The notes under the pieces were generated by a model. That model searched no databases and was not told the origin of the DNA. It saw only the letters and a program-made list of their open reading frames with translations. From a virus, in IMG/VR virus record IMGVR_UViG_3300029989_000005: a stretch of 64,000 nucleotides of DNA; one strand, given 5' to 3'. The position numbers and the translations under genes were made by a program. Shown piece after piece: positions 1 to 64,000 of this stretch (positions within the stretch are counted from its first letter, which is position 1; the number at the start of each line of letters is the position of its first letter).

Positions 1-5
1 GTAAA

Positions 6-704
6 ATGATTAGTGGAGTTAAGTCTATTGAATTTGACACTACGTCTAATCAAATATGGAATCGTTGTACTTCTAATACCGTTAATATTCCTAACGGAGT
101 TAAGTATAACGGAAGTAATGTTCAAAGTGATGATGGTTCTGCGTTTGGATATTATTTTGGTAAACATCAGAATCTTATGAATCCTACGTCATTATTTCCT
201 ACTGATACTTTAGAACCTAACACGATTTATAAAGTATGTAATTTGAACAGAGATATCTATTCTGCTGTAATTTTTAATGGTATTCAATATCTTCCTGATT
301 ATTTTTTTAAGACAGGAACTTCGGTTCTCAATTTTACACTCTTAAATTCAGGCTCTGGAACTAACGTAAAAAAAGTTTTAGCATCTCCCTTGGAAAGTAT
401 TGAGATACTTCCATTTGATGATATGGATACTCCAGCAGTTGATTTTCCAAGATATTCTTCTCCTCTGTTTGGTAACACGCAAATGTTATATCACAAGATA
501 GGTGCAAATATTGATAAACCTGTGTTATTCAGTGAAGTGGTGAATGATAAAATTGCATATTATGATAATTGGGCTGTAACTAATGCAGATCAGGAATTTG
601 TAACACTTGCTAATGATACTGAGAATTACTATTATAAGATTCCTGTACTTAAATTTATGCGTGTAGAATTGAATGCTCATTTTAATGCGGATTACGATCA
701 ATAA
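6..704 (+). CDS. C-terminal part of a probable virion structural protein (frame is open upstream of the window)
   Basis: 232 aa, rich in N/T/S/Y; the frame has no stop before position 6; lies next to baseplate genes. Confidence 0.5.
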   Translation: MISGVKSIEFDTTSNQIWNRCTSNTVNIPNGVKYNGSNVQSDDGSAFGYYFGKHQNLMNPTSLFPTDTLEPNTIYKVCNLNRDIYSAVIFNGIQYLPDYFFKTGTSVLNFTLLNSGSGTNVKKVLASPLESIEILPFDDMDTPAVDFPRYSSPLFGNTQMLYHKIGANIDKPVLFSEVVNDKIAYYDNWAVTNADQEFVTLANDTENYYYKIPVLKFMRVELNAHFNADYDQ

Positions 705-706
705 TT

Positions 707-916
707 ATGATACGAATAAACTCAATAGGAATTGCTTTAGACACTGGAATTGTTCCACCTGTAAATAGAATTAAAAGTAAAATTTATTCAATTGGAATAA
801 CACAAGATTATGGCGTTGTTCCACCTAAAAACTTCTTTCATCCAAACATTTCAAGTATTGGTATAAGCTGTGATAAAGCCGAGGTAGCAACAATGATATA
901 TCAAATAATCAGTTGA
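707..916 (+). CDS. Small protein with three internal IxSIGI repeats
   Basis: INSIGIALDTGIVPP / IYSIGITQDYGVVPP / ISSIGISCD; starts 2 nt after the upstream stop. Confidence 0.6.
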   Translation: MIRINSIGIALDTGIVPPVNRIKSKIYSIGITQDYGVVPPKNFFHPNISSIGISCDKAEVATMIYQIIS

Positions 917-954
917 TAATTGTTTTAATACATTATTAAATAATTATTTGATAT

Positions 955-1122
955 ATGGATTTCTACAAAAAAACTAACGGAAAATGGGTAATTGGTCATT
1001 ATTCAGGAGTACCATCAGGAACATGCAGTGAATATACCGACCCAAAAACAGGAAATGTGCTAATTCGTGGTAATGGCATTATATATGCAAATAATATTTT
1101 ACCAACACAATTCAAATGCTAA
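955..1122 (+). CDS. 55-aa hypothetical protein, possibly a broken gene continuing in the 1067..1255 frame
   Basis: Manual translation MDFYKKTNGKWVIGHYSG...ILPTQFKC*; preceded by TAAATAAT at about 937. Confidence 0.45.
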   Translation: MDFYKKTNGKWVIGHYSGVPSGTCSEYTDPKTGNVLIRGNGIIYANNILPTQFKC

Positions 1123-1276
1123 CCCTTTCCATGATTTGGTGCTGTCAAGTATTTCGTATTATGCTAATGGTTTAGTAACTAATATATCTGTGGTACTTAA
1201 TACTAATGCTGTGGTAAATGGTAATCCGATGCTCAACCCTGCTCAAATTTTATAATGAGCAAATATTATTAAAATT

Positions 1277-1300
1277 AATGGCTTAAAATTTTAAGCCATT
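1277..1300. terminator. Perfect 24-bp palindrome (terminator or operator)
   Basis: aatggcttaaaa|ttttaagccatt in an intergenic gap. Confidence 0.4.
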
Positions 1301-1347
1301 GATTACATATTAAAACGATAATTATAAAATTTTAAAATTAAAGCTAT

Positions 1348-2313
1348 ATGGCAGATAACAACAACAAAATTTCAGAAGAGGTCGCAAGAAAGGCATTGCT
1401 TGGTGAGGAAAATATAATAGAAGATATCCAAAATTTTTCTAAAAGCAAGCCAAAACCGAAAGCAAATGATGGTATACCAACGTTGCATATACCGATTAAA
1501 ATTGATGAACTACCTAGTAAAGGGTTCTTCTATCCTAAAGATATTGAGATAAGTGTACGTTCACTTTCAACACCCGAAATAAAACTTTTTTCATCTATGG
1601 ATGAAGAGAATTTTTTTGATGTTGGTAAGTCTTTTGCCAATGTTCTTAATTCAGGTCTTTTGGTGTCATTACATGGGGAAAAATTGGGTTATCGAGATTT
1701 GTCTGAGTACGATAAAATTTACCTATTCCTTATTATACGTGACAGAACCAAAAAATTTGATCAACGGGAAAGCAATTTAACCTCAAAGTCTAAATGCCCA
1801 TACTGTAATTTTGAGAACGAAAGAATAATAGAGAAACATACTCTTGGGTATTACAACATACAAGATCAATTAATGAAATATTATAATGATCAGGAAAGAT
1901 GTTTTGTTTTTGAGTCTACAAGATTTGAATCACCGTTAAAAATTTACGTTCCAAGCCTTGGTACTACAGAAATCATTACTGAATATATGAAAGACAAGGA
2001 AATAGAAAAACAATCGGGCGATGGTGGATATTACAACACAACCAACTTGAACCTTGTAATGTATTCAACACCAAAATGTGGTCTTATCACTGATTATGAG
2101 ATACTTGAAAAAATGGTAAGTAACATAACTGAAAAATGGACTTTGGACAAATACAATTTGGCTATTGAGGTTATTGATAGACTGAAAGTTGGAATTAAAC
2201 CTACTATTAAATACAATTGTCAGGGATGCAGTAGGGAGGTATCTGCACCAATTCGATTTCAAGGATGGAGATTTGCTTTCTCTTCTAACGATATCGTTAA
2301 CGAATTTTTCTAA
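1348..2313 (+). CDS. T4 gp26-like baseplate hub assembly protein
   Basis: ELPSKGFFYP...ISVRSLS..EIK N-terminal motif; CPYC and CQGC zinc pairs; ends in EFF. Confidence 0.7.
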   Translation: MADNNNKISEEVARKALLGEENIIEDIQNFSKSKPKPKANDGIPTLHIPIKIDELPSKGFFYPKDIEISVRSLSTPEIKLFSSMDEENFFDVGKSFANVLNSGLLVSLHGEKLGYRDLSEYDKIYLFLIIRDRTKKFDQRESNLTSKSKCPYCNFENERIIEKHTLGYYNIQDQLMKYYNDQERCFVFESTRFESPLKIYVPSLGTTEIITEYMKDKEIEKQSGDGGYYNTTNLNLVMYSTPKCGLITDYEILEKMVSNITEKWTLDKYNLAIEVIDRLKVGIKPTIKYNCQGCSREVSAPIRFQGWRFAFSSNDIVNEFF

Positions 2314-2545
2314 AATACAAAATGAGCTGATAATAAATGGTGTGGTGTCATACCAAGATATAACCTTACTACCTTATACAGACGTGATGGATATATTCAA
2401 GCTATGGCAAGATAGAGAACAACAAAAGTTTGAACAAGCTGAAAAGGAAAAAGCTGAGCAAGAAAATGGTGATTCAGGTTATAAAAATGACTTCCAATCA
2501 TATTTACCAAAGGGTATTGACTCTTTCGGAAATCAGATTAACTAA
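2273..2545 (+). CDS. T4 gp51-like baseplate hub assembly protein (start uncertain; TTG at 2273 assumed)
   Basis: SLTNFSKIQNEL...SYQDITLLPY..charged tail, overlapping the end of the gp26-like gene; no ATG upstream of the conserved part. Confidence 0.5.
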   Translation: MLSLLTISLTNFSKIQNELIINGVVSYQDITLLPYTDVMDIFKLWQDREQQKFEQAEKEKAEQENGDSGYKNDFQSYLPKGIDSFGNQIN

Positions 2546-2550
2546 ATTAA

Positions 2551-2976
2551 ATGCCGATGATAAATATTTATCATCGGCATTTTGTATATGAGTATATTAA
2601 TATTGATATGAATATAAAATCAAAAAGCGGTATGGGTAGCATTGATATAAACATAATAAATTCAATAATTTTTGGCATTACCAAAAACTTGTTAAGTAAC
2701 AAAAAAGGTTTTATAGACTACAGCGAAGAAAAAATCAACAGCCTTTATAATTTATCAATTTTATATGTGCAATTTGATTACTTTGTTAATACCAAAATTA
2801 GCAGTTTGGGATTAATTAAGACATATGATGATATAATTGAAAATTCTGCATTTTTAAGTAAGATAAAATTGTTTATAGAAAAAAATTATAATTGTTGTGT
2901 AGATGATGATATGTTTGAAAAAGTATTACAAGAGGTTATACTTGCAATAAAATTTGAAATCCAATCAATTAAATAA
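2551..2976 (+). CDS. Hypothetical protein
   Basis: 141-aa ORF packed within the operon. Confidence 0.6.
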   Translation: MPMINIYHRHFVYEYINIDMNIKSKSGMGSIDINIINSIIFGITKNLLSNKKGFIDYSEEKINSLYNLSILYVQFDYFVNTKISSLGLIKTYDDIIENSAFLSKIKLFIEKNYNCCVDDDMFEKVLQEVILAIKFEIQSIK

Positions 2977-2983
2977 TAACTAT

Positions 2984-3871
2984 ATGAATAATAATGCTAA
3001 TTCACTTTCCGAGGATAATGTTATAAAGTTACAACCTGAGGATAAAACAAAATTAAAGAAATTTCAAAAGGAGAATCCTGAATTAAACGAAAAATTAACA
3101 CCACCCAACAATGAATCATTGTTGAATTCATCACCAAATGTTAAAGCTACTAACACAAAACAATCAGATGATTCCATGTTTAGTTTTGAGGTATTAAAAG
3201 AAATGGGGTTAATTGGAAATATAAAATCTCTCCATAACACAAACCGTGAATATCTTAAAAAGGGTATAACAATATGTAAAGATGGTGATAGCTACGATTT
3301 GTTTGATGTAAGAACAATAAATGTAGATATTAACATGATAGCATCTAACCTATCTAAAATATGTCGTTATGCGGGCAATACATCAAAATTTTTTTCGGTT
3401 GCCGAGCACTCAGTAGAGGTTTCCAAAGCTTTATTACTTAATTATGGTAACATAAAATTGGCTATGGCGGGTCTTATACATGATGGCTCTGAGGCTTTTT
3501 TAAATGATATGTTATATACAGTCAAAAAAGAATTTGACAAAAATTCACCATATTCTAAATTTGAAGAGAATATAGAACGACATTTGTTTGAACACTTTGG
3601 TGTTGAGGAATATTTACACAGTCCTATAATTAAACATATTGATGTTCAGACTTGTAATTTAGAATTTGAAACTCTTTTGTCACGTGCACTGTCAGAAAGG
3701 ATAGATAAAATCACAGGTGGGATTAAAACAATGCAACCTCAAGAGGCTGAAAACGCATTTTTAACTCAATTTTATCTATTGGATTTCTTAGGTAATGAAT
3801 ATGATAGTAAGGAATGTCTTTGTGAATCAGGTAGCCACAAGCCAAAAGAACATATTCAAGCACATTTATAA
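2984..3871 (+). CDS. HD-domain 5'-deoxynucleotidase-like protein (YfbR/YfdR type) with an N-terminal extension
   Basis: CRYAG...FSVAEHS...AGLIHDGSEAFLND...IKHID motifs; ATG at 2984. Confidence 0.8.
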   Translation: MNNNANSLSEDNVIKLQPEDKTKLKKFQKENPELNEKLTPPNNESLLNSSPNVKATNTKQSDDSMFSFEVLKEMGLIGNIKSLHNTNREYLKKGITICKDGDSYDLFDVRTINVDINMIASNLSKICRYAGNTSKFFSVAEHSVEVSKALLLNYGNIKLAMAGLIHDGSEAFLNDMLYTVKKEFDKNSPYSKFEENIERHLFEHFGVEEYLHSPIIKHIDVQTCNLEFETLLSRALSERIDKITGGIKTMQPQEAENAFLTQFYLLDFLGNEYDSKECLCESGSHKPKEHIQAHL

Positions 3872-3880
3872 TGTTTTAGT

Positions 3881-3926
3881 ACCACCAAAATGATTTAAGT
3901 TGAAGGAAAGTACATCGTCTGCAGTA
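3881..3926 (+). repeat. Dispersed 46-bp intergenic element, copy A
   Basis: accaccaaaatgatttaagttgaaggaaagtacatcgtctgcagta; colinear with 15079-15124(+) and 50386-50431(-). Confidence 0.8.
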
Positions 3927-3949
3927 GAATAAATACAAAGCACCAATAT

Positions 3950-4540
3950 ATGACAACTCTTAATAAAGATGGAAGAGTAACAACATCATCAGAAAAACAA
4001 ATTTATTTATTTGGAATGTTGTTGGATAAAATAAATGGCAGAACAATAAAATGTTCTGCCAATACCAAACAAAGGGTAGACAAATTGTATGATGATTTCC
4101 AAAAGGGAAAACTATCATCTGAAACTATCAGGCGGAAAGCTACTACATTATCAAAGGTGTTGTATACTGAGGACTATCGAGAGTTTCATCATTTTTTCGA
4201 TGGTAAAATAAATACTGTTGAAAATGATTTGCATATGCCTAAAGACAAACATATTAAGCAATATTATTTGATACTACCAAAAGAGGCTAAAGATCATATA
4301 CTCCAAATATTTTCTCAAGGAATTTTCTCAAGGAATCACGGGGGGCTTTATGAAACAAATCCATTGCCTAAATGTATAAATGTTTGTGTTGTAGAACTTT
4401 ACATTAAAAAATCTGATTTGATAAAGGTTGAAAGAAATTTATTTGAGCAGAGCCTTTCAGATTCAAATTTACAAGATGGACTGTACTACAAAGATAACAT
4501 AATTCCAATCAAAAATATAGTAAAAATTCAATATATATAA
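3950..4540 (+). CDS. Hypothetical protein
   Basis: 196-aa ORF with ATG start. Confidence 0.65.
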   Translation: MTTLNKDGRVTTSSEKQIYLFGMLLDKINGRTIKCSANTKQRVDKLYDDFQKGKLSSETIRRKATTLSKVLYTEDYREFHHFFDGKINTVENDLHMPKDKHIKQYYLILPKEAKDHILQIFSQGIFSRNHGGLYETNPLPKCINVCVVELYIKKSDLIKVERNLFEQSLSDSNLQDGLYYKDNIIPIKNIVKIQYI

Positions 4541-4546
4541 AATTTT

Positions 4547-5497
4547 ATGATAGAACATGATTATTACCAAAAGATAGAGGAAATATCTGTAAAAGAGTGG
4601 AATAATATTTTTAATAATAGTTCTAATTCTATGCAACCGTTGATATTCGGCTATAAATTACAAATTAAAAATGGTGAAATATTATACAAACAACAAAAGG
4701 TTAATCTTGTTAACAGGCTTCTAAACAAACATATAGACAAGTTGTATATTGAATCATTACGCATTAAACATATAATTAAAAATACCTTTATGATTTCAGT
4801 TGAAGGTAGAATATTTGTTGATAATATTCATAACAATGCAGGCTTTGATGATATGTTGTTGGAATTAGGATATATTCCTATACGTCGCTGTACATTTAAT
4901 GAGGCTACTTTGAGTACATATCCTGAAATAAAATCATATCTCTATAATTCAACAAATATTCCTTTCAATTCACAATCCGCCATCTTTGGATTCAAGATAA
5001 TAAACAAAGATAAAAACACCGTGATATCAATTAGAATAAAGGAAAAGGAAAAGGAAAAGTTTGTGGTTAATGATTTATACAAGTATTATTATAATTGTAT
5101 AACTAATTTCACAGCACAAGAATTCAAAAAATACCCCATAAAATATCATAATAGTTTAGCAAATTTGGATGAAAGGATAATTTGGCTTTCCGTTAAATTA
5201 TCTTTAAAGATTCTATTATTAGATTCAACATTTAAAGATGAACATTTGAAGCCAATAATAAAACCATTTGAAGGTAACATAAATTACGACAAGTTGCCTG
5301 AGATAATAATAACAGATGGGTTGTCTAGTATTTTTATGATCATTATTTCAATTTTATATAATAAAACTATAAAATCGGGATTCTTGGAATCAGACTTGGA
5401 ACTAACACACAAGAATATACAAGAATTTATTGATGAAAGCTACTGTGAGCATATGTACTTTGTTGATAATTATGAAACATTAAAAAAATTAAGTTAA
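4547..5497 (+). CDS. Hypothetical protein
   Basis: 316-aa ORF within the operon. Confidence 0.65.
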   Translation: MIEHDYYQKIEEISVKEWNNIFNNSSNSMQPLIFGYKLQIKNGEILYKQQKVNLVNRLLNKHIDKLYIESLRIKHIIKNTFMISVEGRIFVDNIHNNAGFDDMLLELGYIPIRRCTFNEATLSTYPEIKSYLYNSTNIPFNSQSAIFGFKIINKDKNTVISIRIKEKEKEKFVVNDLYKYYYNCITNFTAQEFKKYPIKYHNSLANLDERIIWLSVKLSLKILLLDSTFKDEHLKPIIKPFEGNINYDKLPEIIITDGLSSIFMIIISILYNKTIKSGFLESDLELTHKNIQEFIDESYCEHMYFVDNYETLKKLS

Positions 5498-5498
5498 T

Positions 5499-5717
5499 AT
5501 GGAAAAAGAAAAATTGGTAGGGCTTAATTACCTACACAGACACACACAAACTGAAAAAATATTAAATGTTGATTCAGAACATGTAATTATTGACCGCAAA
5601 GATTGGGAAGAAGTGGTAGAATATTTCCATAACAATCCTGATGAAATCAAAAAATTGACAGAATCAAAATCATTGGAAAATATCAAACCAAAATTCAACA
5701 AAGATATCTGTATATAA
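5499..5717 (+). CDS. Hypothetical protein
   Basis: 72 aa, tightly coupled to neighbouring genes. Confidence 0.6.
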   Translation: MEKEKLVGLNYLHRHTQTEKILNVDSEHVIIDRKDWEEVVEYFHNNPDEIKKLTESKSLENIKPKFNKDICI

Positions 5718-5718
5718 A

Positions 5719-5982
5719 ATGGCAAAACCTAAAATTATAAAACCTATAAAAATAGAGTTTGAAACGTTCAGGGATGTTACGGGTTATACAGTAAGTCAAC
5801 TTAAACAACCAGAACCTTGTTGCGTTAATTTTTTAAGCTATAAAAAATATAAAGTTATCATTGAAGAAGTGGAAGAATCTAAAGAGGTTTATATAAAAAG
5901 GCTTGATGAATTGTTGGAAAAGGCTACTAATTATAGGACAAAAGATTTAATATTTGACGAGATCAAAAAATTACAAAAGTAA
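5719..5982 (+). CDS. Hypothetical protein
   Basis: 87 aa, tightly coupled to neighbouring genes. Confidence 0.6.
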   Translation: MAKPKIIKPIKIEFETFRDVTGYTVSQLKQPEPCCVNFLSYKKYKVIIEEVEESKEVYIKRLDELLEKATNYRTKDLIFDEIKKLQK

Positions 5983-5987
5983 CAAAT

Positions 5988-7190
5988 ATGTCTATTGAAA
6001 ATTTTGGTGGTATTTTTAGTACAGAATCGTTTGATTTAGAATTTAAATTCGATAAAGAACTGTTCAATAAAAAGGTGGTTAATGTATTACAGAAAATATT
6101 GGATAAAAAATTCGGTCAGGGATACCAAAAATCAAAAATTATACCCGCCTCCAAAGGGTACAATTTCGCATGTCCTATATGTGGTGATTCTCATACATCT
6201 ACATCAACAAAACGTGGTCACCTGTATTTGAATACTTATTCGTTTAAATGTTACAACGACCATGTTGGTGGAAGTGGATTTATGTCATTGGGTTCGTTTA
6301 TTAAGTTTTTCAATATGCAAGGTGAATTTTCAGAAGAGGAGATTTACTATGTTGACAAAAAATTTGAGGAATTAATAAAGACATATAAAGACAACTCAGG
6401 TAGTACTTTACAAACTATTCAGATGAATGGTATATCTAAAAAGGATTTAGATAACATTTATCAATATATAAAATTGCCTGAAATTAATGAGTATGCTTTC
6501 CCAAGAGAGGAAATAATGAAAGCAATGAGGTTGTCTGAAATTGGTAGGTCTTCAAAAGGATTTGAATATTTAGCCAATAGACAAGTTATAACTCAAAAAA
6601 ATCAATCAACAGCCGAATTTTTGTATAATGATTATTATGATGATCTTTATGTCCTAAATCTTGCATCTGATAAAAAGAATATTATAGGAATGCAAATAAG
6701 ACATTGCTCCCCAAAGGCAAATCCAAAAAGAAGATTTGATAGTTATGTTTGGTCTGACATTTGGAATAAAGTGTTCAAATGTCCTCAATCAGAGGAATTG
6801 TGCCAAAAATTTGATAAACAATCAATGACTTGGAGATTAATGTTTGTGGATTATACAAAGCCTATATATCATTTAGAGGGTGCTATAGATGCTTATTTCC
6901 TACCTAATTCAATAGCATCTTTGGGACTTAGCAATACAATAGAAAATAAACAATGTCTATATATTACTGATAACGATAAAGCGGGTAGAACTAAAGCTAT
7001 AGACTTACTTGAAAAAGGATTTATGGTTTTTAAATGGAAAGAGTATATTGAGGAAATGGAATCTCAAAGATTTTGTGGTATTAGGGATTGTAAAGATATA
7101 AACGATATTGTTAAAAAATTTCCTCAAATAAAATTTGATGCTATAAACAAGCATTTTACCAATAACGAACTTGATGCAATATTCCTTTAA
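5988..7190 (+). CDS. DNA primase (T4 gp61-like)
   Basis: NFACPICGDS zinc finger; TOPRIM motifs LEGAIDA, TDNDKAG and KDINDI. Confidence 0.9.
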   Translation: MSIENFGGIFSTESFDLEFKFDKELFNKKVVNVLQKILDKKFGQGYQKSKIIPASKGYNFACPICGDSHTSTSTKRGHLYLNTYSFKCYNDHVGGSGFMSLGSFIKFFNMQGEFSEEEIYYVDKKFEELIKTYKDNSGSTLQTIQMNGISKKDLDNIYQYIKLPEINEYAFPREEIMKAMRLSEIGRSSKGFEYLANRQVITQKNQSTAEFLYNDYYDDLYVLNLASDKKNIIGMQIRHCSPKANPKRRFDSYVWSDIWNKVFKCPQSEELCQKFDKQSMTWRLMFVDYTKPIYHLEGAIDAYFLPNSIASLGLSNTIENKQCLYITDNDKAGRTKAIDLLEKGFMVFKWKEYIEEMESQRFCGIRDCKDINDIVKKFPQIKFDAINKHFTNNELDAIFL

Positions 7191-7975
7191 TCTTTATTTA
7201 AAATCTGTAATAAATTCTTTCTTAATAATTTACCATCTTTAATCCAATCTGACTCCCATATAACTAATGTTTGGAATTCACTGTTAGGGTTTACCTGTAA
7301 TATGTAGTTATCGTTATTTTCCCAAATTGATTCTGCCGTCAAACCATTTATAACGTCTATTGGGTTATAAATTTTGGGGTTGGCATTTACTTTATCTAAA
7401 AAATAAACTATTATAAATTCATTATTAACTATAATAGATTTGTTATCCAACAATTGTATATTTTTATCATCAAATTTTGATTTCAAAAATCTATGAATCA
7501 TTGTAAATATCAATTTGTTTTTTGTATCTGCAGGATTACACAATGTACATATCACTTTTCCTCTTCTTTTCCTAGTTCTGTAACTTTCAACAGAAATAAT
7601 AAATTCTGATTGACAGAGATTACAAAAACATTTGTAATCAAACTTGGTATGCTTATTTAAAATAGTCATATCAGGTAATTTCCTATATGGTGAAATACAA
7701 TTTATATTATTACATACAGTTGAATACCCATACAAGCCGTTTTTATTGTGATAATTTAACGGTTTACCGCATATTTTACATGAAACATAATCAAAACTGT
7801 TGTTGCTTATATGGTACACTCTCTGAGATAAAGATATGTCATCATACTTTAGGTTCAGAAAAGATGTCAAATTTAATATTTCTTTATATTCTTTTTTCTC
7901 AACAATTATTCTTTTTGCTACAAATTTTGATCTCTTGTACCAATCTACAAGATATTGATTTTTGTTTTCTGACAT
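7187..7975 (-). CDS. Zinc-ribbon protein with a degenerate Vsr/Hef-like homing-endonuclease C-terminus
   Basis: CKICG, CNLC and CTLCNP motifs; C-terminal LVIWESDW; single gene on the opposite strand. Confidence 0.55.
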   Translation of the reverse strand: MSENKNQYLVDWYKRSKFVAKRIIVEKKEYKEILNLTSFLNLKYDDISLSQRVYHISNNSFDYVSCKICGKPLNYHNKNGLYGYSTVCNNINCISPYRKLPDMTILNKHTKFDYKCFCNLCQSEFIISVESYRTRKRRGKVICTLCNPADTKNKLIFTMIHRFLKSKFDDKNIQLLDNKSIIVNNEFIIVYFLDKVNANPKIYNPIDVINGLTAESIWENNDNYILQVNPNSEFQTLVIWESDWIKDGKLLRKNLLQILNKD

Positions 7976-8075
7976 ATATAGTAACTAATTAATTTTACAA
8001 TTTTATACATTCGTATGCTTAGAAGTGTCAATTTGATATAAATTATGTCAGTTTGTCATAATGTCAGTTTATTAT

Positions 8076-8203
8076 AAATTATGTCAGTTTGACAGTTAAA
8101 TTATTAAAAGATGTTAAAATTATGCTTTTTGTGTTAAGGTTTGTTAAAAATTATACGAACTGACATATATAATAATAAATTTGGCACGATTTTTGTAGTA
8201 ATT
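8076..8203 (+). promoter_or_regulatory. Duplicated regulatory cassette, copy 1: TGTCA-N3-TGACA palindrome plus sigma54-like TGGCAC-N5-TTGT
   Basis: Near-identical to 10435-10564; tggcacgatttttgta at 8182-8197; further TGTCA sites at 8026-8070. Confidence 0.7.
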
Positions 8204-8230
8204 TAGGAAATAATTTAAAAAATAGAAATT

Positions 8231-8419
8231 ATGAAAACAATTAAAGACCTTAAAAAATCCGATAAATTCAGTTTTAATAGTACAGTTTATACAGTTTCTA
8301 GAAAATGGATTAATGGTTTATCATCATTAATAGCATATGATAATATGAACGAAAGGTCTGATTTTTATTATGAGGGCTTGGAGGTTGAGGATGTGTCACC
8401 AACTGTCACCAAAATCTGA
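8231..8419 (+). CDS. Hypothetical protein
   Basis: 62 aa; its leader aaaaatagaaattATG is identical to that of the gene at 8475. Confidence 0.65.
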   Translation: MKTIKDLKKSDKFSFNSTVYTVSRKWINGLSSLIAYDNMNERSDFYYEGLEVEDVSPTVTKI

Positions 8420-8474
8420 CAATACATCATTATTACTATTATAAAGGTACTGAATAATTCAAAAAATAGAAATT

Positions 8475-10373
8475 ATGGCTGATTTCAAAGCAAGTAAAGA
8501 TCAACAAGACGTTTTCAATTATATAACTGATTCAAAAGGAAATGCACTCATTCAAGCTGTTGCAGGTTCAGGTAAAACTACAACTATAGTTAAAGCATTG
8601 GATTTAATACCAATTGGCAAGAAGATTGTTTTCATGGCATTCAATAACAGTATAGTTAAAGAAATCAAGAAGAAAGTAGATGAACGCATACATGTAACCA
8701 CATTACATTCTTTCGGTGCTAGAGCCTATGGAAAAGTATATAAATACGAACTTGATGAACTTAAATATTTGAAATTGCTTAATGGAATATTTGCCAAACT
8801 AGATGGCGATGACTCAATTATCAAGATGTTTAATTATAACAAACAAGACCTACCTTTGTTCAATAATTTCGTTATTGAGGATGAAATCAAGAACAGCAAT
8901 TTTGAAAGTTATAAATCAAACATTTTAAAACTTGCTGATCTAGGCAGAGTTAATTTCATAGATATTAAAAACAAAGAAAAGGCTATTGAATCGTTAAACG
9001 CAATTGTAGACAAATATGGAATTGAAATTATAAATGGTGAGGTTGAGAAGGCGTTTTATTTAATAGTAATAGGTGCAAAAATAACCGATAAAATTGATTT
9101 CACAGACCAATTATTCTTACCCGTTCTTTATGATTTAGAAACTTTTAAATTTGATTTTGTATTTGTTGACGAGTGTCAAGATTTGAATACATGTCAAAGA
9201 TTGCTTATGTTGAAATCCAAAAAACAATATGGTAGATTTATTGCTGTTGGTGATAAAAATCAAGCCATATATGGGTTTGCGGGTGCTGATATAGATAGTT
9301 ATAATGAATTAGCTAAATTACCATTTACAAAAATATTACCCTTATCTTGCTGTTATCGTTGTGGTAAAAATATAATCAAGAAGGCTCAAAAAATAGTTCC
9401 TCAAATACAAGCGTTTGAGGGTGCTAAAGATGGAGAGGTTAAGTATGATGGGAAAATAAGTGATATAAAAAGTGGTGATATGGTTTTATGCCGTTGCGTT
9501 TTTCCACTTGTTAAGCTTTGTATGAAATTTTTATCAAAGGGTATTAAGGCTAATTTAATGGGTTCTGACATTTCGGGTCAACTTACTAACTTGATTAAGA
9601 ATCAGGAACGCAAAAGGGAAGAATTTACAATTCAAAATGTGATAAACAGGTTGAATATGGAGCTTAACAAAATTCTAAGCAAAACAGTGGCAAAACATAG
9701 AATATCAGAGAATCAAGCAAAAGCAACAAGCATATATACAACATATGCTGAAAAAATATTGGTAATCCAAGAAATAGCGGGTTCTGAAACAGATGCAAAG
9801 AAAGTAATAATCAAAATAAATTCCATCTTTACAAATGATGATAAAAATGATGGTATTATACTTTCATCCGCTCATAAATCCAAGGGGCTAGAGGCTGATA
9901 GAGTATTTTTAATCAACAACGATAAAATGCCTCTTTCATTCCCAAACATGAAAGATTGGGAAATGGAACAGGAAAAAAACCTTGAATATGTAGCCATAAC
10001 AAGAGCCAAATCATTGCTTAGTTATGTACCATTAGAGGAATTTGATGCATACAATGATGCTGAGATAGTTATAGATAACAATAAACCAAGTGAAATCGAA
10101 CCTAAACATATCGGCAAAATAGGTGATATTGTAAACTTAGTAGGTAAAATAACTGAAATACATGAGGCAATAAGCTCATTTGGCACAAACACTGTTTACA
10201 CAATTGAGGATGAACATGGAAACATATTCGAAAAATGGGGTATTATAAATAAAAGATTTGTTGACTGTAAAACAGAGGCTGTAGAGGGTAGCATGATTTC
10301 ATTTTCGTGTGAAATACGTGCACATAAAGAGTTCAAAGGTGAAAAAAGAAATCAAATTACCAATGTCAAATAA
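8475..10373 (+). CDS. Superfamily 1 (UvrD/Rep-like) DNA helicase with a probable C-terminal OB-fold
   Basis: AVAGSGKTTT, VDECQD, VGDKNQAIYGFAGA, HKSKGLE and YVAITRAK motifs. Confidence 0.92.
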   Translation: MADFKASKDQQDVFNYITDSKGNALIQAVAGSGKTTTIVKALDLIPIGKKIVFMAFNNSIVKEIKKKVDERIHVTTLHSFGARAYGKVYKYELDELKYLKLLNGIFAKLDGDDSIIKMFNYNKQDLPLFNNFVIEDEIKNSNFESYKSNILKLADLGRVNFIDIKNKEKAIESLNAIVDKYGIEIINGEVEKAFYLIVIGAKITDKIDFTDQLFLPVLYDLETFKFDFVFVDECQDLNTCQRLLMLKSKKQYGRFIAVGDKNQAIYGFAGADIDSYNELAKLPFTKILPLSCCYRCGKNIIKKAQKIVPQIQAFEGAKDGEVKYDGKISDIKSGDMVLCRCVFPLVKLCMKFLSKGIKANLMGSDISGQLTNLIKNQERKREEFTIQNVINRLNMELNKILSKTVAKHRISENQAKATSIYTTYAEKILVIQEIAGSETDAKKVIIKINSIFTNDDKNDGIILSSAHKSKGLEADRVFLINNDKMPLSFPNMKDWEMEQEKNLEYVAITRAKSLLSYVPLEEFDAYNDAEIVIDNNKPSEIEPKHIGKIGDIVNLVGKITEIHEAISSFGTNTVYTIEDEHGNIFEKWGIINKRFVDCKTEAVEGSMISFSCEIRAHKEFKGEKRNQITNVK

Positions 10374-10376
10374 ACG

Positions 10377-10426
10377 ACATGACAGGCTGTCAATTTGGCA
10401 GCCTGTCAATTTGGCAGCCTGTCATG
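10377..10426. repeat. 16-bp tandem repeat (ctgtcaatttggcagc x2) inside a catgacaggctg...cagcctgtcatg inverted repeat
   Basis: Read directly from the sequence; could act as both terminator and TGTCA-N3-TGRCA binding array. Confidence 0.75.
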
Positions 10427-10434
10427 CTTGTTGT

Positions 10435-10564
10435 AAATTATGTCATTTTGACAGTTAAATTATTAAAAGATGTTAAAGCTTTGTTTTTGTAGTTAAAGTT
10501 TGTTAAAAATTATACGAATTGACATATATAATAACAAATTTGGCACGATTTTTGCAGTATAATT
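10435..10564 (+). promoter_or_regulatory. Duplicated regulatory cassette, copy 2, with a perfect sigma54 -24/-12 consensus
   Basis: ttggcacgatttttgca at 10540-10556 matches YTGGCACG-N4-TTGCW; tgtcattttgaca lies about 100 bp upstream. Confidence 0.75.
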
Positions 10565-10604
10565 TCTTGAAAACAATTAAGTATTATTAATTATAATTTA
10601 AAAA

Positions 10605-11405
10605 ATGGAAATTATGTTACACGAAAAATTTTATCTAAACTTAATCAGCAAGTCACAAATCACAAGTGCAAATGCTATTTTCTTTAACAAAGCTATGGGA
10701 ACTTTTTTAGTTGCCAAGTCAGGAATCAAAAACAACAGCTTACAGCCTGTTGTAATTACAGCCAATGGTACTATACCCGAAAACGGTGAATATTCAGATG
10801 GTTTTGTTGAATCAACCGATCAATTGGGGGAATATGTAGAATTAATGAATTCTAGCAACAGCGACTTGAATGGTGACCTACTTTATGTCATTGATAACGG
10901 AAAGGGGTCATTACTTGTTGATTTTAGCAATGCTAATGGCGTAGATACAAAATCTGGTGGTTTGATACAATCTATTGATTTGGCTAGCGGTAGTGATTAT
11001 TCGGTTACCAATGAAATCGTAATTACACCAAAATCTAAAGTAGGAACAAAACTTGATGTTGTTCCTAATGATTTCATTAAAGAGGTTATTGACGAAAAAC
11101 CTAAAGCAGAAACAAAGCTTAAAACAAAGGTTGTTAAAACAGCAGTGGCTATCGGTACTATTGCAAATCTTTCAAAACTTGAAGAAACTGTGTTAGCCAA
11201 ATGTATGGATGTTGCGGGGGAAGGTGCAATGAACGCAAACCACACAGGTTTTTCTTTCAGAGTTTGTGAAGGTAACTTATCAATGGCGGGTGCTTTTTCA
11301 ACTCTGCAACGTAAAGGATATATTGAAACATTCGTTGACAAGTTGGATAAACGTAAGGAAAAATTTTTCAGAATTATCAGGGATAAAGATGGAAAACTTT
11401 TGTAG
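10605..11405 (+). CDS. Hypothetical protein with a possible C-terminal winged-helix domain
   Basis: 266 aa; K-rich linker followed by LSKLEETVL...AGAFSTLQRKGYIE. Confidence 0.6.
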   Translation: MEIMLHEKFYLNLISKSQITSANAIFFNKAMGTFLVAKSGIKNNSLQPVVITANGTIPENGEYSDGFVESTDQLGEYVELMNSSNSDLNGDLLYVIDNGKGSLLVDFSNANGVDTKSGGLIQSIDLASGSDYSVTNEIVITPKSKVGTKLDVVPNDFIKEVIDEKPKAETKLKTKVVKTAVAIGTIANLSKLEETVLAKCMDVAGEGAMNANHTGFSFRVCEGNLSMAGAFSTLQRKGYIETFVDKLDKRKEKFFRIIRDKDGKLL

Positions 11406-11428
11406 TTGACAAGTGAAAAAAATCGTTA

Positions 11429-11474
11429 TTATAAAATGTGGGAAAACTTTAAATAGTTTTCCCACATTTTATAA
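11429..11474. terminator. Long hairpin terminator
   Basis: ttataaaatgtgggaaaact / agttttcccacattttataa, 20-bp perfect stem. Confidence 0.75.
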
Positions 11475-11516
11475 ATAATAATATAATTTATAAAACACCA
11501 ATAAACACAACCTATC

Positions 11517-12656
11517 ATGGAGCAAATTAAAAAATCCGTAATTGATTTACTTAATTTTTTGTCATATGATGAAGAATCAAGATTCCTTCCACAAAGTCAA
11601 AGCCTTTACTATAAAAAAATAGGAAAAGCAAGCGTTGAAAAACAATGTGATGAACTTGAAAAAGTTGATTTCACGATTGAATATAACATGAACGGATATT
11701 CGTTTGAATATATTACATTTGCAAGGGATAAGGCTAATGTTTCTTTACGTGTTAAATATGATGGTATAGCTATTTTACCAAAAAATGAATTCGGCTTACA
11801 GACAATCAAAACTTTCATATATCGTGCTTATACTCTAATAAACGATGGAAAATTAAATATAAATGTTTTACCTGTTTTGCCATCCTCCAAATTAATTGAA
11901 TTCTTATCGGATAATCATATTGAATATAAAAAGGATGAAAATATTCAAATGGAGGGTGCTGTAATAATTAATATTGCATCGTTACCAATAATGGATATAT
12001 CATATGAATCAATGGGTGATATAAGTTTCCCAACGTTCACGGCATCAAAATTGGTAAGAATTGAAATGGAATTATTTTGGCTACAATCATTGAGGAAATA
12101 TTTAAAATCTCTGTCTAGCGTACCTTTAGACACACCTTTTAAGCCTACCGTTGAAGTTGATAATTGGCTTAAAAGCATAGGTATTACATCTTACAGCGGA
12201 TATTCACAAAAAACAGAGGCTGCAGAATCTGATAATACTAATTCGTATAAAATTAAAACTTTAAAGACAAAGATTTCTTCATTATCTAACATACCAACGG
12301 TTGAGGCTGTTAATAAAAAAATTGCATCAGGCAAACCATTAACACCATCTGAAAATATATTGAATGATGCAATTAAATGGTTCAATGAATATGTAGCGGA
12401 TGAATTAAAACCGATAAAATCTGAAAAAATTTATAAAACAGTTAGACAGGAACTAATATATCAACAAGAAAAGGAAACCGATTCAAATATAAAATTGAAA
12501 CTTTTCCAAATATCACAAATAGGTTTTTATATATTAACAACAGGGAATTGGTTCGAGGACAAAAAAAGTTTCGAGGACAATACTTTGGAATTTGATTATA
12601 ATGATAAAAAATTTACTGCAACATTTGAATTATCCGAAGATACTGTAAAATTATAA
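11517..12656 (+). CDS. Hypothetical phage protein
   Basis: 379-aa ORF between two hairpins. Confidence 0.7.
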   Translation: MEQIKKSVIDLLNFLSYDEESRFLPQSQSLYYKKIGKASVEKQCDELEKVDFTIEYNMNGYSFEYITFARDKANVSLRVKYDGIAILPKNEFGLQTIKTFIYRAYTLINDGKLNINVLPVLPSSKLIEFLSDNHIEYKKDENIQMEGAVIINIASLPIMDISYESMGDISFPTFTASKLVRIEMELFWLQSLRKYLKSLSSVPLDTPFKPTVEVDNWLKSIGITSYSGYSQKTEAAESDNTNSYKIKTLKTKISSLSNIPTVEAVNKKIASGKPLTPSENILNDAIKWFNEYVADELKPIKSEKIYKTVRQELIYQQEKETDSNIKLKLFQISQIGFYILTTGNWFEDKKSFEDNTLEFDYNDKKFTATFELSEDTVKL

Positions 12657-12676
12657 TCATTAAGTACTATTTATTA

Positions 12677-12711
12677 AATGGGCTTCCAAATATACATATT
12701 GGAAGCCCATT
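12677..12711. terminator. Hairpin terminator
   Basis: aatgggcttccaa / ttggaagcccatt. Confidence 0.7.
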
Positions 12712-12748
12712 ATATATTTGCAAGTATAAATAAAATAAAACAAGATAT

Positions 12749-13408
12749 ATGATATCTAATCCAATATATGATAATTTTTATGCTGCGTTGTCAAGGAACT
12801 TTTTATCAACAGTTCCCGAAATTGAAAAATCATTTGGTAAATATTATGCTAAATTTGATTTTCAATATGCTAGCCTTGTTGATTACATGAATTCAACAAT
12901 TATGACAGCTAGCCTCCATGGTTTAAAAATAAGTACGAATATTCAATCCAATAACGGTTCTATATCATCGCAATTAGAACAGGGCACTAAAAAAACATTC
13001 TCAACGGGTCTTAATGCTAGATCAAACACAGACAAAAGAATAACTATTGAATTCAAAATAATGAATAATTATTTTGGGTATTTTTTAATGAGAAAGCTGT
13101 TTGTTCATTTTAATAACTGTTATAACAATAATCCAAATTGGTTTCTTCCCGAAATAAATATGGGGCTTATTGACGATTATGGAAATATTATTTTTACAAA
13201 TATATATGATGATATTGTATTTGAGTCTATTTCAGAAATGTCATGGAAAAAGAATGATGTAGCCGTACAATACAAGTCTTTTACATGTACATTTGTATAT
13301 AATAGAAACTCAGAAATTGATTGCTTTGACCCTGAATATGAAGGTCATGATGGGTTAAATTCTAAGTTAAGGAACACGGATTCCAAAAACACATCTTACA
13401 AAGGATAA
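12749..13408 (+). CDS. Tail tube-fold protein (T4 gp19/gp3/gp54-like)
   Basis: ITIEF...LIDDYGNII...FESISEMSW...FTCTFVY pattern; TATAAATA upstream at about 12725; next to the gp5-like gene. Confidence 0.55.
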   Translation: MISNPIYDNFYAALSRNFLSTVPEIEKSFGKYYAKFDFQYASLVDYMNSTIMTASLHGLKISTNIQSNNGSISSQLEQGTKKTFSTGLNARSNTDKRITIEFKIMNNYFGYFLMRKLFVHFNNCYNNNPNWFLPEINMGLIDDYGNIIFTNIYDDIVFESISEMSWKKNDVAVQYKSFTCTFVYNRNSEIDCFDPEYEGHDGLNSKLRNTDSKNTSYKG

Positions 13409-13409
13409 A

Positions 13410-14213
13410 ATGCCAAATAAAGATAGAATATTAAAGAATAGATACACTGAAATAAGTGAAATAATAGACAATTCATACATAGCTGAAATTGTTGATATTG
13501 GCAAGCTTTCTGAGGGTAATGGTGCAATAAAACTAAAAATATATGGTTTAACGTCATCTGAAATCGGTGAAATAAAAACAGATGATTTACCTTATGCTTA
13601 CCCTTTATTACCTCTCTCATTTGGCAGTAAGGATGGCGGTGGTGCATATAGCTCACCAAAAGTAGGAACTAAGGTTAGGGTTATTTTTATGAATGATTTT
13701 TATCATCAAAGGTACTTTGCACCCGAAACCTTGACATCAGGATTAAAAAAACTAATTAAAGACAATCCTGATGGTGTACATTCTTTAATGTTTGACGAGG
13801 ATAATAAAATACAAATACATTATACTAAGAATTCAGGCTTTTTAATAGATTTAAAAGGTGCTGTTATTTCTATTTCTAACGATGCAGACAGAATATATTT
13901 CAAAAACAAGGATTCAAGCTCTGAGATAGAAATGCAAGGCTCTCAGATAACTATACTTTCAAAAGACGGAATAGATATAACATGCCAAAATAATTGTACT
14001 GTTAACGCACAAACAGTACATATTAATGGTGCTGAAACAAAGGTAGGTGCTAATCCTATATATTCAGCTGTGAACGGAGAACCTATGATGTTACTTTTAA
14101 AAGGTTTGGCTACTATAATAAATGCCAAAATGCCGATAGATGTAACAGCTTTACAATTAGTAAATAATTTAGAAAAGAAAATACTTTCATCAACTGTTAC
14201 AACAACACCATAA
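13410..14213 (+). CDS. Baseplate central spike, gp5/VgrG-like (OB-fold plus beta-helix)
   Basis: AEIVD...IKLKIYG...DDLPYAYP...SSPKVGTKVRVIF motif followed by beta-strand repeats. Confidence 0.8.
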   Translation: MPNKDRILKNRYTEISEIIDNSYIAEIVDIGKLSEGNGAIKLKIYGLTSSEIGEIKTDDLPYAYPLLPLSFGSKDGGGAYSSPKVGTKVRVIFMNDFYHQRYFAPETLTSGLKKLIKDNPDGVHSLMFDEDNKIQIHYTKNSGFLIDLKGAVISISNDADRIYFKNKDSSSEIEMQGSQITILSKDGIDITCQNNCTVNAQTVHINGAETKVGANPIYSAVNGEPMMLLLKGLATIINAKMPIDVTALQLVNNLEKKILSSTVTTTP

Positions 14214-14225
14214 AATTTAAAAATC

Positions 14226-14813
14226 ATGCTTAAAAATTATACTGACAAACAAATATTAGACAGGGTAAAGTTATTACCAAGTTTTAAGGGTATACCAAAA
14301 GGTTATTGGATTGCAGGATTGAGAAGTTTATCAGATACACCAGATCAATATGATGATAAGGCGTATTTATTCAATGGGGAGCTGTTCGTTATGGTTATGC
14401 CAATAACAACCAATCCTGGAGCTTTTGGATTACTTAATTTCTTGACTTTCAATTCAAAAGGTTGTGCTGTAGCATTGGCTGATAATTGGAGTTATAATTG
14501 TTGGCATGGTGGATGGCATAAGGGCAAAATGAAGGCACTTACTCAAATTGGTTCTATTGCATATACAAGGGATAATAATAAGAATATGAAATCTGAAAAC
14601 TATGGTAAAATCTATACTGATATTATTGGATTAAATTTTCATACCTGTTCTTATGAAGGTACTATAGCAAAACTTAAAAATTATTTTGGTAAATTAATTG
14701 GTAAATGGTCTGAGGGGTGTCAAGTTGCCTCAATACCTGAAAAATATTATCAATTTATTGCCGAACCTTACAAACAAATATCTGTAACATATTGTTTGCT
14801 TAAAGAATTTTAA
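14226..14813 (+). CDS. Putative endolysin (YkuD/L,D-transpeptidase-like Cys-His peptidase)
   Basis: GLNFH...WSEGCQV motif; immediately upstream of the holin-like gene. Confidence 0.6.
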   Translation: MLKNYTDKQILDRVKLLPSFKGIPKGYWIAGLRSLSDTPDQYDDKAYLFNGELFVMVMPITTNPGAFGLLNFLTFNSKGCAVALADNWSYNCWHGGWHKGKMKALTQIGSIAYTRDNNKNMKSENYGKIYTDIIGLNFHTCSYEGTIAKLKNYFGKLIGKWSEGCQVASIPEKYYQFIAEPYKQISVTYCLLKEF

Positions 14814-14841
14814 AATTATAAATCTTTTAAATTAAAAAATC

Positions 14842-15012
14842 ATGCTCAAAAATTGGAAAACATCTTTACTTGGGGCTGCTGTAATAGCAGCGGGGGTTTA
14901 TGTTTTTGTAACTACCAAGGATTTCACTCAAACAGGTATAGCCATTACAACAGGTATCGCTTTAATGGCTGCCAAGGATGGTAATGTAACAGGTGGAACT
15001 ATAAAACAATAG
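14842..15012 (+). CDS. Putative holin (56 aa, two hydrophobic segments); not in the ORF track
   Basis: MLKNWKTSLLGAAVIAAGVYVFVTTKDFTQTGIAITTGIALMAAKDGNVTGGTIKQ. Confidence 0.7.
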   Translation: MLKNWKTSLLGAAVIAAGVYVFVTTKDFTQTGIAITTGIALMAAKDGNVTGGTIKQ

Positions 15013-15022
15013 TTGTACAAAA

Positions 15023-15076
15023 ATTAATAACAGAAGAGGCTCTAGATTTTATTCTAGAGCCTCTTCTGTTATTAAT
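15023..15076. terminator. Long bidirectional hairpin
   Basis: 24-bp perfect stem attaataacagaagaggctctaga / tctagagcctcttctgttattaat between convergent genes. Confidence 0.8.
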
Positions 15077-15078
15077 AC

Positions 15079-15124
15079 ACCACAAAAACGGTTTGAATTG
15101 AAGGAAAATACCTCGTCTGTAGTA
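15079..15124 (+). repeat. Dispersed 46-bp intergenic element, copy B
   Basis: accacaaaaacggtttgaattgaaggaaaatacctcgtctgtagta; 38/46 identical to copy A with no gaps. Confidence 0.8.
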
Positions 15125-15148
15125 CGGTGAACTATTTTAGATTATATG

Positions 15149-15808
15149 TTATTTCTCGTACGAAAATTTTAGTTTATAAAATTCCTTATTACCATTTTTA
15201 GATTCCTTAACATTAAATTGCTTTGATAGCTTTTCCATCATAGATTTATCAACATCCTTTAAATCATTCTTTTTGATAGTCATTTTGAATGAAAAATCAT
15301 CCATTTCATCAATGAATGATGAATGAGTTTCGGGATAATATTTTTGTAATAGCTGCAACATGCTATTGAGTGTGCATATTCTTACACCCTCTTTATGGTG
15401 TATTTGGATATCATTATGATCAATGTCTATCTTGTTGAAATTTCTGTAATTATAAACTATAAGTGATGCCTCATGATATTCATCTATTATTGGGAGCAAA
15501 TTATATTTTTCTGATATATTGTTTGAACATTTGATAAATCCAAAGTCATTAATTAAAAAATAATAATTCTTGTTATCAATCTTATTGAAGAAATTGAATG
15601 CTACCTCAACTGTTTCATAGTCATATAATGATTTTAACATAAGGATGTTATCTGAATCAGTTTGTATATCTGATATTTTTTTGATGCCTATGTATTCAAA
15701 ATCATTTATATCAAATTGGTATAAATTTACATTGATAAATACGGTATTTTTCATAAAATTATTTTTAATGTTTTTAAATTTATATTTTCCGAAGGTATTA
15801 TTAATCAA
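15149..15808 (-). CDS. Hypothetical protein (true start may be about 15754)
   Basis: 219-aa ORF. Confidence 0.6.
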   Translation of the reverse strand: MINNTFGKYKFKNIKNNFMKNTVFINVNLYQFDINDFEYIGIKKISDIQTDSDNILMLKSLYDYETVEVAFNFFNKIDNKNYYFLINDFGFIKCSNNISEKYNLLPIIDEYHEASLIVYNYRNFNKIDIDHNDIQIHHKEGVRICTLNSMLQLLQKYYPETHSSFIDEMDDFSFKMTIKKNDLKDVDKSMMEKLSKQFNVKESKNGNKEFYKLKFSYEK

Positions 15809-15811
15809 AAA

Positions 15812-15844
15812 GAAACCCGAAGCCTATAACAGATTTCGGGTTTC
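15812..15844 (-). terminator. Terminator after the tail sheath gene
   Basis: gaaacccgaa / ttcgggtttc followed by a T-tract on the minus strand. Confidence 0.7.
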
Positions 15845-15867
15845 AAATTCAACATAACATTAAATTA

Positions 15868-18800
15868 TTACACAGCAATAAAAGACGATGATGTGACGGC
15901 TCTTCCTTTGATAGTAATACGGTTGATGAACTTTTTAGCAACACCCGCAAACGTTACAATAGTATCAACAACGGCAGCACCCGCCTCAATAAATGAGTCA
16001 GGATTGTTACTTCTGTCAAAGATTAATTCATAAGTATCAATTATCTTATATGTATCCTTCATTGTATTATAATACTTACGAAGGATTGTTGATAATGTTG
16101 CCCTCATTGTATCATCATTGAAATCAAATACATAGGGTTCGATAAGATTTGTTGTATCAATTTCAAATGTGATTAAAGAATCTCTAACATTCAAATTGTT
16201 AAGAGCTGAAACATATTTCTTGTAAGATGTTTCATTACCATAGATAACTAGCTGACCTGATTTACTTATGATTGGATTTATTCCAAATTCAATCAAAGCT
16301 CTATATTCATCGGCTAACATAGGATATTCAGTTCCTTTCACACCATCACCTGAAATGACACCCCTGATAATTCCCGCTGCGGGCTTGTGTTCATCTACAG
16401 TTCCGAATTTTCTCATGAAAGCATTGGAAACGAATGCTGCGGGCGGTACTGAATTTGTTGTACCATCTGTATCCTTAACTGTGATATTTGGGAAGAAAAA
16501 TCCCGCAAAGCTAGCACCATCAACCTCACTAGGTAATGAGTATAGCCAATCAGGATTTTCATCAATGTTACCACCTGCAACTATATAATCAATGTTTATT
16601 TCAGGTAGAGGATTAACTGCCGTTGGTGTATTGGTAAACCTTGGATTTGACGATTTTTTGAATTCTTTAATTGTAGGTGCGTTAAGCAAGCCCAAGCATT
16701 TTTGTCTACGTTTAAAGAATTGTGTCAAGTAAGATTTACTTCCTATTTCAAGACCGTTGTTGAATGTATCAATAAAATAACGGAAATTTACAAGTTCAGG
16801 GTCAACAAGTGCATCACCTATTGATGTATCTGTAAGAGTTTTGTAAATTTTTTGAATCCTCATATTGGATTTATCGGGTAAAGATGATTGCTTAATTTGA
16901 AATCCATCCAAACAGAATAAATCAAGCACCGTGGAAACAGAACTAAATTTGTTAAACATTTCTACAGTATTTGTATTGGCTAATACCGAAACAACTATAG
17001 TATCAGCACAAGTAACTATGAAGGCATTATTAATTAATGAATCACCAACAATAGTATTCTTGATAGATGTTATTCTTGATAATATAGGGTTTTCTGATGT
17101 TCCACCAACCAAATACTTGCCGATAGAAATATTACCTACGGTATTGTCAACAATTACTGAATTGGAGTTAATTTGTGATAAAATTTCAATTCTTGTTGAT
17201 AAAACCTCTTGTGTTGAAACAAAATTTGCAATACCATCATTGGAGAACGTATTTGCCGATACATCGCTGCTAGCGGGTTTAACCGTCATAGTTAAATCGG
17301 TAAAAATATCTATTTTGTAATATTCTCCAAAAATAGCTGTAGTATCAACACCATATGTTTCAGTTGAATATCCCATAATTTCTGTTATCATTATGTAATA
17401 TTCATCACCATCAAGTAATATTTTATCACCTGTTTTCAAGTACCCTGATTTATAGGCTTTAACAAAATCAGAATCTTTGCCCGCAACAATTGATAAATTA
17501 TCAGATGTTAATTTGAAAAAGTTAATATTGCTATATATCTTGGATACGGCATCAATATTAACATAGCTTACACTATCAACCTCTAAATCTTTATTGGCGT
17601 TACCGAGTTCAATGATTATTTGATTAGTAAATTTAGAAATTTTCCTTACTATAAGTTCCTGAGTTGATGTTGTTACAACACCTGATGTCACCCCATCAGC
17701 AGTGGCATTTCCCGAAAAAATATCACCAACTTCCACATATCCTTTGACATTTTCAAAGTTTAAGTAACCCGCTAATACTGTTAAAATTATCTTTTTTGGT
17801 AAGTATACAACAGAAACATGTGCAGCTGCAGTGTCAATTGTGATATTGCTTACCTCAAGATTTTCGGCAAATGTATAATTGTTAGTAAGTGCAGCGTTGT
17901 AACTCATTACATTAATGGCTGTTTTACCACTGTTGATTAATCTATGACCTACTAAGTCAAGAAATCCTGAATTTTCACCATATTCGAATGAATCAAGTTG
18001 TTCTTCATCAATAGCACAAATAGCACCAAGATTTAAAACCGATGAATTTATTTGAGAATCAATAGATAAGTTTGTACCATCTTTGTCAACAAAGTTAGGT
18101 ATAACAATACCGCTAACTCTGAATTTTGATGCAACTTCATTATCAGCAATAAAGTTTTCTAATTGACCCGCAATAAGTCCATTTTTATCAAAGTACTTGC
18201 TGAATGTTGTGTCAACTGATAATGATTCATACTTGTTTGCCGAGTAATCACCAATAACAGCGATTATTTCGATAAAATAATCGGAAATTAAATCTGATGG
18301 ATTCAGGTAAGCGGGTATAGCCTGATCTTTGTACCAATCACGAACTGAAATATCAAATCTTTTAGCCTCTATTTTTTTGATTATAAAAGATAATTTTTGA
18401 TTACTCAAATTTACAAGAGAAAGCAACTTTGACTGATCTTGTGATTCACGTGTAGCCAATAAATATTCCTTTGATGGAACAAAGAATCTTTCTTTCTGAT
18501 AGTAGCTAGCCAAAAGTTTGGTGTTTTTGGTAGAATTATCAGATGCTGAGTCCAACGAAAAGCTCTGATATTGTGCTGTATCGGCATCTGCTACGGGGTT
18601 TCCTTCAGGGGTTACCTCATTATTAAGAGGTATAAGGTTCATAGCAAGTATAGCTGATTCTTTCAAGGCTATTTCGGCTGACCTGTGAAAGAAAGAACCT
18701 TTTCTTTCAAGAGATTTATCGATATTTCCGAATAATGCTCTGAATGTTTTAGTATCTCCTTTTTCAATATAAAATGGTCTGTTTATATGACCAATTTTTG

Positions 18801-18936
18801 AAGAACCCACAACCAAACATACTTGTTTGTTGTTTACAGGTTGTGGAGTATCTGACTCATTGTTGATGATAGTCCAAACTCCCGCACCCTGATATTTGTA
18901 ACGTAAATCACTTAGTGTGATTAATTGGTTTGCCAT
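15868..18936 (-). CDS. Tail sheath protein (T4 gp18-like) with large insertions
   Basis: N-terminal GVW...VVGSSKIG..NRP; C-terminal VPPAAFVS...PAAGIIRG...GINPI...IYGNET...LNNLNVR...FDFND. Confidence 0.93.
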   Translation of the reverse strand: MANQLITLSDLRYKYQGAGVWTIINNESDTPQPVNNKQVCLVVGSSKIGHINRPFYIEKGDTKTFRALFGNIDKSLERKGSFFHRSAEIALKESAILAMNLIPLNNEVTPEGNPVADADTAQYQSFSLDSASDNSTKNTKLLASYYQKERFFVPSKEYLLATRESQDQSKLLSLVNLSNQKLSFIIKKIEAKRFDISVRDWYKDQAIPAYLNPSDLISDYFIEIIAVIGDYSANKYESLSVDTTFSKYFDKNGLIAGQLENFIADNEVASKFRVSGIVIPNFVDKDGTNLSIDSQINSSVLNLGAICAIDEEQLDSFEYGENSGFLDLVGHRLINSGKTAINVMSYNAALTNNYTFAENLEVSNITIDTAAAHVSVVYLPKKIILTVLAGYLNFENVKGYVEVGDIFSGNATADGVTSGVVTTSTQELIVRKISKFTNQIIIELGNANKDLEVDSVSYVNIDAVSKIYSNINFFKLTSDNLSIVAGKDSDFVKAYKSGYLKTGDKILLDGDEYYIMITEIMGYSTETYGVDTTAIFGEYYKIDIFTDLTMTVKPASSDVSANTFSNDGIANFVSTQEVLSTRIEILSQINSNSVIVDNTVGNISIGKYLVGGTSENPILSRITSIKNTIVGDSLINNAFIVTCADTIVVSVLANTNTVEMFNKFSSVSTVLDLFCLDGFQIKQSSLPDKSNMRIQKIYKTLTDTSIGDALVDPELVNFRYFIDTFNNGLEIGSKSYLTQFFKRRQKCLGLLNAPTIKEFKKSSNPRFTNTPTAVNPLPEINIDYIVAGGNIDENPDWLYSLPSEVDGASFAGFFFPNITVKDTDGTTNSVPPAAFVSNAFMRKFGTVDEHKPAAGIIRGVISGDGVKGTEYPMLADEYRALIEFGINPIISKSGQLVIYGNETSYKKYVSALNNLNVRDSLITFEIDTTNLIEPYVFDFNDDTMRATLSTILRKYYNTMKDTYKIIDTYELIFDRSNNPDSFIEAGAAVVDTIVTFAGVAKKFINRITIKGRAVTSSSFIAV

Positions 18937-19042
18937 AATAATAAGGATTAAATGATGATTATTAAATTTTGTTTATTTATTTAACTGTTTATATATATAA
19001 TAAATTGACATATATAATAATAAATTAAGGATAAATGGATAA

Positions 19043-19076
19043 AAAAACCCGATAGTAGCTAAACTATCGGGTTTTT
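19043..19076 (-). terminator. Terminator after the major capsid gene
   Basis: aaaaacccgatagt / actatcgggttttt. Confidence 0.8.
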
Positions 19077-19103
19077 AAATTTAAAATAGAATTTCGATTG
19101 CTA

Positions 19104-20720
19104 TTAGATCAAATCGTAACCACCATCAACATTACTTTCAACAACGAAAGTCATGTATTGCGATTCAGGTTGTGTACCCGCAACAGCAATTTGGTAACGA
19201 GATTTAAGCAACGATTTCTGTGACATCAGACCTTCAACAACAGCCGAAATTTTTTCAGCCAAGATGTAAGGGCAGAAGAAAAGTCCTGGCTTACCTTCCA
19301 ATGATTTTTTGAAAGTAACGATACGACCATCGTTCAAATCCATCAGACCATCTTCATAAATTTTGATTCCGTTAACGTCACCAACCAAACCAAGGTTATT
19401 GTCACCACCAATTATGTTCATATCGGCGGGTGCAGCAGCATAACCTTTTACGTCACGAATTGATGTAGCATTTGTTCCATTCATAACAGATGTATCAGCG
19501 ATACCGTTACGACCACGATTTTTAACTATACTTGCTGAATAGTACATACGGGAAATAATCCTACGTTGTAATGTCGATAAATTTTCGGCAATAGCACCTG
19601 TAGCGGGAAGAACACCCTTAGAGCCTGCGATTGTTTTGGTTGTATCAGAAAGATCAACAAACGAATAATTGTTTGATGTTTCATCTGATGGAGCAATGTA
19701 ACAGTTAAGCGATTTTCCTGTTACGTTATTAACGTTAACGTGATGTTGCCATCCCGCAGCGAAAATGTAACTCAAAATATGGTTATTCAAAGATTGAGAA
19801 AGTGCATCCTGTAAAATGGTATCACCAAATTCCAACATGTCAAAATCATGATCCATTTTGGCATCCTGAATTTGCTCAATAGTGAAATCAACAGTAGCAT
19901 GGAATGTTCCCGCTGTAAAGTTGTCATTCCACATACGTGCCGAATAGTTGTTAACATTTGCTGTTTCACCAACTTCACGAGAAAGTGGACTAGCTAATGT
20001 TTTACCATTGTTACGAGAGGTAGACATTGGGGTAGTACCATCAAATCCCTGACCTGTAAACCCTGATACGAAATTGGTAAATCCGTTAACATAATCAACG
20101 GTTGCGGGGTCGTAAGTAAGACCATTAACAGGTGCTACTACAGCATCGATTATTTCGGCAACGGTTTTATCAGCAGAAGCGGGAGCAACGCTAACCAATT
20201 GGAAAATAATGTTTCCATTGTAATAATGTTTCCCAACAAATTTTAATGTTACATCACCGAGAACAACTGTATCACCCGCAGCATAAGCTGTTGTAGCAGT
20301 ACCCGTAGCTTTAACCTGAAATACAGGTAATCGGTTAGTTGTTGAGTCTTTTTTACCGCCAGCATAGATAGGTTCTGCAACAACTACCATAATAGACGAT
20401 TTGGTCATTGGAAGAGTTGTTAACAAATCAAGACCTGCCGTGGCAGCCGATACATCAACGAATACACCAAATAATTTCTGTAACATTTCAGCAGAACCAC
20501 GTGAGGTATCAGCTGAATCCAAAGGATTGTTACCAAAGCTAAATGCACCTTTACCAGGAGTATTTGCTGTAGTGGCGGCTTCAAAAACTGACCGAGTATG
20601 TGCCATCAAAGCAATAGTTTTGATTTTACTTTCGTTTACTTTCATACCTTTTTCGGCAAAACGTTTTTCCAATTTAGGAGTCCAACGTTCAAAGATTTTT
20701 TGTTTTACGTTTGCATTCAT
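19104..20720 (-). CDS. Major capsid protein (T4 gp23-like)
   Basis: FTIEQIQDAK..HDFD, IKIYED and GLFFCPYIL...LKSRY motifs; directly downstream of the prohead protease; biased codon usage. Confidence 0.9.
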   Translation of the reverse strand: MNANVKQKIFERWTPKLEKRFAEKGMKVNESKIKTIALMAHTRSVFEAATTANTPGKGAFSFGNNPLDSADTSRGSAEMLQKLFGVFVDVSAATAGLDLLTTLPMTKSSIMVVVAEPIYAGGKKDSTTNRLPVFQVKATGTATTAYAAGDTVVLGDVTLKFVGKHYYNGNIIFQLVSVAPASADKTVAEIIDAVVAPVNGLTYDPATVDYVNGFTNFVSGFTGQGFDGTTPMSTSRNNGKTLASPLSREVGETANVNNYSARMWNDNFTAGTFHATVDFTIEQIQDAKMDHDFDMLEFGDTILQDALSQSLNNHILSYIFAAGWQHHVNVNNVTGKSLNCYIAPSDETSNNYSFVDLSDTTKTIAGSKGVLPATGAIAENLSTLQRRIISRMYYSASIVKNRGRNGIADTSVMNGTNATSIRDVKGYAAAPADMNIIGGDNNLGLVGDVNGIKIYEDGLMDLNDGRIVTFKKSLEGKPGLFFCPYILAEKISAVVEGLMSQKSLLKSRYQIAVAGTQPESQYMTFVVESNVDGGYDLI

Positions 20721-20764
20721 GATTATGAATTTAATAAGTTTTAAAAAAATTGTTTATTTGTTTG

Positions 20765-23191
20765 TTACAGTCCAACCATCCGTTTGATGTAGTCATCATC
20801 ATAGTCGAAATTAGTTCCCTCAAAAATAGCTACGTTGTTAATACCTTTGTCCAAGTTTAATGATTCCCAAATTGCTTCGAGTTCCAAATTAGATTTTGGG
20901 TTTTTAAATGCAACATAAGCTAAAATTTCGTTTTGTGTTTTGGAAGCCAAGGATTCAAAAACATTACTATATTTCTGAGGAATTTCATTTAATACAACAC
21001 TATTCTTACCTGTTGATCTTATATTCCCCTTAACGGCATTGGCGATTATTTTGTTTATACTATCATCAAGTTTTTCAAAAACTTGCTTTCTTTTGTTAGC
21101 AAGCTTCTTACTTTCGTTAATAGTATTACTTTGTTCTGTTTGTAATTGTCCTGTTGCATTTACTGAATTTACTATAGCATTACTATATTCAGTAATGCTA
21201 TTAAGCCTTACTTGCATTACAGCAATTTGTTCAGACATGCTAGCTATAACAGAGCTTTGACGTTCAACCTGAGTATTAACAGCATTAAATGTTTCAGAAA
21301 TAACATTCATATATTCTGTTATAGAATTTACCCGTTTTGAAATTATATTTACTTTGTTTAAGCTTGATTTATTAGCCAAATCGACTTTTTGTGCTACAGA
21401 TTCAATAGTAAGTTGATTTTGACCTTGTATAAAAGATTCAATAGTTTCATCATCATCGCCTTCAACCATATCGTAATCAGTACCATAAAGGTCGTTGAAA
21501 TTTTGTATTACACCAACTTTATCAGAGGAAGGTGCATCAGATGTTGTAACAAAATTTTCAGCATTTTGTACCTCTTCCGACTCTTTAATGTATTTCGACC
21601 TTAAATTTTCATTAACGCTTTTGACCTTATCACAAGGAATAGAGCCAATCAATTTATCACCTTTTGAAACCTCAATAGATTCATTGACTTTCTTAAGTTC
21701 AAATTTACCTACAATTACAGATTCATTGATTTTTAATACCTTTTGTGCAGCCTGATTAAACTCTTTAAAGGATATATAGTCCATGCAATTTGTGAGCCCA
21801 CCCAAGGTTTCATCACTTTCATAAATTCTACGGAATGTTTTATTAAATTTTCTTATTAAAGATTCGTTGACTTGGCTTTGATTCCATTGATGAGAATCAT
21901 CATTAGATTTATCAGCCTCATAATCTTCCACCATTTTATCTGTAACCTCTTTAGCCGCTTCCTCCTCAGATATTCCATCAGTATCCGCTATTTGCTTGAT
22001 AAGTTTTTTCTTTGATTCCTCAAATGTATCGGATTTTTTTGCTTCTTCTTTTTCGTTAACTACATCACCCATATCCTGTTCAACAATGTCAATAACTTTG
22101 TCAAATACCTCAGCATCATCAAGTATGGCATTTATTCTGTCAACAGTTGTATCTGTGACAGATTTTGCAACATCTTCGATTGGTGCACCTGTTGCATCGA
22201 CTATTAAAGCAACGATATCTTGTTTATCAAGTGTTTCATCCTCATTTACTTTCAAACGTTTCAAACGCTTGTTAAATTTTGATTCATTTACTTTGAATCT
22301 AATTTGTGGTTTCAACGATTTTGATAAAATAATTAACGATTCATTGATTTTGCCAATGGCAAAATCAAATTCTTTTTTACCAACAGTTTCCATAATATTT
22401 TGGCTGTTTTTATATTGTTTTGTTTTTTCTTCGTTTGGTGTGAAATCATCAGGTTTTTCCATCAAGTACACCATTGCTTGATTTTCGGTTGGAAAGCACT
22501 GTTTTGTATCTTCCTGATATTCGGGAAGATCATTTATACTTGTTAAAGCTACCAACTTATCATTTTTGTAATCATAGACAATATGATAAGCTTCTGTTTT
22601 AGCTGTATTTTCAAAAATTTTAACAAATGATGAATGGTTTTCAACAGACTCAAGAACACGCAATAATTTGGCTTGCTTAAATCCTGGCTTGTAAACAATA
22701 TCAAAAGTATGAATATTATCCAAATGAACCTTACCATCTTTGTCTATTATACCCGATGCCCTAGATGAAATGAAAATAGGCATTTCAGCATCGGCACAAG
22801 CTTTTGCATCTTTTCCCAAATGAGTGTCAAGTAATTTAATTCTTATTTTGACTTGTTTTGTTTCTATCTCATACCACAGGGCTAATATGATATGCGAAAG
22901 CTCCCTCATTTTAGGTGTGAAAATATCTTTTTCATCATCCTCTGCATCCTCAGGGTGGTCTAAACTTCCCGCCAATGATTTTTGTGCTATTTGTTCAGCT
23001 AAAGAACCATTAACAAAGCCTAAATATTCTTCCTCGTCATATTCTCTTCCGTTTCTGTTCCTTTCAGAAAAATCAGCACAGATACCTTCAAATATATAAT
23101 CATTATACACCCCTGTAGAACTCTCATTTATCCGCTTCATTGCAATTTTGAAGCTTTCAAAGATCATTACATGTTGAGTTGTAGGAGTCAT
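20765..23191 (-). CDS. Prohead protease (gp21-like) fused to a scaffold/core protein (gp22-like)
   Basis: NRNGREY, GSLDHP, SHII, DTHLGK, ISSRASG and TFDIV..PG motifs, followed by about 600 aa of acidic/coiled-coil sequence with many xxES motifs. Confidence 0.9.
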   Translation of the reverse strand: MTPTTQHVMIFESFKIAMKRINESSTGVYNDYIFEGICADFSERNRNGREYDEEEYLGFVNGSLAEQIAQKSLAGSLDHPEDAEDDEKDIFTPKMRELSHIILALWYEIETKQVKIRIKLLDTHLGKDAKACADAEMPIFISSRASGIIDKDGKVHLDNIHTFDIVYKPGFKQAKLLRVLESVENHSSFVKIFENTAKTEAYHIVYDYKNDKLVALTSINDLPEYQEDTKQCFPTENQAMVYLMEKPDDFTPNEEKTKQYKNSQNIMETVGKKEFDFAIGKINESLIILSKSLKPQIRFKVNESKFNKRLKRLKVNEDETLDKQDIVALIVDATGAPIEDVAKSVTDTTVDRINAILDDAEVFDKVIDIVEQDMGDVVNEKEEAKKSDTFEESKKKLIKQIADTDGISEEEAAKEVTDKMVEDYEADKSNDDSHQWNQSQVNESLIRKFNKTFRRIYESDETLGGLTNCMDYISFKEFNQAAQKVLKINESVIVGKFELKKVNESIEVSKGDKLIGSIPCDKVKSVNENLRSKYIKESEEVQNAENFVTTSDAPSSDKVGVIQNFNDLYGTDYDMVEGDDDETIESFIQGQNQLTIESVAQKVDLANKSSLNKVNIISKRVNSITEYMNVISETFNAVNTQVERQSSVIASMSEQIAVMQVRLNSITEYSNAIVNSVNATGQLQTEQSNTINESKKLANKRKQVFEKLDDSINKIIANAVKGNIRSTGKNSVVLNEIPQKYSNVFESLASKTQNEILAYVAFKNPKSNLELEAIWESLNLDKGINNVAIFEGTNFDYDDDYIKRMVGL

Positions 23192-23206
23192 AATTTGTTG
23201 TTTTTG

Positions 23207-23219
23207 TTTTGATTATTTA
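23207..23219 (-). promoter_or_regulatory. Putative late promoter TAAATAATHAAAA
   Basis: The same 13-mer lies upstream of the genes starting at 23191, 32551, 35900, 40381, 47606, 50833 and 52802; resembles T4 TATAAATA. Confidence 0.6.
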
Positions 23220-23358
23220 TTACTATGTCCATTTAATAATATATCAAATTATACACGGCTTCCATACCCCAAATTATTAAGTTTCTACATATAGATATTA
23301 AATTGAAATATGAAAATAATAATTAAACGGCAATATAAATAATAAAACACTTAACATT

Positions 23359-23586
23359 ATGTGGAATTGCACTGTAATTGAAAACTGTCTGAATCACCAA
23401 ATCGATAAAATGATGTTCGATTTCGGCAATGGAATCTTGCTAGTAACTGATTGTGAAACAAAAATAACTACAAGATATCACGGAAAAATAACAGTCCGTG
23501 AATATATAGATTGTTTTACCTTTAACGATGTAAATTCATTGGTTAAAAGCCTATCAGAGGAAATAATCAAGAAAAAAATGGTATAA
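23359..23586 (+). CDS. Hypothetical protein
   Basis: 75 aa, first gene of a plus-strand operon. Confidence 0.55.
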   Translation: MWNCTVIENCLNHQIDKMMFDFGNGILLVTDCETKITTRYHGKITVREYIDCFTFNDVNSLVKSLSEEIIKKKMV

Positions 23587-23587
23587 A

Positions 23588-23791
23588 ATGGACAAAAATA
23601 AAACAAACCTTATAGAGGCATTAAAAAAAGAACGTGAAATATTTAAAAATAACGGTAAAGATACTACAGATCATGATGTAACTATTGAATATTTGGAAAC
23701 GGGCTTAACTAAAGAAAATCCTGATAAATTTGAATTACTTGATGCAGCAATTAATGATTATAAATGTCTGTGCTCAGATTATCTAAATTAG
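23588..23791 (+). CDS. Hypothetical protein
   Basis: 67 aa, coupled to the upstream gene. Confidence 0.6.
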   Translation: MDKNKTNLIEALKKEREIFKNNGKDTTDHDVTIEYLETGLTKENPDKFELLDAAINDYKCLCSDYLN

Positions 23792-23803
23792 TAAGAAATA
23801 ATT

Positions 23804-24355
23804 ATGGATGAAAATTTAGAGGATTTGTTCTTGTGTTATGGTAAATTAACCCGAAAGCAAATCATACATCATACATCTACAGGTACTTACTCCATACCTG
23901 TATGCCCTGTGTGTGGTGAAATATTAAAATGGAAAAATGGGAAGTATCAATCATATTGTTCTAAAACTTGCCAATACATATTTTTCAATTCAGAGGAGTA
24001 TAAGATATCTTTCAAGGAATTATCTATTAAAAAATTTAAGGTAGATAATCCTATGAAAAATGAAATGGTTCAAATATCTCAGCAAATATCAACATTTTCC
24101 AAATATCTTTCTAGAAATTATACATCATCTGATGAATATAAATCAGAAATAGAAAAAACAAGGACAAATGCTTTGAAATCAGATGGTTATTTTGAAAAAG
24201 GTTATAAATATATTGGATATTTAGGAAAAGGAAAACACAAATACTTTTGCCCTAATTGTGAGGAAACATTTGAAACCAATTTGTATAATAAGCGTAAAAA
24301 TAAATCAGAAATATGTACCAATTGCAACCCTGTGAGCTATTATAAATTGAAATAA
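23804..24355 (+). CDS. Zinc-ribbon protein, paralog of 7187..7975 without a nuclease domain
   Basis: CPVCG, YCSKTC, CPNC and ICTNCNP motifs. Confidence 0.6.
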   Translation: MDENLEDLFLCYGKLTRKQIIHHTSTGTYSIPVCPVCGEILKWKNGKYQSYCSKTCQYIFFNSEEYKISFKELSIKKFKVDNPMKNEMVQISQQISTFSKYLSRNYTSSDEYKSEIEKTRTNALKSDGYFEKGYKYIGYLGKGKHKYFCPNCEETFETNLYNKRKNKSEICTNCNPVSYYKLK

Positions 24356-25509
24356 TGACAAGAAAGATAATTTATGGAAACTCAGAGGAAGAATTAAAAA
24401 TCATGCCAAATGACAGTATTGATTTAATAATTACATCCCCACCTTATGCTAACAGAAGAAAAATGGTATATGGCGGTATTAATGAAAATGAATATATAGA
24501 ATGGTTTAGACCTATTGCCATTGAAATAAAAAGAATATTAAAACCAACAGGCAGCTTCTTTCTCAATATAAAACCACATATAAAAGACGGTGAAAGAAGT
24601 TTATATGTGTTCGACCTCATTTTAATGTTAAAACGAGAAATAAATTTTTATTTCGTAGATGAATATTCATGGGTAAAGCAAGCGTTCCCTATTGGAAACC
24701 ATGGTAGATTTAAAAATGCTTTTGAGCCTGTATATCACTTTACAAAGTCAAGCCCTAATGGCATTACATTCAATCCATTGGCTTGCGGTACTAAAGTAAG
24801 TGATGAAACAATAAAAAGAGCAGCTAGGAAAAACTGCAAAAAATCAACCAATGGTGCTGTTATGGCTGTAAATCGTACAAATATGGGTGATTTGGAGCTT
24901 GCTAGACCATCTAACATAATTTATGCTTATAATATAACCAACCAATCTAGTAAAAAAATGAATCACAGTGCCGTATTTCCTGAGCAACTGGTGGAATTTT
25001 TTATTAAATCATTTAGTAATGAAAATGATTTAGTACTTGATATGTTTGCAGGTAGTGGTACAACAGGTATAGCATGTGATAAATTGAATAGAAATTTTAT
25101 AATGATTGATAAAGAAGAAGATAATATACATCTTATGGAACATCTTATTAATAAAAAAGATTACATACCAATATTTGTTAGAAACAAGCATAATTTACCT
25201 GATAATTTACCTAATCTTATTTATATAGGTAGAGGCTCTGCATTCGGAAATCCATATTCTCAAAAAGAGGACACAAAAGCCGAATTTGTAGTTTCATCAA
25301 GAACCGAGGCAATAGAATCTTATAAATTATATTTTAATAACAAATATGAATCAGATTTAATTTTCGCAAGTGAGGTTAATAAATTAATCAATATATATGA
25401 TTCAGGTGAGGATGTAAATCTTGTTTGTTATTGTAAGCCAAAGGCATGTCATGGTGACTATATAAAGCAATTTATAATATCTCATAGTGGAAAATTAAGC
25501 CTATTTTAA
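24355..25509 (+). CDS. Beta-class N4-cytosine/N6-adenine DNA methyltransferase fused to a C-terminal DUF4326-like domain
   Basis: TSPPY, HSAVFP and DMFAGSGTT, then YIGRGSAFGNPY...LVCYCKPKACHGD. Confidence 0.85.
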   Translation: MTRKIIYGNSEEELKIMPNDSIDLIITSPPYANRRKMVYGGINENEYIEWFRPIAIEIKRILKPTGSFFLNIKPHIKDGERSLYVFDLILMLKREINFYFVDEYSWVKQAFPIGNHGRFKNAFEPVYHFTKSSPNGITFNPLACGTKVSDETIKRAARKNCKKSTNGAVMAVNRTNMGDLELARPSNIIYAYNITNQSSKKMNHSAVFPEQLVEFFIKSFSNENDLVLDMFAGSGTTGIACDKLNRNFIMIDKEEDNIHLMEHLINKKDYIPIFVRNKHNLPDNLPNLIYIGRGSAFGNPYSQKEDTKAEFVVSSRTEAIESYKLYFNNKYESDLIFASEVNKLINIYDSGEDVNLVCYCKPKACHGDYIKQFIISHSGKLSLF

Positions 25510-25521
25510 ATATAAATTTGT

Positions 25522-25926
25522 ATGAGTTGTATAGAATGTGGTAATAAAAAAACTGTACCGAGAAGAAAAATCTGTTATCAATGTAGATACAAGAGGTCAA
25601 AAATTTCTCAGCCTATACATCTAGCATATTATTCGTTAAAATATCACGCAAAAGAAAGGAATAAAGAATTTTCATTGACATTTGAACAATTTGAGCAATT
25701 CTGTGTTAAGACAAATTATATAAGTAAGAAAGGAATCAAAAAGAATAGCTATCATGTTGACCGCATTATAGAAACAGAAGGATACAATATTGGCAATATA
25801 CAATTATTAACAAATTCAGATAACATACGGAAGTATATCAAATTTGTAAGAATAAATGAATTTAATAAAAAAGAATTTACAGTTGAAACAGTAAATTATA
25901 AAATTGAAATCACAGCACCATTTTAA
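25522..25926 (+). CDS. HNH-like endonuclease
   Basis: Two CxxC pairs and HVDRI...GY..GNIQ...DN. Confidence 0.65.
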   Translation: MSCIECGNKKTVPRRKICYQCRYKRSKISQPIHLAYYSLKYHAKERNKEFSLTFEQFEQFCVKTNYISKKGIKKNSYHVDRIIETEGYNIGNIQLLTNSDNIRKYIKFVRINEFNKKEFTVETVNYKIEITAPF

Positions 25927-25945
25927 ATATAAAATTAAAAACATT

Positions 25946-26932
25946 ATGGCAGAACAATTGTTTATAAACAGATTTGAACCAAAAGGAATTAATAATTTCG
26001 TTATACCACAACGTATTAAAGACCTTTTCATTGATGAAAATAATGATGAAAAAGAATTATCGGGTAATTACCTTTTTTATGGCACTCAGGGTTGTGGTAA
26101 ATCGTCATTAGCCAAGAAAATTTCAAAAAGCTACAGACACTTATATGTAAATGCTGCCATGTCGGCACGTATTGACTATCTTCGTGATGTAATTGATGAA
26201 TTTGTAAATGTTCACCAAATTATTGATAGCGATGATATTAAATTCAACAGGAAGATTGTTATACTTGATGAAGTTGGTCAGGTGGTTTCTGATACATTTT
26301 GGGAAGGATTAAAAGGATTCATTGATATGTACCAAGAAAACGTGTCGTTTGTGTTTACAACCAATTTTTTTAATAAAGTTCCTGACCCTATTAAATCACG
26401 GTGTAACAGCATTAATTTTAATTACTTGGATTCATCAGAGGAGGAAATATGTAAAAGGGGCTACTTATCTAGAATGAAAGGTATAGTAACAAAATTAGGC
26501 ATTGAGCATGAAAATTCAGATATTATACGGATAGCTGATAAGTTCTTCCCTGATTTCCGTCAAACATTGGTTTACTTACAATCACTTGATAAATCAGGTA
26601 TTAAATCGCTTTCAGCTCAAACATTACAAAATTTTGAAATGAGGTTTGTTGACGTTTATGAACTGATACTTAATTCTAAATCATCCACACCTGAGGCAAT
26701 TCATAAGATTATAACACAACAATATGCCGTTATTGCCGATGAAATTATTGCATCAATAGATGAAAAATTTGTTGGTTACATTCTTGAAAAGGATAAAGCC
26801 AAATATATGAAATTCATTCCTGACATCATTATATTAACAGCCGATTACTCATTCAAGCAGAAAATGGCTGTGGATGGTGGAATCTGCCTTAAAGCATTAA
26901 TTTTCTCACTTATTAAACTTATAAATAATTAA
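25946..26932 (+). CDS. Sliding-clamp loader large subunit (T4 gp44/RFC-like)
   Basis: FYGTQGCGKS, VILDE, SRC and FPDFR motifs; ATG at 25946. Confidence 0.9.
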   Translation: MAEQLFINRFEPKGINNFVIPQRIKDLFIDENNDEKELSGNYLFYGTQGCGKSSLAKKISKSYRHLYVNAAMSARIDYLRDVIDEFVNVHQIIDSDDIKFNRKIVILDEVGQVVSDTFWEGLKGFIDMYQENVSFVFTTNFFNKVPDPIKSRCNSINFNYLDSSEEEICKRGYLSRMKGIVTKLGIEHENSDIIRIADKFFPDFRQTLVYLQSLDKSGIKSLSAQTLQNFEMRFVDVYELILNSKSSTPEAIHKIITQQYAVIADEIIASIDEKFVGYILEKDKAKYMKFIPDIIILTADYSFKQKMAVDGGICLKALIFSLIKLINN

Positions 26933-26940
26933 ACACAAAA

Positions 26941-27285
26941 ATGGCTAAGAACACTGTAGAACCAATCTCATTCAAGGAAGTTGCTAAAGAAATAACCACT
27001 AGTTATGGTATGTCAGATGCATTCGCATTAAATATGCAATTACTTTTTGAACGTTGTTTTGACAACGAGGTAAAACAACGAGGATATAGAAGGACATCAA
27101 AAGTATCCAATGTTAAAACTGTAAAGGAAATGAAACATATTATTTCTAACAAGGAATATTGTCCACTTCCGATAGAGGTTATTCCAAACAATATGGGCAT
27201 TGACTTAAATCAGGTTGACACCATAGAATGGGAAAAGCAAATCGATGGTAAGTTAGTTAATCTTACTATTAATTTTATGGCGTAA
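26941..27285 (+). CDS. Hypothetical protein
   Basis: 114-aa ORF. Confidence 0.6.
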   Translation: MAKNTVEPISFKEVAKEITTSYGMSDAFALNMQLLFERCFDNEVKQRGYRRTSKVSNVKTVKEMKHIISNKEYCPLPIEVIPNNMGIDLNQVDTIEWEKQIDGKLVNLTINFMA

Positions 27286-27288
27286 ATT

Positions 27289-27951
27289 GTGGCAAAACTT
27301 AAGGAAACAGATTTATCAAAACCAATATCGAATTATTTTCAATCACTATTTCCCGATTGTGAAATTTTTTACGAGGTAAAGAGTTATGGCTCTCGTAAAA
27401 TAGATGTGGTGGTTCGCTCAAAGGAACAGTTGATAATATCTGTTGAACTTAAGTTAAGCCTAAATTTAAAAGTTATATATCAAGCACATACCAACACAGA
27501 ATTTTCTCATTACACCTTTATAGCTATCCCCAAGAAATCTGTAATGAAGATTAAAAAAGATTTCATAATATCAATATGTAGAGCACTAAATATAGGAATT
27601 CTTATAATCAGTAATTCGTATAATGAGTTTAAAACAGAATTGTATTTCCACGAAATCATAGAAAAAAATCCAAAGAAAAAATTAAAATTATTAGAGGGTC
27701 AAAAAACATTTTCTCAAGGTGGAGAATCGGGTGGGGCTTGTTATACTCAGTTCAAACAAACCTGTGAACATATAATAAAATTCCTCAATACCTGTGAAGG
27801 GAAATCATGCGAATTCGATTATCTTATTGATAGTATTGATCATCACTATAAAAACAAAACATCGGCAAAATCCTCGTTAAAGAAGTATATTGCCGATGGT
27901 GTAGTAAAGGGTGTTAAGATTGTAGGAAATGAAATAAGTATTATACCTTAA
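27289..27951 (+). CDS. PD-(D/E)XK nuclease-fold protein (DUF2161-like)
   Basis: KETDL..PI...YEVK...IDVV...VELKLSLNL.VI.QA. Confidence 0.65.
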   Translation: MAKLKETDLSKPISNYFQSLFPDCEIFYEVKSYGSRKIDVVVRSKEQLIISVELKLSLNLKVIYQAHTNTEFSHYTFIAIPKKSVMKIKKDFIISICRALNIGILIISNSYNEFKTELYFHEIIEKNPKKKLKLLEGQKTFSQGGESGGACYTQFKQTCEHIIKFLNTCEGKSCEFDYLIDSIDHHYKNKTSAKSSLKKYIADGVVKGVKIVGNEISIIP

Positions 27952-28366
27952 TTTGTTTCCATTGTACCATAAAATCATCAGGAATATCAATAGAAATAAC
28001 CTGCAGCAATACTCTTACTTTTTCCCAAGCAAGCACGTTGTATTCAAGTTTTGTGTGAAAGTCCAAGTCCTTATTAATTTCAATTTCCTCACGAAGTCTT
28101 TTAATGTGTTCATCGATTGTTTTGGCTGTTGTTTCAAGGCTTGTAGGATTTAGCATTGTTAAAACTGTTTGAACACAAGCATAAATAGATTGATGATCTT
28201 TAAGCTGTTCCTGAGCAATTTCAAGGTTTTGTTGATTTTCATCTGTACTTTCCGCTTCAAATTTTTCAAGTGATAGCTGTACCTGTTTACCACACATTTT
28301 GGTATTCCCCGCTATAACTTGGAACATAGCCGCTTTTTCTGATGGGTCGATTAAAAATTTTGACAT
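27941..28366 (-). CDS. Hypothetical helical protein
   Basis: 141-aa ORF. Confidence 0.65.
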   Translation of the reverse strand: MSKFLIDPSEKAAMFQVIAGNTKMCGKQVQLSLEKFEAESTDENQQNLEIAQEQLKDHQSIYACVQTVLTMLNPTSLETTAKTIDEHIKRLREEIEINKDLDFHTKLEYNVLAWEKVRVLLQVISIDIPDDFMVQWKQIKV

Positions 28367-28398
28367 TTAATTTTAATTTTAAAGATTTGTATAATTGT

Positions 28399-29337
28399 TT
28401 AATAAATTGATAGATTATTAATTCTACTAAATGTTTCTTCTGTACAGCAGAAAACCTCTCTTTTTAATTCTCTATATTCTCTAGCTATTGAATGGTTCTT
28501 AGAAAATTCAAAGGCAGCGGGAAAGTCAGGCGATATATTTTCTCCATATTCAGAGTAGAATATATTATAATCGCTGTTGTCTTTCATCCATTGAAAGAAT
28601 TCATCATAATTAAAACCTATACCATTATAATGAGATTTCTTGGATTTATATGGTATATCACAGTAAATTACTGAATCTTTAACTAGTTTAATATTACGAT
28701 AATCTTTATTAGAATACTGAATCTTTTTTAAATCATCATTCAGTTCCACATTTTTAACGCCATTGTATTTCTCTATATGCACAAGCCTAAATTTATTAAA
28801 CCTTTTGATATAAGACCTTTTTAATTCCAAGGTTTTTAAATTAGTTAAATCTTTCAGAATATCAAATTTTTCGGGCATCCATTTTTCAAAGCCATCAAAC
28901 GTAAAAATATAATCTAAATCCTTTTCATCAATAGTTTCATTTACAACTATATTATGAAAACATTCAGTTAATTTTTCCTTGTCTGTGTGGTATCCATAAG
29001 TTAGTAAATCACCACAGTATGAAAATACAGACCTTATTAATCCATCTCTAACAGTTTCATGAGCATCTTTAGATTTAAAAAACTGCTCTCTTGATATAAA
29101 TTCAGTTATTGCTAATGATGTATAAAATGTTCCATTGAATATACTTTCAACAGTAAGCTGTACATCTTTTTGTATGTCGTTATACAAAACTTTATCAAAG
29201 TATTTAGAGGCATAATAGCTCACAGAGCCTGAACCACCAAATAAATCTATGAATACTTCTGAATTTGGAAATCTGTGCTTGAATTCAGAAACAATAAAAT
29301 CAGCATTTTGCTGCTTACTACCTTTGTATGATAACAT
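28399..29337 (-). CDS. Dam-like (alpha/D12 class) DNA adenine methyltransferase
   Basis: YKGSK, DLFGGSGSV, YND, YCDIPY and SEY motifs. Confidence 0.85.
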   Translation of the reverse strand: MLSYKGSKQQNADFIVSEFKHRFPNSEVFIDLFGGSGSVSYYASKYFDKVLYNDIQKDVQLTVESIFNGTFYTSLAITEFISREQFFKSKDAHETVRDGLIRSVFSYCGDLLTYGYHTDKEKLTECFHNIVVNETIDEKDLDYIFTFDGFEKWMPEKFDILKDLTNLKTLELKRSYIKRFNKFRLVHIEKYNGVKNVELNDDLKKIQYSNKDYRNIKLVKDSVIYCDIPYKSKKSHYNGIGFNYDEFFQWMKDNSDYNIFYSEYGENISPDFPAAFEFSKNHSIAREYRELKREVFCCTEETFSRINNLSIY

Positions 29338-29349
29338 TGATTGATTGGC

Positions 29350-29700
29350 TTATATTATGTCAAAATAATTAGAAAAATAATGTATAATCATACCGAAATC
29401 CTCAGCAAATTTTATTTCTTTGGCAGTATTATCACCAATATATTCATCAACATCAATAACAAAAATGCTATCAGACTTAAGTATTTTACATTGATGTACG
29501 CTATGTAATGTTTCTATTTCTTCATTAGTCAATATTATATTGTCAGACTTTGAAAACATAGCTAAAGAGTAAACGACATTACCTTCTAATGATAGTTTTT
29601 TATTAACTTCTTCAAAAACTGTCTTAAATTTAGTAGAACCACACAAGGTTATATATTCTTGCTGTGGTAAATTTAATTTTGCTCTTAATTGTTGAAACAT
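29350..29700 (-). CDS. Nucleoside 2-deoxyribosyltransferase-like protein
   Basis: ITLCGSTKF...KI..SD.IFV.DV..YIG..T..EI.FA. Confidence 0.6.
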   Translation of the reverse strand: MFQQLRAKLNLPQQEYITLCGSTKFKTVFEEVNKKLSLEGNVVYSLAMFSKSDNIILTNEEIETLHSVHQCKILKSDSIFVIDVDEYIGDNTAKEIKFAEDFGMIIHYFSNYFDII

Positions 29701-29715
29701 TATATTTTATTTTTT

Positions 29716-29763
29716 ATTACATTAATGCCTGTATACATTTTTATATACAGGCATTAATGTAAT
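29716..29763. terminator. Long hairpin terminator
   Basis: attacattaatgcctgtata / tatacaggcattaatgtaat, 20-bp stem. Confidence 0.75.
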
Positions 29764-29936
29764 TTTCAATGAGTGATATTAAAATTCCTCTAAATCTTGT
29801 ATGAATTTACTATATTTTGGTCTATCTTTTTTGTCACAAAAGTATGATATATCATTAAGTCCTTTTACAATTAATATCAAACTTGTATCACCTTTTGGAT
29901 TAGAAAATTTTAATTCTGATGATATATTGAATATTA

Positions 29937-30434
29937 TTAATTAACATCGCTAACACCGCTAACACCCGATTGATTACCACAATCTTTACAATCTTTACAA
30001 TCTTTACACGAATAACAATTGGTACAATTGGTACAATTGGTACAACCTCTGTCAGCTAAAGAATATTGACCAAGTTTTTCACAATTAGTACAATTTTTGG
30101 AATGGTCAGATTTAATACAATTTTTACAATCATTACAGTGTTGACAATCAGTACAATCAGTACAATTTTTACAAAAATCACAATCTATACAATTAGCACA
30201 ATCAGAACATTGTATACAATTCACACAGTCTTTGCAATTTGTACTACCTGCCGTATCTATACAATTGGTACAGTTCTTTAACTTCGTACTGATATATGTT
30301 GCTTCTCCTTTTTCATATTTGGATTTACTCCATTTATTACCATTATTAGGGTCAACCCAATAATCACCATGTGATTCTAAAATTGTATCATCACTATTTA
30401 TGTTATAACCTTCAAAAATTTTTAATTTCTTCAT
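29937..30434 (-). CDS. Cys-rich (CxxCxxC) repeat protein with an MKKLKIFE leader
   Basis: 26 Cys residues, mostly at period 3. Confidence 0.75.
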   Translation of the reverse strand: MKKLKIFEGYNINSDDTILESHGDYWVDPNNGNKWSKSKYEKGEATYISTKLKNCTNCIDTAGSTNCKDCVNCIQCSDCANCIDCDFCKNCTDCTDCQHCNDCKNCIKSDHSKNCTNCEKLGQYSLADRGCTNCTNCTNCYSCKDCKDCKDCGNQSGVSGVSDVN

Positions 30435-30457
30435 ATTATTTTATATTTTTATATAAT

Positions 30458-32551
30458 TTATTGTATTCTAGTCATAACGAAATCATAAGTAGTTTCGTTA
30501 ACACAGGTTATATCGAATATTGGATATTTTTGGTCACCCAAATTATCAATAGTTCCAATAAGTTTAGAATAAGCTTTATTTGAACCCGAAACAGAACCAT
30601 CGGAATCGGTGTAAATATATATCGCTCTGTTTTGTATATCAACAGGATGATTAAAAACAATACGCATGGTTTGCCCGTTTTTCCATTTTGTTGATAAATC
30701 ATTTACTTTGATTACCAAATTTGCTTGAGCCGTTTTTTCAATAAAATCATTCTCATGATAAATTAATGTTGATAGAGGTTGTAATACAATTATGTTATTA
30801 CCACTTAGTTCATTGCCCGTTGAAAAATCAAAATTTTTCTTGATAATATTATTATATTGTTGGGTATTGTTGGTTAATGTTATATTTTGGTCAGTTACTA
30901 CAGCCGTAATACCCTGCATTCCATTTACAGAAAATAATACATTAACATCAACATCTGTTTTGCCTTGAAGTATTTGAGTGATCTGAGCTTGTTGTTTACC
31001 AAGTAAGCCCAATATTGTAGATTCATCAACATTATCAACCAATAATTCATTTTGTTTTTTTAGTATTGCTGAAATGGTTGTTAATAAATTGGAATCAGCT
31101 AGCAACCTTTGATATTCTTCATTTTGAGCAATTAATGTTTTTGTGTATGATAACAGTTCCTCATAATTTCTTGATAATAGTTGAATGTTATTTATGGCAT
31201 CCAAGAACATTGACATTGACAAAGTATTGTAATCGTTTACTGATACCTCTATCTTTTTATCAACAGTATTGGTCGAAACATCAAATTTAAAATTAAGTTT
31301 AAGACCATAACCATTACCTGTGTTTCCTAAGAAATTAGATTGTTTTATTTTTTCAAGTGATGTTATCTGAGATATTACATCAACTACAGGTACAATATCG
31401 TCAAGAAACAATACACCGAATAAATTTGTTGACCTTATAGTTTCATCATTTGCATCATATACGTCATAATAAAGCAATAAGGTATTAAAATCAAAATTTG
31501 CCGCACTTGGTGTATTATTAAACTGTGTAAATGTTGAAATTTGATCTATGTTATCATTATTATAATTTACAACCTCTTGATAATTTTCAATATCAAAATC
31601 TATTGAAATGCCATCAAGCCTTGAACGTTTGAATATCACAGCCGTGCTTCCACCACCTCTTGATATAGTATCAGTTGTAGCATCGTTAAATACAGGGTCT
31701 GTAATATAAGAATTTACAGCAAACGCCTTTGAACCATACCAAGATGTTGGTTTTGATGTACCGTTAACAACATACGTCAGCCCACCCTCATTAATGTCTA
31801 TATCATAAACAGCATCAACCGACAAACCTGCAGATGTAGGATTATCATCAATAGTTCTACCTTTTATATATTCGGGGCTTGTAGTAACCTGTATTACAGT
31901 ATCCTCATTATAATTTTCATCGGATATAGACTTGAAAAGCACGGTAGGTGTATTACCATTTTGAGATGGAATATTTATATAGACCTCGTTGAACTGATTT
32001 TCATTTTGTTTAGTGTTAGAACCTTGCATTTCTACATGTCCTATATATTCCACAACTCTTTTGTAAGTGTTAGCGGATGTGTTTTCCTCTAAAAATCTAC
32101 TGTCGGCAAGAGAAGATACTTTCTTTGTGTTATCAGCATTTTGAAATCTTAAAGCACCAATCTCTTTTAACCATTTAAAGAAGATACGCTCAGATACTGT
32201 CCTTAAATTAGCCCTGTTATAGATACTTTGACTTGTAAGATTAGCCTCAAAATTCATGACATAGTTCTGAAAGCTTTCAGAAAAATCAAGCTTATTCTGT
32301 GCATTTGGTTCTGTTAATTGAGTATTTAAACCATTCACATAATGACCCTCTATGTTTAGAAAGTTCATAGAATTTTGGGTATTACCACCTAATGTTGGTT
32401 GTATTTTGGGTAAGTTTAATAATGCATAATGTGAAAACAAAAACTTGTTAGTATTGCTTTGAGGCATAAATGATGCATTGAGGTCTTCCGATGCTGACGG
32501 CATTGTAATAAATACACCCTTTTTAAAAAGTGAGAGAAGTGGAGTAATCAT
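30458..32551 (-). CDS. Probable virion structural protein
   Basis: 697 aa, N/T/S-rich with a central coiled coil; late-type motif at 32563-32575. Confidence 0.6.
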   Translation of the reverse strand: MITPLLSLFKKGVFITMPSASEDLNASFMPQSNTNKFLFSHYALLNLPKIQPTLGGNTQNSMNFLNIEGHYVNGLNTQLTEPNAQNKLDFSESFQNYVMNFEANLTSQSIYNRANLRTVSERIFFKWLKEIGALRFQNADNTKKVSSLADSRFLEENTSANTYKRVVEYIGHVEMQGSNTKQNENQFNEVYINIPSQNGNTPTVLFKSISDENYNEDTVIQVTTSPEYIKGRTIDDNPTSAGLSVDAVYDIDINEGGLTYVVNGTSKPTSWYGSKAFAVNSYITDPVFNDATTDTISRGGGSTAVIFKRSRLDGISIDFDIENYQEVVNYNNDNIDQISTFTQFNNTPSAANFDFNTLLLYYDVYDANDETIRSTNLFGVLFLDDIVPVVDVISQITSLEKIKQSNFLGNTGNGYGLKLNFKFDVSTNTVDKKIEVSVNDYNTLSMSMFLDAINNIQLLSRNYEELLSYTKTLIAQNEEYQRLLADSNLLTTISAILKKQNELLVDNVDESTILGLLGKQQAQITQILQGKTDVDVNVLFSVNGMQGITAVVTDQNITLTNNTQQYNNIIKKNFDFSTGNELSGNNIIVLQPLSTLIYHENDFIEKTAQANLVIKVNDLSTKWKNGQTMRIVFNHPVDIQNRAIYIYTDSDGSVSGSNKAYSKLIGTIDNLGDQKYPIFDITCVNETTYDFVMTRIQ

Positions 32552-32595
32552 ATAAATTATATTTTTAATTATTTAACTCGATGTATAAATACAGA

Positions 32596-32627
32596 AATGA
32601 CTGTCATTATAAGCAATGACAGTCATT
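32596..32627. terminator. Hairpin terminator
   Basis: aatgactgtcatt / aatgacagtcatt. Confidence 0.65.
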
Positions 32628-32639
32628 AAATTAATTACT

Positions 32640-32921
32640 TTACTGTTGTTGTCTGTGTATATCAGATTCAGAGTATGCTATCAATGTATCTTTACCCATA
32701 ACAAATACGTAGCAATGGATTCCTTTTACCTCCCATTTTCTGAGTAATTTTAAATTACGCATATTACTTGGGGTTTTTACAATTTTTGGGGTTTCATTCT
32801 TTGGTATTGTATATGCATTGGATGAAATGATACCAAAACAACAAACCAAAACAACACCAACGATTATTGCCACCTTAACTGTAGTGCCTATTGTACGCAC
32901 AATTAACTTTCCATTTTTCAT
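32640..32921 (-). CDS. Membrane-anchored hypothetical protein
   Basis: N-terminal hydrophobic helix VAIIVGVVLVCCFGII. Confidence 0.6.
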   Translation of the reverse strand: MKNGKLIVRTIGTTVKVAIIVGVVLVCCFGIISSNAYTIPKNETPKIVKTPSNMRNLKLLRKWEVKGIHCYVFVMGKDTLIAYSESDIHRQQQ

Positions 32922-32984
32922 TGTTAATTTTGTTTAATTATTAATTTTTTATATAATTTTTATATTATGATATTGTCTTACGTG

Positions 32985-33419
32985 TCAAATATCCTTAGAT
33001 TCTACTCGTATAGTCCTTAATTTTGACATTAATTCTTTATGTTTTCTTCTGTTTTCAATGGCTTCATCTGATTCAACAAATATTGCATTATCGGGTAATA
33101 AATTTCTAAAATTTAATGGTATATCACCCTGATGCCAAAGGTTTTTTGTCTGAACAATACGACCATCGTTAAATATGATTTTAAACTGTCTTCCGCCATG
33201 ACCTTGAAAAAACGTTTCACTACTATCAGGATAAAAAGTATAATGGCTACCATTAACAATGGCTATTTTTTTTGAGTACCCGTTTGTACCATTTCCGTAG
33301 CTTTTAACTTTCTCATTCCAAAAATTAATATGAAAACACTTATCACCACACATTACGGGAACTTCATCCCTATAATGAGATTCCTCTATTTCTTTTCCGC
33401 AAACTATACATTTTACCAT
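32985..33419 (-). CDS. Hypothetical phage protein
   Basis: CIVCG...GHGGRQF...NLWHQG.IP. Confidence 0.65.
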   Translation of the reverse strand: MVKCIVCGKEIEESHYRDEVPVMCGDKCFHINFWNEKVKSYGNGTNGYSKKIAIVNGSHYTFYPDSSETFFQGHGGRQFKIIFNDGRIVQTKNLWHQGDIPLNFRNLLPDNAIFVESDEAIENRRKHKELMSKLRTIRVESKDI

Positions 33420-33423
33420 AATA

Positions 33424-34593
33424 TTAAAATATTGATAATTTTTGTTTCTTTTGTATTCTCATAATTTTTATAGGTAATAGTAATTCATCGTGTCCACTAA
33501 TTGGTTTGCCTATGTACTCATGGCAATAAGAGGTTCTAGAAAGTACTTTTTTCATCATTCTTCTTTTATAAATACTGTTACCATAATCTATATCGCTTCT
33601 GTATTTGCCATTCTTACTAGTACCTCTCCAAAGCGGTGATTTATTGCGGTGTTCGCCAAGTGCGGGGTTTATAGTTTTTGTAAATAATCTCCCACCATTA
33701 TGAACTATTATTCCCGCTGTAAATTCAGAAATTGATTTGCCTATACCCATACCCTGAAAATCAGGAAGTACAACAGTTCTGCTGAGTGCATACCCGTTGG
33801 GAAAGTTACCCGTTGGGAAAGTTTTATAAACACATATTCCAACAGGAATGTCATCCCATACAAATACAAGATATCCGAAGCCCTTGTTAGATTCCGAGGT
33901 TAGATAATGATGTTTTTTAAAGATTTCCCAAGTATTAGGCTCTGTTCTATAGACTTGCAAGTCAATTTTAGGTCTTCCTTGCCTTCGGCAGTCATGTCTT
34001 TTGGACATGCCTCCATTTTGAAGATTAACAGACCAATCAGGTAATAACCATTCTAACACATCATAGTGTACCGATGCAATTATTATCTTTTTGTTTAATT
34101 TCCTTACATATTTTTGTATTGCGAATGACATGGACTTTGCAACATATCTATCAACAACCGATGTATATTCGTCAATGAGTATTATCTCACCATCTTTTGA
34201 TGATGCAATTAGATAGGCTAATTTTGCTCTGTATTGTTCACCATTTGAAAGTAAATGAAAAGGTCTTAGCCATGTGGGAACTGATGAAAGCCCAACAGAT
34301 GTTAAAGCAAATGTAGCTTCTTTTGGGTCTAAGAAATTAAAGTTACTTATAAGTGCCTTGTTAGTATCAAACTTTACATCAGGTATGTTACCAATTGATC
34401 TTAATATCGATGATTTACCCGAACCGCTGCTTCCAAGTATTATTCCAATGTTCCAATCAGACTCATTCATTTCTGATAAATCAAAAATGATTTCGGTTGA
34501 TGTTTTATCAGAGTCTTGTATATCAAACGTTGAATAAACATATTCTGTATATTCGTCATTGATTATTTCATGCTCAAGATTTATCTTACTCAT
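33424..34593 (-). CDS. ABC-type ATPase fused to a GNAT (Mom-like) acetyltransferase
   Basis: GSSGSGKSS, LSNGEQYR and LIDEYTS motifs; C-terminal KHHYL...SRTVVLPDFQGMGIG. Confidence 0.85.
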   Translation of the reverse strand: MSKINLEHEIINDEYTEYVYSTFDIQDSDKTSTEIIFDLSEMNESDWNIGIILGSSGSGKSSILRSIGNIPDVKFDTNKALISNFNFLDPKEATFALTSVGLSSVPTWLRPFHLLSNGEQYRAKLAYLIASSKDGEIILIDEYTSVVDRYVAKSMSFAIQKYVRKLNKKIIIASVHYDVLEWLLPDWSVNLQNGGMSKRHDCRRQGRPKIDLQVYRTEPNTWEIFKKHHYLTSESNKGFGYLVFVWDDIPVGICVYKTFPTGNFPNGYALSRTVVLPDFQGMGIGKSISEFTAGIIVHNGGRLFTKTINPALGEHRNKSPLWRGTSKNGKYRSDIDYGNSIYKRRMMKKVLSRTSYCHEYIGKPISGHDELLLPIKIMRIQKKQKLSIF

Positions 34594-34877
34594 TCTGCAC
34601 CAAATTTATCAACACACAATTCATATTCTTCCACAGATATTTCCCTAAGTTCATAGTTTCCAAGACATCCTCTAAAACCTCTTAAGTCGTTACAAATTTT
34701 GTCAAATTCTATTTCTTCGGATTTACTAAAATCATCAGTCATAAAAGTGTCCTCAATAAAATTTTCTTCATCTAAACCATGTCTTTTACAATATATAAAA
34801 CTAGCCTCAATAATCATTAAGTTTTTATGAGTCTTTTTTAATATCCTTGGTGTGATTTTTAATACATCAGTTTCCAT
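34590..34877 (-). CDS. Hypothetical protein
   Basis: 95 aa, 4-bp overlap with the next gene. Confidence 0.6.
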   Translation of the reverse strand: METDVLKITPRILKKTHKNLMIIEASFIYCKRHGLDEENFIEDTFMTDDFSKSEEIEFDKICNDLRGFRGCLGNYELREISVEEYELCVDKFGAE

Positions 34878-34881
34878 AATG

Positions 34882-35316
34882 TTAATCTATTTGTAAGTTT
34901 AAGTCATTGCCTGTTAAAAGAGCACCGTTTGTTATAGCCAATTCATCGAAATATTTTTGCCAATCGTCTGTTTTGCCAATTTCAAAATCTTCAACATATG
35001 GTATTGGTTTACATACCATACCATCTTTAATTGATATTTTACCAAGTATTTCATTTTCTCCCAACAAAACGAATTTTTCCTTATTGAATTTAACGAACAC
35101 ACCCGACATATCACCATAAAAAACAATGTCTGATTTATTAAATTTATATGCCAATGCTGAAATTGATACAACCACACCGACATTACCCGCCAATGTTTCA
35201 CCAATTATGTGATGATTTATTTCAGGTTGCCAAACTAGCACATTTTTCTTTGTAAGTTCCACGAATTCACATAGCTCAAGAACTTTCTTTAATTTATTTT
35301 CCATTTTATTATCCAA
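34882..35316 (-). CDS. GroES-like co-chaperonin (T4 gp31 analogue)
   Basis: GVVVSI...KSDIVFYGDMSG...FVLLGENEILGKI resembles the GroES C-terminal signature. Confidence 0.7.
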   Translation of the reverse strand: MDNKMENKLKKVLELCEFVELTKKNVLVWQPEINHHIIGETLAGNVGVVVSISALAYKFNKSDIVFYGDMSGVFVKFNKEKFVLLGENEILGKISIKDGMVCKPIPYVEDFEIGKTDDWQKYFDELAITNGALLTGNDLNLQID

Positions 35317-35878
35317 AAATATAAGTATTTACTAATGTCGATAACATTTTTAATATTCTTTGACGTTTAAGGTAAGATATTTGTGATTTGTTAATTACAC
35401 ACATGTCAACCTTGGATTCCTTAATTTTTATGTAAATATCAGTGCCTTTTATTGAAAATAGCATACCATCATCAGTACCACAGCTGAATAAAAATTCCTG
35501 ATATTTATCTATATTTTTAAACTCAGTATTATCAGAAAGATATTTTACTCTTTCTATATATTGTGTAACATATTTAGAACTCATATTATTTTGTAATTCT
35601 TCCGCAGAATTCAAAAAATTAATTAATTTAGGTTTTAATAGTTCTAAATCGTTTAATTCTTTATTATTAACAGATAATATAACCATTTTACTATTTTCAT
35701 CATAGCATGTTAAATGATAAGGTATATAATTAGTATTTTCACTTTTATCAATAATGAATGATATGTGGAATTTTTGGCTGTACATCATTATTCTACCATT
35801 TTCAATTTCAAAAAAAGGTAAAAACTGTTCAAATAATGATGTGCTAATGGATTGCAGTGCATCAATTATATCTTTCAT
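35309..35878 (-). CDS. Hypothetical protein
   Basis: 189-aa ORF. Confidence 0.6.
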   Translation of the reverse strand: MKDIIDALQSISTSLFEQFLPFFEIENGRIMMYSQKFHISFIIDKSENTNYIPYHLTCYDENSKMVILSVNNKELNDLELLKPKLINFLNSAEELQNNMSSKYVTQYIERVKYLSDNTEFKNIDKYQEFLFSCGTDDGMLFSIKGTDIYIKIKESKVDMCVINKSQISYLKRQRILKMLSTLVNTYIFG

Positions 35879-35899
35879 ATTTTAAATAATTAAAAATTT

Positions 35900-36247
35900 A
35901 TGATAACTGTTATAGACTTAGACATATTAAATTCTACTGATGATGATTTAACAGACCTTCTATACGTTTATATCCAAGAGATATTAATGGTACTCAATAC
36001 AGATAAAACTGAGGTGTTGGGGTGTCCGACTATGACAGTAAATTTAGAAGAATTAGTGTATGATATAAATCTTGATGAATCAGCTATACAAAAATTGATA
36101 CTTGATAAATTGAGTCAATACACATCTTTATATGATAATTTTGATACTCAAATCAATGTAAAATTTGCAAAAGGAACTGAGAGGGATGTTTGTTTAATAG
36201 ATTTCTCCATAAATTCAGAAGCCAATTTTTCTTTAATGATTAAATAA
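35900..36247 (+). CDS. Baseplate wedge subunit, T4 gp25-like
   Basis: QEI.MVL.T.KTEVLG.P...VNLEELVYD; has its own late motif at 35883-35895. Confidence 0.7.
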   Translation: MITVIDLDILNSTDDDLTDLLYVYIQEILMVLNTDKTEVLGCPTMTVNLEELVYDINLDESAIQKLILDKLSQYTSLYDNFDTQINVKFAKGTERDVCLIDFSINSEANFSLMIK

Positions 36248-36947
36248 AATCATTAAAGAAAAATTGGAAATACTTGTTTATCCAAAATGAGTCAATTATA
36301 TCATCTATTGGCTTGGCAACCTCATTAACGCTCTTACCCTTTTTATTTTTTAACGATGCAAACTTATCACAGTCATTAGTCATAAGTTTATGAAAGCCAC
36401 AAGCCGTCAAATTTTCATCTTTCAACGCAATAAAAGATATAAGTAATTGGTACTTGTCAAAATTACCACCACCCGCAAATTTTTTAACTTGTGGTGCTGT
36501 TACCAAAAACAGATCATCCATTTCAAAAAATGTGGTTTTTAAAAGGTTTGACTTTAATTCCATTGTGTTTTCAATAATTTGTATGAAAGTATCAGAAGCA
36601 GAACCATATGAATAATTCTCAAAAACTAATATATTCCTGTTTTCATTGGAAACATGCATGCATATAAAATCAGATAATTGCCTGTTATATGATATACAAT
36701 TATTTATATGGTCTTTTTCCCAACCCGACAATCCATTTACTCGTGATTTTACCGCTTTGATTGGTGGTCTGTGATATTTTTGAACGATTACATAATTCGT
36801 TATACTTTCAGCTATACTTTCAGTTTTTTTATCCTTATATATATTTACAAATGATAAAAATTTATGTGATTTGGTGTCACAATTATATATTGTGACACCC
36901 GTTGAATTAAGTGAATAATCTACACTTACTATTTCTGTTTCAACCAT
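36240..36947 (-). CDS. RuvC-like Holliday junction resolvase
   Basis: SVDYSLNSTG, VFENYSYG, QVKKFA.G.GN.DK and DDIIDSF motifs. Confidence 0.8.
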   Translation of the reverse strand: MVETEIVSVDYSLNSTGVTIYNCDTKSHKFLSFVNIYKDKKTESIAESITNYVIVQKYHRPPIKAVKSRVNGLSGWEKDHINNCISYNRQLSDFICMHVSNENRNILVFENYSYGSASDTFIQIIENTMELKSNLLKTTFFEMDDLFLVTAPQVKKFAGGGNFDKYQLLISFIALKDENLTACGFHKLMTNDCDKFASLKNKKGKSVNEVAKPIDDIIDSFWINKYFQFFFNDFI

Positions 36948-39900
36948 TATTTCTGATAACTTTTAGTAAATGTTATATCAAATGAAAATAAATCCTCAAC
37001 ACTTCTTTGAGCAATGTCTATACCTATCTTTTTAGAATAAGTAACATTTCCTATGCTTCCAATGCCACCAATGTTACCTGAACCATCGTTACCCGCACCG
37101 AAAAAATCAGTCATACGTGTTTGAAACAATATAGGTATTTTGATCAATGAATTATTCAATGTTAGTCCTTTATTATACATCTGAGAGCCAACATATAATG
37201 AACGGTTTAGTTGTGGGAATATTTTAAGATATGCACCACAAGTATCAGAGCCAATTAAATACTTATCCCATTCAGCAAACCCGTTTTTTTGTGGAAGTTC
37301 AACTATTTGTGTCAAAGCCGCATTATCGGAAAAATCAGATTTTTGACTAAATTGTTTTTGTTTATAATAGTTGGTTTCACCAAATTTTTTTGATGCCAAT
37401 ATTGTTTGATAGAACATTGGATAAATGAAATTACCATTGTATTTGAGATATCTAGGAATAAAATCACCTAATGTTTGATTACTATAGATGTTATCACCGT
37501 TGCTATCAATGGCTGTTCTTAAATTTTTGTAATTAGTTGGCTGTACTTGTATATCAGCATTGCCACCCAAAGCGGGATGTAATTTGTGTACAGCGAAAGA
37601 TGTATTGTTACCGCCACCATTAGGGCTGAACAAAGCGTCAACATCCCATGAACCATTCCATATAAAATCCTCAGCACCCGCACCACCTGATAATTTCAAG
37701 AAATTGTATTCATCGGCTGTGTAAAGTGGTTCGGATAATGAAAAATCCATATACCTCTGATAGAGTAATTGACCATATGCTTGCATACTTGCATATTCGG
37801 GAAGCTCTAAATTAGGGTTTGAATTTTTGAAAGCAATGTAGTCATTATCAGTTTCTTTATAGTAGCTATAGCCGATAGGTGATAAGAAATATTTTCTGTA
37901 TTGGTTATATTCAGAGGCATTTCTTATGTACCCATTATAATCGACTGTTGGTAGAAATTTATTGTAATATCCAGGAACGAAGCTCAATATATTTGAATCG
38001 TAATTGGTTTTATTCCTTATAACAAGATAATAAGTGTCATTTATTATCTTTCCTTTTCTGTCTGTCAATTGTTCAACCTGATCTCTGTAATAAGGTGCTT
38101 GTATTTGTACAGATGACTCGTTTTCTATGGTTGTAATTAAATTACCATTAGAATCTTCAATATAAATATCAATATCACCTATCTGAGTTAAATAGTTTGC
38201 CTTAATGCTTGAAATATCCTCTTTCATGGATGCAACTACCTGTTCAACTGACATTTTTTTATTTTCAGGTGTGAAGTAATTCATTGAAATATTTTCGGCA
38301 GCATGATTGAATTTTTGGTCTGCAGAACTTGATGAATCCTTTAAATGTTCATACAGCCCGATAGATTGTAATTCTTGAAATAATGTAGATAAAAAATTGT
38401 CAGATGATAATTCTTGTATTATTGATTGATTGTTTTTTACCAAATCGGATGGAAACTCAACAATTACGGATTCAGCCCAATCTGATACTATTGCATATAT
38501 TGGATATCCCACCTCTGAAATAGACCGTACTCTGATTTCAACAGTTTCATTTTCTGTTATAGGAATCATTACCTCATTTATGGACATTTCATCGGCATTT
38601 GATTCAACCACATTTTTCCATTCAGATTTACCCGTATCTTTATTGAAGACTTTAAATCTCTGAGGTAAATCTAACAGTTTATTCCAATCTGTTGAGGTTG
38701 CACTAACCTTATTGCCGTTTTTATCAATATAAGATGTTGGTTGGGCATTGGTAGATGTTTTGTTAACTGTCAGGTATCTGTATTCACATTCAAATTTTAT
38801 AATACCTTGAGCACCTATTTTATTGACTTCATCAGTATAAACATCACTTGGTATATCAAAAAATCCTCTTATGGCATACTTTGGTGAAAAAGTTCCGTTT
38901 GTGTTTATTGTAGCAAGCAAATCACTAACAATGGACTGATAATTTGCCGTTAAATTTTTACGTTTTGTATAAGCATCATCAATTTGGCTTTCAATTTTTG
39001 ATCTTGAAATATCATAAGTTTCAACAAACAATTTACCTTTTAAATTGGTAATGGAAACATCAACAGATGCAATTTCAGTTTTAATTTTTTCTTTCTCAGC
39101 ATATTTTTCTTTGATCTGAGATTCCAATTGTTCCTGTTTATGTTTGTTTATTACACCAACAGTAAAATTAGAAACTAATAATGATGGGGTATTTGGTGCA
39201 ATATAATCATCTAAACTAGTATGATTTACGGCAGCTAGGTATTTGATTCCGTTTCTGATATCAGAAATGTTGGCGTTAAAATAATCTGAAAAAGAAACTT
39301 TATCTTTGATTAACGTATTTGTTACTATGAACTTTGATTCACCCCAATTTGACGAAACTAATGATTCATTGGTTACAATTTTTATAAATGGTGCAAACAT
39401 TTCATTTATATCAATAGGAATTTTTGCCTTTATATCTTCATCATACAATCCAAGAATTGATAATGTACCGACACCTATTTTAACAGCATCAAGACCCTCA
39501 ATTCTTTGTACAGATATTTCAAATGTATCATAATCTATAAATGCTATTTTATATATTGTGGATTTATTTCCGCTACTATCATTTACAACAACCTGATCAC
39601 CTATTTTCAAAGATTGTTTTATACCTGTGTTGTTTTCTACGTATGATGTTGAATCAATTTTGTACAACATAGTACCAACAACAAGTGCCTGATTGTCAGA
39701 TATTATTGATTTCCTATAAGACACAACATCAAAGTTGCCCGAATATTTAAGCATTTTAGGTGTTACATCAACATTGTAGTCTACCTCTTTATAATAAATG
39801 GCTTGTCCATCAAGTACGGACTTTAAATCATTATACTTATAAATATTGTTTTTAATATAATTGCTGAAATACGTTAGTTTGGTTTCATTGGTTTCAGTTA

Positions 39901-40381
39901 TAACAATCTTTCTTACTACAGCCGACTTTACATTTTTATCAAAATATGGCTTAAGACTTATGGGTATAAATGCTTTAGGTGTTACCAAATTTTGGTAAAC
40001 ATCATATTGTTCAACATCAAAAGCATTTATTACGGTTGCTGCATTTATTACGACTGTCTTGGGTTCTTTAGGTGTATTTTGTGCAAGTATTATCCTTCTT
40101 GTACCATCAGGTAAAATTATGGATGATTCTAAAATACCTATACCCGATAAATTATCGAAGTTTTTTTCTACTCTAGCAACAGCCGATAAAAGGTATGCCA
40201 TGGATGGTATCTCATATATGCTTTCCGTTGAATCCTCGTTTGTATATGTCAATATAACCTTCTCATTTGATGTAAATAGCATTTCAGCATAAACTTTAAT
40301 GAGATTTAGTCCATTTGCATCACGTCTTATCAGTTCTTGAAGGTACTTATCCATACCGCCTTTAGTGAGATTTTTAGCCAT
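36947..40381 (-). CDS. Large probable virion (baseplate/tail) protein
   Basis: 1144 aa, beta-rich with coiled coils; late motif at 40402-40414. Confidence 0.6.
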   Translation of the reverse strand: MAKNLTKGGMDKYLQELIRRDANGLNLIKVYAEMLFTSNEKVILTYTNEDSTESIYEIPSMAYLLSAVARVEKNFDNLSGIGILESSIILPDGTRRIILAQNTPKEPKTVVINAATVINAFDVEQYDVYQNLVTPKAFIPISLKPYFDKNVKSAVVRKIVITETNETKLTYFSNYIKNNIYKYNDLKSVLDGQAIYYKEVDYNVDVTPKMLKYSGNFDVVSYRKSIISDNQALVVGTMLYKIDSTSYVENNTGIKQSLKIGDQVVVNDSSGNKSTIYKIAFIDYDTFEISVQRIEGLDAVKIGVGTLSILGLYDEDIKAKIPIDINEMFAPFIKIVTNESLVSSNWGESKFIVTNTLIKDKVSFSDYFNANISDIRNGIKYLAAVNHTSLDDYIAPNTPSLLVSNFTVGVINKHKQEQLESQIKEKYAEKEKIKTEIASVDVSITNLKGKLFVETYDISRSKIESQIDDAYTKRKNLTANYQSIVSDLLATINTNGTFSPKYAIRGFFDIPSDVYTDEVNKIGAQGIIKFECEYRYLTVNKTSTNAQPTSYIDKNGNKVSATSTDWNKLLDLPQRFKVFNKDTGKSEWKNVVESNADEMSINEVMIPITENETVEIRVRSISEVGYPIYAIVSDWAESVIVEFPSDLVKNNQSIIQELSSDNFLSTLFQELQSIGLYEHLKDSSSSADQKFNHAAENISMNYFTPENKKMSVEQVVASMKEDISSIKANYLTQIGDIDIYIEDSNGNLITTIENESSVQIQAPYYRDQVEQLTDRKGKIINDTYYLVIRNKTNYDSNILSFVPGYYNKFLPTVDYNGYIRNASEYNQYRKYFLSPIGYSYYKETDNDYIAFKNSNPNLELPEYASMQAYGQLLYQRYMDFSLSEPLYTADEYNFLKLSGGAGAEDFIWNGSWDVDALFSPNGGGNNTSFAVHKLHPALGGNADIQVQPTNYKNLRTAIDSNGDNIYSNQTLGDFIPRYLKYNGNFIYPMFYQTILASKKFGETNYYKQKQFSQKSDFSDNAALTQIVELPQKNGFAEWDKYLIGSDTCGAYLKIFPQLNRSLYVGSQMYNKGLTLNNSLIKIPILFQTRMTDFFGAGNDGSGNIGGIGSIGNVTYSKKIGIDIAQRSVEDLFSFDITFTKSYQK

Positions 40382-40469
40382 AACTATTTTATTATATTAT
40401 ATTTTGATTATTTAAATCTAGCCTAATTATAATAATGTATAATAATGATTTACTTAAAAATATTAAAAA

Positions 40470-41495
40470 ATGAATAACCTTGTAGATATATCGATTCTTT
40501 TGAAAGGATTCTGTAACATGTACGGCTCTGATGTAACATACCTTACGCAAAGAAGTGAAAGAGAGGAAATAATCGATAAAGCTTATATTACTCTTAATTC
40601 TATCTTAAGACGATATCAATCAGTAAGTAGATTGATATTTTGTATAGATGATGTTTTTACCAAAAGTTTCAGATATGGTTTGCCTTATGGTGACTTATAT
40701 AAGTCAAAAAGATACACAACACCGCCACGTTACAACCCCGAAGGCTACAAGGAAATGGTGCTGGAACTACGGCATAAATTAAATATGGCGAATATAAGTA
40801 ATATAGCCGTTTCAAATATGGAGGCTGATGATCTTGTTTATTGTTTAAGCAACCTACTTTATCAGTCAGGTGAATCCGTTATGATTATATCAGCAGATAA
40901 AGATTTAAAACAGCTTGTAAAGTACAACAATGATGCTTTTATAGCAATGTATAATTATCAAAAAGCGGATTCCGCATTTCATTTTATTTCACATGATTTT
41001 AAGATTGCTAATGAATCATCCATGGAATCATTTTTCAATAATTCACCGTCATCTATGAATAAGAATATTATTCTTGAAAGACATGAAAAAATAGTAGCTG
41101 AGGAAATACTGTTTATAAAAATTGTATCAGGTGATACATCAGATTGTATTCCAAGTCCTTTTAGATATCCAAAAGGAAGCCAAACTGTTAACTATACCGA
41201 AAAACGTGCACAAGACTTATATGATGATAAATATTCTGAGGCATTTTTATTAGGTGGTGATATTGAAACAATTTTTGGTGATAAACAAATTTTAGGAGAA
41301 TTAGCCAAGAATATACTTGAAAGCGTAAAACAAGAAGTTACACAAGAGAAAATATTAGAGCTTGTCAAAAATCTAAGAATTAACAAGAAATATATTCGTT
41401 TGCATTACAGTGAATATCCTAATAATCTCTATGATATAATGGAAAAAGAATGTATTTCAGAACTCAATAAAGAAAAATCTACAATATTACAATAA
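40470..41495 (+). CDS. 5'-3' exonuclease / RNase H (T4 rnh-like)
   Basis: YKSKR, EADD, ISADKDLKQL and GDTSDCIP motifs. Confidence 0.9.
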   Translation: MNNLVDISILLKGFCNMYGSDVTYLTQRSEREEIIDKAYITLNSILRRYQSVSRLIFCIDDVFTKSFRYGLPYGDLYKSKRYTTPPRYNPEGYKEMVLELRHKLNMANISNIAVSNMEADDLVYCLSNLLYQSGESVMIISADKDLKQLVKYNNDAFIAMYNYQKADSAFHFISHDFKIANESSMESFFNNSPSSMNKNIILERHEKIVAEEILFIKIVSGDTSDCIPSPFRYPKGSQTVNYTEKRAQDLYDDKYSEAFLLGGDIETIFGDKQILGELAKNILESVKQEVTQEKILELVKNLRINKKYIRLHYSEYPNNLYDIMEKECISELNKEKSTILQ

Positions 41496-41497
41496 TT

Positions 41498-41923
41498 ATG
41501 GCTCAAAATTTAAAGGATTTTACAGATAACTTATTCAACAAGGATTATTACAAAAATGTTACAGACGTTGATAAGAGGTCTAATTTCTTTATGGTATCAA
41601 GGCAAATGTCTTGTAAATATCCTGTTGAAGCATGTAAGTTATCATCTATACATGTTCACAAAGAAAGTGTAATGGATTATTGGCATGAACTTATGATGAA
41701 AGAGTGTGGTGGTAGAAAACCATCTTGGTTATGGGTTTATCCAAATGCAGGTATCGACAACAATAAACTAGACAAAAAGCTTGTTGACAAATACAAAAAA
41801 ATAGATAAGGACATTATAATTGCTTATTGTCAGAAACATGAAATTGGTAATATTGAATTGGAACTTTTGAAAATAAATGATTTTGAAAATCTTATTGATA
41901 ACATTTCAAGATCAGCATTATAA
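41498..41923 (+). CDS. Probable clamp loader small subunit (T4 gp62-like)
   Basis: FFMVSRQMS...KPSWLW...IIAY pattern and size; a gp44-like gene is present in the window. Confidence 0.5.
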   Translation: MAQNLKDFTDNLFNKDYYKNVTDVDKRSNFFMVSRQMSCKYPVEACKLSSIHVHKESVMDYWHELMMKECGGRKPSWLWVYPNAGIDNNKLDKKLVDKYKKIDKDIIIAYCQKHEIGNIELELLKINDFENLIDNISRSAL

Positions 41924-41956
41924 AATACAATACACAATATTAAAAAATAGAATATT

Positions 41957-42430
41957 ATGAAAAAATTAGCAGAAAGATTAAGGGAAACCGCTGAATTAAT
42001 AGCAGCTGAATTGGATAATAAACAAAAATTGACTACTTTAAGCAAAGAAAGATTAGAACAGCAGAGAATTGATTTAATAATCCAAAAAACATATGATTAT
42101 TTTAAAAATAATTGGCTTGAAAAAGCTGAAGAAGCAGCTTTGAATGGCGAAACTAATTTTTATGTCATATTAAATAGTAGAGGAAGAAATGAGTCAATTG
42201 AAGAATACGACATGACATCCGATTGTTACAATGTGACGGGAGTATATCTTAGTGAATTGTATGATATAATAATGAATAAGAAAGGAAAGGATTACTTTGA
42301 AACATTATGTAAAGAAATTGAATCACAAGGTTTTACAGATGTACAAATAAAATGTAAGAGTTGGAACGGTACTACATTTTCATGTGAAAGTTACACAGCA
42401 TATATCATACATTTAAGTGCTAAATTTTAA
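41957..42430 (+). CDS. Hypothetical protein
   Basis: 157-aa ORF. Confidence 0.65.
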   Translation: MKKLAERLRETAELIAAELDNKQKLTTLSKERLEQQRIDLIIQKTYDYFKNNWLEKAEEAALNGETNFYVILNSRGRNESIEEYDMTSDCYNVTGVYLSELYDIIMNKKGKDYFETLCKEIESQGFTDVQIKCKSWNGTTFSCESYTAYIIHLSAKF

Positions 42431-42460
42431 GTTAATCATAATATTAGAAAATAAAATATT

Positions 42461-42838
42461 ATGGATACGATTTTTGAACTTATCAAACCCAATCCAATAC
42501 CTGAATTTATTATTTGTGCTGCAAATTATTATTATGATGGTAATAAACATAATCATATGCCCAAAAATATTGAGGTAGGTTTTGTGATTTGTGGGAGAAG
42601 GCATCATAACTGCATTGCAACATTTGCTCAGTTTATGGGATTTTTTGAAGACAACAAATATAAAGGTGAGGCTATAAAAACTCGTAAAACAGAGGTACAA
42701 GGATTCCTTACAAGCACTGATAGATTTGTTGACCGTAAAGAGGCTTATAAAATAGCATTTGAAGCAAACCAAATTATCGGTCCAAACAAAGGATGCCCTG
42801 AAAATTCAATAGGTCTGACTAGCGAGGACTTGTACTAA
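42461..42838 (+). CDS. Hypothetical phage protein
   Basis: ICAA...GRRHHNC...QGFLTS..RFVDRKEA...SEDLY. Confidence 0.7.
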   Translation: MDTIFELIKPNPIPEFIICAANYYYDGNKHNHMPKNIEVGFVICGRRHHNCIATFAQFMGFFEDNKYKGEAIKTRKTEVQGFLTSTDRFVDRKEAYKIAFEANQIIGPNKGCPENSIGLTSEDLY

Positions 42839-42855
42839 TTTAAAACTTATAAATT

Positions 42856-43533
42856 ATGGAAAAAGATAATATCAAATTTATTGATGGTAAACCATACTTG
42901 ATAACCAAGGCATCCGTATTACCTACAACCGAGGACAACAAAGATAGATTACAAATTTACCGTAATTCAGAAAATAAAAAATTTGTCATAGGATTTATGA
43001 ATGCAAGAAGTACGAAAGATGCACCGCACAGCGTTTATATTACATCCAATGAAAAAATATGTGGTGGTGATAAAGTGCTGCTACACAACAATTGGGTTGT
43101 TGAAGCTGTAGATTTCATAGGTAATATAGGATATAAAGTTTCAAATCGTACTGCTTTTCTAACATTCCAACAAAATGATAGAAAGATTATTACAATTAAG
43201 CCATCGCTTGAATTTATCAAAAAATTAATCTTCTCAGAAATAGAACCATTAAATATTGATGTACTTACAGAACTTACAGGTGGAGGTAAAGAGGAGGTTT
43301 TGCTTCCAACTTGGGATGATGATATAAAAGTAACTTATAACGATATACCATATAAATTGAAGCAAGTTTCAGGTGGCTTCCATGTTATTCATACGTTAAA
43401 AAACAATTGGAATAAAAATGAATTATATGAATTATTTGAAAAAGCCAAGCATGATACGTTACGTATGGATGGATTGTATGATAAGCTTCCTAATGGATGG
43501 GTTGAAAACATACTTTATCAGATAGACAAATAA
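42856..43533 (+). CDS. Hypothetical protein, paralog family member 1
   Basis: Shares IDGK.Y, H.(L/V)Y, KII and PS..FIK blocks with 43538 and 45021. Confidence 0.7.
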   Translation: MEKDNIKFIDGKPYLITKASVLPTTEDNKDRLQIYRNSENKKFVIGFMNARSTKDAPHSVYITSNEKICGGDKVLLHNNWVVEAVDFIGNIGYKVSNRTAFLTFQQNDRKIITIKPSLEFIKKLIFSEIEPLNIDVLTELTGGGKEEVLLPTWDDDIKVTYNDIPYKLKQVSGGFHVIHTLKNNWNKNELYELFEKAKHDTLRMDGLYDKLPNGWVENILYQIDK

Positions 43534-43537
43534 AACT

Positions 43538-44242
43538 ATGGATATAGACAAAACACAAATAATTAATGTTGCGGGCAGACATTTTACTTTGGCAAAGGTT
43601 ATAATGCTAGATAGTAATCATGAACCAACTTTAAAAGGTGGTGAACTATGGGTTAATTATGATAGCAAATTGAAGCTTTCAAGACCTAATTCTATATGTC
43701 CTATACAATCTTTCAAACATCTTTACATTTATATTAAATGTAAAATAAAAGAAGGTGATTGGTGCTATGATTCCGAATTTAATATAATATTTCAAAAAAA
43801 TAAGTTTGCTTATAAATTCAATGATAAGTATCAATTTAAAATAATTGCCACAACCGATGATATATTAACCGTTACTACTGTTAATATATGGAATAATGGC
43901 GAGAAATCAGCATTACCTCAATCAGCATTACCTCAACCATCAGGGCTATTTATTAAACAATATATTGAATCGTATGGTACAGGTGCTACAATCACTGACG
44001 TTTTGGTAGAATGTGAAACTCAATATCCAAGTTATAAAGATTCATTACATGAAACTAATGGTATAGAGGTTATTAAGGTAAATCCTAGCAACAAGGTAAA
44101 TCCTAGCAATATAATTAATATAATAGTACAGAAAGATCATTATACTAAATCTGAACTAATAGATTTTGTCATGTGGTATTCAGGAATGGATAAAGACAAA
44201 GTTATAAGGCAAATTAATAGATATGAATCTGGATTAAGGTAA
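43538..44242 (+). CDS. Hypothetical protein, paralog family member 2
   Basis: HLYI...IKEGDWC...KIIATT...LPQPS..FIK...DVLVEC. Confidence 0.7.
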   Translation: MDIDKTQIINVAGRHFTLAKVIMLDSNHEPTLKGGELWVNYDSKLKLSRPNSICPIQSFKHLYIYIKCKIKEGDWCYDSEFNIIFQKNKFAYKFNDKYQFKIIATTDDILTVTTVNIWNNGEKSALPQSALPQPSGLFIKQYIESYGTGATITDVLVECETQYPSYKDSLHETNGIEVIKVNPSNKVNPSNIINIIVQKDHYTKSELIDFVMWYSGMDKDKVIRQINRYESGLR

Positions 44243-44251
44243 TATTAAATT

Positions 44252-44470
44252 ATGGAAGAAGATAATGTATACTTAGGTGATGGGGTTTATGCCTCATTTG
44301 ATGGGTTTCAAATTTGGTTGGCTGTTGGTGACCACACGAATAATATAGTAGCATTAGAACCTGCAGTTATGAAAGAGCTAATTAAATATAAAGAATCTAT
44401 TGATAAAAAGCTTGAAGATAAATACAAAAATGATACTATGAACTTAATTGATAAATCTGAACTAATATAA
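44252..44470 (+). CDS. Hypothetical phage protein
   Basis: YLGDGVYASFDG..IWL...ALEP. Confidence 0.7.
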   Translation: MEEDNVYLGDGVYASFDGFQIWLAVGDHTNNIVALEPAVMKELIKYKESIDKKLEDKYKNDTMNLIDKSELI

Positions 44471-44478
44471 TTAAAACT

Positions 44479-45012
44479 ATGGACAAAAAACAATTCTTGG
44501 GGGTAAATTTGTTATCTGATCTGAAATTCATTGATACTTTTAGAAATACGGTTCATTTGTTAACAGGTGTACAAACCGATATTAACAGTTCAATTTATTG
44601 TGGTGGTATCTATTCACACGGTGTATATATGTCGTGGGAAAATTGCACCCCAATTTTGCACCATATTTCTGATTTGTATAAATCAATTACGCATAACGGT
44701 GAAACGTTTATACCAATAGTTGAACTTGCAAGGTTAGCATATTCTAAATTAAATTGGAATTGTGGAATTGAGGAAGATATTAATGGTATAAAGTGTTTTT
44801 TGTACTCAAAAAGCGGCAAAAAGGAATATAGATTTCTTTATTGTGAAAGTGAGCAGTCATTTTCTACTGTTTCTATTCCACAGAATGAAACCAAATACGT
44901 TCCGTATCAGTTACAGCTATTTCAAAAATTAATAAGTTGGCATTTTAATTTAATGTATGAATCAGAACCTTTTATTGATGTTAATTCACTTCCCGAAAAT
45001 CCTTACAAATAA
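44479..45012 (+). CDS. Hypothetical phage protein
   Basis: 177 aa; PIL..ISDL.K.I.HNGE.FIP...NPYK. Confidence 0.7.
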   Translation: MDKKQFLGVNLLSDLKFIDTFRNTVHLLTGVQTDINSSIYCGGIYSHGVYMSWENCTPILHHISDLYKSITHNGETFIPIVELARLAYSKLNWNCGIEEDINGIKCFLYSKSGKKEYRFLYCESEQSFSTVSIPQNETKYVPYQLQLFQKLISWHFNLMYESEPFIDVNSLPENPYK

Positions 45013-45020
45013 TTAAAATT

Positions 45021-45929
45021 ATGAAGATAGATAAAAGTCAAGTTATTGCAATGGATGGTAAATATTACGTTAAGTCTAATATAATATTAGCTAGTTCTAC
45101 ATCTTTACAGAGGGGTGATATAGTAATTGAGAACGGAAAATTGAGAATTGCTGAATCTTTATCAAAAGATTTACTAAACACAAAAGCTAAACCACATCAT
45201 CTTTACTTCATTGTTGATGAATTAATTGAAGAGGGTACTGATTGTTGGGCACTCAATCCAAACACGAAATACTTGAAAGAACACTTGAAATATTATACTA
45301 CTGATTCTAAAGGTATAAAGTATGCTAATGGTTATAGATTGGCTGATTGGAAGAAAATTATTGCATCTACCAACGAACTATTGGATTGGGATACTATTTC
45401 TACCAAGAGCCTATTACCAAGACCATCTGAACAATTTATAAGACGATTTATAAAGTCATGTAATATCATAGGTGTTGCTAACATAGATTCATCAAATTAT
45501 GTAAATGCTTTAGTTGAATGTACTTTTGAATTATCAAATAATGAAAATGAAGCAGGTAATTTAATTCCTGAGTTTTACCTAAAACTTGATGCCAACGGGT
45601 ATATTATTGTAAAGATACAATTGGACACGCAAGAGCAAACATATAAGCCAAATATTGATATAATCAAAATGGCTATTTCTAAAGGTTGTGAATGTAGCAA
45701 TAATGGTAGATATTTGCAAGATATTCAGGCATGGTTAAGGGATGAACATGATATACATGTTCAACCTATTATTCATTCATGGTCTAACAGAACTTACCAA
45801 TTTAGAATTCACAGTGATTTGATCTATGTTAATTCTATGAATTATAAGAATACGCCAATAATCGGTACACATGATTACGCTTTAGAAATGGGGCTTATTA
45901 TTGCCATGGAAAGTGTTCCTACATTATAA
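45021..45929 (+). CDS. Hypothetical protein, paralog family member 3, with an extra C-terminal domain
   Basis: HLYF...KIIAST...LPRPS..FI...LVEC plus QAWLRDEHDIHV. Confidence 0.7.
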   Translation: MKIDKSQVIAMDGKYYVKSNIILASSTSLQRGDIVIENGKLRIAESLSKDLLNTKAKPHHLYFIVDELIEEGTDCWALNPNTKYLKEHLKYYTTDSKGIKYANGYRLADWKKIIASTNELLDWDTISTKSLLPRPSEQFIRRFIKSCNIIGVANIDSSNYVNALVECTFELSNNENEAGNLIPEFYLKLDANGYIIVKIQLDTQEQTYKPNIDIIKMAISKGCECSNNGRYLQDIQAWLRDEHDIHVQPIIHSWSNRTYQFRIHSDLIYVNSMNYKNTPIIGTHDYALEMGLIIAMESVPTL

Positions 45930-45957
45930 AATTATAAACATTAAAAATTATTCTATT

Positions 45958-46074
45958 ATGAAAAAATTAGTCTTTTTACTTTTTATTATTTGCATCTCTT
46001 TTTCCTCGTGTTCAGACAACGGATTGTATCGGGTTCAGCAGAAAATAAATACCCCGCATTACAAACACATGTAG
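45958..46074 (+). CDS. 38-aa lipoprotein-like peptide (possibly truncated)
   Basis: MKKLVFLLFIICISFSSCSDN... is a signal peptide with lipobox FSSC. Confidence 0.5.
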   Translation: MKKLVFLLFIICISFSSCSDNGLYRVQQKINTPHYKHM

Positions 46075-46078
46075 TAAA

Positions 46079-46190
46079 TTAAACACGTGTAGAATGGATT
46101 GGGCAACTGCAAGTACCACGAATAATCAGTATAGTGATTTAATATGATAGGGTATTGTGCAAGTATTAGGTATCCAATACACGTGTTTAA
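46079..46190. ncRNA. Candidate structured RNA or inverted-repeat element upstream of thyX
   Basis: 13-bp closing stem ttaaacacgtgta/tacacgtgtttaa plus three nested stems. Confidence 0.45.
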
Positions 46191-46240
46191 AAACAGACTT
46201 TATTAACTAAATTATTAACAATTGAAACAATTTAAACAAA

Positions 46241-47137
46241 ATGAAATTAATTAAGCCATCTTTTGAAATTATTGGTCAACAGTCGGGTGAAATTGGAATG
46301 CTAAAGCACATAGAAACCTGTGGTAGAGTTGCTTGGAAATCAGAGGATAAAATTACCGATGATTCCCATATCAAGTTTCTTGAAATGCTTAAGGGTGTTA
46401 ATCATGGTTCTGTACTAGAGCACGGTACTATTTATCTCACGGTTAAATGGTACTCATTACTTATTATTTTATTTTTCTTCCTTAACAAATATTCCAAGGT
46501 GAAAAATTGGAAATATATTACAACTAATTACAGGGTAATAACTGACAATAATAAAGTTAATACCATGAAGAAATACATGAGTAAACCTACAAAATTTCAT
46601 GAAAAGAGATATACAGTAAGATTTATTTGTGATAGGGGTGTTTCACATGAATTTGTAAGGCATCGGGTATTCTCGTTTACTCAGGAGTCTACACGTTTTT
46701 GTAATTACATCAAAGAAAAATTTGGTAATTGTATAACTTTTATTTATCCTGTTTGGTTACAAGGTAAAGAAGAAATTGTACAGGGTTTGGTCGATATGGC
46801 AAATATAAACAATAAAGATGTTTATGAACTTGGTCATGATGAATCCATGCCTTTAGAAAAAAGAGGACTTTGTAGTTTCGTTTATGATATGTCAAATTCC
46901 GAACACGGATATAATTTTCAGATTGCTGCAGGATGGAAACCACAACAGGCACGTGCCGTACTTCCAAACTCTCTGAAAACTGAACTTATTATGACAGGTT
47001 TCATGACAGATTGGAGGCACTTCTTTAAATTAAGATGTGCACCCGCAGCCCATCCACAGGCTAGAGAACTTGCTATACCTTTGCTTGGTAGATTCCAATG
47101 TTACACAAATAGCTTTAATAATATAACATTAGATTAA
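46241..47137 (+). CDS. thyX: FAD-dependent thymidylate synthase
   Basis: HGSVLEH, HEFVRHRVFSFTQESTR, ARAVLP and WRHFFKLR motifs. Confidence 0.95.
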   Translation: MKLIKPSFEIIGQQSGEIGMLKHIETCGRVAWKSEDKITDDSHIKFLEMLKGVNHGSVLEHGTIYLTVKWYSLLIILFFFLNKYSKVKNWKYITTNYRVITDNNKVNTMKKYMSKPTKFHEKRYTVRFICDRGVSHEFVRHRVFSFTQESTRFCNYIKEKFGNCITFIYPVWLQGKEEIVQGLVDMANINNKDVYELGHDESMPLEKRGLCSFVYDMSNSEHGYNFQIAAGWKPQQARAVLPNSLKTELIMTGFMTDWRHFFKLRCAPAAHPQARELAIPLLGRFQCYTNSFNNITLD

Positions 47138-47148
47138 ATAAGTAATAA

Positions 47149-47502
47149 ATGGAAAGGGGTGCTACTAGATTAGTATTAAAAATTGGGGAATTTGTTATCA
47201 AATTCCCCAATTTCACATATAGCCATCTAAATTTTCTAAATGGCTGCCATGCCAATTGGTCTGAAAGAAATTTTTGTAAAGTGTTCAAGAATTATGATAA
47301 TGGTAGACTGTATAATAAAGTTGCACCATCATTATTTTGCTCAATTTTTGGACTAATTCAGGTTCAAAAATATTGCAAACCTCTTGGTAGAGAATTGACT
47401 GATAATGAAGTTGAATATTTTAAAAATGTACAGGACTTTGATTTAAAATCGACAAATTTTGGAATATACAAAGGTAGAGTTGTGTGTTTGGATTATCCAT
47501 GA
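47149..47502 (+). CDS. Small protein-kinase-like protein
   Basis: GATR.V...VIKFP...N..E...DLKSTNFG...V.LDY. Confidence 0.55.
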   Translation: MERGATRLVLKIGEFVIKFPNFTYSHLNFLNGCHANWSERNFCKVFKNYDNGRLYNKVAPSLFCSIFGLIQVQKYCKPLGRELTDNEVEYFKNVQDFDLKSTNFGIYKGRVVCLDYP

Positions 47503-47539
47503 AAGTATAAATAATTTTAAACAACACAGATTTTAAACA

Positions 47540-47577
47540 AAGCCTGACAGTATTATTTACAATTGTCAGGTTTTTTT
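47540..47577 (+). terminator. Rho-independent terminator
   Basis: gcctgacagt / attgtcaggt followed by a T-tract. Confidence 0.7.
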
Positions 47578-47605
47578 GTATTTTGTAAATAATAAAAATT
47601 TGAAA

Positions 47606-50347
47606 ATGGGTGATTTAAATGCTTTATCGATATTTAATAAAAATGGTAATAAATTAGAACTTTCCTATAATAAGGAATATGATATATTACAAGGTATAAT
47701 GTATCTACCTGAGGTTTCAACCGATTTGATTGAGAATGAAACCTTATTCATACTTGAGGAAACAGGTGGTGAATTTATACAGCCTAAATCATTCGGTGAT
47801 TTAACCGTTAGTTTGATGAATTCCATGGATTATCAAATTTTTACAGTTGGAAACCCACATGATGAATTCCCCAAGGTAGAATTTATAGATAAGAAAGTTT
47901 TTAATGTGGAAATTCTACCACCACAATCTATTAAAAAAATAACAAATGGTAGGTTGTACAATTGGTATGCTATAACAAACACTAGAAAGCTTGCACCTAC
48001 AGGATGGCGTGTTCCATCAAGATCAGATTGGGAAACTTTGGTAACATTCCTAGCAGAAAATGGATATAATTATGATGGTAGTATTACAACAAGTTTTAGT
48101 AATAATAAAGTGGCAAAAGCTTTAGCATCTAAAGAGGGTTGGAACATATTACCTAGTACGTATGTTGGTTCTGCAGGTTATAATTCATCCCTGAATAATT
48201 CATCAGGGATGAATCTCTATCCATCAGGTGTTCAGGTGGTTTCGGGTTCACAGACAGCATCAAATGCAATGGGTAGAGTGTGTGGCTTATCATTTACTGA
48301 TATGGGTGCATATGGAGCTGTAATTAGTAATGGTAATTCCTTTTCATTTAGTACGCCAACAGGTAAACATGATGGTATGTCTTGTAGATTGATTAAAGAG
48401 GATGGTGTATTTGTAGAAAGTGTAATTATTGATGGTGATGTATATCATTGTGTAAAGCATGGAAATCAAGTCTGGTTGCAAGAAAATTTGGCTGTTGAAC
48501 ATTATAGTGATGGTACGCAAATTGGCTCAGACTTTATAGGTACTAATGGTGCTGTAACAGCTTATAATGGGGATGAAAACAATGTTTATATTATTACAAC
48601 AGTTGAAGGTAGCGGAAACATACGTAAGCCATTTAGAGTAGATTTTGCCGTTAAATCATCTACAGAAAAAACAGTTATAGACAAATTGCTTGTCTATAGT
48701 GCTTTAATTGGGAGGATAATAGCTGAAATCTCAGTATATATAGAGGTAGTTGGTGAGGATGAAAGGTTAACGGCAAAGCTTGCTGATTTCGGGGAATATA
48801 TCACAGCAAATGAGGAATATATATTCCGTAACAGTGACATCAAAGAGGAACTTACTAATCATATATTACTTAATGAAAAGAAAAAGGAATTTATTCTTGA
48901 AATGCACAATATCAAGCCTTACTTTTCAGCTTATAAAGGTCTTATAAACATACTTAACCTATTTGATTACCCCGATTTAACACTTAAGGAATATTGGGTT
49001 GATATAAAGACGGGAAAATATATAGCAGAAGATATTAAACTATATGAACAGGGAAGACTTGACGAAACTATACGTTATAATAGCCAACTTAAAAAGACCT
49101 CATTTTTCGGGTTGTACTATCCAATAAATCATACTAATGGTGAATATACACAAGATGGTTTGCCCGAAACAGTGGATAGTTTCATGTTTTCAAACGAGGA
49201 AATTATAATAAAATTGTTTGGTCTTAAGAATTGGATTAAAGACCGTGAAATCGGTGGTATTTCATCTATTATAGACATTATTGGTGAGATAACTTACTTT
49301 AACAAATATGACATAAATTTTTGGTATGATGATTGGAACTTAATTTCTGAATCCATCTCACAGGATAATATTCGCTTTTCAATAAATGGGGTAGAGGATA
49401 ATAACATAATAAACGTTCTACTTTCCGATTTATCAGGTTTTACATTTGATACACCTATTAGCAAAGTAGGTGCTGTTATAAATGTTAAAAATTTAACCTT
49501 TGGTGTACAGATTCAGGATGTTGACGTTACATTTGAGCAATTAAAAACAGAAAACGCCACATATTCAATATTTTTCAATAATGTAGATAAATTCAAGTAT
49601 TATCAAATAGAATGGTCAGCCGTTTCTGTTAAAACAGGTTTATTAGTTGATTCCAAGATTGGTAAACTTGATGATTTACTAGAAACTACACTTACTTTAC
49701 CAAATAGTGGACTTTTTAACATACAAATGAAACTGTATAAGTTTAATAATGAAATGGCTGTATTAACCAAACATTCAATAATTAATGTTTCACCAAAATC
49801 CATCTCATTGACCGCCTTTGTTAATACAAGTGAAATTATAAATCAAACACCTGAATACATAGCACTTTTTGATACTTATGCACCTAAAACATTAAAGGAT
49901 TTTAGAAAGATAAAATTTGTTGATGATGATTTCATGGCTTATGCAAATCATAAGTTTATGTTCTTTGATAACATACAATTCAATGATATAATCTCTCAGA
50001 CATTCCAAACATATGGTCAAAATTTCAACCCTGATAAAGATTTGTTACCATTTGCTAAGGGAATGACTAAAATATTCACTGATAATGTAGCCATTCACGT
50101 TTCGGATACCATATTTTTCAACTTGAAGAGGTCACAATTTGTTGGTAAATCAAATGCAAATTGGAAATTACTAGATGAAAATGGAACAGTTATTGTTGAG
50201 CTTGATAATTATTTATTTTTCTGTTATACATTTTTCAAATCGGGAAAATATTCCTTACAGGTTACATTGTATAATAATAAAGGTGATAACAAGACAGAAC
50301 TTTTCTCAAATTATATAACTGTTCATAAATATAAAATAGACTATTAA
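47606..50347 (+). CDS. Large virion (baseplate wedge-like) protein with an inserted, circularly permuted Fib_succ_major (FISUMP) domain
   Basis: ATG at 47606 after a late motif at 47586-47598; GRLYNWYA...APTGWRVPS comes before IDGDVYHCVKHGNQVWLQENL; Ig/PKD-like C-terminus. Confidence 0.7.
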   Translation: MGDLNALSIFNKNGNKLELSYNKEYDILQGIMYLPEVSTDLIENETLFILEETGGEFIQPKSFGDLTVSLMNSMDYQIFTVGNPHDEFPKVEFIDKKVFNVEILPPQSIKKITNGRLYNWYAITNTRKLAPTGWRVPSRSDWETLVTFLAENGYNYDGSITTSFSNNKVAKALASKEGWNILPSTYVGSAGYNSSLNNSSGMNLYPSGVQVVSGSQTASNAMGRVCGLSFTDMGAYGAVISNGNSFSFSTPTGKHDGMSCRLIKEDGVFVESVIIDGDVYHCVKHGNQVWLQENLAVEHYSDGTQIGSDFIGTNGAVTAYNGDENNVYIITTVEGSGNIRKPFRVDFAVKSSTEKTVIDKLLVYSALIGRIIAEISVYIEVVGEDERLTAKLADFGEYITANEEYIFRNSDIKEELTNHILLNEKKKEFILEMHNIKPYFSAYKGLINILNLFDYPDLTLKEYWVDIKTGKYIAEDIKLYEQGRLDETIRYNSQLKKTSFFGLYYPINHTNGEYTQDGLPETVDSFMFSNEEIIIKLFGLKNWIKDREIGGISSIIDIIGEITYFNKYDINFWYDDWNLISESISQDNIRFSINGVEDNNIINVLLSDLSGFTFDTPISKVGAVINVKNLTFGVQIQDVDVTFEQLKTENATYSIFFNNVDKFKYYQIEWSAVSVKTGLLVDSKIGKLDDLLETTLTLPNSGLFNIQMKLYKFNNEMAVLTKHSIINVSPKSISLTAFVNTSEIINQTPEYIALFDTYAPKTLKDFRKIKFVDDDFMAYANHKFMFFDNIQFNDIISQTFQTYGQNFNPDKDLLPFAKGMTKIFTDNVAIHVSDTIFFNLKRSQFVGKSNANWKLLDENGTVIVELDNYLFFCYTFFKSGKYSLQVTLYNNKGDNKTELFSNYITVHKYKIDY

Positions 50348-50385
50348 TACGGTAAAGCACATGAAAAAGTTAAGAATATATTCAC

Positions 50386-50431
50386 GGCTACAGACGATAT
50401 ACTTTCCTTGCACTTTGACCATTTTTGTGGT
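50386..50431 (-). repeat. Dispersed 46-bp intergenic element, copy C
   Basis: Reverse complement accacaaaaatggtcaaagtgcaaggaaagtatatcgtctgtagcc. Confidence 0.8.
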
Positions 50432-50460
50432 ATCAGCATAACAAAGAATCATTTTAATAC

Positions 50461-50497
50461 AAAGAAACCATCAAGGATTAACTTGGTGGCTTCTTTC
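50461..50497. terminator. Hairpin between convergent genes
   Basis: aaagaaaccatcaag / cttggtggcttcttt (imperfect). Confidence 0.55.
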
Positions 50498-50593
50498 ATG
50501 TTGTAGTTTTTACATTATCGCAATGGTTACTACTTTACTGACATTTCCAATTCTTAATATTTATAAACTAAACTATTATGCACGTTATTTATT

Positions 50594-50833
50594 TTAACCC
50601 TCATATGGTAGTTTATCTTGTGAGTTCCTTTTAGCCTCATTTTCTCTGTCGGTAATAACTGTTTTATATGCTAGATCAATGCTATCACCTAATCTTACCA
50701 ATGAGTTAAATGTTTTAAGTTCTTCACCCTTAAGTTCAGATTCAACCTGTTCCATAGTCATATCCTCAAAGATATTGATATTTTTATCTGTACCTGATGG
50801 TATATTAGCCTCAAAAATTTTTAACTTTTTCAT
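50594..50833 (-). CDS. Small protein with an MKKLKIFE leader (putative internal head protein)
   Basis: MKKLKIFEA...; late motif at 50836-50848. Confidence 0.7.
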   Translation of the reverse strand: MKKLKIFEANIPSGTDKNINIFEDMTMEQVESELKGEELKTFNSLVRLGDSIDLAYKTVITDRENEAKRNSQDKLPYEG

Positions 50834-50845
50834 ATTTTTAATTAT

Positions 50846-51088
50846 TTATAATTTATCCTGATAACCTTTTTTAAGTTCCTCCAATTTAAGGCATGCATCA
50901 TCTATGATTTCCTGTGCATCCTTTTGAATTTGCTTACCTGTTTCCTTTGTTTCATCAAACATAGCTATTAAATCAGATTTAAATTCAGTACCTATATTCT
51001 TGAAATCCGATTTTATCCCATCTATGAAATCCTTGAAAATGTTTACACTTTCATTAACAGGTTTATTCAGTGTGTTAGATTTTTTCAT
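50846..51088 (-). CDS. Small protein with a VNES motif (putative internal head protein)
   Basis: MKKSNTLNKPVNES... Confidence 0.6.
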   Translation of the reverse strand: MKKSNTLNKPVNESVNIFKDFIDGIKSDFKNIGTEFKSDLIAMFDETKETGKQIQKDAQEIIDDACLKLEELKKGYQDKL

Positions 51089-51474
51089 AATGACAGTTCC
51101 TCACTTGCTTGAATTAAGAATAAATATTCCCTTGTTGTAATCATGTCATTTATAAGTAAATATAGCAGTCTATCCTGATACATGTTACATGAATTATAAA
51201 CCAAATGATAAATATAAATGTCCTCTACCTTAAGTTGACTTTTAAAATGTTCAATCTGTTTTTCTTTAGATACAACTAAATTAAACGCTGAATCAGCCTG
51301 ATAAAACATTTTGGTATAACGGTTAGCCTTTAATTCTCTGTTAGTCTGATGCTTAGCTGAATCACTTGCTTGATATAATATAGTCAAAACATTTTTAGGC
51401 TCTTTATTTTGACTGAACACAGTTATACATGTTAATAACATCAAAGATAAAATAAGTGTAAATTTTGTTCTCAT
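51085..51474 (-). CDS. Secreted or membrane hypothetical protein
   Basis: Signal peptide MRTKFTLILSLMLLTCITVFSQ. Confidence 0.6.
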   Translation of the reverse strand: MRTKFTLILSLMLLTCITVFSQNKEPKNVLTILYQASDSAKHQTNRELKANRYTKMFYQADSAFNLVVSKEKQIEHFKSQLKVEDIYIYHLVYNSCNMYQDRLLYLLINDMITTREYLFLIQASEELSL

Positions 51475-51478
51475 AATT

Positions 51479-51574
51479 TTAAAGTATTATTAAATATACA
51501 ATTATTACTATACACAACCCTATTTTTAACAAGGTGTAAAGACACCCTATACTTTCTGTTTGTTTTGTTGGCAT
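51479..51574 (-). CDS. 31-aa membrane peptide; not in the ORF track
   Basis: MPTKQTESIGCLYTLLKIGLCIVIIVYLIIL fills the intergenic gap. Confidence 0.45.
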   Translation of the reverse strand: MPTKQTESIGCLYTLLKIGLCIVIIVYLIIL

Positions 51575-51592
51575 AACTTTAAAATTAATTGG

Positions 51593-51949
51593 TTATCTCT
51601 TGGTAAGTATTATTGAGTAAGTATTATCAGATGAATCAGTACTTGTAATTTCAATCTTTTTTCCATCATCAGATTTAACTTTCCAATTGTTATATCCAAG
51701 ACCTGAATCATTAAGTGCTTTGGCAACAGATTTTCCATTATCCTCAGCACCTGTAATTACTATTTCTACAGCTGATGCCATATCCTTTGAACCTGTATTT
51801 TCCAACTGAGGAAATTTTGCCTCTCTCATGTTATCGGATAAATTGAATCCAAAACTTGATAAAGCAGCATTTGTACCACTTGATATACGCCAATTATCTC
51901 CAATAACTGATTCATTTATTTTGCTTTCAAAAACTTTTGACTTTTTCAT
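51593..51949 (-). CDS. Small protein with an MKKSKVFESKINES leader (putative internal head protein)
   Basis: Two tandem xxES motifs at the N-terminus. Confidence 0.7.
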   Translation of the reverse strand: MKKSKVFESKINESVIGDNWRISSGTNAALSSFGFNLSDNMREAKFPQLENTGSKDMASAVEIVITGAEDNGKSVAKALNDSGLGYNNWKVKSDDGKKIEITSTDSSDNTYSIILTKR

Positions 51950-52175
51950 ATTGTATATTTATTTTATTATTTTTATAATCTGTGTAAAGACCTTTGCCAT
52001 AATATGTCCAACTTTCTATTAATTTTGGACTCTGATTAAATTTACCAACTAATTGTTCTGTTGTCATTTGCTTGGTTTCAGTCATTATGTAACAATAAAC
52101 TGTATTCCTTTCCAAGGTGGTTAACTTACTGAATTCATTGGTATCGAAAAATGACAATAATTGTGAATTTTCCAT
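51927..52175 (-). CDS. HTH-like protein, paralog of 52175..52450
   Basis: LTTLERNTVYCYIM.E...MT...W...G.GLY. Confidence 0.6.
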   Translation of the reverse strand: MENSQLLSFFDTNEFSKLTTLERNTVYCYIMTETKQMTTEQLVGKFNQSPKLIESWTYYGKGLYTDYKNNKINIQYEKVKSF

Positions 52176-52450
52176 TACATAAATGCGTTTTGAGGTTTGA
52201 ACATTATATCAGGATTTATTTTATTTTCAGAGTATAATCCAATACCATGTTCAACCCAACCACGTGCCAAATTTAGTGAAATATCTAATTTCTTGGCTAC
52301 ATCGGCTAATGTCATTTTACCTGATTCAATCATAATATAACTATAAACAATATTTCTCTTTAATGATGTTAATTGTTTATAATTATCAGATTTTAGGAAT
52401 AACAACATTGTATTGTATTCACCCGATTCAAATATCTTAAGCTTTTTCAT
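52175..52450 (-). CDS. Sigma-region-4-like HTH protein with an MKKLKIFE leader
   Basis: LTSLKRNIV...MTLADVAKKLDISLNLARGW. Confidence 0.6.
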   Translation of the reverse strand: MKKLKIFESGEYNTMLLFLKSDNYKQLTSLKRNIVYSYIMIESGKMTLADVAKKLDISLNLARGWVEHGIGLYSENKINPDIMFKPQNAFM

Positions 52451-52451
52451 A

Positions 52452-52802
52452 TTAAAATAAACCCTCTATTGATCTATAACCCTCGTTTGTTATTTTATAT
52501 AGTTCAAATTCCTCACCTTTCACTTTGAACATACATTCAAAAAGCATACCATCGTTGTTGACACCAAAATAATAATCATTACTAATTTTGACGTGATCTA
52601 AAATGGTAGAAATTTGACCAAGCCCATAATGACCCTTGATTACAAAATCAACATGGTCTATGTTCATACAGCTAATATAGAATTCAAATATTTCATCCAT
52701 ATTAGCTGTACTCAGAAATTCCACAACTTTCTGAGATTCATTAGACAGCTTAGCCGATTCATATATTCTATTGGTTTCCAAGTCCTCAGGTGCGTTATAC
52801 AT
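52452..52802 (-). CDS. Hypothetical protein with an N-terminal RIYES motif
   Basis: Late motif at 52808-52820. Confidence 0.6.
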   Translation of the reverse strand: MYNAPEDLETNRIYESAKLSNESQKVVEFLSTANMDEIFEFYISCMNIDHVDFVIKGHYGLGQISTILDHVKISNDYYFGVNNDGMLFECMFKVKGEEFELYKITNEGYRSIEGLF

Positions 52803-52849
52803 TTTGTTTTTAATTATTTAATATACAAAGAGGTTTCAAAGGTGGGGTA

Positions 52850-53203
52850 TTATTCGGTAATTTTTGGTTGGGAAACTTCTTCTGAGTATGTTAATCCACA
52901 TTTTTTATACGACCAAAATCCACCATCGTATTTTGAACCACCAACCAAATCTCCTGTAAGTATGGCAGACAACCCTTGACCTTTAGTTTGCTCAGTTATA
53001 TCCTCTGCTGTGAACAGGTTATGTTGCATGGATGGTTGACCATTACTATATATGCTATTTTGGGTCATTGAAGAAATTAAAAAATCAGGGTCTTCATTCT
53101 CAGAATATTTTTCCAATTCCTTGAAGTCATTCCAATCGGTAACGGTTATAACAATAGCCATTTTACCAAATTTCCTTACAAATGTGTTGCTTTGAGTTGC
53201 CAT
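52850..53203 (-). CDS. Hypothetical protein
   Basis: 117-aa ORF. Confidence 0.6.
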   Translation of the reverse strand: MATQSNTFVRKFGKMAIVITVTDWNDFKELEKYSENEDPDFLISSMTQNSIYSNGQPSMQHNLFTAEDITEQTKGQGLSAILTGDLVGGSKYDGGFWSYKKCGLTYSEEVSQPKITE

Positions 53204-53218
53204 AGTTTCTACATTTTA

Positions 53219-53476
53219 TTAAAATGTTGTTGTTAACTTATCTTTGTCAATATATAATATTTCAAGATTTGGGTCATTTGAGGCATTACAATATGTAAGT
53301 TCTGATAATACTATACTGACTTGATTAAGTGCTGAATTCCAAGGAAACGTATACTGATGATTATTGCTATCTTTAGGAATAACAATAACATTACATGTAA
53401 TCAAGTGACCTTTATCATGAGATTCATTAGAAAAGCATCCAAATCCATGTATATTAGATTCTTTTATATATAACAT
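53219..53476 (-). pseudogene. C-terminally truncated SET-domain-like gene
   Basis: LYIKESNIHGFGCFS...YCNASNDPN; stops before the DI..GEE...Y motif. Confidence 0.6.
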
Positions 53477-53494
53477 TTTAAATATTTTTATATA

Positions 53495-53767
53495 TCAGTA
53501 GCAAAGATTATCAATTTGTTTCTTTGTATAATATCGAGGTTTAAGATATGGTACAACCTGATAAGTACAAACGCCAAGCTTTATAAGGTTCAATTGTTTG
53601 GTTATATTTTCCGCAGCCTGTTTGAAATTAAATTTATGTGCAAGCTCAGGACTAAATTCATCGGCATATTTCCAAGATTTAATAACGCCTTTGTAAATTT
53701 TTGTATATGATATGTATTTTACAACGTAAAAATTGTTTGTACATTTGATAATATATTTTTCAGCCAT
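53495..53767 (-). CDS. Hypothetical protein
   Basis: 90-aa ORF. Confidence 0.55.
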   Translation of the reverse strand: MAEKYIIKCTNNFYVVKYISYTKIYKGVIKSWKYADEFSPELAHKFNFKQAAENITKQLNLIKLGVCTYQVVPYLKPRYYTKKQIDNLCY

Positions 53768-53769
53768 AT

Positions 53770-54141
53770 TTATTTGTCCAACTTAGCCATTATATATTTC
53801 GTGTGTTCCAATTTCCATTTTTCCATTATACTTATAAACTGTTCTTTAGTGATTTCGTGATTTGAGCCATTTCTACTTAAATGATTGCTATCTGAAATAT
53901 GTATTCTAAATTCATCTGTATATTCTGCTCCACCCATCACATGTAAACCTGTGAAATTTATATTATAATCATCCACATAATCAATCTTATCAACTCTTGT
54001 GATAGATGTTGATGATATTTGATAGAATTTACCAATATATTCATCGTATTCTCTGTTTTCCTCAATTTCAATAAGCTTGTCTATTTCCGAGATATCAGAT
54101 AGCTTGGATACCTTTAATGCAATTAGTTCTGTTATATTCAT
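53770..54141 (-). CDS. Hypothetical protein
   Basis: 123-aa ORF. Confidence 0.6.
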   Translation of the reverse strand: MNITELIALKVSKLSDISEIDKLIEIEENREYDEYIGKFYQISSTSITRVDKIDYVDDYNINFTGLHVMGGAEYTDEFRIHISDSNHLSRNGSNHEITKEQFISIMEKWKLEHTKYIMAKLDK

Positions 54142-54143
54142 AA

Positions 54144-54428
54144 TTAGTATAAATATGATTTAATATGTTTAACAGTTTCCATAGGTACTATAAATTTACG
54201 TGTTTGCTTGAAAGGTTTATTATCTATATAAGGTTTCATTGAGAATACTTCTTCGCATATCAGTTCCCTTGTTTTAAGGTTCAAAATAGCTAATTTATCC
54301 TCGAAATCACAGCCAATTATACTAACTTTAAGCTCTATGGTATCATTGACTATATTTTGTTCATGTATATCCAATTTAAGAGTTATTTTCCAATTATTCA
54401 GCTGTGAGCTATAAGATGTTTTATACAT
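54144..54428 (-). CDS. Hypothetical protein
   Basis: 94-aa ORF. Confidence 0.55.
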   Translation of the reverse strand: MYKTSYSSQLNNWKITLKLDIHEQNIVNDTIELKVSIIGCDFEDKLAILNLKTRELICEEVFSMKPYIDNKPFKQTRKFIVPMETVKHIKSYLY

Positions 54429-54442
54429 ATTTTTGATATTTT

Positions 54443-54652
54443 TTATTTGTAATACATGTCCTCATTCACATAAATGTTTAATATAAGTAAATCTATCTGT
54501 TCTTGGGTTAAGAATGTTTTGAGTTCCAAGAATCTACCACTACATCTTTGCCTGAAATTTATATATAATGTTTCAGCATCTCCTTTGAATATACGTTGGA
54601 AAGTTAATAAATTAGCATTGTTTTCAAACGTTCTCATTCTACTTTCAACCAC
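54443..54652 (-). CDS. Hypothetical protein (start uncertain)
   Basis: 69-aa ORF with GTG start. Confidence 0.5.
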   Translation of the reverse strand: MVESRMRTFENNANLLTFQRIFKGDAETLYINFRQRCSGRFLELKTFLTQEQIDLLILNIYVNEDMYYK

Positions 54653-54730
54653 AGCCCAATTTCTTAAAATGGTTGATAGAGGTTGATAAACCTCATTAAT
54701 GTTGTCTTTGCTTATTTCTATTATAAAAAT

Positions 54731-54922
54731 TTAAGAATTACAGTATTTAAATATAAATTCAACATTATCATCCTCTTTAATTACGCCTAACTTTATTTGC
54801 TCAGAAATATAATTTGATTTTGTTTCAGAAATATGATATGTGCTTATCGCCTCTACTGATAAAAAGAAAGGCATTGTTTTATTATTAACTAATATTTGGT
54901 AATTTCTGTAATGTGCATTCAT
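54731..54922 (-). CDS. Hypothetical protein
   Basis: 63-aa ORF. Confidence 0.5.
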   Translation of the reverse strand: MNAHYRNYQILVNNKTMPFFLSVEAISTYHISETKSNYISEQIKLGVIKEDDNVEFIFKYCNS

Positions 54923-54927
54923 ATATA

Positions 54928-55209
54928 TTAATGTGTTTTGGTAATATATAAATTTACCATGGATTCAATGCCATATAAAATTGCTATCGAATTTATGGAA
55001 ATGGAGTAGGATTCTCCAAGTATTTCGATATAATCTTTGGATACCATATTAAACTTTTTATAGTCTTTACTGATAGCACAATCACGTAATATAAGTTGAA
55101 ATGATTCACTTAACTTTGATTTACGTTTATTAAATATTTTTTCAGCACTTTTAAAGGCTTCGTAATTCCTTTTCATGGATTCATAATCTTTCCTGATTAC
55201 TGTTATCAT
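54928..55209 (-). CDS. Hypothetical protein
   Basis: 93-aa ORF. Confidence 0.55.
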   Translation of the reverse strand: MITVIRKDYESMKRNYEAFKSAEKIFNKRKSKLSESFQLILRDCAISKDYKKFNMVSKDYIEILGESYSISINSIAILYGIESMVNLYITKTH

Positions 55210-55210
55210 A

Positions 55211-55915
55211 TTAGTAGACTTTAAGTGATTTTTCTAACTGTTTTTCCTCAATCCTCTGTTTCATTAGTGTAAACATTGATTCATCTTTTTCAATCATTAT
55301 GAAATGTCTTCCCATTTCCAAACATGCTACACCTGTTGTACCACTACCTGCAAACATATCTAGAATTACATCTCCCTCGTCTGAGTGAATTGAAAGTATA
55401 TCTTTGATTAGCCAAATGGGTTTTTGTGTCATATGACCTACTTTTTCACTTTTCTTGGTAAGTCCACCTTTGAATTCAGGTATTTGATATTTTTCACTTT
55501 GACTATTGAAAACCCATTTAGCCTTTTTATTGGTACACCAAATAGCAACCTCATAATCTGTTATATATCTTCGATTTCTGTTTCTAGGCATTGGATTAGT
55601 TTTCTTCCATCTCAACATGTCTTTGATAACTAATCCGACACTTTCGCAATATTTCGCAATCTCTCCGATGTTTTTCCAATCATTAAAAATAATCACAGAA
55701 CCATTCTTGGATAGTATTCTAGGTATTTCATCGATGTATGAAAACATATCAAAATCCTTATCCCAATCTCCAAAATCTATTCCCGACCTACCCATGGTTT
55801 TAAAGTTATTTTTCCGAGATATAACATAAGGTGGGTCAGTAAGTACGAGATTTACGCTGTGGTCTTTAATTAATTTCATTTCGGTTATACAATCACCTAA
55901 AATCATTTTATCCAT
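55211..55915 (-). CDS. Beta-class N6-adenine DNA methyltransferase
   Basis: LTDPPY, HMTQKP and DMFAGSGTT motifs. Confidence 0.9.
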   Translation of the reverse strand: MDKMILGDCITEMKLIKDHSVNLVLTDPPYVISRKNNFKTMGRSGIDFGDWDKDFDMFSYIDEIPRILSKNGSVIIFNDWKNIGEIAKYCESVGLVIKDMLRWKKTNPMPRNRNRRYITDYEVAIWCTNKKAKWVFNSQSEKYQIPEFKGGLTKKSEKVGHMTQKPIWLIKDILSIHSDEGDVILDMFAGSGTTGVACLEMGRHFIMIEKDESMFTLMKQRIEEKQLEKSLKVY

Positions 55916-55937
55916 ATACTCAAATATTTTTTAAATG

Positions 55938-56096
55938 TGATAATTGTAGGACTTGAGCCTACAAGGGGCTTTTGCCTCCACAGTAACCATATCCTCCGAC
56001 TTATTAGGTACATCCTGCAGCCTATGTCAATTCATTAAGACCATTCCATTCACTTTCGTTACTAGGTTAGTGTTTACCATTTCTCGGCAAATTATC
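55938..56096 (-). ncRNA. tRNA-like RNA (Leu/Ser-type frame) with a ~75-nt structured insertion in place of the anticodon loop
   Basis: Acceptor stem GATAATT/AATTATC plus A73; T-arm GTAGG-CTCAAGT-CCTAC; TGGTAAAC D-loop; variable-arm hairpin; TAACC/GGTTA stem. Confidence 0.6.
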
Positions 56097-56423
56097 AGTT
56101 TATCATTTATATTTGAAAACCACCAAAGGTATCCAAGAGATATTCAGAAATATTCCAAATTTGCCGAGAAATATCAGACATATCTCAGAGGCTTTCCCTT
56201 GAATTCAAAGTTTTAAAGTTATGTCAGTAAGTGAGATAGGAAATGAGTTCAAGGAATATGGCAAAAAGTTTCAAAGAGATAGTAAGAGAGGTCAAATATA
56301 TGGACAATATGGGGGATATATATTATATACTATTATGTCAGTTGAAAATTATTAATACAGAGATAACAATACCAAGTCTGAATATCTTTAACATCTTTTA
56401 ACTTAATTATGATATATGTCAGT

Positions 56424-56654
56424 TCAAATAGTATATAAAAGTATTGTCCTGTCAAAATCATCTGCCATAATTATTGATGAACCTTTAGCCGATAGATTCC
56501 ACATAGTTATTCTTTCTATCATTTTTACTTGTGAGTTTATTTTATATGCCATTATCCCTACTCTGATGCATAATTCCTTAGTGGTAAAAGGTACTTCTAC
56601 CCCACTTATAATCAATATAAATTTAGTTATTGTCTTTGTTTTAGATTCAAGCAT
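56424..56654 (-). CDS. Hypothetical protein
   Basis: 76-aa ORF. Confidence 0.5.
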   Translation of the reverse strand: MLESKTKTITKFILIISGVEVPFTTKELCIRVGIMAYKINSQVKMIERITMWNLSAKGSSIIMADDFDRTILLYTI

Positions 56655-56657
56655 AAC

Positions 56658-57018
56658 TTAGTATTTTTTTTGATTTATTAAACCATTGAAACCGTTTAAT
56701 ATATTGAATGTGGGGATGAACTTACATTCAATATTTTTTATACATTTAAAAGTCATTGTTAATTTATCCCTATCTATGGAGAGTATTTTTAAATTAGGAC
56801 TTATAAATGACGAATTACAATATGAAAGTTCTGATAATGCTATACTTACCTGATTAAGTGAGGAATTCCAAGGGAATAAATATTGATTATTGTTGTAAGA
56901 TTTGGAAATTATTATAACGTTACATACTATTTTAGAACCTACTTTAATTTTTCTTACTTGAAAAACAGCCAAATCCGTGTCTATCAGATTTGGCAACATA
57001 TAAGCCATTATGATTCAT
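56658..57018 (-). pseudogene. Frameshifted SET-domain-like gene, paralog of 53219..53476
   Basis: ATG at 57018 gives MNHNGLYVAKSDRHGFGCFSSKK; one extra A in the run at 56948-56952 shifts the frame relative to IKVGSKIVCNVIII... Confidence 0.7.
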
Positions 57019-57029
57019 TAGTTTTTATA

Positions 57030-57239
57030 TTAAGCATTTATTTCGCACCAATCAGATGCACCTGTGATTAGATTTATAGCTATTTCTTGGTTATAAAATG
57101 TTAGAGGTATAAATCTCTTAATTGTGTTATTCCATCTTACAACCATATAACCACAATTATGATCAATCTTTATAAGTATTTCTTTATTATCATGCTTTTC
57201 ATCAGGTAATACACCATCGCCAATTCTATTCCATTTCAT
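57030..57239 (-). CDS. Hypothetical protein
   Basis: 69 aa; MKW...LP...W.EI. Confidence 0.55.
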   Translation of the reverse strand: MKWNRIGDGVLPDEKHDNKEILIKIDHNCGYMVVRWNNTIKRFIPLTFYNQEIAINLITGASDWCEINA

Positions 57240-57347
57240 ACATTATCCCTTTTAAGTCTAGCCTTATCTCTATCAGCTTTCATTTTGTCTTTAATGTTCT
57301 GAGGTAATGAATCTTGTGCTTTCTTATCAAAAGTTATACATTTCATA

Positions 57348-57545
57348 TTAAAAGTTATTAGGTAAGCTCCTTATAATCCAATTGGCAAATTCCTTATAGT
57401 TTATAATAGTTCGTTCTTCTTTACCATTATAATCCCTAGTCACAAGTGTATCTATATCGTACATTTGTGATTCTATTCTAACAAATTCCTTAGCTTTATT
57501 ACCCTTAAATTGTGCATATTGCCTATATAATCTTCTATCATTCAT
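57348..57545 (-). CDS. Hypothetical protein
   Basis: 65-aa ORF. Confidence 0.55.
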   Translation of the reverse strand: MNDRRLYRQYAQFKGNKAKEFVRIESQMYDIDTLVTRDYNGKEERTIINYKEFANWIIRSLPNNF

Positions 57546-57549
57546 AATT

Positions 57550-57741
57550 TTACTTAGTGTGAGAAAGTTTAATAGTTTGGTATCTTTTCAAAGTTTCAGT
57601 ATTAAATTCACCAGCTATATAAGATAATCTATTATCAACATCCACCTTTATCCATGAGGTTTCATCAGCCCATGTAGTAAATCTTTTACTTTCAAAATTC
57701 ATAGTTAAGCCCCTATTTTTAAGCATTATAAACATCATCAT
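57550..57741 (-). CDS. Hypothetical protein
   Basis: 63-aa ORF. Confidence 0.5.
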   Translation of the reverse strand: MMMFIMLKNRGLTMNFESKRFTTWADETSWIKVDVDNRLSYIAGEFNTETLKRYQTIKLSHTK

Positions 57742-57879
57742 AATATTCCTGTAAAGCTATCTTACAACTTTTGGCATCTCTACCCCAAGCTATATCAACA
57801 CCATCTATAGTACCAAAAAATGTTTCACCATGCTCACTATAAACCTGTAAGCAAGTTATGCCGTTTGGATACCATTCAT

Positions 57880-58071
57880 CTACTTTTTGTGACATGATTT
57901 CTTATAATTCTTAGATTTTACAAACATAAGTATTCCATTATATGCACTGTCGTTTGTATGATAACCATGACCAAATGCATCAATGAATGTATTACCATTG
58001 AGTCCTACTACTTTAAATCTATCCTCACCTTTGGAATTTATAAATGGAATAATTGATAATCTACTTGTCAT
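57880..58071 (-). CDS. Hypothetical protein
   Basis: 63-aa ORF. Confidence 0.55.
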   Translation of the reverse strand: MTSRLSIIPFINSKGEDRFKVVGLNGNTFIDAFGHGYHTNDSAYNGILMFVKSKNYKKSCHKK

Positions 58072-58119
58072 TATAATTAATGATTTTTATTAATGTGCTC
58101 TGAAACGAACTGTTGAAAT

Positions 58120-58311
58120 TCACCCCACATTATATTTCTTGAGTAATTCTGATATTCTTTTTTGCCTTGATTCATTTGCATTTATATCAGACATGCTCTT
58201 TAATATATCTGTTTTAGTTGCTGTACTTGATATTGCACTGACCATTTTCAAAAGCTCTACAAAATCATCGGTACTAACATTAGTTATATCTTTATTTTCT
58301 CCGTCTGCCAT
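58120..58311 (-). CDS. Hypothetical protein
   Basis: 63-aa ORF. Confidence 0.55.
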   Translation of the reverse strand: MADGENKDITNVSTDDFVELLKMVSAISSTATKTDILKSMSDINANESRQKRISELLKKYNVG

Positions 58312-58324
58312 AACATTTATGAAT

Positions 58325-58744
58325 TTAAATATTGATTGGGGGTATTACTGAAATGTCGAGGTAATATTGGGGGTCTTTAAAATATGTCATATCAGCAAAC
58401 CCACCACCGCTTAAGTACCCACCTCTAAAAATATTGATTACATAACATATACGACCATGAGGCTTATGGGTGAATACATCACCAACAATTGTGCCATCTG
58501 TATGCCTTGACTCATTGAATAAAGCTATTTCACCACCCATAAATTTAGCCATTTCCCCAATCATTAGCAAATGGGAATCTATTTCCTCTTGCCAAGGTAT
58601 TGCAATCAAGTCCATATCCCGATTCAATGAACCATGAATAACTAAATTATAACCATATCTTATAGCTATCTCCTTTAAAGGTTCAAAGTAAACAGCAAAC
58701 AAACTTGGTTTAGCGTGTATAGGTTTAGGTATTACTGTATCCAT
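58325..58744 (-). CDS. Nucleotidyltransferase-fold-like protein
   Basis: GYNLVIHGSLNRDMDLIAIPW...YLDISV (GS-x-DxD plus a third Asp). Confidence 0.55.
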   Translation of the reverse strand: MDTVIPKPIHAKPSLFAVYFEPLKEIAIRYGYNLVIHGSLNRDMDLIAIPWQEEIDSHLLMIGEMAKFMGGEIALFNESRHTDGTIVGDVFTHKPHGRICYVINIFRGGYLSGGGFADMTYFKDPQYYLDISVIPPINI

Positions 58745-58747
58745 AAG

Positions 58748-58972
58748 TCATTTATCCATTATTATTAAATTACCCATAAAAGTTCTCAAGTCTTGTAATA
58801 TATCTTTAAGATAATAAATGTTACTCCAATAATCATCTCCCTTATCTGAGTTTTGCCATTTATTAGACCTTTGACTATAAATCAGCTCACGTCTAGAAAT
58901 TTCATCCTCTAAAGGCTTATACACATCCTTGATACCTTTAATTACATCTACCTTTGCCATCTGTACATTCAC
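58748..58972 (-). CDS. Hypothetical protein (ATG at about 58960)
   Basis: RSNKWQNSDKGDDY motif. Confidence 0.55.
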   Translation of the reverse strand: MNVQMAKVDVIKGIKDVYKPLEDEISRRELIYSQRSNKWQNSDKGDDYWSNIYYLKDILQDLRTFMGNLIIMDK

Positions 58973-59189
58973 CTATTATGTCATATGGGGTAACTATTTC
59001 CTTGGCGGTAAAATCCCCATGTTTTATACATTTACCTGTATCCACGTTCCATGCACATGTAAATGGTTCTTTATGACCTAAGCAATCAATTAGATATCCT
59101 ATTGGATTTTCATCTATGAAAGTCATTATGAAAGCAGTCCAACCACCTTTAGTTTTGTATTTATGACCTGTTGTTATACCAAACTGCAT
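58938..59189 (-). CDS. Hypothetical protein
   Basis: 83-aa ORF. Confidence 0.55.
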   Translation of the reverse strand: MQFGITTGHKYKTKGGWTAFIMTFIDENPIGYLIDCLGHKEPFTCAWNVDTGKCIKHGDFTAKEIVTPYDIIGECTDGKGRCN

Positions 59190-59195
59190 AATTCA

Positions 59196-59378
59196 TTAAT
59201 AATTACGCTTGAGTTTGATGTATAATGCAAGCGTACATAAAGGAAATATTATACCACCTGTAGCAAGCATTACACAACCATCAACATGATCAGTAACCAC
59301 CATAATAAGTACACCAATCCAACATACAATTGCCATTAATACACCTTGCTTAATTTGTTTTTTTAATAATTCTTTCAT
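59196..59378 (-). CDS. Small membrane protein with two transmembrane segments
   Basis: Two hydrophobic helices. Confidence 0.6.
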   Translation of the reverse strand: MKELLKKQIKQGVLMAIVCWIGVLIMVVTDHVDGCVMLATGGIIFPLCTLALYIKLKRNY

Positions 59379-59848
59379 TTTTCGGATTTTTCTATTAAGT
59401 AAAATTCTAATATTCCGTGATAATCCAATTGATCAAATAATGGATAATCAAATATGTCTATATTATTAGGATTTGGGTCATGAACTATCCTGAATTCTTT
59501 ATCTATAATCACAGCATGAGTACAGGCTGATGATTTAGCTAAATCATCAGCCGTAAAAGAACTTGGGGAGTAAACAATACCTATGAACAATCCGCTAACA
59601 CCTTTATTATCTACTATTGTAGGCATTGAATCACCGCCATAGCAGCCTATTTGTCTTGGATTATATATAGTTCCTTTAAATTCATAACCTGAATCCATTA
59701 TAAACTTAAAAAGAACCTCGTACCATTCAGCACCATGAGATATGAAATGTGGTACTAGCTCTAAATCAATTTCTAGCAAACTTGCTGCAGCCGCTTGTAA
59801 GCAATTACCATTTCCCTTCTTAAAAATTGTTTGATATATTTTCTTCAT
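59375..59848 (-). CDS. Papain/C39-like Cys-His-Asp fold protein
   Basis: Q...GNCLQAAAASLL...HAVI...VHDPNP. Confidence 0.55.
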   Translation of the reverse strand: MKKIYQTIFKKGNGNCLQAAAASLLEIDLELVPHFISHGAEWYEVLFKFIMDSGYEFKGTIYNPRQIGCYGGDSMPTIVDNKGVSGLFIGIVYSPSSFTADDLAKSSACTHAVIIDKEFRIVHDPNPNNIDIFDYPLFDQLDYHGILEFYLIEKSEK

Positions 59849-60720
59849 TTGTTTTTATAATTTTGTAACAATTTTGCACATAAAGATTCAGGGGAATCAT
59901 GTAAATCAGTTACCAACATATCAAACACATCGATTTTGTATTCATCGTTATAAAGATTATGCAAATAATCTTTACCCTTTTTATTGACACCAACAATTTC
60001 CATTTCAATAATTTTATTATCATAAACAGTATAGCAAATATCATCCACATTAAAATGTGTTTTATATGGTATATTTGTATTAGATTCTCCATTAGGGGAT
60101 GCAGTATCATTACCATGCATAGGTGGAATATTGTCTTTAAATTCAGAGGTATTTACCTTATGTACATATTTACGTTTTTCTTTAATAGGTTGTATGAATT
60201 TTTCATTTAAATCAAGGAATACCTTAGGTTGTGTGTTGCTTGATATATGTATAGAATCTAAATCAAGTGGCTTTACCTTATGTACATATTTGCGTTTTAC
60301 TCTAAAAACTTGTTGCTTATCATTTTCGTTAAGGAATATCATTGGTGGTGAACTATTTAATTTATTATTCACGGTGTCGGTTTTATTATAATATTTACGA
60401 ACTTCGTATTTAACAAGCTTTGTATCAATAGCAACAGGTTCGAAATACTTAACCACATCACCAATTAATTTTGTATAATTTGGAGTTACAGAGGTTTTAG
60501 ACCTATATCTTATATTTCCACCATCATTAGATATTGCGAACTCATTACAATTACTCAAAACAAACATTATAGCCTCACTCCATGATTTATCCAATCCAAA
60601 CATATTATAGATTGGTGTTAAAGGATGATCTTTTACAGAAACCCACTCATTATCACAAAATTCAAATAAATGTTTAAATAAACTCCTTAAATTTTCTATT
60701 TTATTATCGGTATCAATCAT
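59845..60720 (-). CDS. Hypothetical protein with a repeated KRKYVHKV motif
   Basis: 291-aa ORF. Confidence 0.65.
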   Translation of the reverse strand: MIDTDNKIENLRSLFKHLFEFCDNEWVSVKDHPLTPIYNMFGLDKSWSEAIMFVLSNCNEFAISNDGGNIRYRSKTSVTPNYTKLIGDVVKYFEPVAIDTKLVKYEVRKYYNKTDTVNNKLNSSPPMIFLNENDKQQVFRVKRKYVHKVKPLDLDSIHISSNTQPKVFLDLNEKFIQPIKEKRKYVHKVNTSEFKDNIPPMHGNDTASPNGESNTNIPYKTHFNVDDICYTVYDNKIIEMEIVGVNKKGKDYLHNLYNDEYKIDVFDMLVTDLHDSPESLCAKLLQNYKNK

Positions 60721-60859
60721 ATCGGTAAAGTTTATTATATTAGGAAATTATTGCATTTATGCTTATATAGTTATCAATCTCATATGATTTATAATAAGGT
60801 GTACTTAAGTCTTCATAATATTTTGTAACTCTTAAATGTGCTAAGTAAAACATAAATAT

Positions 60860-61144
60860 TTACAATTGATTAAAATTATAATAGTGCTGTTCAACAGGGG
60901 TATCCAACAATATTGACATTATAAACGCTCTTTCCTCTTTAGTATAATGAACATGAGTATATCCATGCAGTACCCGCCAACGTAACCAATATGAATGTGA
61001 TTTCTTTTTGTCAAAAGGTGCTGTTCTATCATGATGACATACAGGACAACCATACATTTTAGGTGATGATGAATTACACTCAGGGCAAAAACCTAGCAGA
61101 TGTCTGCTGAACCAAACATGTAAATAGTAAAATGGATTATTCAT
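60860..61144 (-). CDS. Small zinc-finger protein
   Basis: CPEC and CPVC motifs. Confidence 0.55.
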   Translation of the reverse strand: MNNPFYYLHVWFSRHLLGFCPECNSSSPKMYGCPVCHHDRTAPFDKKKSHSYWLRWRVLHGYTHVHYTKEERAFIMSILLDTPVEQHYYNFNQL

Positions 61145-61195
61145 ATCAATTGTATTAGAGGTTTAATAATTTATATTTTTAATCAATTTATATTA

Positions 61196-61420
61196 TCACT
61201 TAAGATATTTCGATAGAACTATGAAATCATTTGGATATTTTGAATTACGACCATTTTTATAAAATCTTTCCTTATTTATAGGCAAAGATTTAGAACAGCT
61301 GTCTGTGCTTTCATCATTGTAATAACTTGTTTGGGACATACATTTTTCAATAGTAATCTCTATTTGTTGATCTAATAAAGATTTTAATTGATCTAAAGTA
61401 ATAGTTATAATTGCATCCAT
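61196..61420 (-). CDS. Hypothetical protein
   Basis: 74-aa ORF. Confidence 0.55.
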   Translation of the reverse strand: MDAIITITLDQLKSLLDQQIEITIEKCMSQTSYYNDESTDSCSKSLPINKERFYKNGRNSKYPNDFIVLSKYLK

Positions 61421-61483
61421 ATAAAGATTTTCCTTTTTATAATTGAAAACTTAAAAAGGTTTTAATAGGATTATAAGTACGAA

Positions 61484-61507
61484 AATTGAAGGAAAATATA
61501 TCGTGTG
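61484..61507 (+). repeat. Partial copy D of the dispersed element
   Basis: aattgaaggaaaatatatcgtgtg matches the 3' core of copies A-C. Confidence 0.55.
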
Positions 61508-61523
61508 ACCTTGGGTGACATAT

Positions 61524-61557
61524 AAAGAGGACTGAATGTATGTATTCAGTCCTCTTT
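61524..61557. terminator. Hairpin terminator
   Basis: aaagaggactgaat / attcagtcctcttt. Confidence 0.75.
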
Positions 61558-61572
61558 GCTTAATTAGCGTAT

Positions 61573-62001
61573 TTACTTCAATATTGATATTAAAACCAAA
61601 GTCAAAGCGGCAAGCCAACCCGTAATAGTAAAAATCATCGATGAATTCCTAGCAATATTAAGCTTTTTAATTTCATCATTATAAAAATTGACATTGGCTA
61701 TTTGCTTACCGAATTTTCTGACAAGTAAGTCTTTGGCTTTATAATTCACGAATTTAACTATCTTTCGTTTGTCATCGTCTGATATAGGAAATTTATTATC
61801 CCAATCCTTTACATAGCTACTTGCTTTAAAGGTTATATCACTATGATAGTTCTCTTGAACATCAAGTTCAATCTTTATTGCAAAAGTTCCATTTTCTTCA
61901 TAGAGTTCTTGAGCTTTCCTTTCTATATTTTTAATACTCAAGCTTGCAGATTCAACAAGAGTGTCATATTCTGATTTTCTTAATTGTACTATGGCTTCCA
62001 T
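61573..62001 (-). CDS. Protein with a C-terminal membrane anchor
   Basis: 142 aa with a C-terminal hydrophobic helix. Confidence 0.6.
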   Translation of the reverse strand: MEAIVQLRKSEYDTLVESASLSIKNIERKAQELYEENGTFAIKIELDVQENYHSDITFKASSYVKDWDNKFPISDDDKRKIVKFVNYKAKDLLVRKFGKQIANVNFYNDEIKKLNIARNSSMIFTITGWLAALTLVLISILK

Positions 62002-62022
62002 TGTTTATATATTTTAAAATTA

Positions 62023-62379
62023 TTATATACCTTTTGTAAAACATCCTTTAGATGGCAAACATATTTCCCCTGAATCCAACGGATAACAACAAGTACTGTG
62101 GCTTTCACATAATTTTATTTCTTCATCATCCACCAATTCAAAATGAGTATAATCATAAAAACCACACACCTCAGGAATAGAAACCATAAAATTATCTCCT
62201 TCCCCAACAGTTCCATTAACAACAACTATATCACCTTTTTTAAATATATGATGCTCAATAGACCTGCTTCTTGGATTGTCTTTTGTACATATAACTTTTT
62301 TCGGGTTTCCACGTGTATCATGGAATAGTTTTAGTTTTGGGTCATCTGATTCCAAACCAAAAAGACTTGTTATTGTCAT
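62023..62379 (-). CDS. Hypothetical protein
   Basis: 118-aa ORF. Confidence 0.6.
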   Translation of the reverse strand: MTITSLFGLESDDPKLKLFHDTRGNPKKVICTKDNPRSRSIEHHIFKKGDIVVVNGTVGEGDNFMVSIPEVCGFYDYTHFELVDDEEIKLCESHSTCCYPLDSGEICLPSKGCFTKGI

Positions 62380-62828
62380 AATTTTAATTTGTTTAACGAT
62401 TTAATCCAAACATTAAATATGTTAGTTATGAAAGATTTAAAATTCTCATAATCGTCGTTTTCCTCAATCCATACACGTTCATCGTTTTCAGAATCCCAAA
62501 GTGTCTTATCTCCAAATCCGAAAATGTCTGTATATCCATTTGTCATATAATAAAACTGATCACAGATTTCTCCATGTTTTTTATACATTTCCTGATTTAA
62601 TTCACAGGCAGCATCTATAAACATCAACTGCTGTTTTTTCCTGTCATTAGCTGTCAAGTGCACAATCATTTCAGCATCGACTTCCCTGAAACAATATTCT
62701 TTATACCAATTATTGTTATAATACTTATATTTATCAACACCCTTGTTGTATAAAACCACAACCCAATCATTAATTGGTATGTTATCCAAACTTAAGGCAT
62801 AAGCCCAATAATATCCGCTTTTTCTCAT
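62376..62828 (-). CDS. Hypothetical protein
   Basis: 150 aa, 4-bp overlaps with neighbours. Confidence 0.6.
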   Translation of the reverse strand: MRKSGYYWAYALSLDNIPINDWVVVLYNKGVDKYKYYNNNWYKEYCFREVDAEMIVHLTANDRKKQQLMFIDAACELNQEMYKKHGEICDQFYYMTNGYTDIFGFGDKTLWDSENDERVWIEENDDYENFKSFITNIFNVWIKSLNKLKL

Positions 62829-63043
62829 AATACTTTTAATTTATTTTGTGTATAGTCTTTTGCTAAATCTGTACATTCATCCAATGTATAACGAAAATAA
62901 AATTTATCAAAAATTTTAACAGATATTGTTTTGATATCATTTAACTCATTAATAGAAAATTCAAATTGATTTAAAAATTCAAATATTTTCCCTTGGACTT
63001 TTGTTGGAAATGTGCTTAATGACATATATTTTAATATTAACAA
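62825..63043 (-). CDS. Hypothetical protein
   Basis: 72-aa ORF. Confidence 0.5.
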   Translation of the reverse strand: MLILKYMSLSTFPTKVQGKIFEFLNQFEFSINELNDIKTISVKIFDKFYFRYTLDECTDLAKDYTQNKLKVL

Positions 63044-63360
63044 TCGGCTTCACATTTGGTTACCTTAACTAAGTAAATTATCCCCATGCTTTTTTTACAA
63101 AATTTCTTCTTTATTATTTTATATTCGAATATTGGACATCTTTGCCAAATAACCATAAGTTCCTGTTCAATATCGATATTTCCATGAATTCCATTTAATA
63201 CCTCTTCTTCGGTAAATACAAAAGCATATGTAAGATTGTAGCTTTTGCATGGGATATAAAATTTACGAGATATTTTAATGGGATTATCATCATGATTATC
63301 ATCAAATTTTCCATATTTATAATCAGGTTCTTGTCTAAATTTTTTATGAAATATTTCCAT
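63037..63360 (-). CDS. Hypothetical protein
   Basis: 107-aa ORF. Confidence 0.55.
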   Translation of the reverse strand: MEIFHKKFRQEPDYKYGKFDDNHDDNPIKISRKFYIPCKSYNLTYAFVFTEEEVLNGIHGNIDIEQELMVIWQRCPIFEYKIIKKKFCKKSMGIIYLVKVTKCEADC

Positions 63361-63581
63361 GCCTTATAATATTTTAAAAGATTGATTGTTAAAATCCAAC
63401 TCAACTGTTTCTCCCTCTTTAATTGATGAAAGTGTACATGCTTCAAAACTTGGACTATCAGGGAAATTTTCGGACTCGTTATCAACTACCTTTTTTAGCT
63501 CCTCAAAAGTATAAGTAACCGTTGATTCATCTTCATTTATATATCACATAATTTTTAATTTTAAGTAACACAAGTGTGATT

Positions 63582-63779
63582 TTATTTTATTTTACGTGTT
63601 TCGGAATAAGGATAAATTTTATCAAGAGTTTCAATATAACCACATTTTGGTGTATTACATTTGTGTTGGTAATATAGTCCAATAAATTTTTTACCTGTTG
63701 GTCTTAGTCTTCCTATAATACATCTAGGACATCGATAGTCTGCATCAACTGTCTGTATTATATTTTCTATTTTAGACAT
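63582..63779 (-). CDS. Small zinc-ribbon protein
   Basis: CPRC...HKC...CGY. Confidence 0.55.
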   Translation of the reverse strand: MSKIENIIQTVDADYRCPRCIIGRLRPTGKKFIGLYYQHKCNTPKCGYIETLDKIYPYSETRKIK

Positions 63780-64000
63780 TATCCTCGTAAATTAAGTTAA
63801 ATTCTTCCTTAATATATTGCTTCTCTTCAATGAAGGTGTCTGAAATATCACCTTGAAACACATCACAGCCTATTATATTATCATCACCATCACCAACCCC
63901 GAATCGTATTCTTGATTCACAGTCAGGATAATTACAATTACAATAATTACATAAATTATCGGTTTTGTCCTCTAATTCAAATGCTTTAATTTGGCTATTA

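Follow-up and report, generated by a model that had tools for sequence, protein, structure and literature searches.

Sigma-54-type promoter cassettes of a large phage and their likely model in host chaperone promoters

Two near-identical intergenic segments were found in the window, the whole 64,000-nucleotide stretch of viral DNA analysed here (IMG/VR record IMGVR_UViG_3300029989_000005). We consider it likely that they are two of four phage promoter cassettes built on the plan of host heat-shock (chaperone) promoters, at which host sigma-54 and a regulator of the host chaperone regulon would drive phage operons. Part of phage gene expression is probably tied to the stress machinery of the host, because the core and the upstream sites both imitate host chaperone promoters. 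The first-pass annotation had proposed that the helicase operon and the gene at 10605 are driven by host sigma-54 through mimicry of a stress regulon, and all parts of this proposal that could be checked in silico held, which at the level of sequence favours it.

Architecture and copy number of the cassettes

Segments 8069-8200 and 10428-10559 could be aligned without gaps over 132 nt with 89% identity, as expected from the near-identity noted in the first-pass annotation. The parts of both cassettes and the genes behind them are as follows:

8026..8094, plus strand: copy 1, distal TGTCA/TGACA half-site array, with the exact palindrome 8082-8094 as its last element
8095..8157, plus strand: copy 1, AT-rich spacer with repeated GTTAA tracts
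8158..8165, plus strand: copy 1, proximal half-site AACTGACA, ending 16 nt before TGG
8181..8197, plus strand: copy 1, sigma-54-type core, 17-mer TTGGCACGATTTTTGTA, with GG at 8183-8184, G at 8195 and T for C at 8196
8198..8230, plus strand: copy 1, leader with an A-rich conserved stretch before the ATG; start predicted near 8207-8209 from the -24/-12 geometry
8231..8419, plus strand: first gene behind copy 1, 62 aa, without family match
8475..10373, plus strand: second gene behind copy 1, UvrD-type superfamily-1 DNA helicase, 632 aa
10380..10453, plus strand: copy 2, distal array of half-sites 8 bp apart in alternating orientation (16-nt tandem repeat 10383-10424), with the exact palindrome 10441-10453
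10454..10518, plus strand: copy 2, GTTAA-tract spacer
10519..10524, plus strand: copy 2, proximal half-site TTGACA, ending 16 nt before TGG
10540..10556, plus strand: copy 2, sigma-54-type core, exact TGGCACG-N4-TTGC, with GG at 10542-10543 and GC at 10554-10555
10557..10604, plus strand: copy 2, leader; start predicted near 10566-10568
10605..14813, plus strand: co-oriented gene run behind copy 2

The run at 10605..14813 encodes unknown proteins of 266 and 219 aa, a 379-aa phrog_2426 protein, a 267-aa protein with a weak baseplate-hub/tail-lysozyme match and a 195-aa endolysin-like protein.

The TGTCA-N3-TGACA palindromes and the additional stacked sites reported earlier were all located. Besides the two exact palindromes, sites with one mismatch begin at 8026, 8046, 8054, 10388 and 10404, and tandem arrays extend over 8026-8092 and 10383-10424 (16 nt, 2.6 copies). 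The window contains 10 TGTCA-N3-TGACA-like matches compared with 2.95 expected, and none of 100 shuffled sequences contained 10 or more. The GTTAA tracts are likewise present in both copies.

A motif scan of the whole 90-kb record (G000), which had been suggested as a check, gave four sigma-54-type cassettes, two within the window and two beyond it on the opposite strand (copies 3 and 4, at G000:C1:1315 and 4126). All four contain the core, the proximal half-site and the distal array, and each is directed at a gene. Nowhere else in G000 do 150 nt contain as many as five TGACA/TGTCA sites. The GTTAA spacer is kept in all four and is not conserved in two related phages, G001 and G002. The distance from the T of TGG to the start codon is 49-64 nt in the four cassettes, with 49 nt in copy 1 and 64 nt in copy 2; counted from the end of the core, it is 34 and 49 nt, respectively, in line with the 35-50 nt given by the first-pass annotation. 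The distal arrays of G000 lie at roughly enhancer distance (usually 80-150 bp from the start). The 497-aa protein encoded behind copy 3 and a 499-aa protein encoded behind a cassette of G002 were compared as possible homologues and are not homologous.

The core in phages and in Bacteroidota

The -24/-12 consensus of sigma-54 is YTGGCACG-N4-TTGCW. The core of copy 1, TGGCACGATTTTTGT at 8182-8196, has one mismatch to TGGCACG-N4-TTGC, and the core of copy 2, TGGCACGATTTTTGC at 10541-10555, has none, so the exact match claimed for copy 2 was reproduced. GG-N10-G is present in all four copies and in 18 of the 18 sites of G000, G001 and G002, while the full GC at the -12 element is found only in copy 2, with GT in the other three copies. 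Judged by its bases, the core has the -24/-12 geometry of sigma-54 promoters. Conservation of the GG/G spacing in related phages had been set beforehand as a point on which this reading could fail, and the spacing was found to be kept: an nhmmer profile run on G000, G001 and G002 returned 18 sites as a family set clearly apart: they score 23.6-35.7 bits, there is nothing intermediate, and the best match outside the family reaches 10 bits. The real pattern matched 8-12 times per record, compared with 0-2 times per strand (at most 3 per record) for the reversed-pattern control.

The same 15-mer occurs 4-7 times in the two related phages and also in other large phages of IMG/VR. The relatives of G000 were reached via the motif, and the core sets beyond G000-G002 were gathered by the motif itself, which biases their base counts. 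Megablast of 7000-12000 against GenBank phages gave no match, and a search for relatives of the locus with the helicase found none. Among the phages, the sequence that separates the -24 and -12 elements is nearly constant; we know of no sigma-54 requirement for such constancy, which counts against the sigma-54 reading.

In bacteria, the exact 17-mer was found at no fewer than 120 places in a set of species-representative genomes. About 49 of the 80 matches listed are from Bacteroidota, and the genes that follow these listed Bacteroidota matches encode two Clp-family AAA+ proteins (clpB/clpC-type), GroES, GrpE, Fe/Mn-SOD, HPF and MacB/FtsX permeases. One Chitinophagales genome contains 29 copies of the 15-mer with at most one mismatch, compared with 0 in the control. 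TGGYAYR was present 57-139 nt upstream of groES at 63 of 75 loci from four Bacteroidota orders, and all 63 cores have a G exactly 10 nt after GG, a position that the search pattern did not demand. The base after this G in the host groES cores is A in 27, C in 25 and T in 10, so the canonical C at -12 is not conserved in hosts. The T at -12 in three of the four phage copies is therefore a weaker objection, because the host groES base is equally relaxed.

In Flavobacterium psychrophilum, motif SM4 was assigned to sigma-54 from mapped 5' ends (Guerin et al. 2021, PMC9723704). It is the promoter motif of groESL and of protease and gliding genes, and the SM4 promoter of remF was confirmed via mutagenesis; TGGCACGATTTTAGT is among the SM4 sequences listed, several of which have T at -12. 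The phage core matches these TSS-mapped promoters. A PSSM survey describes Bacteroidota sigma-54 regulons as enriched for chaperone genes and states that transcription of grpE and groES in B. thetaiotaomicron is sigma-54-dependent (PMC12316311). By sequence, the phage core is of the same class as host promoters assigned to sigma-54, and the distribution of the motif, on its own, suggests a host from the Bacteroidota. PM2, known as the second promoter motif in B. thetaiotaomicron, was considered as a counterpart and is distinct from the core.

Upstream TGACA/TGTCA sites and their possible readers

A search for the motif pair in front of host dnaK, groES and clpB had been suggested in the first-pass annotation, and it was positive for groES, with the core at 63 of 75 loci and TGACA sites enriched upstream of it. 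Counted in the 180 nt before the core, TGACA/TGTCA sites occur at 10.9 per kb in these 63 host promoters compared with 1.8 in the background (about 6-fold), and at 24.7 per kb before phage cassettes compared with 2.1 genome-wide (12-fold). The 8-mer AACTGACA is enriched about 70-fold in host groES promoters (1.50 vs 0.02 per kb) and about 50-fold in the phages (3.70 vs 0.07 per kb), and the flank preferences of the sites are alike in phages and hosts. A Chitinophagales hsp20-groESL promoter contains the very palindrome of 10441-10453, and one host dnaK promoter has four TGACA-type sites. TGACA sites were not enriched (2.7 per kb) in mixed-function host promoters with the same core, and the sites therefore mark the chaperone subset; k-mer enrichment before these mixed promoters gave only genome-specific repeats. 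That the sites are phage-specific, as the mixed-function promoters and two strict-pattern scans at chance level would suggest, is contradicted by the hsp20-groESL and dnaK matches and by the groES sampling. The available portions of PMC9723704 and PMC12316311 contain no description of the upstream element.

The alternative that survives best, though we judge it improbable, accepts the core as a host sigma-54 promoter and has the arrays bound by a phage-encoded early repressor or non-canonical activator, at sites that merely resemble the host chaperone element. The higher site density in phages than in hosts is in its favour, as is the palindrome of G001, which is fixed at 12 nt before TGG in 7 of 7 copies and is placed more tightly than in hosts. 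Strict arrangements of the sites are also at chance level in hosts, with 10 vs 6 in the control for 401 genomes and 2 vs 2 for 101 genomes. However, both strict matches of the 101-genome scan are at the hsp20-groESL and dnaK promoters, the extended 8-mer and its flank preferences are common to the 63 host groES promoters, and Pfam and PHROGs gave no DNA-binding domain for the small proteins whose genes follow the cassettes.

A host-supplied sigma-54 and regulator, which we prefer, agrees with the gene content. No rpoN (PF04552) match and no activator (PF00158) match above the cut-off was found in G000-G002, consistent with the earlier remark that no activator gene is visible, and there was no match at all to either in five complete 150-kb phages with the same core and TGACA palindromes, which are grouped with G000 by the shared motif and not by established kinship. 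A phage activator could sit in the missing half of G000, because this record is only about 52% complete. Weak PF00158 matches in G001 and G002 were rejected as activators, being a PIF1 helicase and an ABC/SMC-type ATPase. PF00158 matches in the jumbo phages G008 and G009 (ORFs of 832-848 aa) were taken for Clp-type chaperones, because a host Clp-family protein of the same size scores 42 bits on PF00158. Activators number 1-7 in each of five sampled Bacteroidota genomes, and a single rpoN is present in four of them.

A half-site lies 12-16 nt before TGG in all copies of G000 and G001, and the TGACA sites of host groES promoters extend right up to the core. By their position, such proximal half-sites, nearer to the core than classical enhancers, would suit an activator, a repressor or a class-I/II-type factor equally well, and the palindromes could be repressor operators and not enhancers. 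In P. gingivalis, promoters of groES, clpB and dnaK are bound by RprY, an OmpR-family regulator with the behaviour of a repressor (PMC3646045). A search for its binding motif yielded only primers in the literature text at hand.

Competing readings, proposed mechanism and known systems

Less probable than a phage-encoded binder of the arrays is a phage sigma factor that reads the whole conserved block, either the ECF-like MORN protein or the small Sigma70_r2 protein of G002, with the likeness to sigma-54 only apparent. Relatives encode sigma-70-family proteins, one of which is a homologue of the 497-aa MORN-repeat protein behind copy 3; the profile of this 497-aa protein weakly matches ECF sigmas (E 0.03). 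The invariant spacer also suggests that the entire 15-mer is recognised. On the other hand, the 17-mer precedes chaperone genes in many bacterial genomes, so the motif is not confined to phages but abundant in bacteria, as in the Chitinophagales genome with 29 copies of the 15-mer. A single helical turn separates the two conserved elements, in contrast to the ~17-nt spacing of -35/-10 elements for sigma-70-family sigmas, no -10-like element is conserved over G000, G001 and G002, and a sigma gene behind its own target could not get started.

We regard an ordinary Bacteroidota housekeeping promoter (-33 TTTG/-7 TAnnTTTG) as very unlikely. It would act through TAAATTTG at 8176-8183, an exact TAnnTTTG in copy 1, or through the T-run of the core that ends in G, which provides nAnnTTTG. 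The first of these boxes, raised in the first-pass annotation as the rival start signal, is not conserved, as it is replaced by CAAATTTG in the other three copies and by unrelated bases in the relatives, and neither candidate box has a TTTG 19-21 nt upstream. In the F. psychrophilum promoters with this core, GG lies ~21-27 nt before the presumed mapped 5' end (register assumed, 61-nt strings), while a -7 box predicts ~17 nt. Least likely of all, the cassettes would be iteron-type replication or packaging sites located before genes by chance, an idea suggested by origins, where short-repeat arrays typically adjoin a bent, AT-rich segment, but all four copies are co-oriented with the next gene at 49-64 nt and followed by a conserved translation leader, and the same architecture precedes host groES and dnaK.

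For promoters on the host chaperone plan, we infer the following course of sigma-54 binding, initiation, TGACA-site occupancy and expression timing. Host RNA polymerase with sigma-54 (RpoN) would contact the core at GG (-25/-24) and TG (-14/-13), and transcription would begin ~25 nt downstream of GG, near 8208 and 10567. A host protein that also occupies chaperone promoters would bind the TGACA/TGTCA half-sites, namely the distal array, ~75-135 nt ahead of the core, and the single proximal site, 16 nt ahead of it. For this protein we lean slightly towards the activator ATPase that serves sigma-54 in the heat-shock regulon; otherwise it may be a repressor or response regulator specific to that regulon. 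The proteotoxic-stress circuit of the host would then switch on four phage operons, namely the helicase operon, the operon from 10605 and two outside the window, one of them with the putative phage sigma factor, and a sigma-54 or activator made by the phage would not be needed.

It is an even question whether the sigma-54 core with AACTGACA-type arrays is a phylum-wide heat-shock code of Bacteroidota, copied whole by several large lytic phage lineages, with part of their programme gated by the proteotoxic-stress sensor of the host and not by a phage factor. The sections available from the literature on Bacteroidota sigma-54 promoters do not describe such a code. If the mechanism is true, virulent phage operons are plugged into a host stress regulon by copying both promoter and regulator sites, a testable example, and the phage would sense cell physiology via the sigma-54 activator of its host. 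The mechanism would also account for the expression of non-structural genes by large phages that lack a polymerase of their own, in hosts with markedly different housekeeping promoters. Bacteroidota are, to our knowledge, a phylum without sigma-32, and the cis-element shared by their chaperone promoters could lead to the heat-shock regulator of the phylum. The cassette motif may also serve as a sequence-based hint to the host phylum of uncultured phages.

Classical enhancer-dependent sigma-54 promoters, such as glnAp2, pspA and nifH, have the consensus TGGCACG-N4-TTGC. The phage cassettes resemble them in GG-N10-G(C), in repeated dyad-symmetric upstream sites and, in G000, in an AT-rich, possibly bent segment between sites and core, but differ in having one site just 12-16 nt before the core and T for C at -12 in three of four copies. 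Phage T4 uses host sigma-70 at its early promoters and then MotA/AsiA appropriation at its middle promoters. Both are large phages on host polymerase with strongly conserved multi-copy promoters before non-structural genes; in the present phage, however, the sigma family is another, there is no sign of a phage-made appropriator, and regulation seems borrowed whole from a host regulon.

RprY of P. gingivalis (PMC3646045) is a Bacteroidota regulator acting at groES, clpB and dnaK and thus a candidate reader of TGACA, although this link is a guess. Our search of the literature found no papers linking sigma-54 with Bacteroidota phages. For Pseudomonas phage YuA, one sigma-54-like promoter was described by Ceyssens et al. 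(2008; cited in PMC10914365, where the promoter is mapped anew), so the view of the first-pass annotation that the strategy is unusual had to be tempered; the new part is the TGACA element common to phage and host. YuA, too, is lytic, lacks a polymerase of its own and makes use of a host sigma-54-type promoter, but it has a single promoter and a proteobacterial host, whereas the cassette described here is multi-copy and also copies a regulon-specific upstream element of the host. The likeness in sequence extends to SM4 and the predicted Bacteroidota chaperone sigma-54 regulon (PMC9723704 and PMC12316311), which have the same core including the T-rich spacer, a frequent non-C at -12 as in the phage, and groES, grpE and clpB as the host gene class. 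There the promoters drive host genes, whereas here lytic phage promoters would drive a helicase and unknown genes.

Promoter-like cassettes in the phage genomes

The two intergenic segments that the first-pass annotation had called near-identical aligned, at 8069-8200 and 10428-10559, with 89% identity over 132 nt and no gaps. Both contain an AT-rich stretch with repeated GTTAA and a proximal TGACA half-site, together with the following elements, of which the palindromes are exact:

8082-8094, copy 1: palindrome TGTCA-N3-TGACA
8182-8196, copy 1: sigma-54-type core TGGCACGATTTTTGT
10441-10453, copy 2: palindrome TGTCA-N3-TGACA
10541-10555, copy 2: sigma-54-type core TGGCACGATTTTTGC

Upstream of the exact palindromes, stacked one-mismatch palindromes form tandem arrays (8026-8092 and 10383-10424), in agreement with the extra sites reported at first pass. 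Against an expectation of 2.95, the window contains 10 palindrome-like matches, a count not attained in any of 100 shuffles.

G000, the IMG/VR record containing the window (90,251 bp, 30% G+C, linear, about 52% complete), carries two further cassettes outside the window, on the opposite strand, at G000:C1:1315 and 4126. The core, proximal half-site, GTTAA spacer and distal half-site cluster are common to all four cassettes, and in each the start codon lies 49-64 nt after the TGG that begins the core and follows the same A-rich leader. Clusters of at least five TGACA/TGTCA sites per 150 nt were found in G000 only at the four cassettes. Four genes in the window share a conserved A-rich leader of 25 nt (8209-8233, 8453-8477, 10592-10616 and 42834-42858) that has the start codon at its end and no Shine-Dalgarno sequence; three of the four lie behind cassettes. 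The cassette segment holding the proximal ACTGACA half-site recurs in part a third time (81%) at 14230-14256, at the start of the gene at 14226.

Other repeats were also present in the window. One family (30404-30451, 50803-50850, 51919-51966 and 52428-52453) covers the starts of several minus-strand genes, which therefore have the same first codons (MKKLKIF...), perhaps encoding a shared N-terminal peptide used in targeting or processing; for two of these genes (51927-52175 and 52175-52450), Pfam returned nothing. The intergenic region 30006-30289 holds six copies of a 29-nt unit made of 9-nt ACAATTGGT-like repeats and looks iteron-like. A second duplicated pair, 118 nt long, 79% identical and unrelated to the cassette, lies at 53279-53396 and 56808-56925.

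Scanning viral contigs for the core brought up two large relatives, G001 (135.8 kb) and G002 (126.6 kb). A site-derived profile found 18 sites in G000-G002, scoring 23.6-35.7 bits, with none between these and 10 bits. The reversed pattern, used as control, gave 0-2 hits per strand and at most 3 per record. The flanks have diverged among the relatives and the fixed part runs from the T before GG to just beyond the -12 position; the GG/G spacing is conserved in related phages. All seven G001 copies have a TGACA-N3-TGTCA palindrome whose end lies exactly 12 nt upstream of TGG. Phage sites beyond these three records were gathered using the motif itself: the same 15-mer is present in five complete phages of about 150 kb, again with adjoining TGACA palindromes, in a 339-kb phage, and in a 363-kb phage (G009) with 22 copies at up to two mismatches, some before tRNA genes. 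At three G009 loci (L091, L100 and L105), tRNA genes directly follow sigma-54-type cores that have no TGACA sites nearby.

The core as a Bacteroidota promoter type

The exact 17-mer occurs in at least 120 places in a species-representative bacterial genome set, and Bacteroidota account for about 49 of the 80 matches listed. The next genes in Bacteroidota include two Clp-family AAA+ chaperones (clpB/clpC-type), GroES, GrpE, an Fe/Mn superoxide dismutase, a ribosome hibernation factor, an OmpR-type response regulator and MacB/FtsX permeases. In one Chitinophagales genome the 15-mer is found 29 times at no more than one mismatch, against 0 in the control. In a Bacteroides sp. MAG (L200), three GATACGTATC palindromes, an upstream element distinct from TGACA, lie about 40-100 nt before the 17-mer core of a Clp-family chaperone gene.

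Three of the four phage copies have GT instead of GC at -13/-12. An upstream TGGYAYR element, at a distance of 57-139 nt, is present at 63 of the 75 groES loci sampled from Chitinophagales, Flavobacteriales, Cytophagales and Bacteroidales (84%, with a chance expectation of about 14% when the last TGGYAYR within 150 nt is taken as the core). A G follows exactly 10 nt after GG in 63/63 of these cores, a position not required by the search pattern, and the next position is A 27 times, C 25 times and T 10 times, indicating sigma-54 geometry without conservation of the C at -12 in these hosts.

Motif SM4 of Flavobacterium psychrophilum, which was worked out from mapped 5' ends, is described as a sigma-54 motif driving groESL, proteases and the remFG-sprCDBF operon, the last confirmed by mutagenesis; its tabulated supplementary sites include TGGCACGATTTTAGT, and several have T at -12 (PMC9723704). 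A 2025 survey describes GroEL/ES, GrpE, DnaK/J, IbpA and Clp/Lon as enriched in predicted Bacteroidota sigma-54 regulons; according to the same survey, transcription of grpE and groES in B. thetaiotaomicron depends on sigma-54 (PMC12316311). Judged by its sequence, the phage core is the host promoter type that such work assigns to sigma-54.

A phage sigma factor reading the conserved block is unlikely, since the motif is abundant in bacteria, its two elements are separated by one helical turn and the sites share no conserved -10-like element. The Bacteroidota housekeeping promoter TAnnTTTG fails on both conservation and spacing. Origin or packaging sites do not fit cassettes whose position before genes is fixed and co-oriented.

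TGACA sites in hosts and phages

Strict-pattern scans of host genomes gave chance-level counts (10 hits in 401 genomes vs 6 in the control; 2 in 101 genomes vs 2), and mixed-function host promoters with the exact core had 2.7 TGACA/TGTCA sites per kb. The sites were initially read as phage-specific, a reading overturned by the heat-shock-gene hits and the groES sample. Both hits of the 101-genome scan precede heat-shock genes: an hsp20-groES-groEL promoter containing the very palindrome of 10441-10453, and a dnaK promoter with four half-sites. The motif pair suggested at first pass for host genes such as dnaK and groES was found there and in the groES sample.

Site density per kb
Element; before host groES cores; host background; before phage cassettes; phage genomes
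TGACA/TGTCA; 10.9; 1.8; 24.7; 2.1
AACTGACA; 1.50; 0.02; 3.70; 0.07

The flank preferences of the half-sites agree between hosts and phages, notably in a T favoured four bases after the half-site, and a proximal site 12-14 nt before TGG is frequent in host promoters, as in phages. This agreement in enrichment, flanks and proximal site indicates that the cassette copies an element specific to the chaperone regulon, beyond the sigma-54 core alone.

Downstream genes and proposed mechanism

Behind copy 1 come a 62-aa ORF and a UvrD-type helicase. Five co-oriented genes follow copy 2; most are of unknown kind, and the last two are baseplate-hub-like and endolysin-like. Behind copy 3 are three small ORFs and then a 497-aa protein with C-terminal MORN repeats (L001:2191-3684, G000:C1), whose homology to a 339-aa G002 ORF, a weak Sigma70_r2 match, spans residues 199-482. 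The top PDB hits of its three-sequence profile were ECF sigma factors (regions 2 and 4; weak, E 0.03), and the protein is possibly a sigma factor of the phage, produced from a sigma-54 promoter of host type. The relatives' cassettes precede mostly small unknown ORFs, a PIF1 helicase, an LRR protein and an AAA+ protease-like ATPase. The cassette-driven content looks non-structural and, with timing judged from gene content, of early or middle type. Cpn10/GroES-like proteins are encoded by G001, G002, G003 and G007 (L343, L344, L345 and L346), with a weak hit in G000 (G000:C1:54020-54169); none is directly behind a cassette.

PF04552 (RpoN DNA-binding domain) had no match in G000-G002. PF00158 (sigma-54 activator domain) had none in G000, extending to the whole record the earlier remark that the window shows no activator gene, and neither domain matched in the five complete 150-kb phages. 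G001 and G002 gave sub-threshold PF00158 matches, to a helicase and an ABC-type ATPase. The PF00158 matches of two jumbo phages, G008 and G009, fall in 832-848-aa ORFs taken for Clp-type chaperones. Among five sampled Bacteroidota genomes, four have one rpoN copy and all have sigma-54 activators (1-7 per genome). In two sampled hosts an activator gene, a candidate for the chaperone regulon, lies 4-7 kb from groES (G438:C5:8687-9187, groES at 15831; G021:C4:125531-126031, groES at 121577).

Most likely, on evidence that is comparative throughout, host sigma-54 holoenzyme would bind the core as a closed complex, and a host chaperone-regulon regulator would then act via the TGACA sites. The distal array, GTTAA spacer and core of G000 resemble the usual enhancer, bend and promoter layout. 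Neither the proximal site nor the G001 palindrome, whose centre lies about 45 nt upstream of the predicted start, is distant enough for a textbook enhancer, and both would suit a repressor equally well. RprY of P. gingivalis is described as binding the groES, clpB and dnaK promoters and acting as a repressor (PMC3646045); the literature searched yielded no RprY binding site. An activator appears slightly favoured over a repressor.

A sigma-54-like promoter has been described in Pseudomonas phage YuA (PMC10914365), and the literature searched contained no papers linking sigma-54 to Bacteroidota phages. What appears new here is a low-copy phage cassette with putative regulator sites, and that these sites are, by sequence, the same element as that before host groES and dnaK in four orders.

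Follow-up and report, generated by a model that had tools for sequence, protein, structure and literature searches.

A short N-terminal leader on unrelated small phage proteins as a probable capsid-targeting propeptide of the T4 type

The window analysed here, a whole stretch of 64,000 nucleotides of viral DNA (IMG/VR record IMGVR_UViG_3300029989_000005) lying on a contig of 90 kb, contains six small open reading frames (ORFs) which begin with the same kind of short leader and are otherwise unrelated. Why should proteins with nothing else in common share the way they start? Mullaney and Black are said to have described in 1996 the capsid-targeting sequence (CTS) on the internal proteins of phage T4. 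It has been published that this sequence is carried by IPI, IPII, IPIII and Alt and removed by the prohead protease gp21 (PMC9026906, PMC3012670), which cuts after L/I-x-E (PMC9026906); the T4 facts invoked by the preliminary description of the locus agree with these sources. We consider it reasonably likely that the leader is a propeptide of this type, by which a fast-changing set of small proteins would be loaded into the head.

Six small proteins and their leader

The leader is 8-15 residues long, ends in [IV]-[FNY]-E followed by S, A or G, and was found on six minus-strand ORFs of 79-165 aa, all located where the preliminary description had placed them. The genes and their relevant neighbours are as follows, a slash marking the predicted cut.

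29937-30434, minus strand: cargo 1, 165 aa, MKKLKIFE/G, leader at 30411-30434; Cys-rich body with CxxC repeats (phrog_15341)
30458-32551, minus strand: 697-aa gene heading the transcription unit that holds cargo 1; ends 23 nt before the cargo 1 start
50594-50833, minus strand: cargo 2, 79 aa, MKKLKIFE/A, leader at 50810-50833
50846-51088, minus strand: cargo 3, 80 aa, 13-residue leader (51050-51088) ending PVNE/S; helical, acidic
51593-51949, minus strand: cargo 4, 118 aa, double-site leader MKKSKVFE/SKINE/S (51911-51949)
51927-52175, minus strand: leaderless paralogue of cargo 5, 82 aa, 39% identity, E 7e-14
52175-52450, minus strand: cargo 5, 91 aa, MKKLKIFE/S, leader at 52427-52450
52452-52802, minus strand: cargo 6, 116 aa, 15-residue leader (52758-52802) ending NRIYE/S; first gene of its unit

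A long run of small accessory genes terminates in the leader genes, which could also be transcribed early.

The octapeptide MKKLKIFE is identical in three of the six leaders (ORF starts 30434, 50833 and 52450), where six of the eight codons differ synonymously with no amino-acid change; conservation is therefore at the level of the peptide and does not reflect a DNA repeat. The leader of the ORF starting at 52802, which does not begin with MKK, is the weakest case among the six. When the cargo proteins were compared with each other, no significant similarity was detected past residue ~9-15, and the earlier claim of unrelated small ORFs with a shared MKKLKIFE-type leader is thus borne out at all six starts.

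The bodies behind the leaders are diverse. Homologues of cargo 1 in other phages and in bacteria begin directly at a conserved NGYWVD block, 13 of the 14 aligned ones lacking the 18-residue extension and starting with the domain itself, and for this reason the first ~18 residues of cargo 1 are regarded as an addition. In the structure model, its leader region is of low confidence and without secondary structure, and a second, loose site (ILE/S) is present at residues 18-21. PHROG and Pfam searches returned no family match for cargo 2, the predicted mature part of which is acidic and of 8.1 kDa. In cargo 4, both sites are retained by the homologue P0061 (66% identical). The body of cargo 5 is probably a small helix-turn-helix (HTH) protein, sigma-70 region 4 or HTH_23-like, an assignment with scores below 0.9 which serves as a lead only; residues 2-73 of the adjacent leaderless paralogue align with its residues 11-79. 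The closest homologue of cargo 6, P0063 (50%), retains NRVYE/S, and more distant ones begin at the domain, without a leader.

Predicted cleavage motif, head protease and capsid protein

The same motif recurs in two head proteins encoded in the window.

20765-23191, minus strand: head maturation protease with a scaffold-like region, 808 aa; protease domain at ~residues 1-185
19104-20720, minus strand: major capsid protein, 538 aa, Gp23 family (Pfam Gp23, E 1.7e-11)
~20580-20720, minus strand: N-terminal propeptide of the capsid protein, with sites KIFE/R, KVNE/S and SVFE/A

The protease-scaffold protein matches the head maturation protease family phrog_207 (E 6.6e-24). A Foldseek search with the model of its N-terminal domain gave T4 gp21 (5JBL) as the sole significant PDB fold match (E 5e-8, probability 1.0, TM 0.72 by target, for a model with a mean pLDDT of only 63). 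Its score against Pfam Peptidase S77 (PF03420) is below threshold (16.7 bits vs a cutoff of 27, E 0.0054), and PDB sequence and profile searches with the protease found nothing. His79, Ser142, Ser143 and Ser146 are invariant in four homologues and are candidate catalytic residues. Judging from the modelled fold, the phage encodes a predicted head protease of the gp21 type.

The motif was counted as [IVL][FNY]E[SAG] over the 27,258 aa encoded by the 90-kb contig, and its aliphatic-x-Glu form matches the specificity of gp21. Twelve of its 27 copies fall in the protease-scaffold protein, including the protein's own N-terminus (MIFE/S, RINE/S, YIFE/G), two in the N-terminus of the major capsid protein and seven at or before residue 15 in the six leader ORFs, leaving six for the remaining ~25,000 aa; the recurrence that the preliminary description had reported for the two head proteins is thereby confirmed. 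From amino-acid composition, 0.35 copies would be expected in the protease-scaffold protein, an enrichment of ~30-fold (Poisson P 5e-15). Furthermore, the motif falls among the 18 N-terminal residues of seven ORFs; 500 shuffles gave 0.9 such ORFs on average and never more than 4. The motif was defined post hoc from these same proteins, and independent replication comes from the related phages G001, G002 and G003. Cuts in the capsid protein are predicted after E30 and E47, at sites conserved in these three relatives and in Flavobacterium phage MaF61.

The leader in related phages and the promoter-like motif

Related phages, with capsid proteins 50-86% identical and a GC content of 29-45%, bear the same leader on other cargos. 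In G001 (167 kb), with a capsid protein 86% identical, 11 ORFs bear the leader; G002 and G003 possess sets of their own, and the protease and capsid proteins of all three retain the sites. The octapeptide persists in phages that have a GC content of 41% and share only 50% capsid protein identity with this one. Among cultured isolates of the lineage, none bears the MKK-type leader. The 697-aa gene is conserved in G001 (28700-30793, 74% identity), with no match in Pfam, PHROG or PDB, and the slot behind it holds one cargo here and three different ones in G001, all with the leader. Homologous cargos can bear either type of leader: the G001 homologue of cargo 3 (68387-68650, 43% identity) begins with MKKLKVFE/S. 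Outside the lineage, homologues of cargos 1 and 6 lack the leader, as does the paralogue beside cargo 5.

An enzyme is also found among the tagged proteins of the clade, namely a solo InPase domain in G001 (70720-71259; PF18823, E 1.4e-54). Its homologue on the present contig, outside the window (PF18823, E 1.2e-50), has a degenerate leader with IFK instead of IFE, and would therefore stay uncut at that site. The InPase domain occurs mainly in phage proteins predicted to be packaged in the virion and injected (Iyer et al. 2017; PMC5512222).

A promoter-like motif, [AT]TAAATAA, stands before portal, sheath, baseplate and protease genes in the clade, and three copies concern the genes discussed here.

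32569-32576, minus strand: TTAAATAA, 25 nt upstream of the 697-aa gene (start 32551)
50842-50849, minus strand: ATAAATAA, 16 nt upstream of cargo 2 (start 50833)
52814-52821, minus strand: TTAAATAA, 19 nt upstream of cargo 6 (start 52802)

The variant ATAAATAA is the one found before the protease gene, and the G003 homologue of the 697-aa gene is likewise preceded by TTAAATAA. In G003, 23 of 26 copies of [ATG]TAAATAA are upstream of genes, the annotated ones being portal, sheath, baseplate wedge and protease; in a genome of 30% GC the motif is less specific, with only 21 of 56 copies so placed. Two further statements of the preliminary description are upheld by these data, as is every part of its interpretation that can be checked computationally: two leader genes (starts 50833 and 52802) lie 16-19 nt behind the promoter-like motif; and the leader is modular, being absent from outside homologues and a paralogue and present on different cargos in relatives. 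The motif search extended over contig and relatives recovers both the N-terminal excess over shuffles and leader-bearing ORFs in G001, G002 and G003.

Interpretation and comparison with known systems

Loading into the capsid and trimming inside it, as known for the internal proteins of T4, is the probable fate of the six tagged proteins; core binding, cleavage, virion retention, ejection and the roles of the cargos are what we infer from the analysis, and the anti-defence or host-takeover function proposed in the preliminary description would be a candidate role only. The tagged proteins would be made late in infection, alongside the head proteins, and their short basic-hydrophobic N-terminus (M-K-K-x-K-[IV]-[FN]-E, or a longer variant ending in [IV]-N-E) would bind the assembling prohead core, which here would be the scaffold part of the protease-scaffold fusion. 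Once activated inside the prohead, the gp21-type protease would cut after the Glu of [IV]-[FNY]-E, fragmenting the scaffold, stripping the 47-residue capsid propeptide and freeing mature cargos of 7.7-17 kDa within the shell. These would remain with the DNA and be expected to enter the host with it. Since the address is only ~8 residues long, any small gene could be recruited as a new cargo by fusion, and such recruitment is proposed as the reason for the variable cassette slots.

The tagged proteins could instead be accessories of the prohead core or scaffold, like T4 gp67 and gp68; they would then assist in head building, be cut by the protease and be expelled or degraded, rather than serve as delivered effectors. 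Cargo 3 fits such a role: this helical, acidic protein is conserved in G001, is weakly similar to the scaffold region in the protease fusion of MaF61 (E 5e-4) and to coiled-coil families, and in character is closer to a small scaffold or core protein than to an effector; moreover, in T4 one motif serves for the cutting of core and internal proteins alike (PMC9026906). However, G001, despite its 86% identical capsid protein, lacks counterparts of four of the six cargos, which are therefore not essential parts of head assembly. The cargos also comprise a Cys-rich repeat protein, an HTH-like protein and, in the clade, the InPase enzyme, and the motif search found no strict internal cut site beyond the leader in any of the six, all of which makes a core function unlikely for the set.

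A role unrelated to head assembly, whether as a translation-start context favoured where an AT-rich host uses no Shine-Dalgarno sequences or as a tag for degradation or another localisation that a different phage or host factor reads, is less likely still. MKK starts are frequent in AT-rich genomes, and chance occurrences of the exact octapeptide are found in metagenome ORFs that are unrelated, DNA methyltransferase starts among them, but the synonymous codon variation and the conservation of the peptide at 41% GC run contrary to an RNA-level signal. Nor would an unrelated tag predict that the last four leader residues are the very motif that is enriched in the protease-scaffold protein and recurs in the capsid propeptide. 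Chance, or descent from a single diverged paralogue family, is highly improbable: these proteins are short and divergence could have erased their similarity, yet none of the 500 shuffles reaches the seven ORFs observed, and for three cargos, each of a different family, the remaining family members have no leader.

Capsid targeting of the T4 type, the reading preferred here, is an extension of well-known biology and not a new principle. Provided that the tag acts as it does in T4, a plain rule at the sequence level would indicate which proteins these uncultured peat phages carry into the cell ahead of gene expression, and these would be the likeliest to meet host defences first. The locus would also illustrate how such a set grows, with unrelated small genes gaining an 8-residue address and occupying exchangeable slots behind late genes. 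A broader, joint reading is put forward tentatively, as possible but on balance doubtful. It would make the 8-residue tag a portable address throughout the lineage, across 50% capsid identity and a 12-point shift in GC, with deployment in two phases, the tagged HTH (sigma region 4-like) protein being delivered with the DNA and its leaderless paralogue made after entry; the Cys-rich solenoid protein and the pyrophosphatase would have been recruited into the head merely by gaining the tag. Should the portable address be real, sequence alone would suffice to read the injected proteome of these uncultured Bacteroidota phages.

With the T4 CTS, a propeptide of 10-20 residues, the leader (8-15 residues) shares its N-terminal position and aliphatic-x-Glu end, its (near-)identity on otherwise unrelated small proteins and a cargo set that varies between related phages; the cut motif is again common to scaffold and capsid propeptide, and the protease has the gp21 fold in its model. 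Only this general form is shared with the T4 CTS, MKTYQEFIAE; as the leader has no sequence relation to it, what is claimed is an analogy of mechanism and not homology of the tags. Unlike in T4, the residue before Glu is restricted to F, N or Y and that after the cut to S, A or G, and the protease is fused to a scaffold-like protein, gp21 and gp22 being separate in T4. Predicted tagged genes number at least six here and 11 in G001, vs four tagged genes in T4. The host also differs from that of T4, being probably a Bacteroidota bacterium from peat.

A maturation protease and a scaffold in one polypeptide, cut at several sites, are known from P2 gpO and herpesvirus UL26, and the fusion described here, with its multiple predicted sites, resembles them. 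Their proteases have other specificities, and neither is known to load unrelated cargo through a shared short leader.

Giant phages such as phiKZ, 201phi2-1 and SPN3US process head and ejection proteins with the proteases gp175, gp268 and gp245 (PMC5694885). They share with this phage a diverged gp21-type protease, cleavage after Glu in a short motif, several sites per propeptide and self-processing, predicted here from the sites at the protease's own N-terminus; identical N-termini on their diverged proteins have been read as CTS-like, comparable to the leader. Most of their propeptides, however, exceed 100 residues and have the motif S/A/G-x-E or A-x-E, whereas those described here have 8-15 residues, as in T4; unlike in giant phages, neither an inner body nor a virion RNA polymerase was apparent in the 64-kb window. 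Finally, the leader-tagged solo InPase domain of the clade falls within the domain repertoire of the injected polyvalent or Dar-type proteins (PMC5512222). Those are very large multidomain chains, often with MuF or portal domains, whereas here single small domains each carry a short address of their own.

Leader peptide on six ORFs

The preliminary description had reported a leader shared by unrelated small ORFs and had read it as a probable capsid-targeting and protease-cleavage signal. The six ORFs which it named, here called cargos, are all present on the minus strand, with the following starts:

30434, minus strand, leader-bearing ORF of 165 aa
50833, minus strand, leader-bearing ORF of 79 aa
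51088, minus strand, leader-bearing ORF of 80 aa
51949, minus strand, leader-bearing ORF of 118 aa
52450, minus strand, leader-bearing ORF of 91 aa
52802, minus strand, leader-bearing ORF of 116 aa

Their leaders comprise 8-15 residues ending in [IV]-[FNY]-E, with S, A or G after the predicted cut ("|"). The octapeptide MKKLKIFE is identical at the start of three ORFs, the next residue being G, A or S; another ORF begins with MKKSKVFE|SKINE|S, and the remaining two have leaders of 13 residues, ending in VNE|S, and of 15 residues, ending in RIYE|S. All-against-all BLAST revealed no significant similarity among the six proteins outside the leader. Six of the eight codons vary among the three identical leaders and every difference is synonymous; what the ORFs share is therefore a selected peptide and not a DNA repeat. 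The observation itself is confirmed, and within the limits of sequence data its interpretation finds support, with packaging, cleavage, ejection and any anti-defence role as putative features. A 66-aa ORF (62825-63025), whose first 16 residues end in GKIFE|F and resemble both the leader and the capsid N-terminus, is borderline, having F after the Glu, and was left out of the leader count.

The anatomy of these leaders matches that of the T4 capsid targeting sequence (CTS). The first 10 residues of T4 IPIII are enough for packaging, the targeting and processing determinants of the CTS are separable, and the IP set varies among T4 relatives, yet CTS-like starts are kept (PMC9026906, PMC3012670). 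Giant phages feature longer propeptides (PMC5694885). What sets the window phage apart from these known systems is its tag sequence, a narrower choice of residue before Glu, the fusion of protease and scaffold, how many genes are tagged, and its host group.

Predicted cut motifs, protease and capsid protein

The window, which is the reverse strand of 25204-89203 in a 90,251-bp virus record of 30% GC, carries a T4-type structural block on its minus strand, with protease, capsid and sheath genes:

Head maturation protease, minus strand, 808 aa; phrog_207, E 6.6e-24, Pfam Peptidase_S77 at only 16.7 bits
Major capsid protein, minus strand, 538 aa; Gp23 family, E 1.7e-11
Tail sheath, minus strand, 1022 aa; structural block

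In the phage collection, the nearest relatives of the capsid protein belong to the Flavobacterium phage MaF61 (36% identity), Sphingomonas phage PAU, Tenacibaculum phages and Lak phages.

Across the 143 ORFs of the contig (27,258 residues), 27 copies of the motif [IVL][FNY]E[SAG] are present: 12 lie in the protease protein, 2 in the capsid N-terminus (predicted cuts after E30 and E47), 7 within residues 1-15 of the six ORFs and 6 elsewhere. Amino-acid composition alone predicts 0.35 copies in the protease protein, against the 12 seen (P 5e-15), and seven ORFs carry the motif within their first 18 residues, against a mean of 0.9 and a maximum of 4 in 500 shuffles. Similarity among the sites extends beyond the motif itself, the usual form being K/R-[IV]-[NF]-E-S. 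Moreover, the N-termini of the protease (MIFE|S, RINE|S and YIFE|G, in that order) and of the capsid protein (KIFE|R, KVNE|S and SVFE|A) resemble longer forms of the cargo leaders.

In T4, the prohead protease gp21 cleaves after L/I-x-E, and such a site is also present in its own N-terminus (PMC9026906). The AlphaFold model of the window protease is mediocre (pLDDT 63); among PDB folds it matches significantly only gp21, the capsid assembly protease of T4 (5JBL; E 5e-8, probability 1.0, TM 0.72 by target), the second-best match having E 0.04. Sequence and profile searches against the PDB gave no match, so the gp21 link comes from the fold search alone. When the N-terminal 230 residues of four sequences are aligned, His79 and Ser142/143/146 are invariant. 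The remaining ~620 residues of the protein, which are rich in Glu and Lys and hold nine of the twelve sites, fit by analogy what would be expected of a chopped-up scaffold such as T4 gp22. The same protease-scaffold arrangement occurs in MaF61, in a 1404-aa protein with 10 sites.

A portable tag in related phages

A scan of IMG/VR with degenerate leader DNA gave 12 hits, eight of them in six phage contigs of 149-167 kb, and the same six contigs were recovered independently by a capsid protein search. Three whole relative genomes were compared:

G001: capsid protein 86% identical, 29% GC
G002: capsid protein 65% identical, 45% GC
G003: capsid protein 50% identical, 41% GC

The sites are kept in the protease and capsid proteins of all three. 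In G001, the pattern MK[KPT]-x-K-[IVLA]-[FN]-E starts 11 ORFs, with 0 hits for a control pattern. In G003 and four sister contigs, a conserved 154-aa protein starts with MKKLKIFE|G and a second protein with MKKLRIFE|S; the leaders of G002 are longer and end in [IV]NE|[SA]. In the capsid protein of the cultured phage MaF61, the corresponding places are occupied by KIYE|A, KISE|K and KIYE|S; no MKK-type leader was found in this nearest cultured relative, where candidate sites at N-termini are few. A metagenome scan for the exact leader DNA returned at least 118 matches; most fell in unrelated proteins, DNA methyltransferases among them, or in short out-of-frame ORFs, and the octapeptide alone is thus no marker outside this phage clade. 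On the metagenome contigs L067 and L099, unrelated DNA cytosine methyltransferase-like proteins open with the octapeptide, followed by FAG(I/Y)GG.

Comparison with homologues indicates that the leader is a portable add-on. An 82-aa paralogue adjoins the 91-aa cargo (39% identity, E 7e-14) and, as its residue 2 aligns to cargo residue 11, it is a version without the leader. The 165-aa cargo belongs to a widespread Cys-rich family with CxxC repeats (57 hits), in which the conserved NGYWVD block is the start of 13 of the 14 aligned members; this cargo has 18 extra residues in front, predicted as unstructured in its model. The closest homologue of the 116-aa cargo (50%) retains NRVYE|S and more distant ones begin at the domain, the G001 homologue of the 80-aa cargo bears the other leader type, and both cut sites of the 118-aa cargo are retained in a 66% homologue, with conservative changes.

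The most conserved tagged cargo of the clade (154-178 aa; 142123-142659 in G001, 138479-138943 in G003, 99162-99692 in G002) has 43% identity between lineages and a double leader in G001; its WYL-domain hits are sub-threshold (E 0.04-0.07). A 1118-aa protein of G001 (156346-159702, L027/L028) holds 8 strict cut motifs where 0.5 would be expected (P 9e-8) and is probably a further processed head or core protein; its region is absent from the 90-kb record.

Many peat metagenomes carry the window DNA. The 118-aa and 91-aa cargos, the only two looked up, recur on a 172,977-bp contig. Among the runs holding window 45000-54000, no RNA runs were found, all 24 being peat metagenome DNA runs.

Cargos, accessory region and promoter motif

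The predicted mature cargo parts are 7.7-17 kDa and mostly acidic, and Pfam and PHROG searches gave no family match for four of the six. The 91-aa cargo shows a resemblance to small HTH or sigma region 4 proteins which is a lead only, its Atlas neighbours scoring <0.9. The Cys-rich 165-aa cargo is modelled as a narrow solenoid; the fold search with this model gave no significant match (best rows pentapeptide-repeat solenoids, E >0.1), and hence no functional claim is made. The 80-aa cargo, which shows weak similarity to the scaffold region of the fused MaF61 protein, is a possible core protein.

One tagged G001 protein is a solo InPase domain (E 1.4e-54); according to Iyer et al. 2017, this domain occurs chiefly in phage proteins for which packaging and injection are predicted. 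This is an independent, likewise computational, link of the tagged proteins to head cargo. Outside the window, the contig holding it encodes a solo InPase PF18823 (G000:C1:18732-19268, L163:18732-19268; E 1.2e-50) with a decayed leader, IFK for IFE, that of the G001 orthologue being intact; the protein may be targeted but uncut at the IFK site.

In a gene-by-gene comparison with G001, the 697-aa gene (30458-32551) is 74% identical to its counterpart and is followed by a single leader cargo in the window and by three different tandem ones (77, 72 and 83 aa) in G001. The second leader cluster sits at the end of a ~13.5-kb stretch (about 51085-64341) with almost no G001 counterpart, a hyperplastic accessory region of small minus-strand ORFs containing three leader genes, as the preliminary description had proposed for its accessory region. 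At 63733, the window has C and the genome record T, an R/Q change in a 65-aa ORF (63582-63779). A perfect hairpin (29720-29760, ~22-bp stem) separates the 165-aa cargo from the next gene, followed on the coding strand by a run of A instead of T; in G001 a hairpin occupies the equivalent place, behind the three cassettes.

The top enriched upstream 8-mers are TAAATAAT and TTAAATAA, and [AT]TAAATAA is the sole block upstream of the protease gene common to all four genomes. In G003, 12 of 14 TTAAATAA copies and 23 of 26 [ATG]TAAATAA copies stand on the coding strand at most 60 nt ahead of a gene, the nameable genes behind TTAAATAA being portal, sheath, baseplate wedge and protease. In the 30% GC window genome, the specificity of the motif is lower (21 of 56 copies upstream of genes); promoter-like copies lie there as follows:

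16 nt before start 50833
19 nt before start 52802
25 nt before the 697-aa gene
29 nt before the protease gene

The first two positions support the earlier proposal that two leader genes sit behind a putative late-promoter motif. Consensus sigma-70 promoters in the cluster are at background level (22 found, 20 expected). A 913-aa protein (47606-50347) with a Fib_succ_major domain (E 9e-21) also lies behind the structural-gene promoter motif, and may be a fibre or receptor-binding protein of a type typical of Bacteroidota-associated elements.

Follow-up and report, generated by a model that had tools for sequence, protein, structure and literature searches.

What kind of RNA, if any, does a phage make from a stretch of DNA that keeps the acceptor end of a tRNA and has 76 nt where the anticodon loop belongs? 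The question is raised by a 159-nt element in the 64,000-nt stretch of viral DNA analyzed here (the window), which is part of IMG/VR record IMGVR_UViG_3300029989_000005, a 90-kb genome fragment estimated to be 52% complete from a metagenomic T4-like phage with a T4 gp23-like capsid protein. Its appearance suggests either a tRNA mimic or a tRNA gene that has been broken, and below we weigh these two readings against each other and against several less probable ones.

A tRNA-like element in a phage accessory island

The element lies within a 508-nt non-coding gap, on the coding strand, and this gap is the largest among tightly packed small minus-strand genes. Family searches with the neighbouring small proteins gave no matches. 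The gene downstream encodes a DpnA-like DNA methyltransferase, and its start codon falls 22 nt after the element. All of this is set in a 14-kb accessory island (24.7-38.9 kb of the 90-kb record; about 50,350 to beyond 64,000 in the window). The closest complete relative, whose capsid protein is 86% identical, is without the island, the flanks lying ~240 nt apart there, and no tRNA or tmRNA was found in it. The phage studied here also encodes a tRNA-Met and a tmRNA, both on the same strand as the element, as well as a further tRNA-like RNA on a 16-bp stem. A plus-strand ORF of 87 aa across the element was rejected as a real gene, since it resembles a low-complexity translation.

Element position p corresponds to window coordinate 56097 - p. 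The parts of the element and the downstream gene are as follows.

55938 to 56096, minus strand: whole tRNA-like element, 159 nt (pair-by-pair check and motif scan)
56090 to 56096, minus strand: 5' strand of the acceptor stem, GAUAAUU, element 1-7 (7/7 Watson-Crick pairs with 55939-55945)
56070 to 56089, minus strand: U8 G9 and D-loop-like segment CCGAGAAAUGGUAAACAC, element 8-27 (aligns to the D-loops of tRNA-Leu from T4 and E. coli)
56065 to 56069, minus strand: 5' strand of the inner, anticodon-stem-like helix, UAACC, element 28-32 (five Watson-Crick pairs with 55984-55988)
55989 to 56064, minus strand: 76-nt insert replacing the anticodon loop, element 33-108 (sequence and folds; no Rfam family match)
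56005 to 56024, minus strand: robust insert hairpin UAGG-C-UGCA / UGUA-CCUA, element 73-92 (pair probability ~0.9)
55984 to 55988, minus strand: 3' strand of the inner helix, GGUUA, element 109-113 (pairing check)
55963 to 55983, minus strand: class II-like variable region, 21 nt, with hairpin GGC-AAAA-GCC, element 114-134 (pair probability 0.99)
55946 to 55962, minus strand: T-arm GUAGG-CUCAAGU-CCUAC, element 135-151 (C54, U55, C56, A57, A58)
55938 to 55945, minus strand: 3' strand of the acceptor stem, AAUUAUC, and discriminator A, element 152-159 (pairing check)
55211 to 55915, minus strand: DpnA-like N6/N4 DNA methyltransferase gene (PF01555)

The initial annotation had drawn most of this architecture from the letters, and the pair-by-pair check bears it out: the 7-bp acceptor stem GATAATT/AATTATC followed by a discriminator A, T8G9 with a D-loop-like stretch lacking a good D-stem, the 5-bp stem TAACC/GGTTA, the variable hairpin GGC-AAAA-GCC, and the T-arm GTAGG-CTCAAGT-CCTAC, whose stem has 5/5 pairs and whose loop has C at position 54. 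In the four retained helices 20 of 20 pairs are Watson-Crick. The acceptor stem contains only one G-C pair, and position 3:70 is U-A, so that the G3:U70 pair is absent, as had been stated. The T-loop CUCAAGU has U55, C56, A57 and A58. Within the D-loop-like segment (element 8-27), G18G19, the GG carried by GAGAAAUGGUAAAC, and an A20a-like A are present, and the D-stem is absent, at most one of its 3-4 pairs forming in register; ARAGORN's drawing of the D-arm region likewise has a single pair.

An anticodon arm with a 7-nt loop and U33 is also absent. The strands of the inner stem, which can be extended by pairing 24-26 with 115-117 across a C-C mismatch, are separated by 76 nt, close to the ~75 nt given earlier; the insert was measured as 71-76 nt and under canonical numbering starts directly after position 37. 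No CCA is encoded, again as first described. This says little, because the tRNA-Met and tmRNA of the same phage are without it too, and both share with the element an A followed by a C at the 3' end.

Kinship with class II tRNAs

A covariance model, R1, was built from the element's single sequence and run with filters off on real tRNA clusters. Its scores were as follows.

T4 tRNA-Leu: 29.6 bits
E. coli leuW: 24.6 bits
E. coli leuV/Q: 21.2 bits
T4 tRNA-Ser: 21.0 bits
tRNA-Tyr of a related phage: 20.8 bits
E. coli leuP: 20.4 bits
Class I tRNAs (Thr, His, Lys, Gln, Pro, Gly, Ile; tRNA-Met not listed): at most 13.8 bits

By type, Leu tRNAs scored 20.4-29.6 bits, Ser 13.8-21.0 bits and Tyr 20.8 bits. 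In the alignments, the matching portions are the D-loop (UGGUAAA), the variable arm at its CCUUG end, the T-arm and A73. Judged by its sequence, the frame of the element is that of a long-arm (class II) tRNA with A73, a combination that points to the leucine or tyrosine type. Like the class II tRNA-Leu of T4 and E. coli leuW, it has a 7-bp acceptor stem, U8 G9 and A73, a comparable D-loop (GAAAUGGUAAAC against AAAUUGGUAAA in T4), a 21-nt variable region with a hairpin ending in CCUUG before the T-stem, and a T-loop of the form xUCAAGU. Unlike tRNA-Leu, it has no D-stem, carries C54 for U54, holds 76 nt between the anticodon-stem strands and has a single G-C pair in its acceptor stem, and neither RF00005 nor ARAGORN responds to it.

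The features that leucyl-tRNA synthetase (LeuRS) reads offer a second point of comparison. LeuRS needs A73, G18G19, A20a and the contacts between D- and T-loops, and not the anticodon arm; its identity set is listed as A73, G18G19, A20a, A15-U48 and U54:A58, and E. coli tRNA-Leu variants without anticodon and variable arms are still charged (PMC9976931). Of this set, the element has A73, the GG, an A following GGU and a U preceding the T-stem; C takes the place of U54, and without a D-stem the assignment of positions 14-15 is ambiguous.

On the defining features tested, the element fails membership of the tRNAs, the tmRNAs, the bacterial Y RNAs and the intron-bearing tRNAs. Rfam returned no match at the gathering score and, at E up to 10, nothing resembling a tRNA, not even with the search confined to 176 nt; a confident family match, which the initial annotation had held would count against its reading, was thus not found. 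ARAGORN called no gene at the element with default settings or with introns allowed. For tmRNA there was no Rfam match at E up to 10 and no call at the element in ARAGORN's tmRNA mode; the phage's true tmRNA scores 70.6 bits. For Y RNAs of the YrlA type there was no Rfam match, and the ends of the element form a 7-bp acceptor stem, not a long stem.

Chance expectation

How often would such an arrangement arise by accident? We compared the 90-kb genome with 1758 dinucleotide shuffles of it, on both strands, using a scanner for a 7-bp acceptor stem abutting a 5-bp T-stem with an NTCRANN loop. This motif was chosen after the element had been seen, and ~250,000 windows were scanned overall. An all-Watson-Crick acceptor stem and T-arm with the NTCRANN loop is expected 0.11 times per shuffled genome; requiring U8 and the D-loop GG as well lowers the expectation to 0.007, and a 5-bp inner stem in register brings it to ~0.001, at which stringency the real genome has one match, the element. 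A looser scan, with one G-U allowed per stem, yields from the 90-kb genome only the tRNA-Met, the tmRNA, the element and one poor match, the three clean matches sharing one strand. Despite the post-hoc motif, chance resemblance is unlikely given the intergenic position, the strand, the discriminator and the variable hairpin. The low expectation and the class II likeness outside the insert together support what the initial annotation had proposed in general terms, an interrupted tRNA or a tRNA mimic.

Folding of the element and its antisense leader

The whole element folds no better than its shuffles (z = -0.43). The isolated 159-mer is predicted to form the acceptor stem (outer five pairs at probabilities of 0.85-1.0), the T-arm and the variable hairpin, and the inner stem reaches a pair probability of only ~0.35 in the partition-function fold. 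The insert is predicted to be weakly structured. Its sole robust hairpin, at 73-92, persists in all transcript contexts folded. This is the part that stood of the insert folds proposed in the initial annotation: the GAAA-capped hairpin has only 2 pairs, and the outer stem of the long hairpin (67-71 / 97-101) pairs on paper and is missing from the MFE and centroid folds.

The region upstream of the element contributes a second unusual feature, together with a possible start site.

56158 to 56172, minus strand: leader segment AUUUCUCGGCAAAUU, perfect antisense of element 4-18 (56079-56093) (sequence)
56158-56173 with 56078-56093, minus strand: 16-bp leader hairpin (folds)
56124 to 56159, minus strand: candidate Bacteroidota-type promoter TTTG-N24-TACCTTTG (consensus from PMC7366714; spacing exceeds the consensus)

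The 15-nt antisense copy sits 64 nt upstream. Shuffled genomes are expected to contain 0.04 perfect inverted repeats each of at least 15 nt with a loop no longer than 100 nt. The antisense pair is the sole long-loop case in the real genome, where the remaining repeats are tight hairpins that we read as terminator-like. In partition-function folds the acceptor stem forms in the isolated 159-mer or with a leader of up to 60 nt, whereas transcripts that include the antisense arm (a leader of at least 80 nt) form the 16-bp leader hairpin instead, and the probability of the acceptor stem is 0. A miniature transposable element bounded by the 15-nt repeat was considered and rejected, as the 15-mer was found in this pair only.

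The TTTG of the candidate promoter shares two bases with the antisense arm, the final ones of that arm, and the -7 box comes to an end 27 nt ahead of G1. This strand of the genome carries 8 copies of the complete TTTG-N24-TACCTTTG motif, and the consensus is that of Bacteroidota, a host phylum suggested only by domain content.

Searches for relatives

Exact and gapped pattern searches of IMG/VR, metagenome contigs and species genomes returned only chance matches in coding DNA, which were rejected. In five related phage genomes selected by their capsid protein (four of them whole), BLAST and R1 gave noise only, as did blastn against INPHARED. Relatives of the methyltransferase at 65-71% have other surroundings, where the upstream gap never exceeds 133 nt and could not accommodate the element. 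Following synteny by way of two other genes, the upstream one of 76 aa and one of 291 aa, led nowhere, as neither has relatives. No homologue was found in any of these searches, and the other genomes scanned contain no look-alike of the sequence. The further contigs of this phage either match it exactly or show 1 base changed over 6.2 kb, the substitution lying outside the element. An attP-type copy of the 3' half of a host tRNA was also rejected, there being no exact match in the species genomes.

A proposed non-decoding RNA matured like a tRNA

We tentatively favor the hypothesis that the element encodes a non-decoding RNA derived from a class II (leucine/tyrosine-type, A73) tRNA, matured like a tRNA and with a putative function. 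Hypothetically, its production would run through the following steps. The element would be transcribed on the gene strand, either from a start between the antisense leader and G1 or together with the methyltransferase leader, of which it would form a part. RNase P would recognize the stacked acceptor/T-arm helix and cut at G1, the 3' end would be trimmed at the discriminator, and CCA would then be added; for RNase P, 3' processing and CCA addition the acceptor/T-arm helix is all that is required. Processing would free a stable tRNA-shaped RNA of ~160 nt, and its release would also determine where the methyltransferase mRNA begins, leaving it a leader of ~21 nt. In read-through transcripts the 15-nt antisense leader would lock the 5' half of the element and block the tRNA fold, a form of gating.

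Since such an RNA could not read a codon, it would act as a tRNA look-alike, most likely by serving as a decoy for, or a binding partner of, proteins that recognize the class II body, the variable arm or the acceptor end. The initial annotation had suggested a decoy against anticodon nucleases. This is a poor fit, as no anticodon loop is presented, and a better fit is a decoy aimed at enzymes that recognize the body, variable arm or acceptor end of a tRNA. By analogy, a decoy against nucleases reading class II tRNA bodies is plausible, because Septu and PtuAB cut tRNA-Tyr (PMC13096335, PMC11555353).

The favored hypothesis gains support from the fact that the parts kept match what LeuRS needs and the parts lost are needed only for decoding. 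It is weakened by several observations: no homologue was found, Rfam and ARAGORN are silent and the fold is no stabler than shuffles; C54 breaks the U54:A58 contact used by LeuRS and by the T-loop fold; a leader of at least 80 nt is predicted to abolish the acceptor stem; the closest complete relative is without the 14-kb island; and other copies vary by at most the one substitution outside the element. A narrower version strikes us as improbable, namely that the RNA is an anticodon-less, CCA-tailed mimic of the Leu/Tyr type that is charged by LeuRS or bound by a Septu/PtuAB-like nuclease, its fold switched on or off by the antisense leader according to the point at which transcription begins. 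If true, the element would be a decoy or a non-ribosomal carrier of an amino acid.

Counterparts among known systems

A counterpart in build and setting is the species 1 RNA of T4 (rnaC, 139 nt), a stable tRNA-like RNA of unknown function from the T4 tRNA cluster. T4 species 1 RNA is made by the tRNA-processing route. Both elements are ~140-160 nt long and belong to T4-type phages; rnaC has a canonical T-arm (GGGUUCGAAUCCC) adjoining the stem that closes its two ends, and hairpins replace its D and anticodon arms. However, there is no detectable similarity in sequence or model (R1 scores rnaC at 5.4 bits), the fold of rnaC has z = -4.6 against -0.4 for the element, and rnaC lies in a tRNA cluster whereas the element stands alone before a methyltransferase gene. 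If the favored hypothesis is true, T4's long-unexplained species 1 RNA would have a distant functional counterpart.

A second parallel is with RNA processing signals. In plant mitochondrial t-elements (PMC1920247) and in MALAT1 mascRNA, as here, a mimic of the acceptor/T-arm adjoins the end of an mRNA, so that RNase P and 3' enzymes would define the end of the transcript and free a tRNA-shaped by-product. The cleavage sites of those elements have been mapped, whereas the present one is known from sequence alone, and tRNA-like processing signals in phage mRNAs are not documented in the literature searched.

The third parallel concerns function. Phage tRNAs are now known as counter-defence tools that replace tRNAs destroyed by host nucleases: the tRNA-Tyr of T5 acts against the PtuAB of retron-Eco7 (PMC11555353), and that of T6 against Septu, which cuts the variable loop (PMC13096335). 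The element resembles these in being a gene of a phage accessory region with a class II body and a variable arm, and in having a plausible role in tRNA conflict. It differs in that those are working tRNAs that replace a depleted species, whereas the element, because it cannot decode, could serve only as a sponge or decoy. If this proves true, a non-decoding tRNA-shaped RNA that retains what processing enzymes, LeuRS and body-recognizing nucleases read would represent a different tactic, mimicry rather than replacement, and the antisense leader would provide a natural case of tRNA folding that is gated.

Alternative explanations

The main rival, which we consider rather unlikely, is that the element is a dead gene: a class II tRNA broken by a ~75-nt insertion into, or replacement of, the anticodon loop, neutral in a fast-changing island, the insertion possibly having brought in a promoter box. 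This would account for the absence of both anticodon loop and D-stem, for a fold that is not unusually stable and a T-loop with C54, and for the presence in the insert of the 13-nt ATGAATTGACATA common to two promoter-like modules; conservation was found nowhere, and the nearest relative is without the island. Neutral decay would nevertheless have been oddly uneven, leaving 20 of 20 pairs intact in four helices and the D-stem fully lost, and we doubt it because whatever erased the D-stem should also have damaged the other 20 pairs. The dead gene also leaves unexplained the perfect 15-nt antisense copy 64 nt upstream (0.04 expected). Moreover, a dead gene whose minihelix is still cut by RNase P would double as a processing signal, so that these two readings are not exclusive. 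A freshly broken tRNA gene would be an ordinary finding, only a warning that tRNA finders miss such remnants.

It is quite improbable, in our estimation, that the gap holds regulatory DNA (a promoter/operator region) or a leader hairpin for the methyltransferase unit, with the 16-bp leader hairpin as the real RNA feature and the cloverleaf pairs accidental. The features that bear on this are two.

56220 to 56423, minus strand: upstream control region with three ACTGACATA boxes, at 56220-56228, 56334-56342 and 56415-56423 (box counts)
56023 to 56035, minus strand: box AUGAAUUGACAUA inside the insert, element 62-74 (identical box in two promoter-like modules)

ACTGACATA occurs in 6 copies in the window against 0.69 expected. 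The 13-nt ATGAATTGACATA of the insert recurs unchanged in two sigma-54-like promoter modules, which carry TGGCAC-N5-TTGT and lie elsewhere, at positions 1288 and 4099 of the 90-kb record. The three ACTGACATA boxes and ATGAATTGACATA thus link the gap to other control regions, and part of the insert, because it carries a box common to promoter-like modules, may act as DNA. In addition, the inverted repeat dominates all folds of longer transcripts, and some tRNA-like motifs are expected by chance among ~250,000 windows scanned. Against accidental cloverleaf pairs, however, the expectation is ~0.001 per genome before the intergenic position, the strand, the discriminator A and the variable hairpin are counted, and R1 singles out the class II tRNAs of T4, of E. 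coli and of a related phage, something a chance motif would not do.

A functional tRNA with an unconventional intron is very unlikely. Here 69-71 nt after position 37 would be removed by proteins or a ribozyme to give a class II product reading GUA (Tyr, with A33) or AGU. The insert does start exactly after position 37, the classical intron site, and C32 U33 A34 G35 U36 A37 fits the pattern Y32-U33-NNN-R37. Nevertheless, the intron-containing tRNA raised in the initial annotation is not supported. The insert is too short for a group I intron, as that annotation had itself remarked, and matches neither group I nor any other Rfam intron or ribozyme family. Inspection by eye found no bulge-helix-bulge (a 4-bp helix flanked by 3-nt bulges). 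ARAGORN's intron search was empty, and whether its threshold was left at the default or set to 95% it called a tRNA in none of 1578 single-deletion variants; a threshold of 90% yielded only mixed, weak and defective calls, among them a Tyr with A33 and an Asn with two G-G mismatches. All possible readings of the anticodon loop are flawed, the products having either A33 or, in the AGU case, a 4-bp stem with a C-C mismatch, and neither has a D-stem. RtcB and a T4-type RNA ligase (T4 RNA ligase 1) were not found in the 90-kb record, a weak point given that the record is 52% complete and the ligase control was silent in every genome. The element is not, by any test run, a working or spliceable tRNA.

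The least credible reading, which we regard as extremely unlikely, makes the element a miniature tmRNA-like rescuer, with a tRNA-like domain lacking a D-stem, a long inner helix and a 5-codon frame.

56001 to 56021, minus strand: candidate tag frame GCU GCA GGA UGU ACC UAA UAA (sequence)

The acceptor stem, stemless D-loop, long helix into a central domain, T-arm and discriminator A do resemble the tRNA-like domain of tmRNA, the frame opens with an Ala codon and closes with a double UAA, and the phage already has a tmRNA; but the element has U-A at 3:70, no pseudoknots and an extra variable hairpin, the Rfam tmRNA models (E up to 10) and ARAGORN are silent, no SmpB gene was found in the 90-kb record (estimated 52% complete), and the frame is hardly credible as a tag, lying inside the most stable hairpin and ending in UAAUAA, which is common in AT-rich DNA.

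Two further ideas about the insert were set aside. A hammerhead or other small ribozyme has no Rfam match there and its core motifs are absent, and placing the insertion in the D-loop, with a CCGA/UCGG D-stem, gives an anticodon stem that contains two G-G mismatches, while U33 is missing. As a separate observation on the downstream side, the A-rich stretch just 3' of the element recurs ahead of other start codons.

Probable control boxes and the island around the tRNA-like element

Some sequence motifs in and near the 159-nt tRNA-like element recur elsewhere in the 90-kb phage genome record that contains the window (G000), in part within two paralogous, promoter-like modules. The features concerned are the following.

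G000 1288-1375 and 4099-4180 (locus L075, outside the window): the two paralogous modules
Window 56220-56228, 56334-56342 and 56415-56423, minus strand: ACTGACATA boxes
Window 8044-8052 and 8080-8088, minus strand: ACTGACATA boxes
Window 8159-8167, plus strand: ACTGACATA box
Window 56079-56093 and 56158-56172: perfect inverted repeat of 15 nt, spacer 64 nt
Window about 50350-64000 (G000 24705-38856): accessory island, 14 kb

Both modules are ordered ATGAATTGACATA, TGGCAC-N5-TTGT and ATTTAAAAAATAGAAATTATG, the middle motif being sigma-54-like. Their first box, ATGAATTGACATA, is found again within the tRNA-like element, and their A-rich stretch, ATTTAAAAAATAGAAATTATG, directly after it. The ACTGACATA boxes, which are probably binding sites for a phage or host regulator, are concentrated in a few intergenic control regions. 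The window has six of them, where 0.69 would be expected; the 90-kb genome has nine, in four clusters. The inverted repeat, which shares bases with the element's acceptor strand and D-loop, is the sole long-loop perfect repeat of the genome (chance expectation 0.04). The surrounding island comprises roughly 40 small orphan genes and the methyltransferase; the closest relative is without it, and the flanks lie about 240 nt apart there.

Other tRNAs and tRNA-like elements in the phage and its relatives

Further tRNAs and tRNA-like elements are present in G000 (first two lines, both outside the window) and in three related phage genomes (G002, G003 and G005).

L075:13215-13330: second tRNA-like RNA, unannotated, directly after a 298-aa ORF
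L075:15877-16435: tRNA-Met and tmRNA
L056:9781-9867 (G002 128581-128667): odd single tRNA, 87 nt
L065:6100-6168 (G003 144700-144768); G005 106294-106362 and 109766-109831: short elements, 66-69 nt

The second tRNA-like RNA is closed by a 16-bp stem; inside it are a D-like hairpin, the T-arm UUUGG-UUCGAUU-CCAAA and a hairpin of 8 bp, a build similar to that of Y RNA. It is more stable than its shuffles (z = -2.96), and Rfam gives no match at gathering score. The tRNA-Met (anticodon CAU, Rfam 67.7 bits) is followed 128 nt beyond by a complete tmRNA (Rfam 70.6 bits) with G3:U70 and a tag of 25 residues ending in AFAA; neither encodes CCA, and both are absent from the closest relative, G001. The 87-nt tRNA has anticodon UUG, a long variable arm and a weak D-arm, and its T-stem, GUAGG/CCUAC, is identical to that of the element. 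The more distant G003 and G005 carry 7-tRNA clusters plus the short elements, which have a perfect acceptor stem and T-arm and received no ARAGORN call.

Possible reading frames in the insert and the gap

Two short frames lie in the non-coding gap that holds the element.

Window 56001-56021, minus strand: 5-codon frame GCU GCA GGA UGU ACC, then UAA UAA, inside the insert
Window 56221-56355, plus strand: 44-aa ORF

The 5-codon frame, which falls inside the most stable hairpin, shares only its form with the tag frame of a tmRNA. Because one public pipeline annotated the 44-aa ORF as a gene on an identical contig, the gap may hold a small divergent gene.
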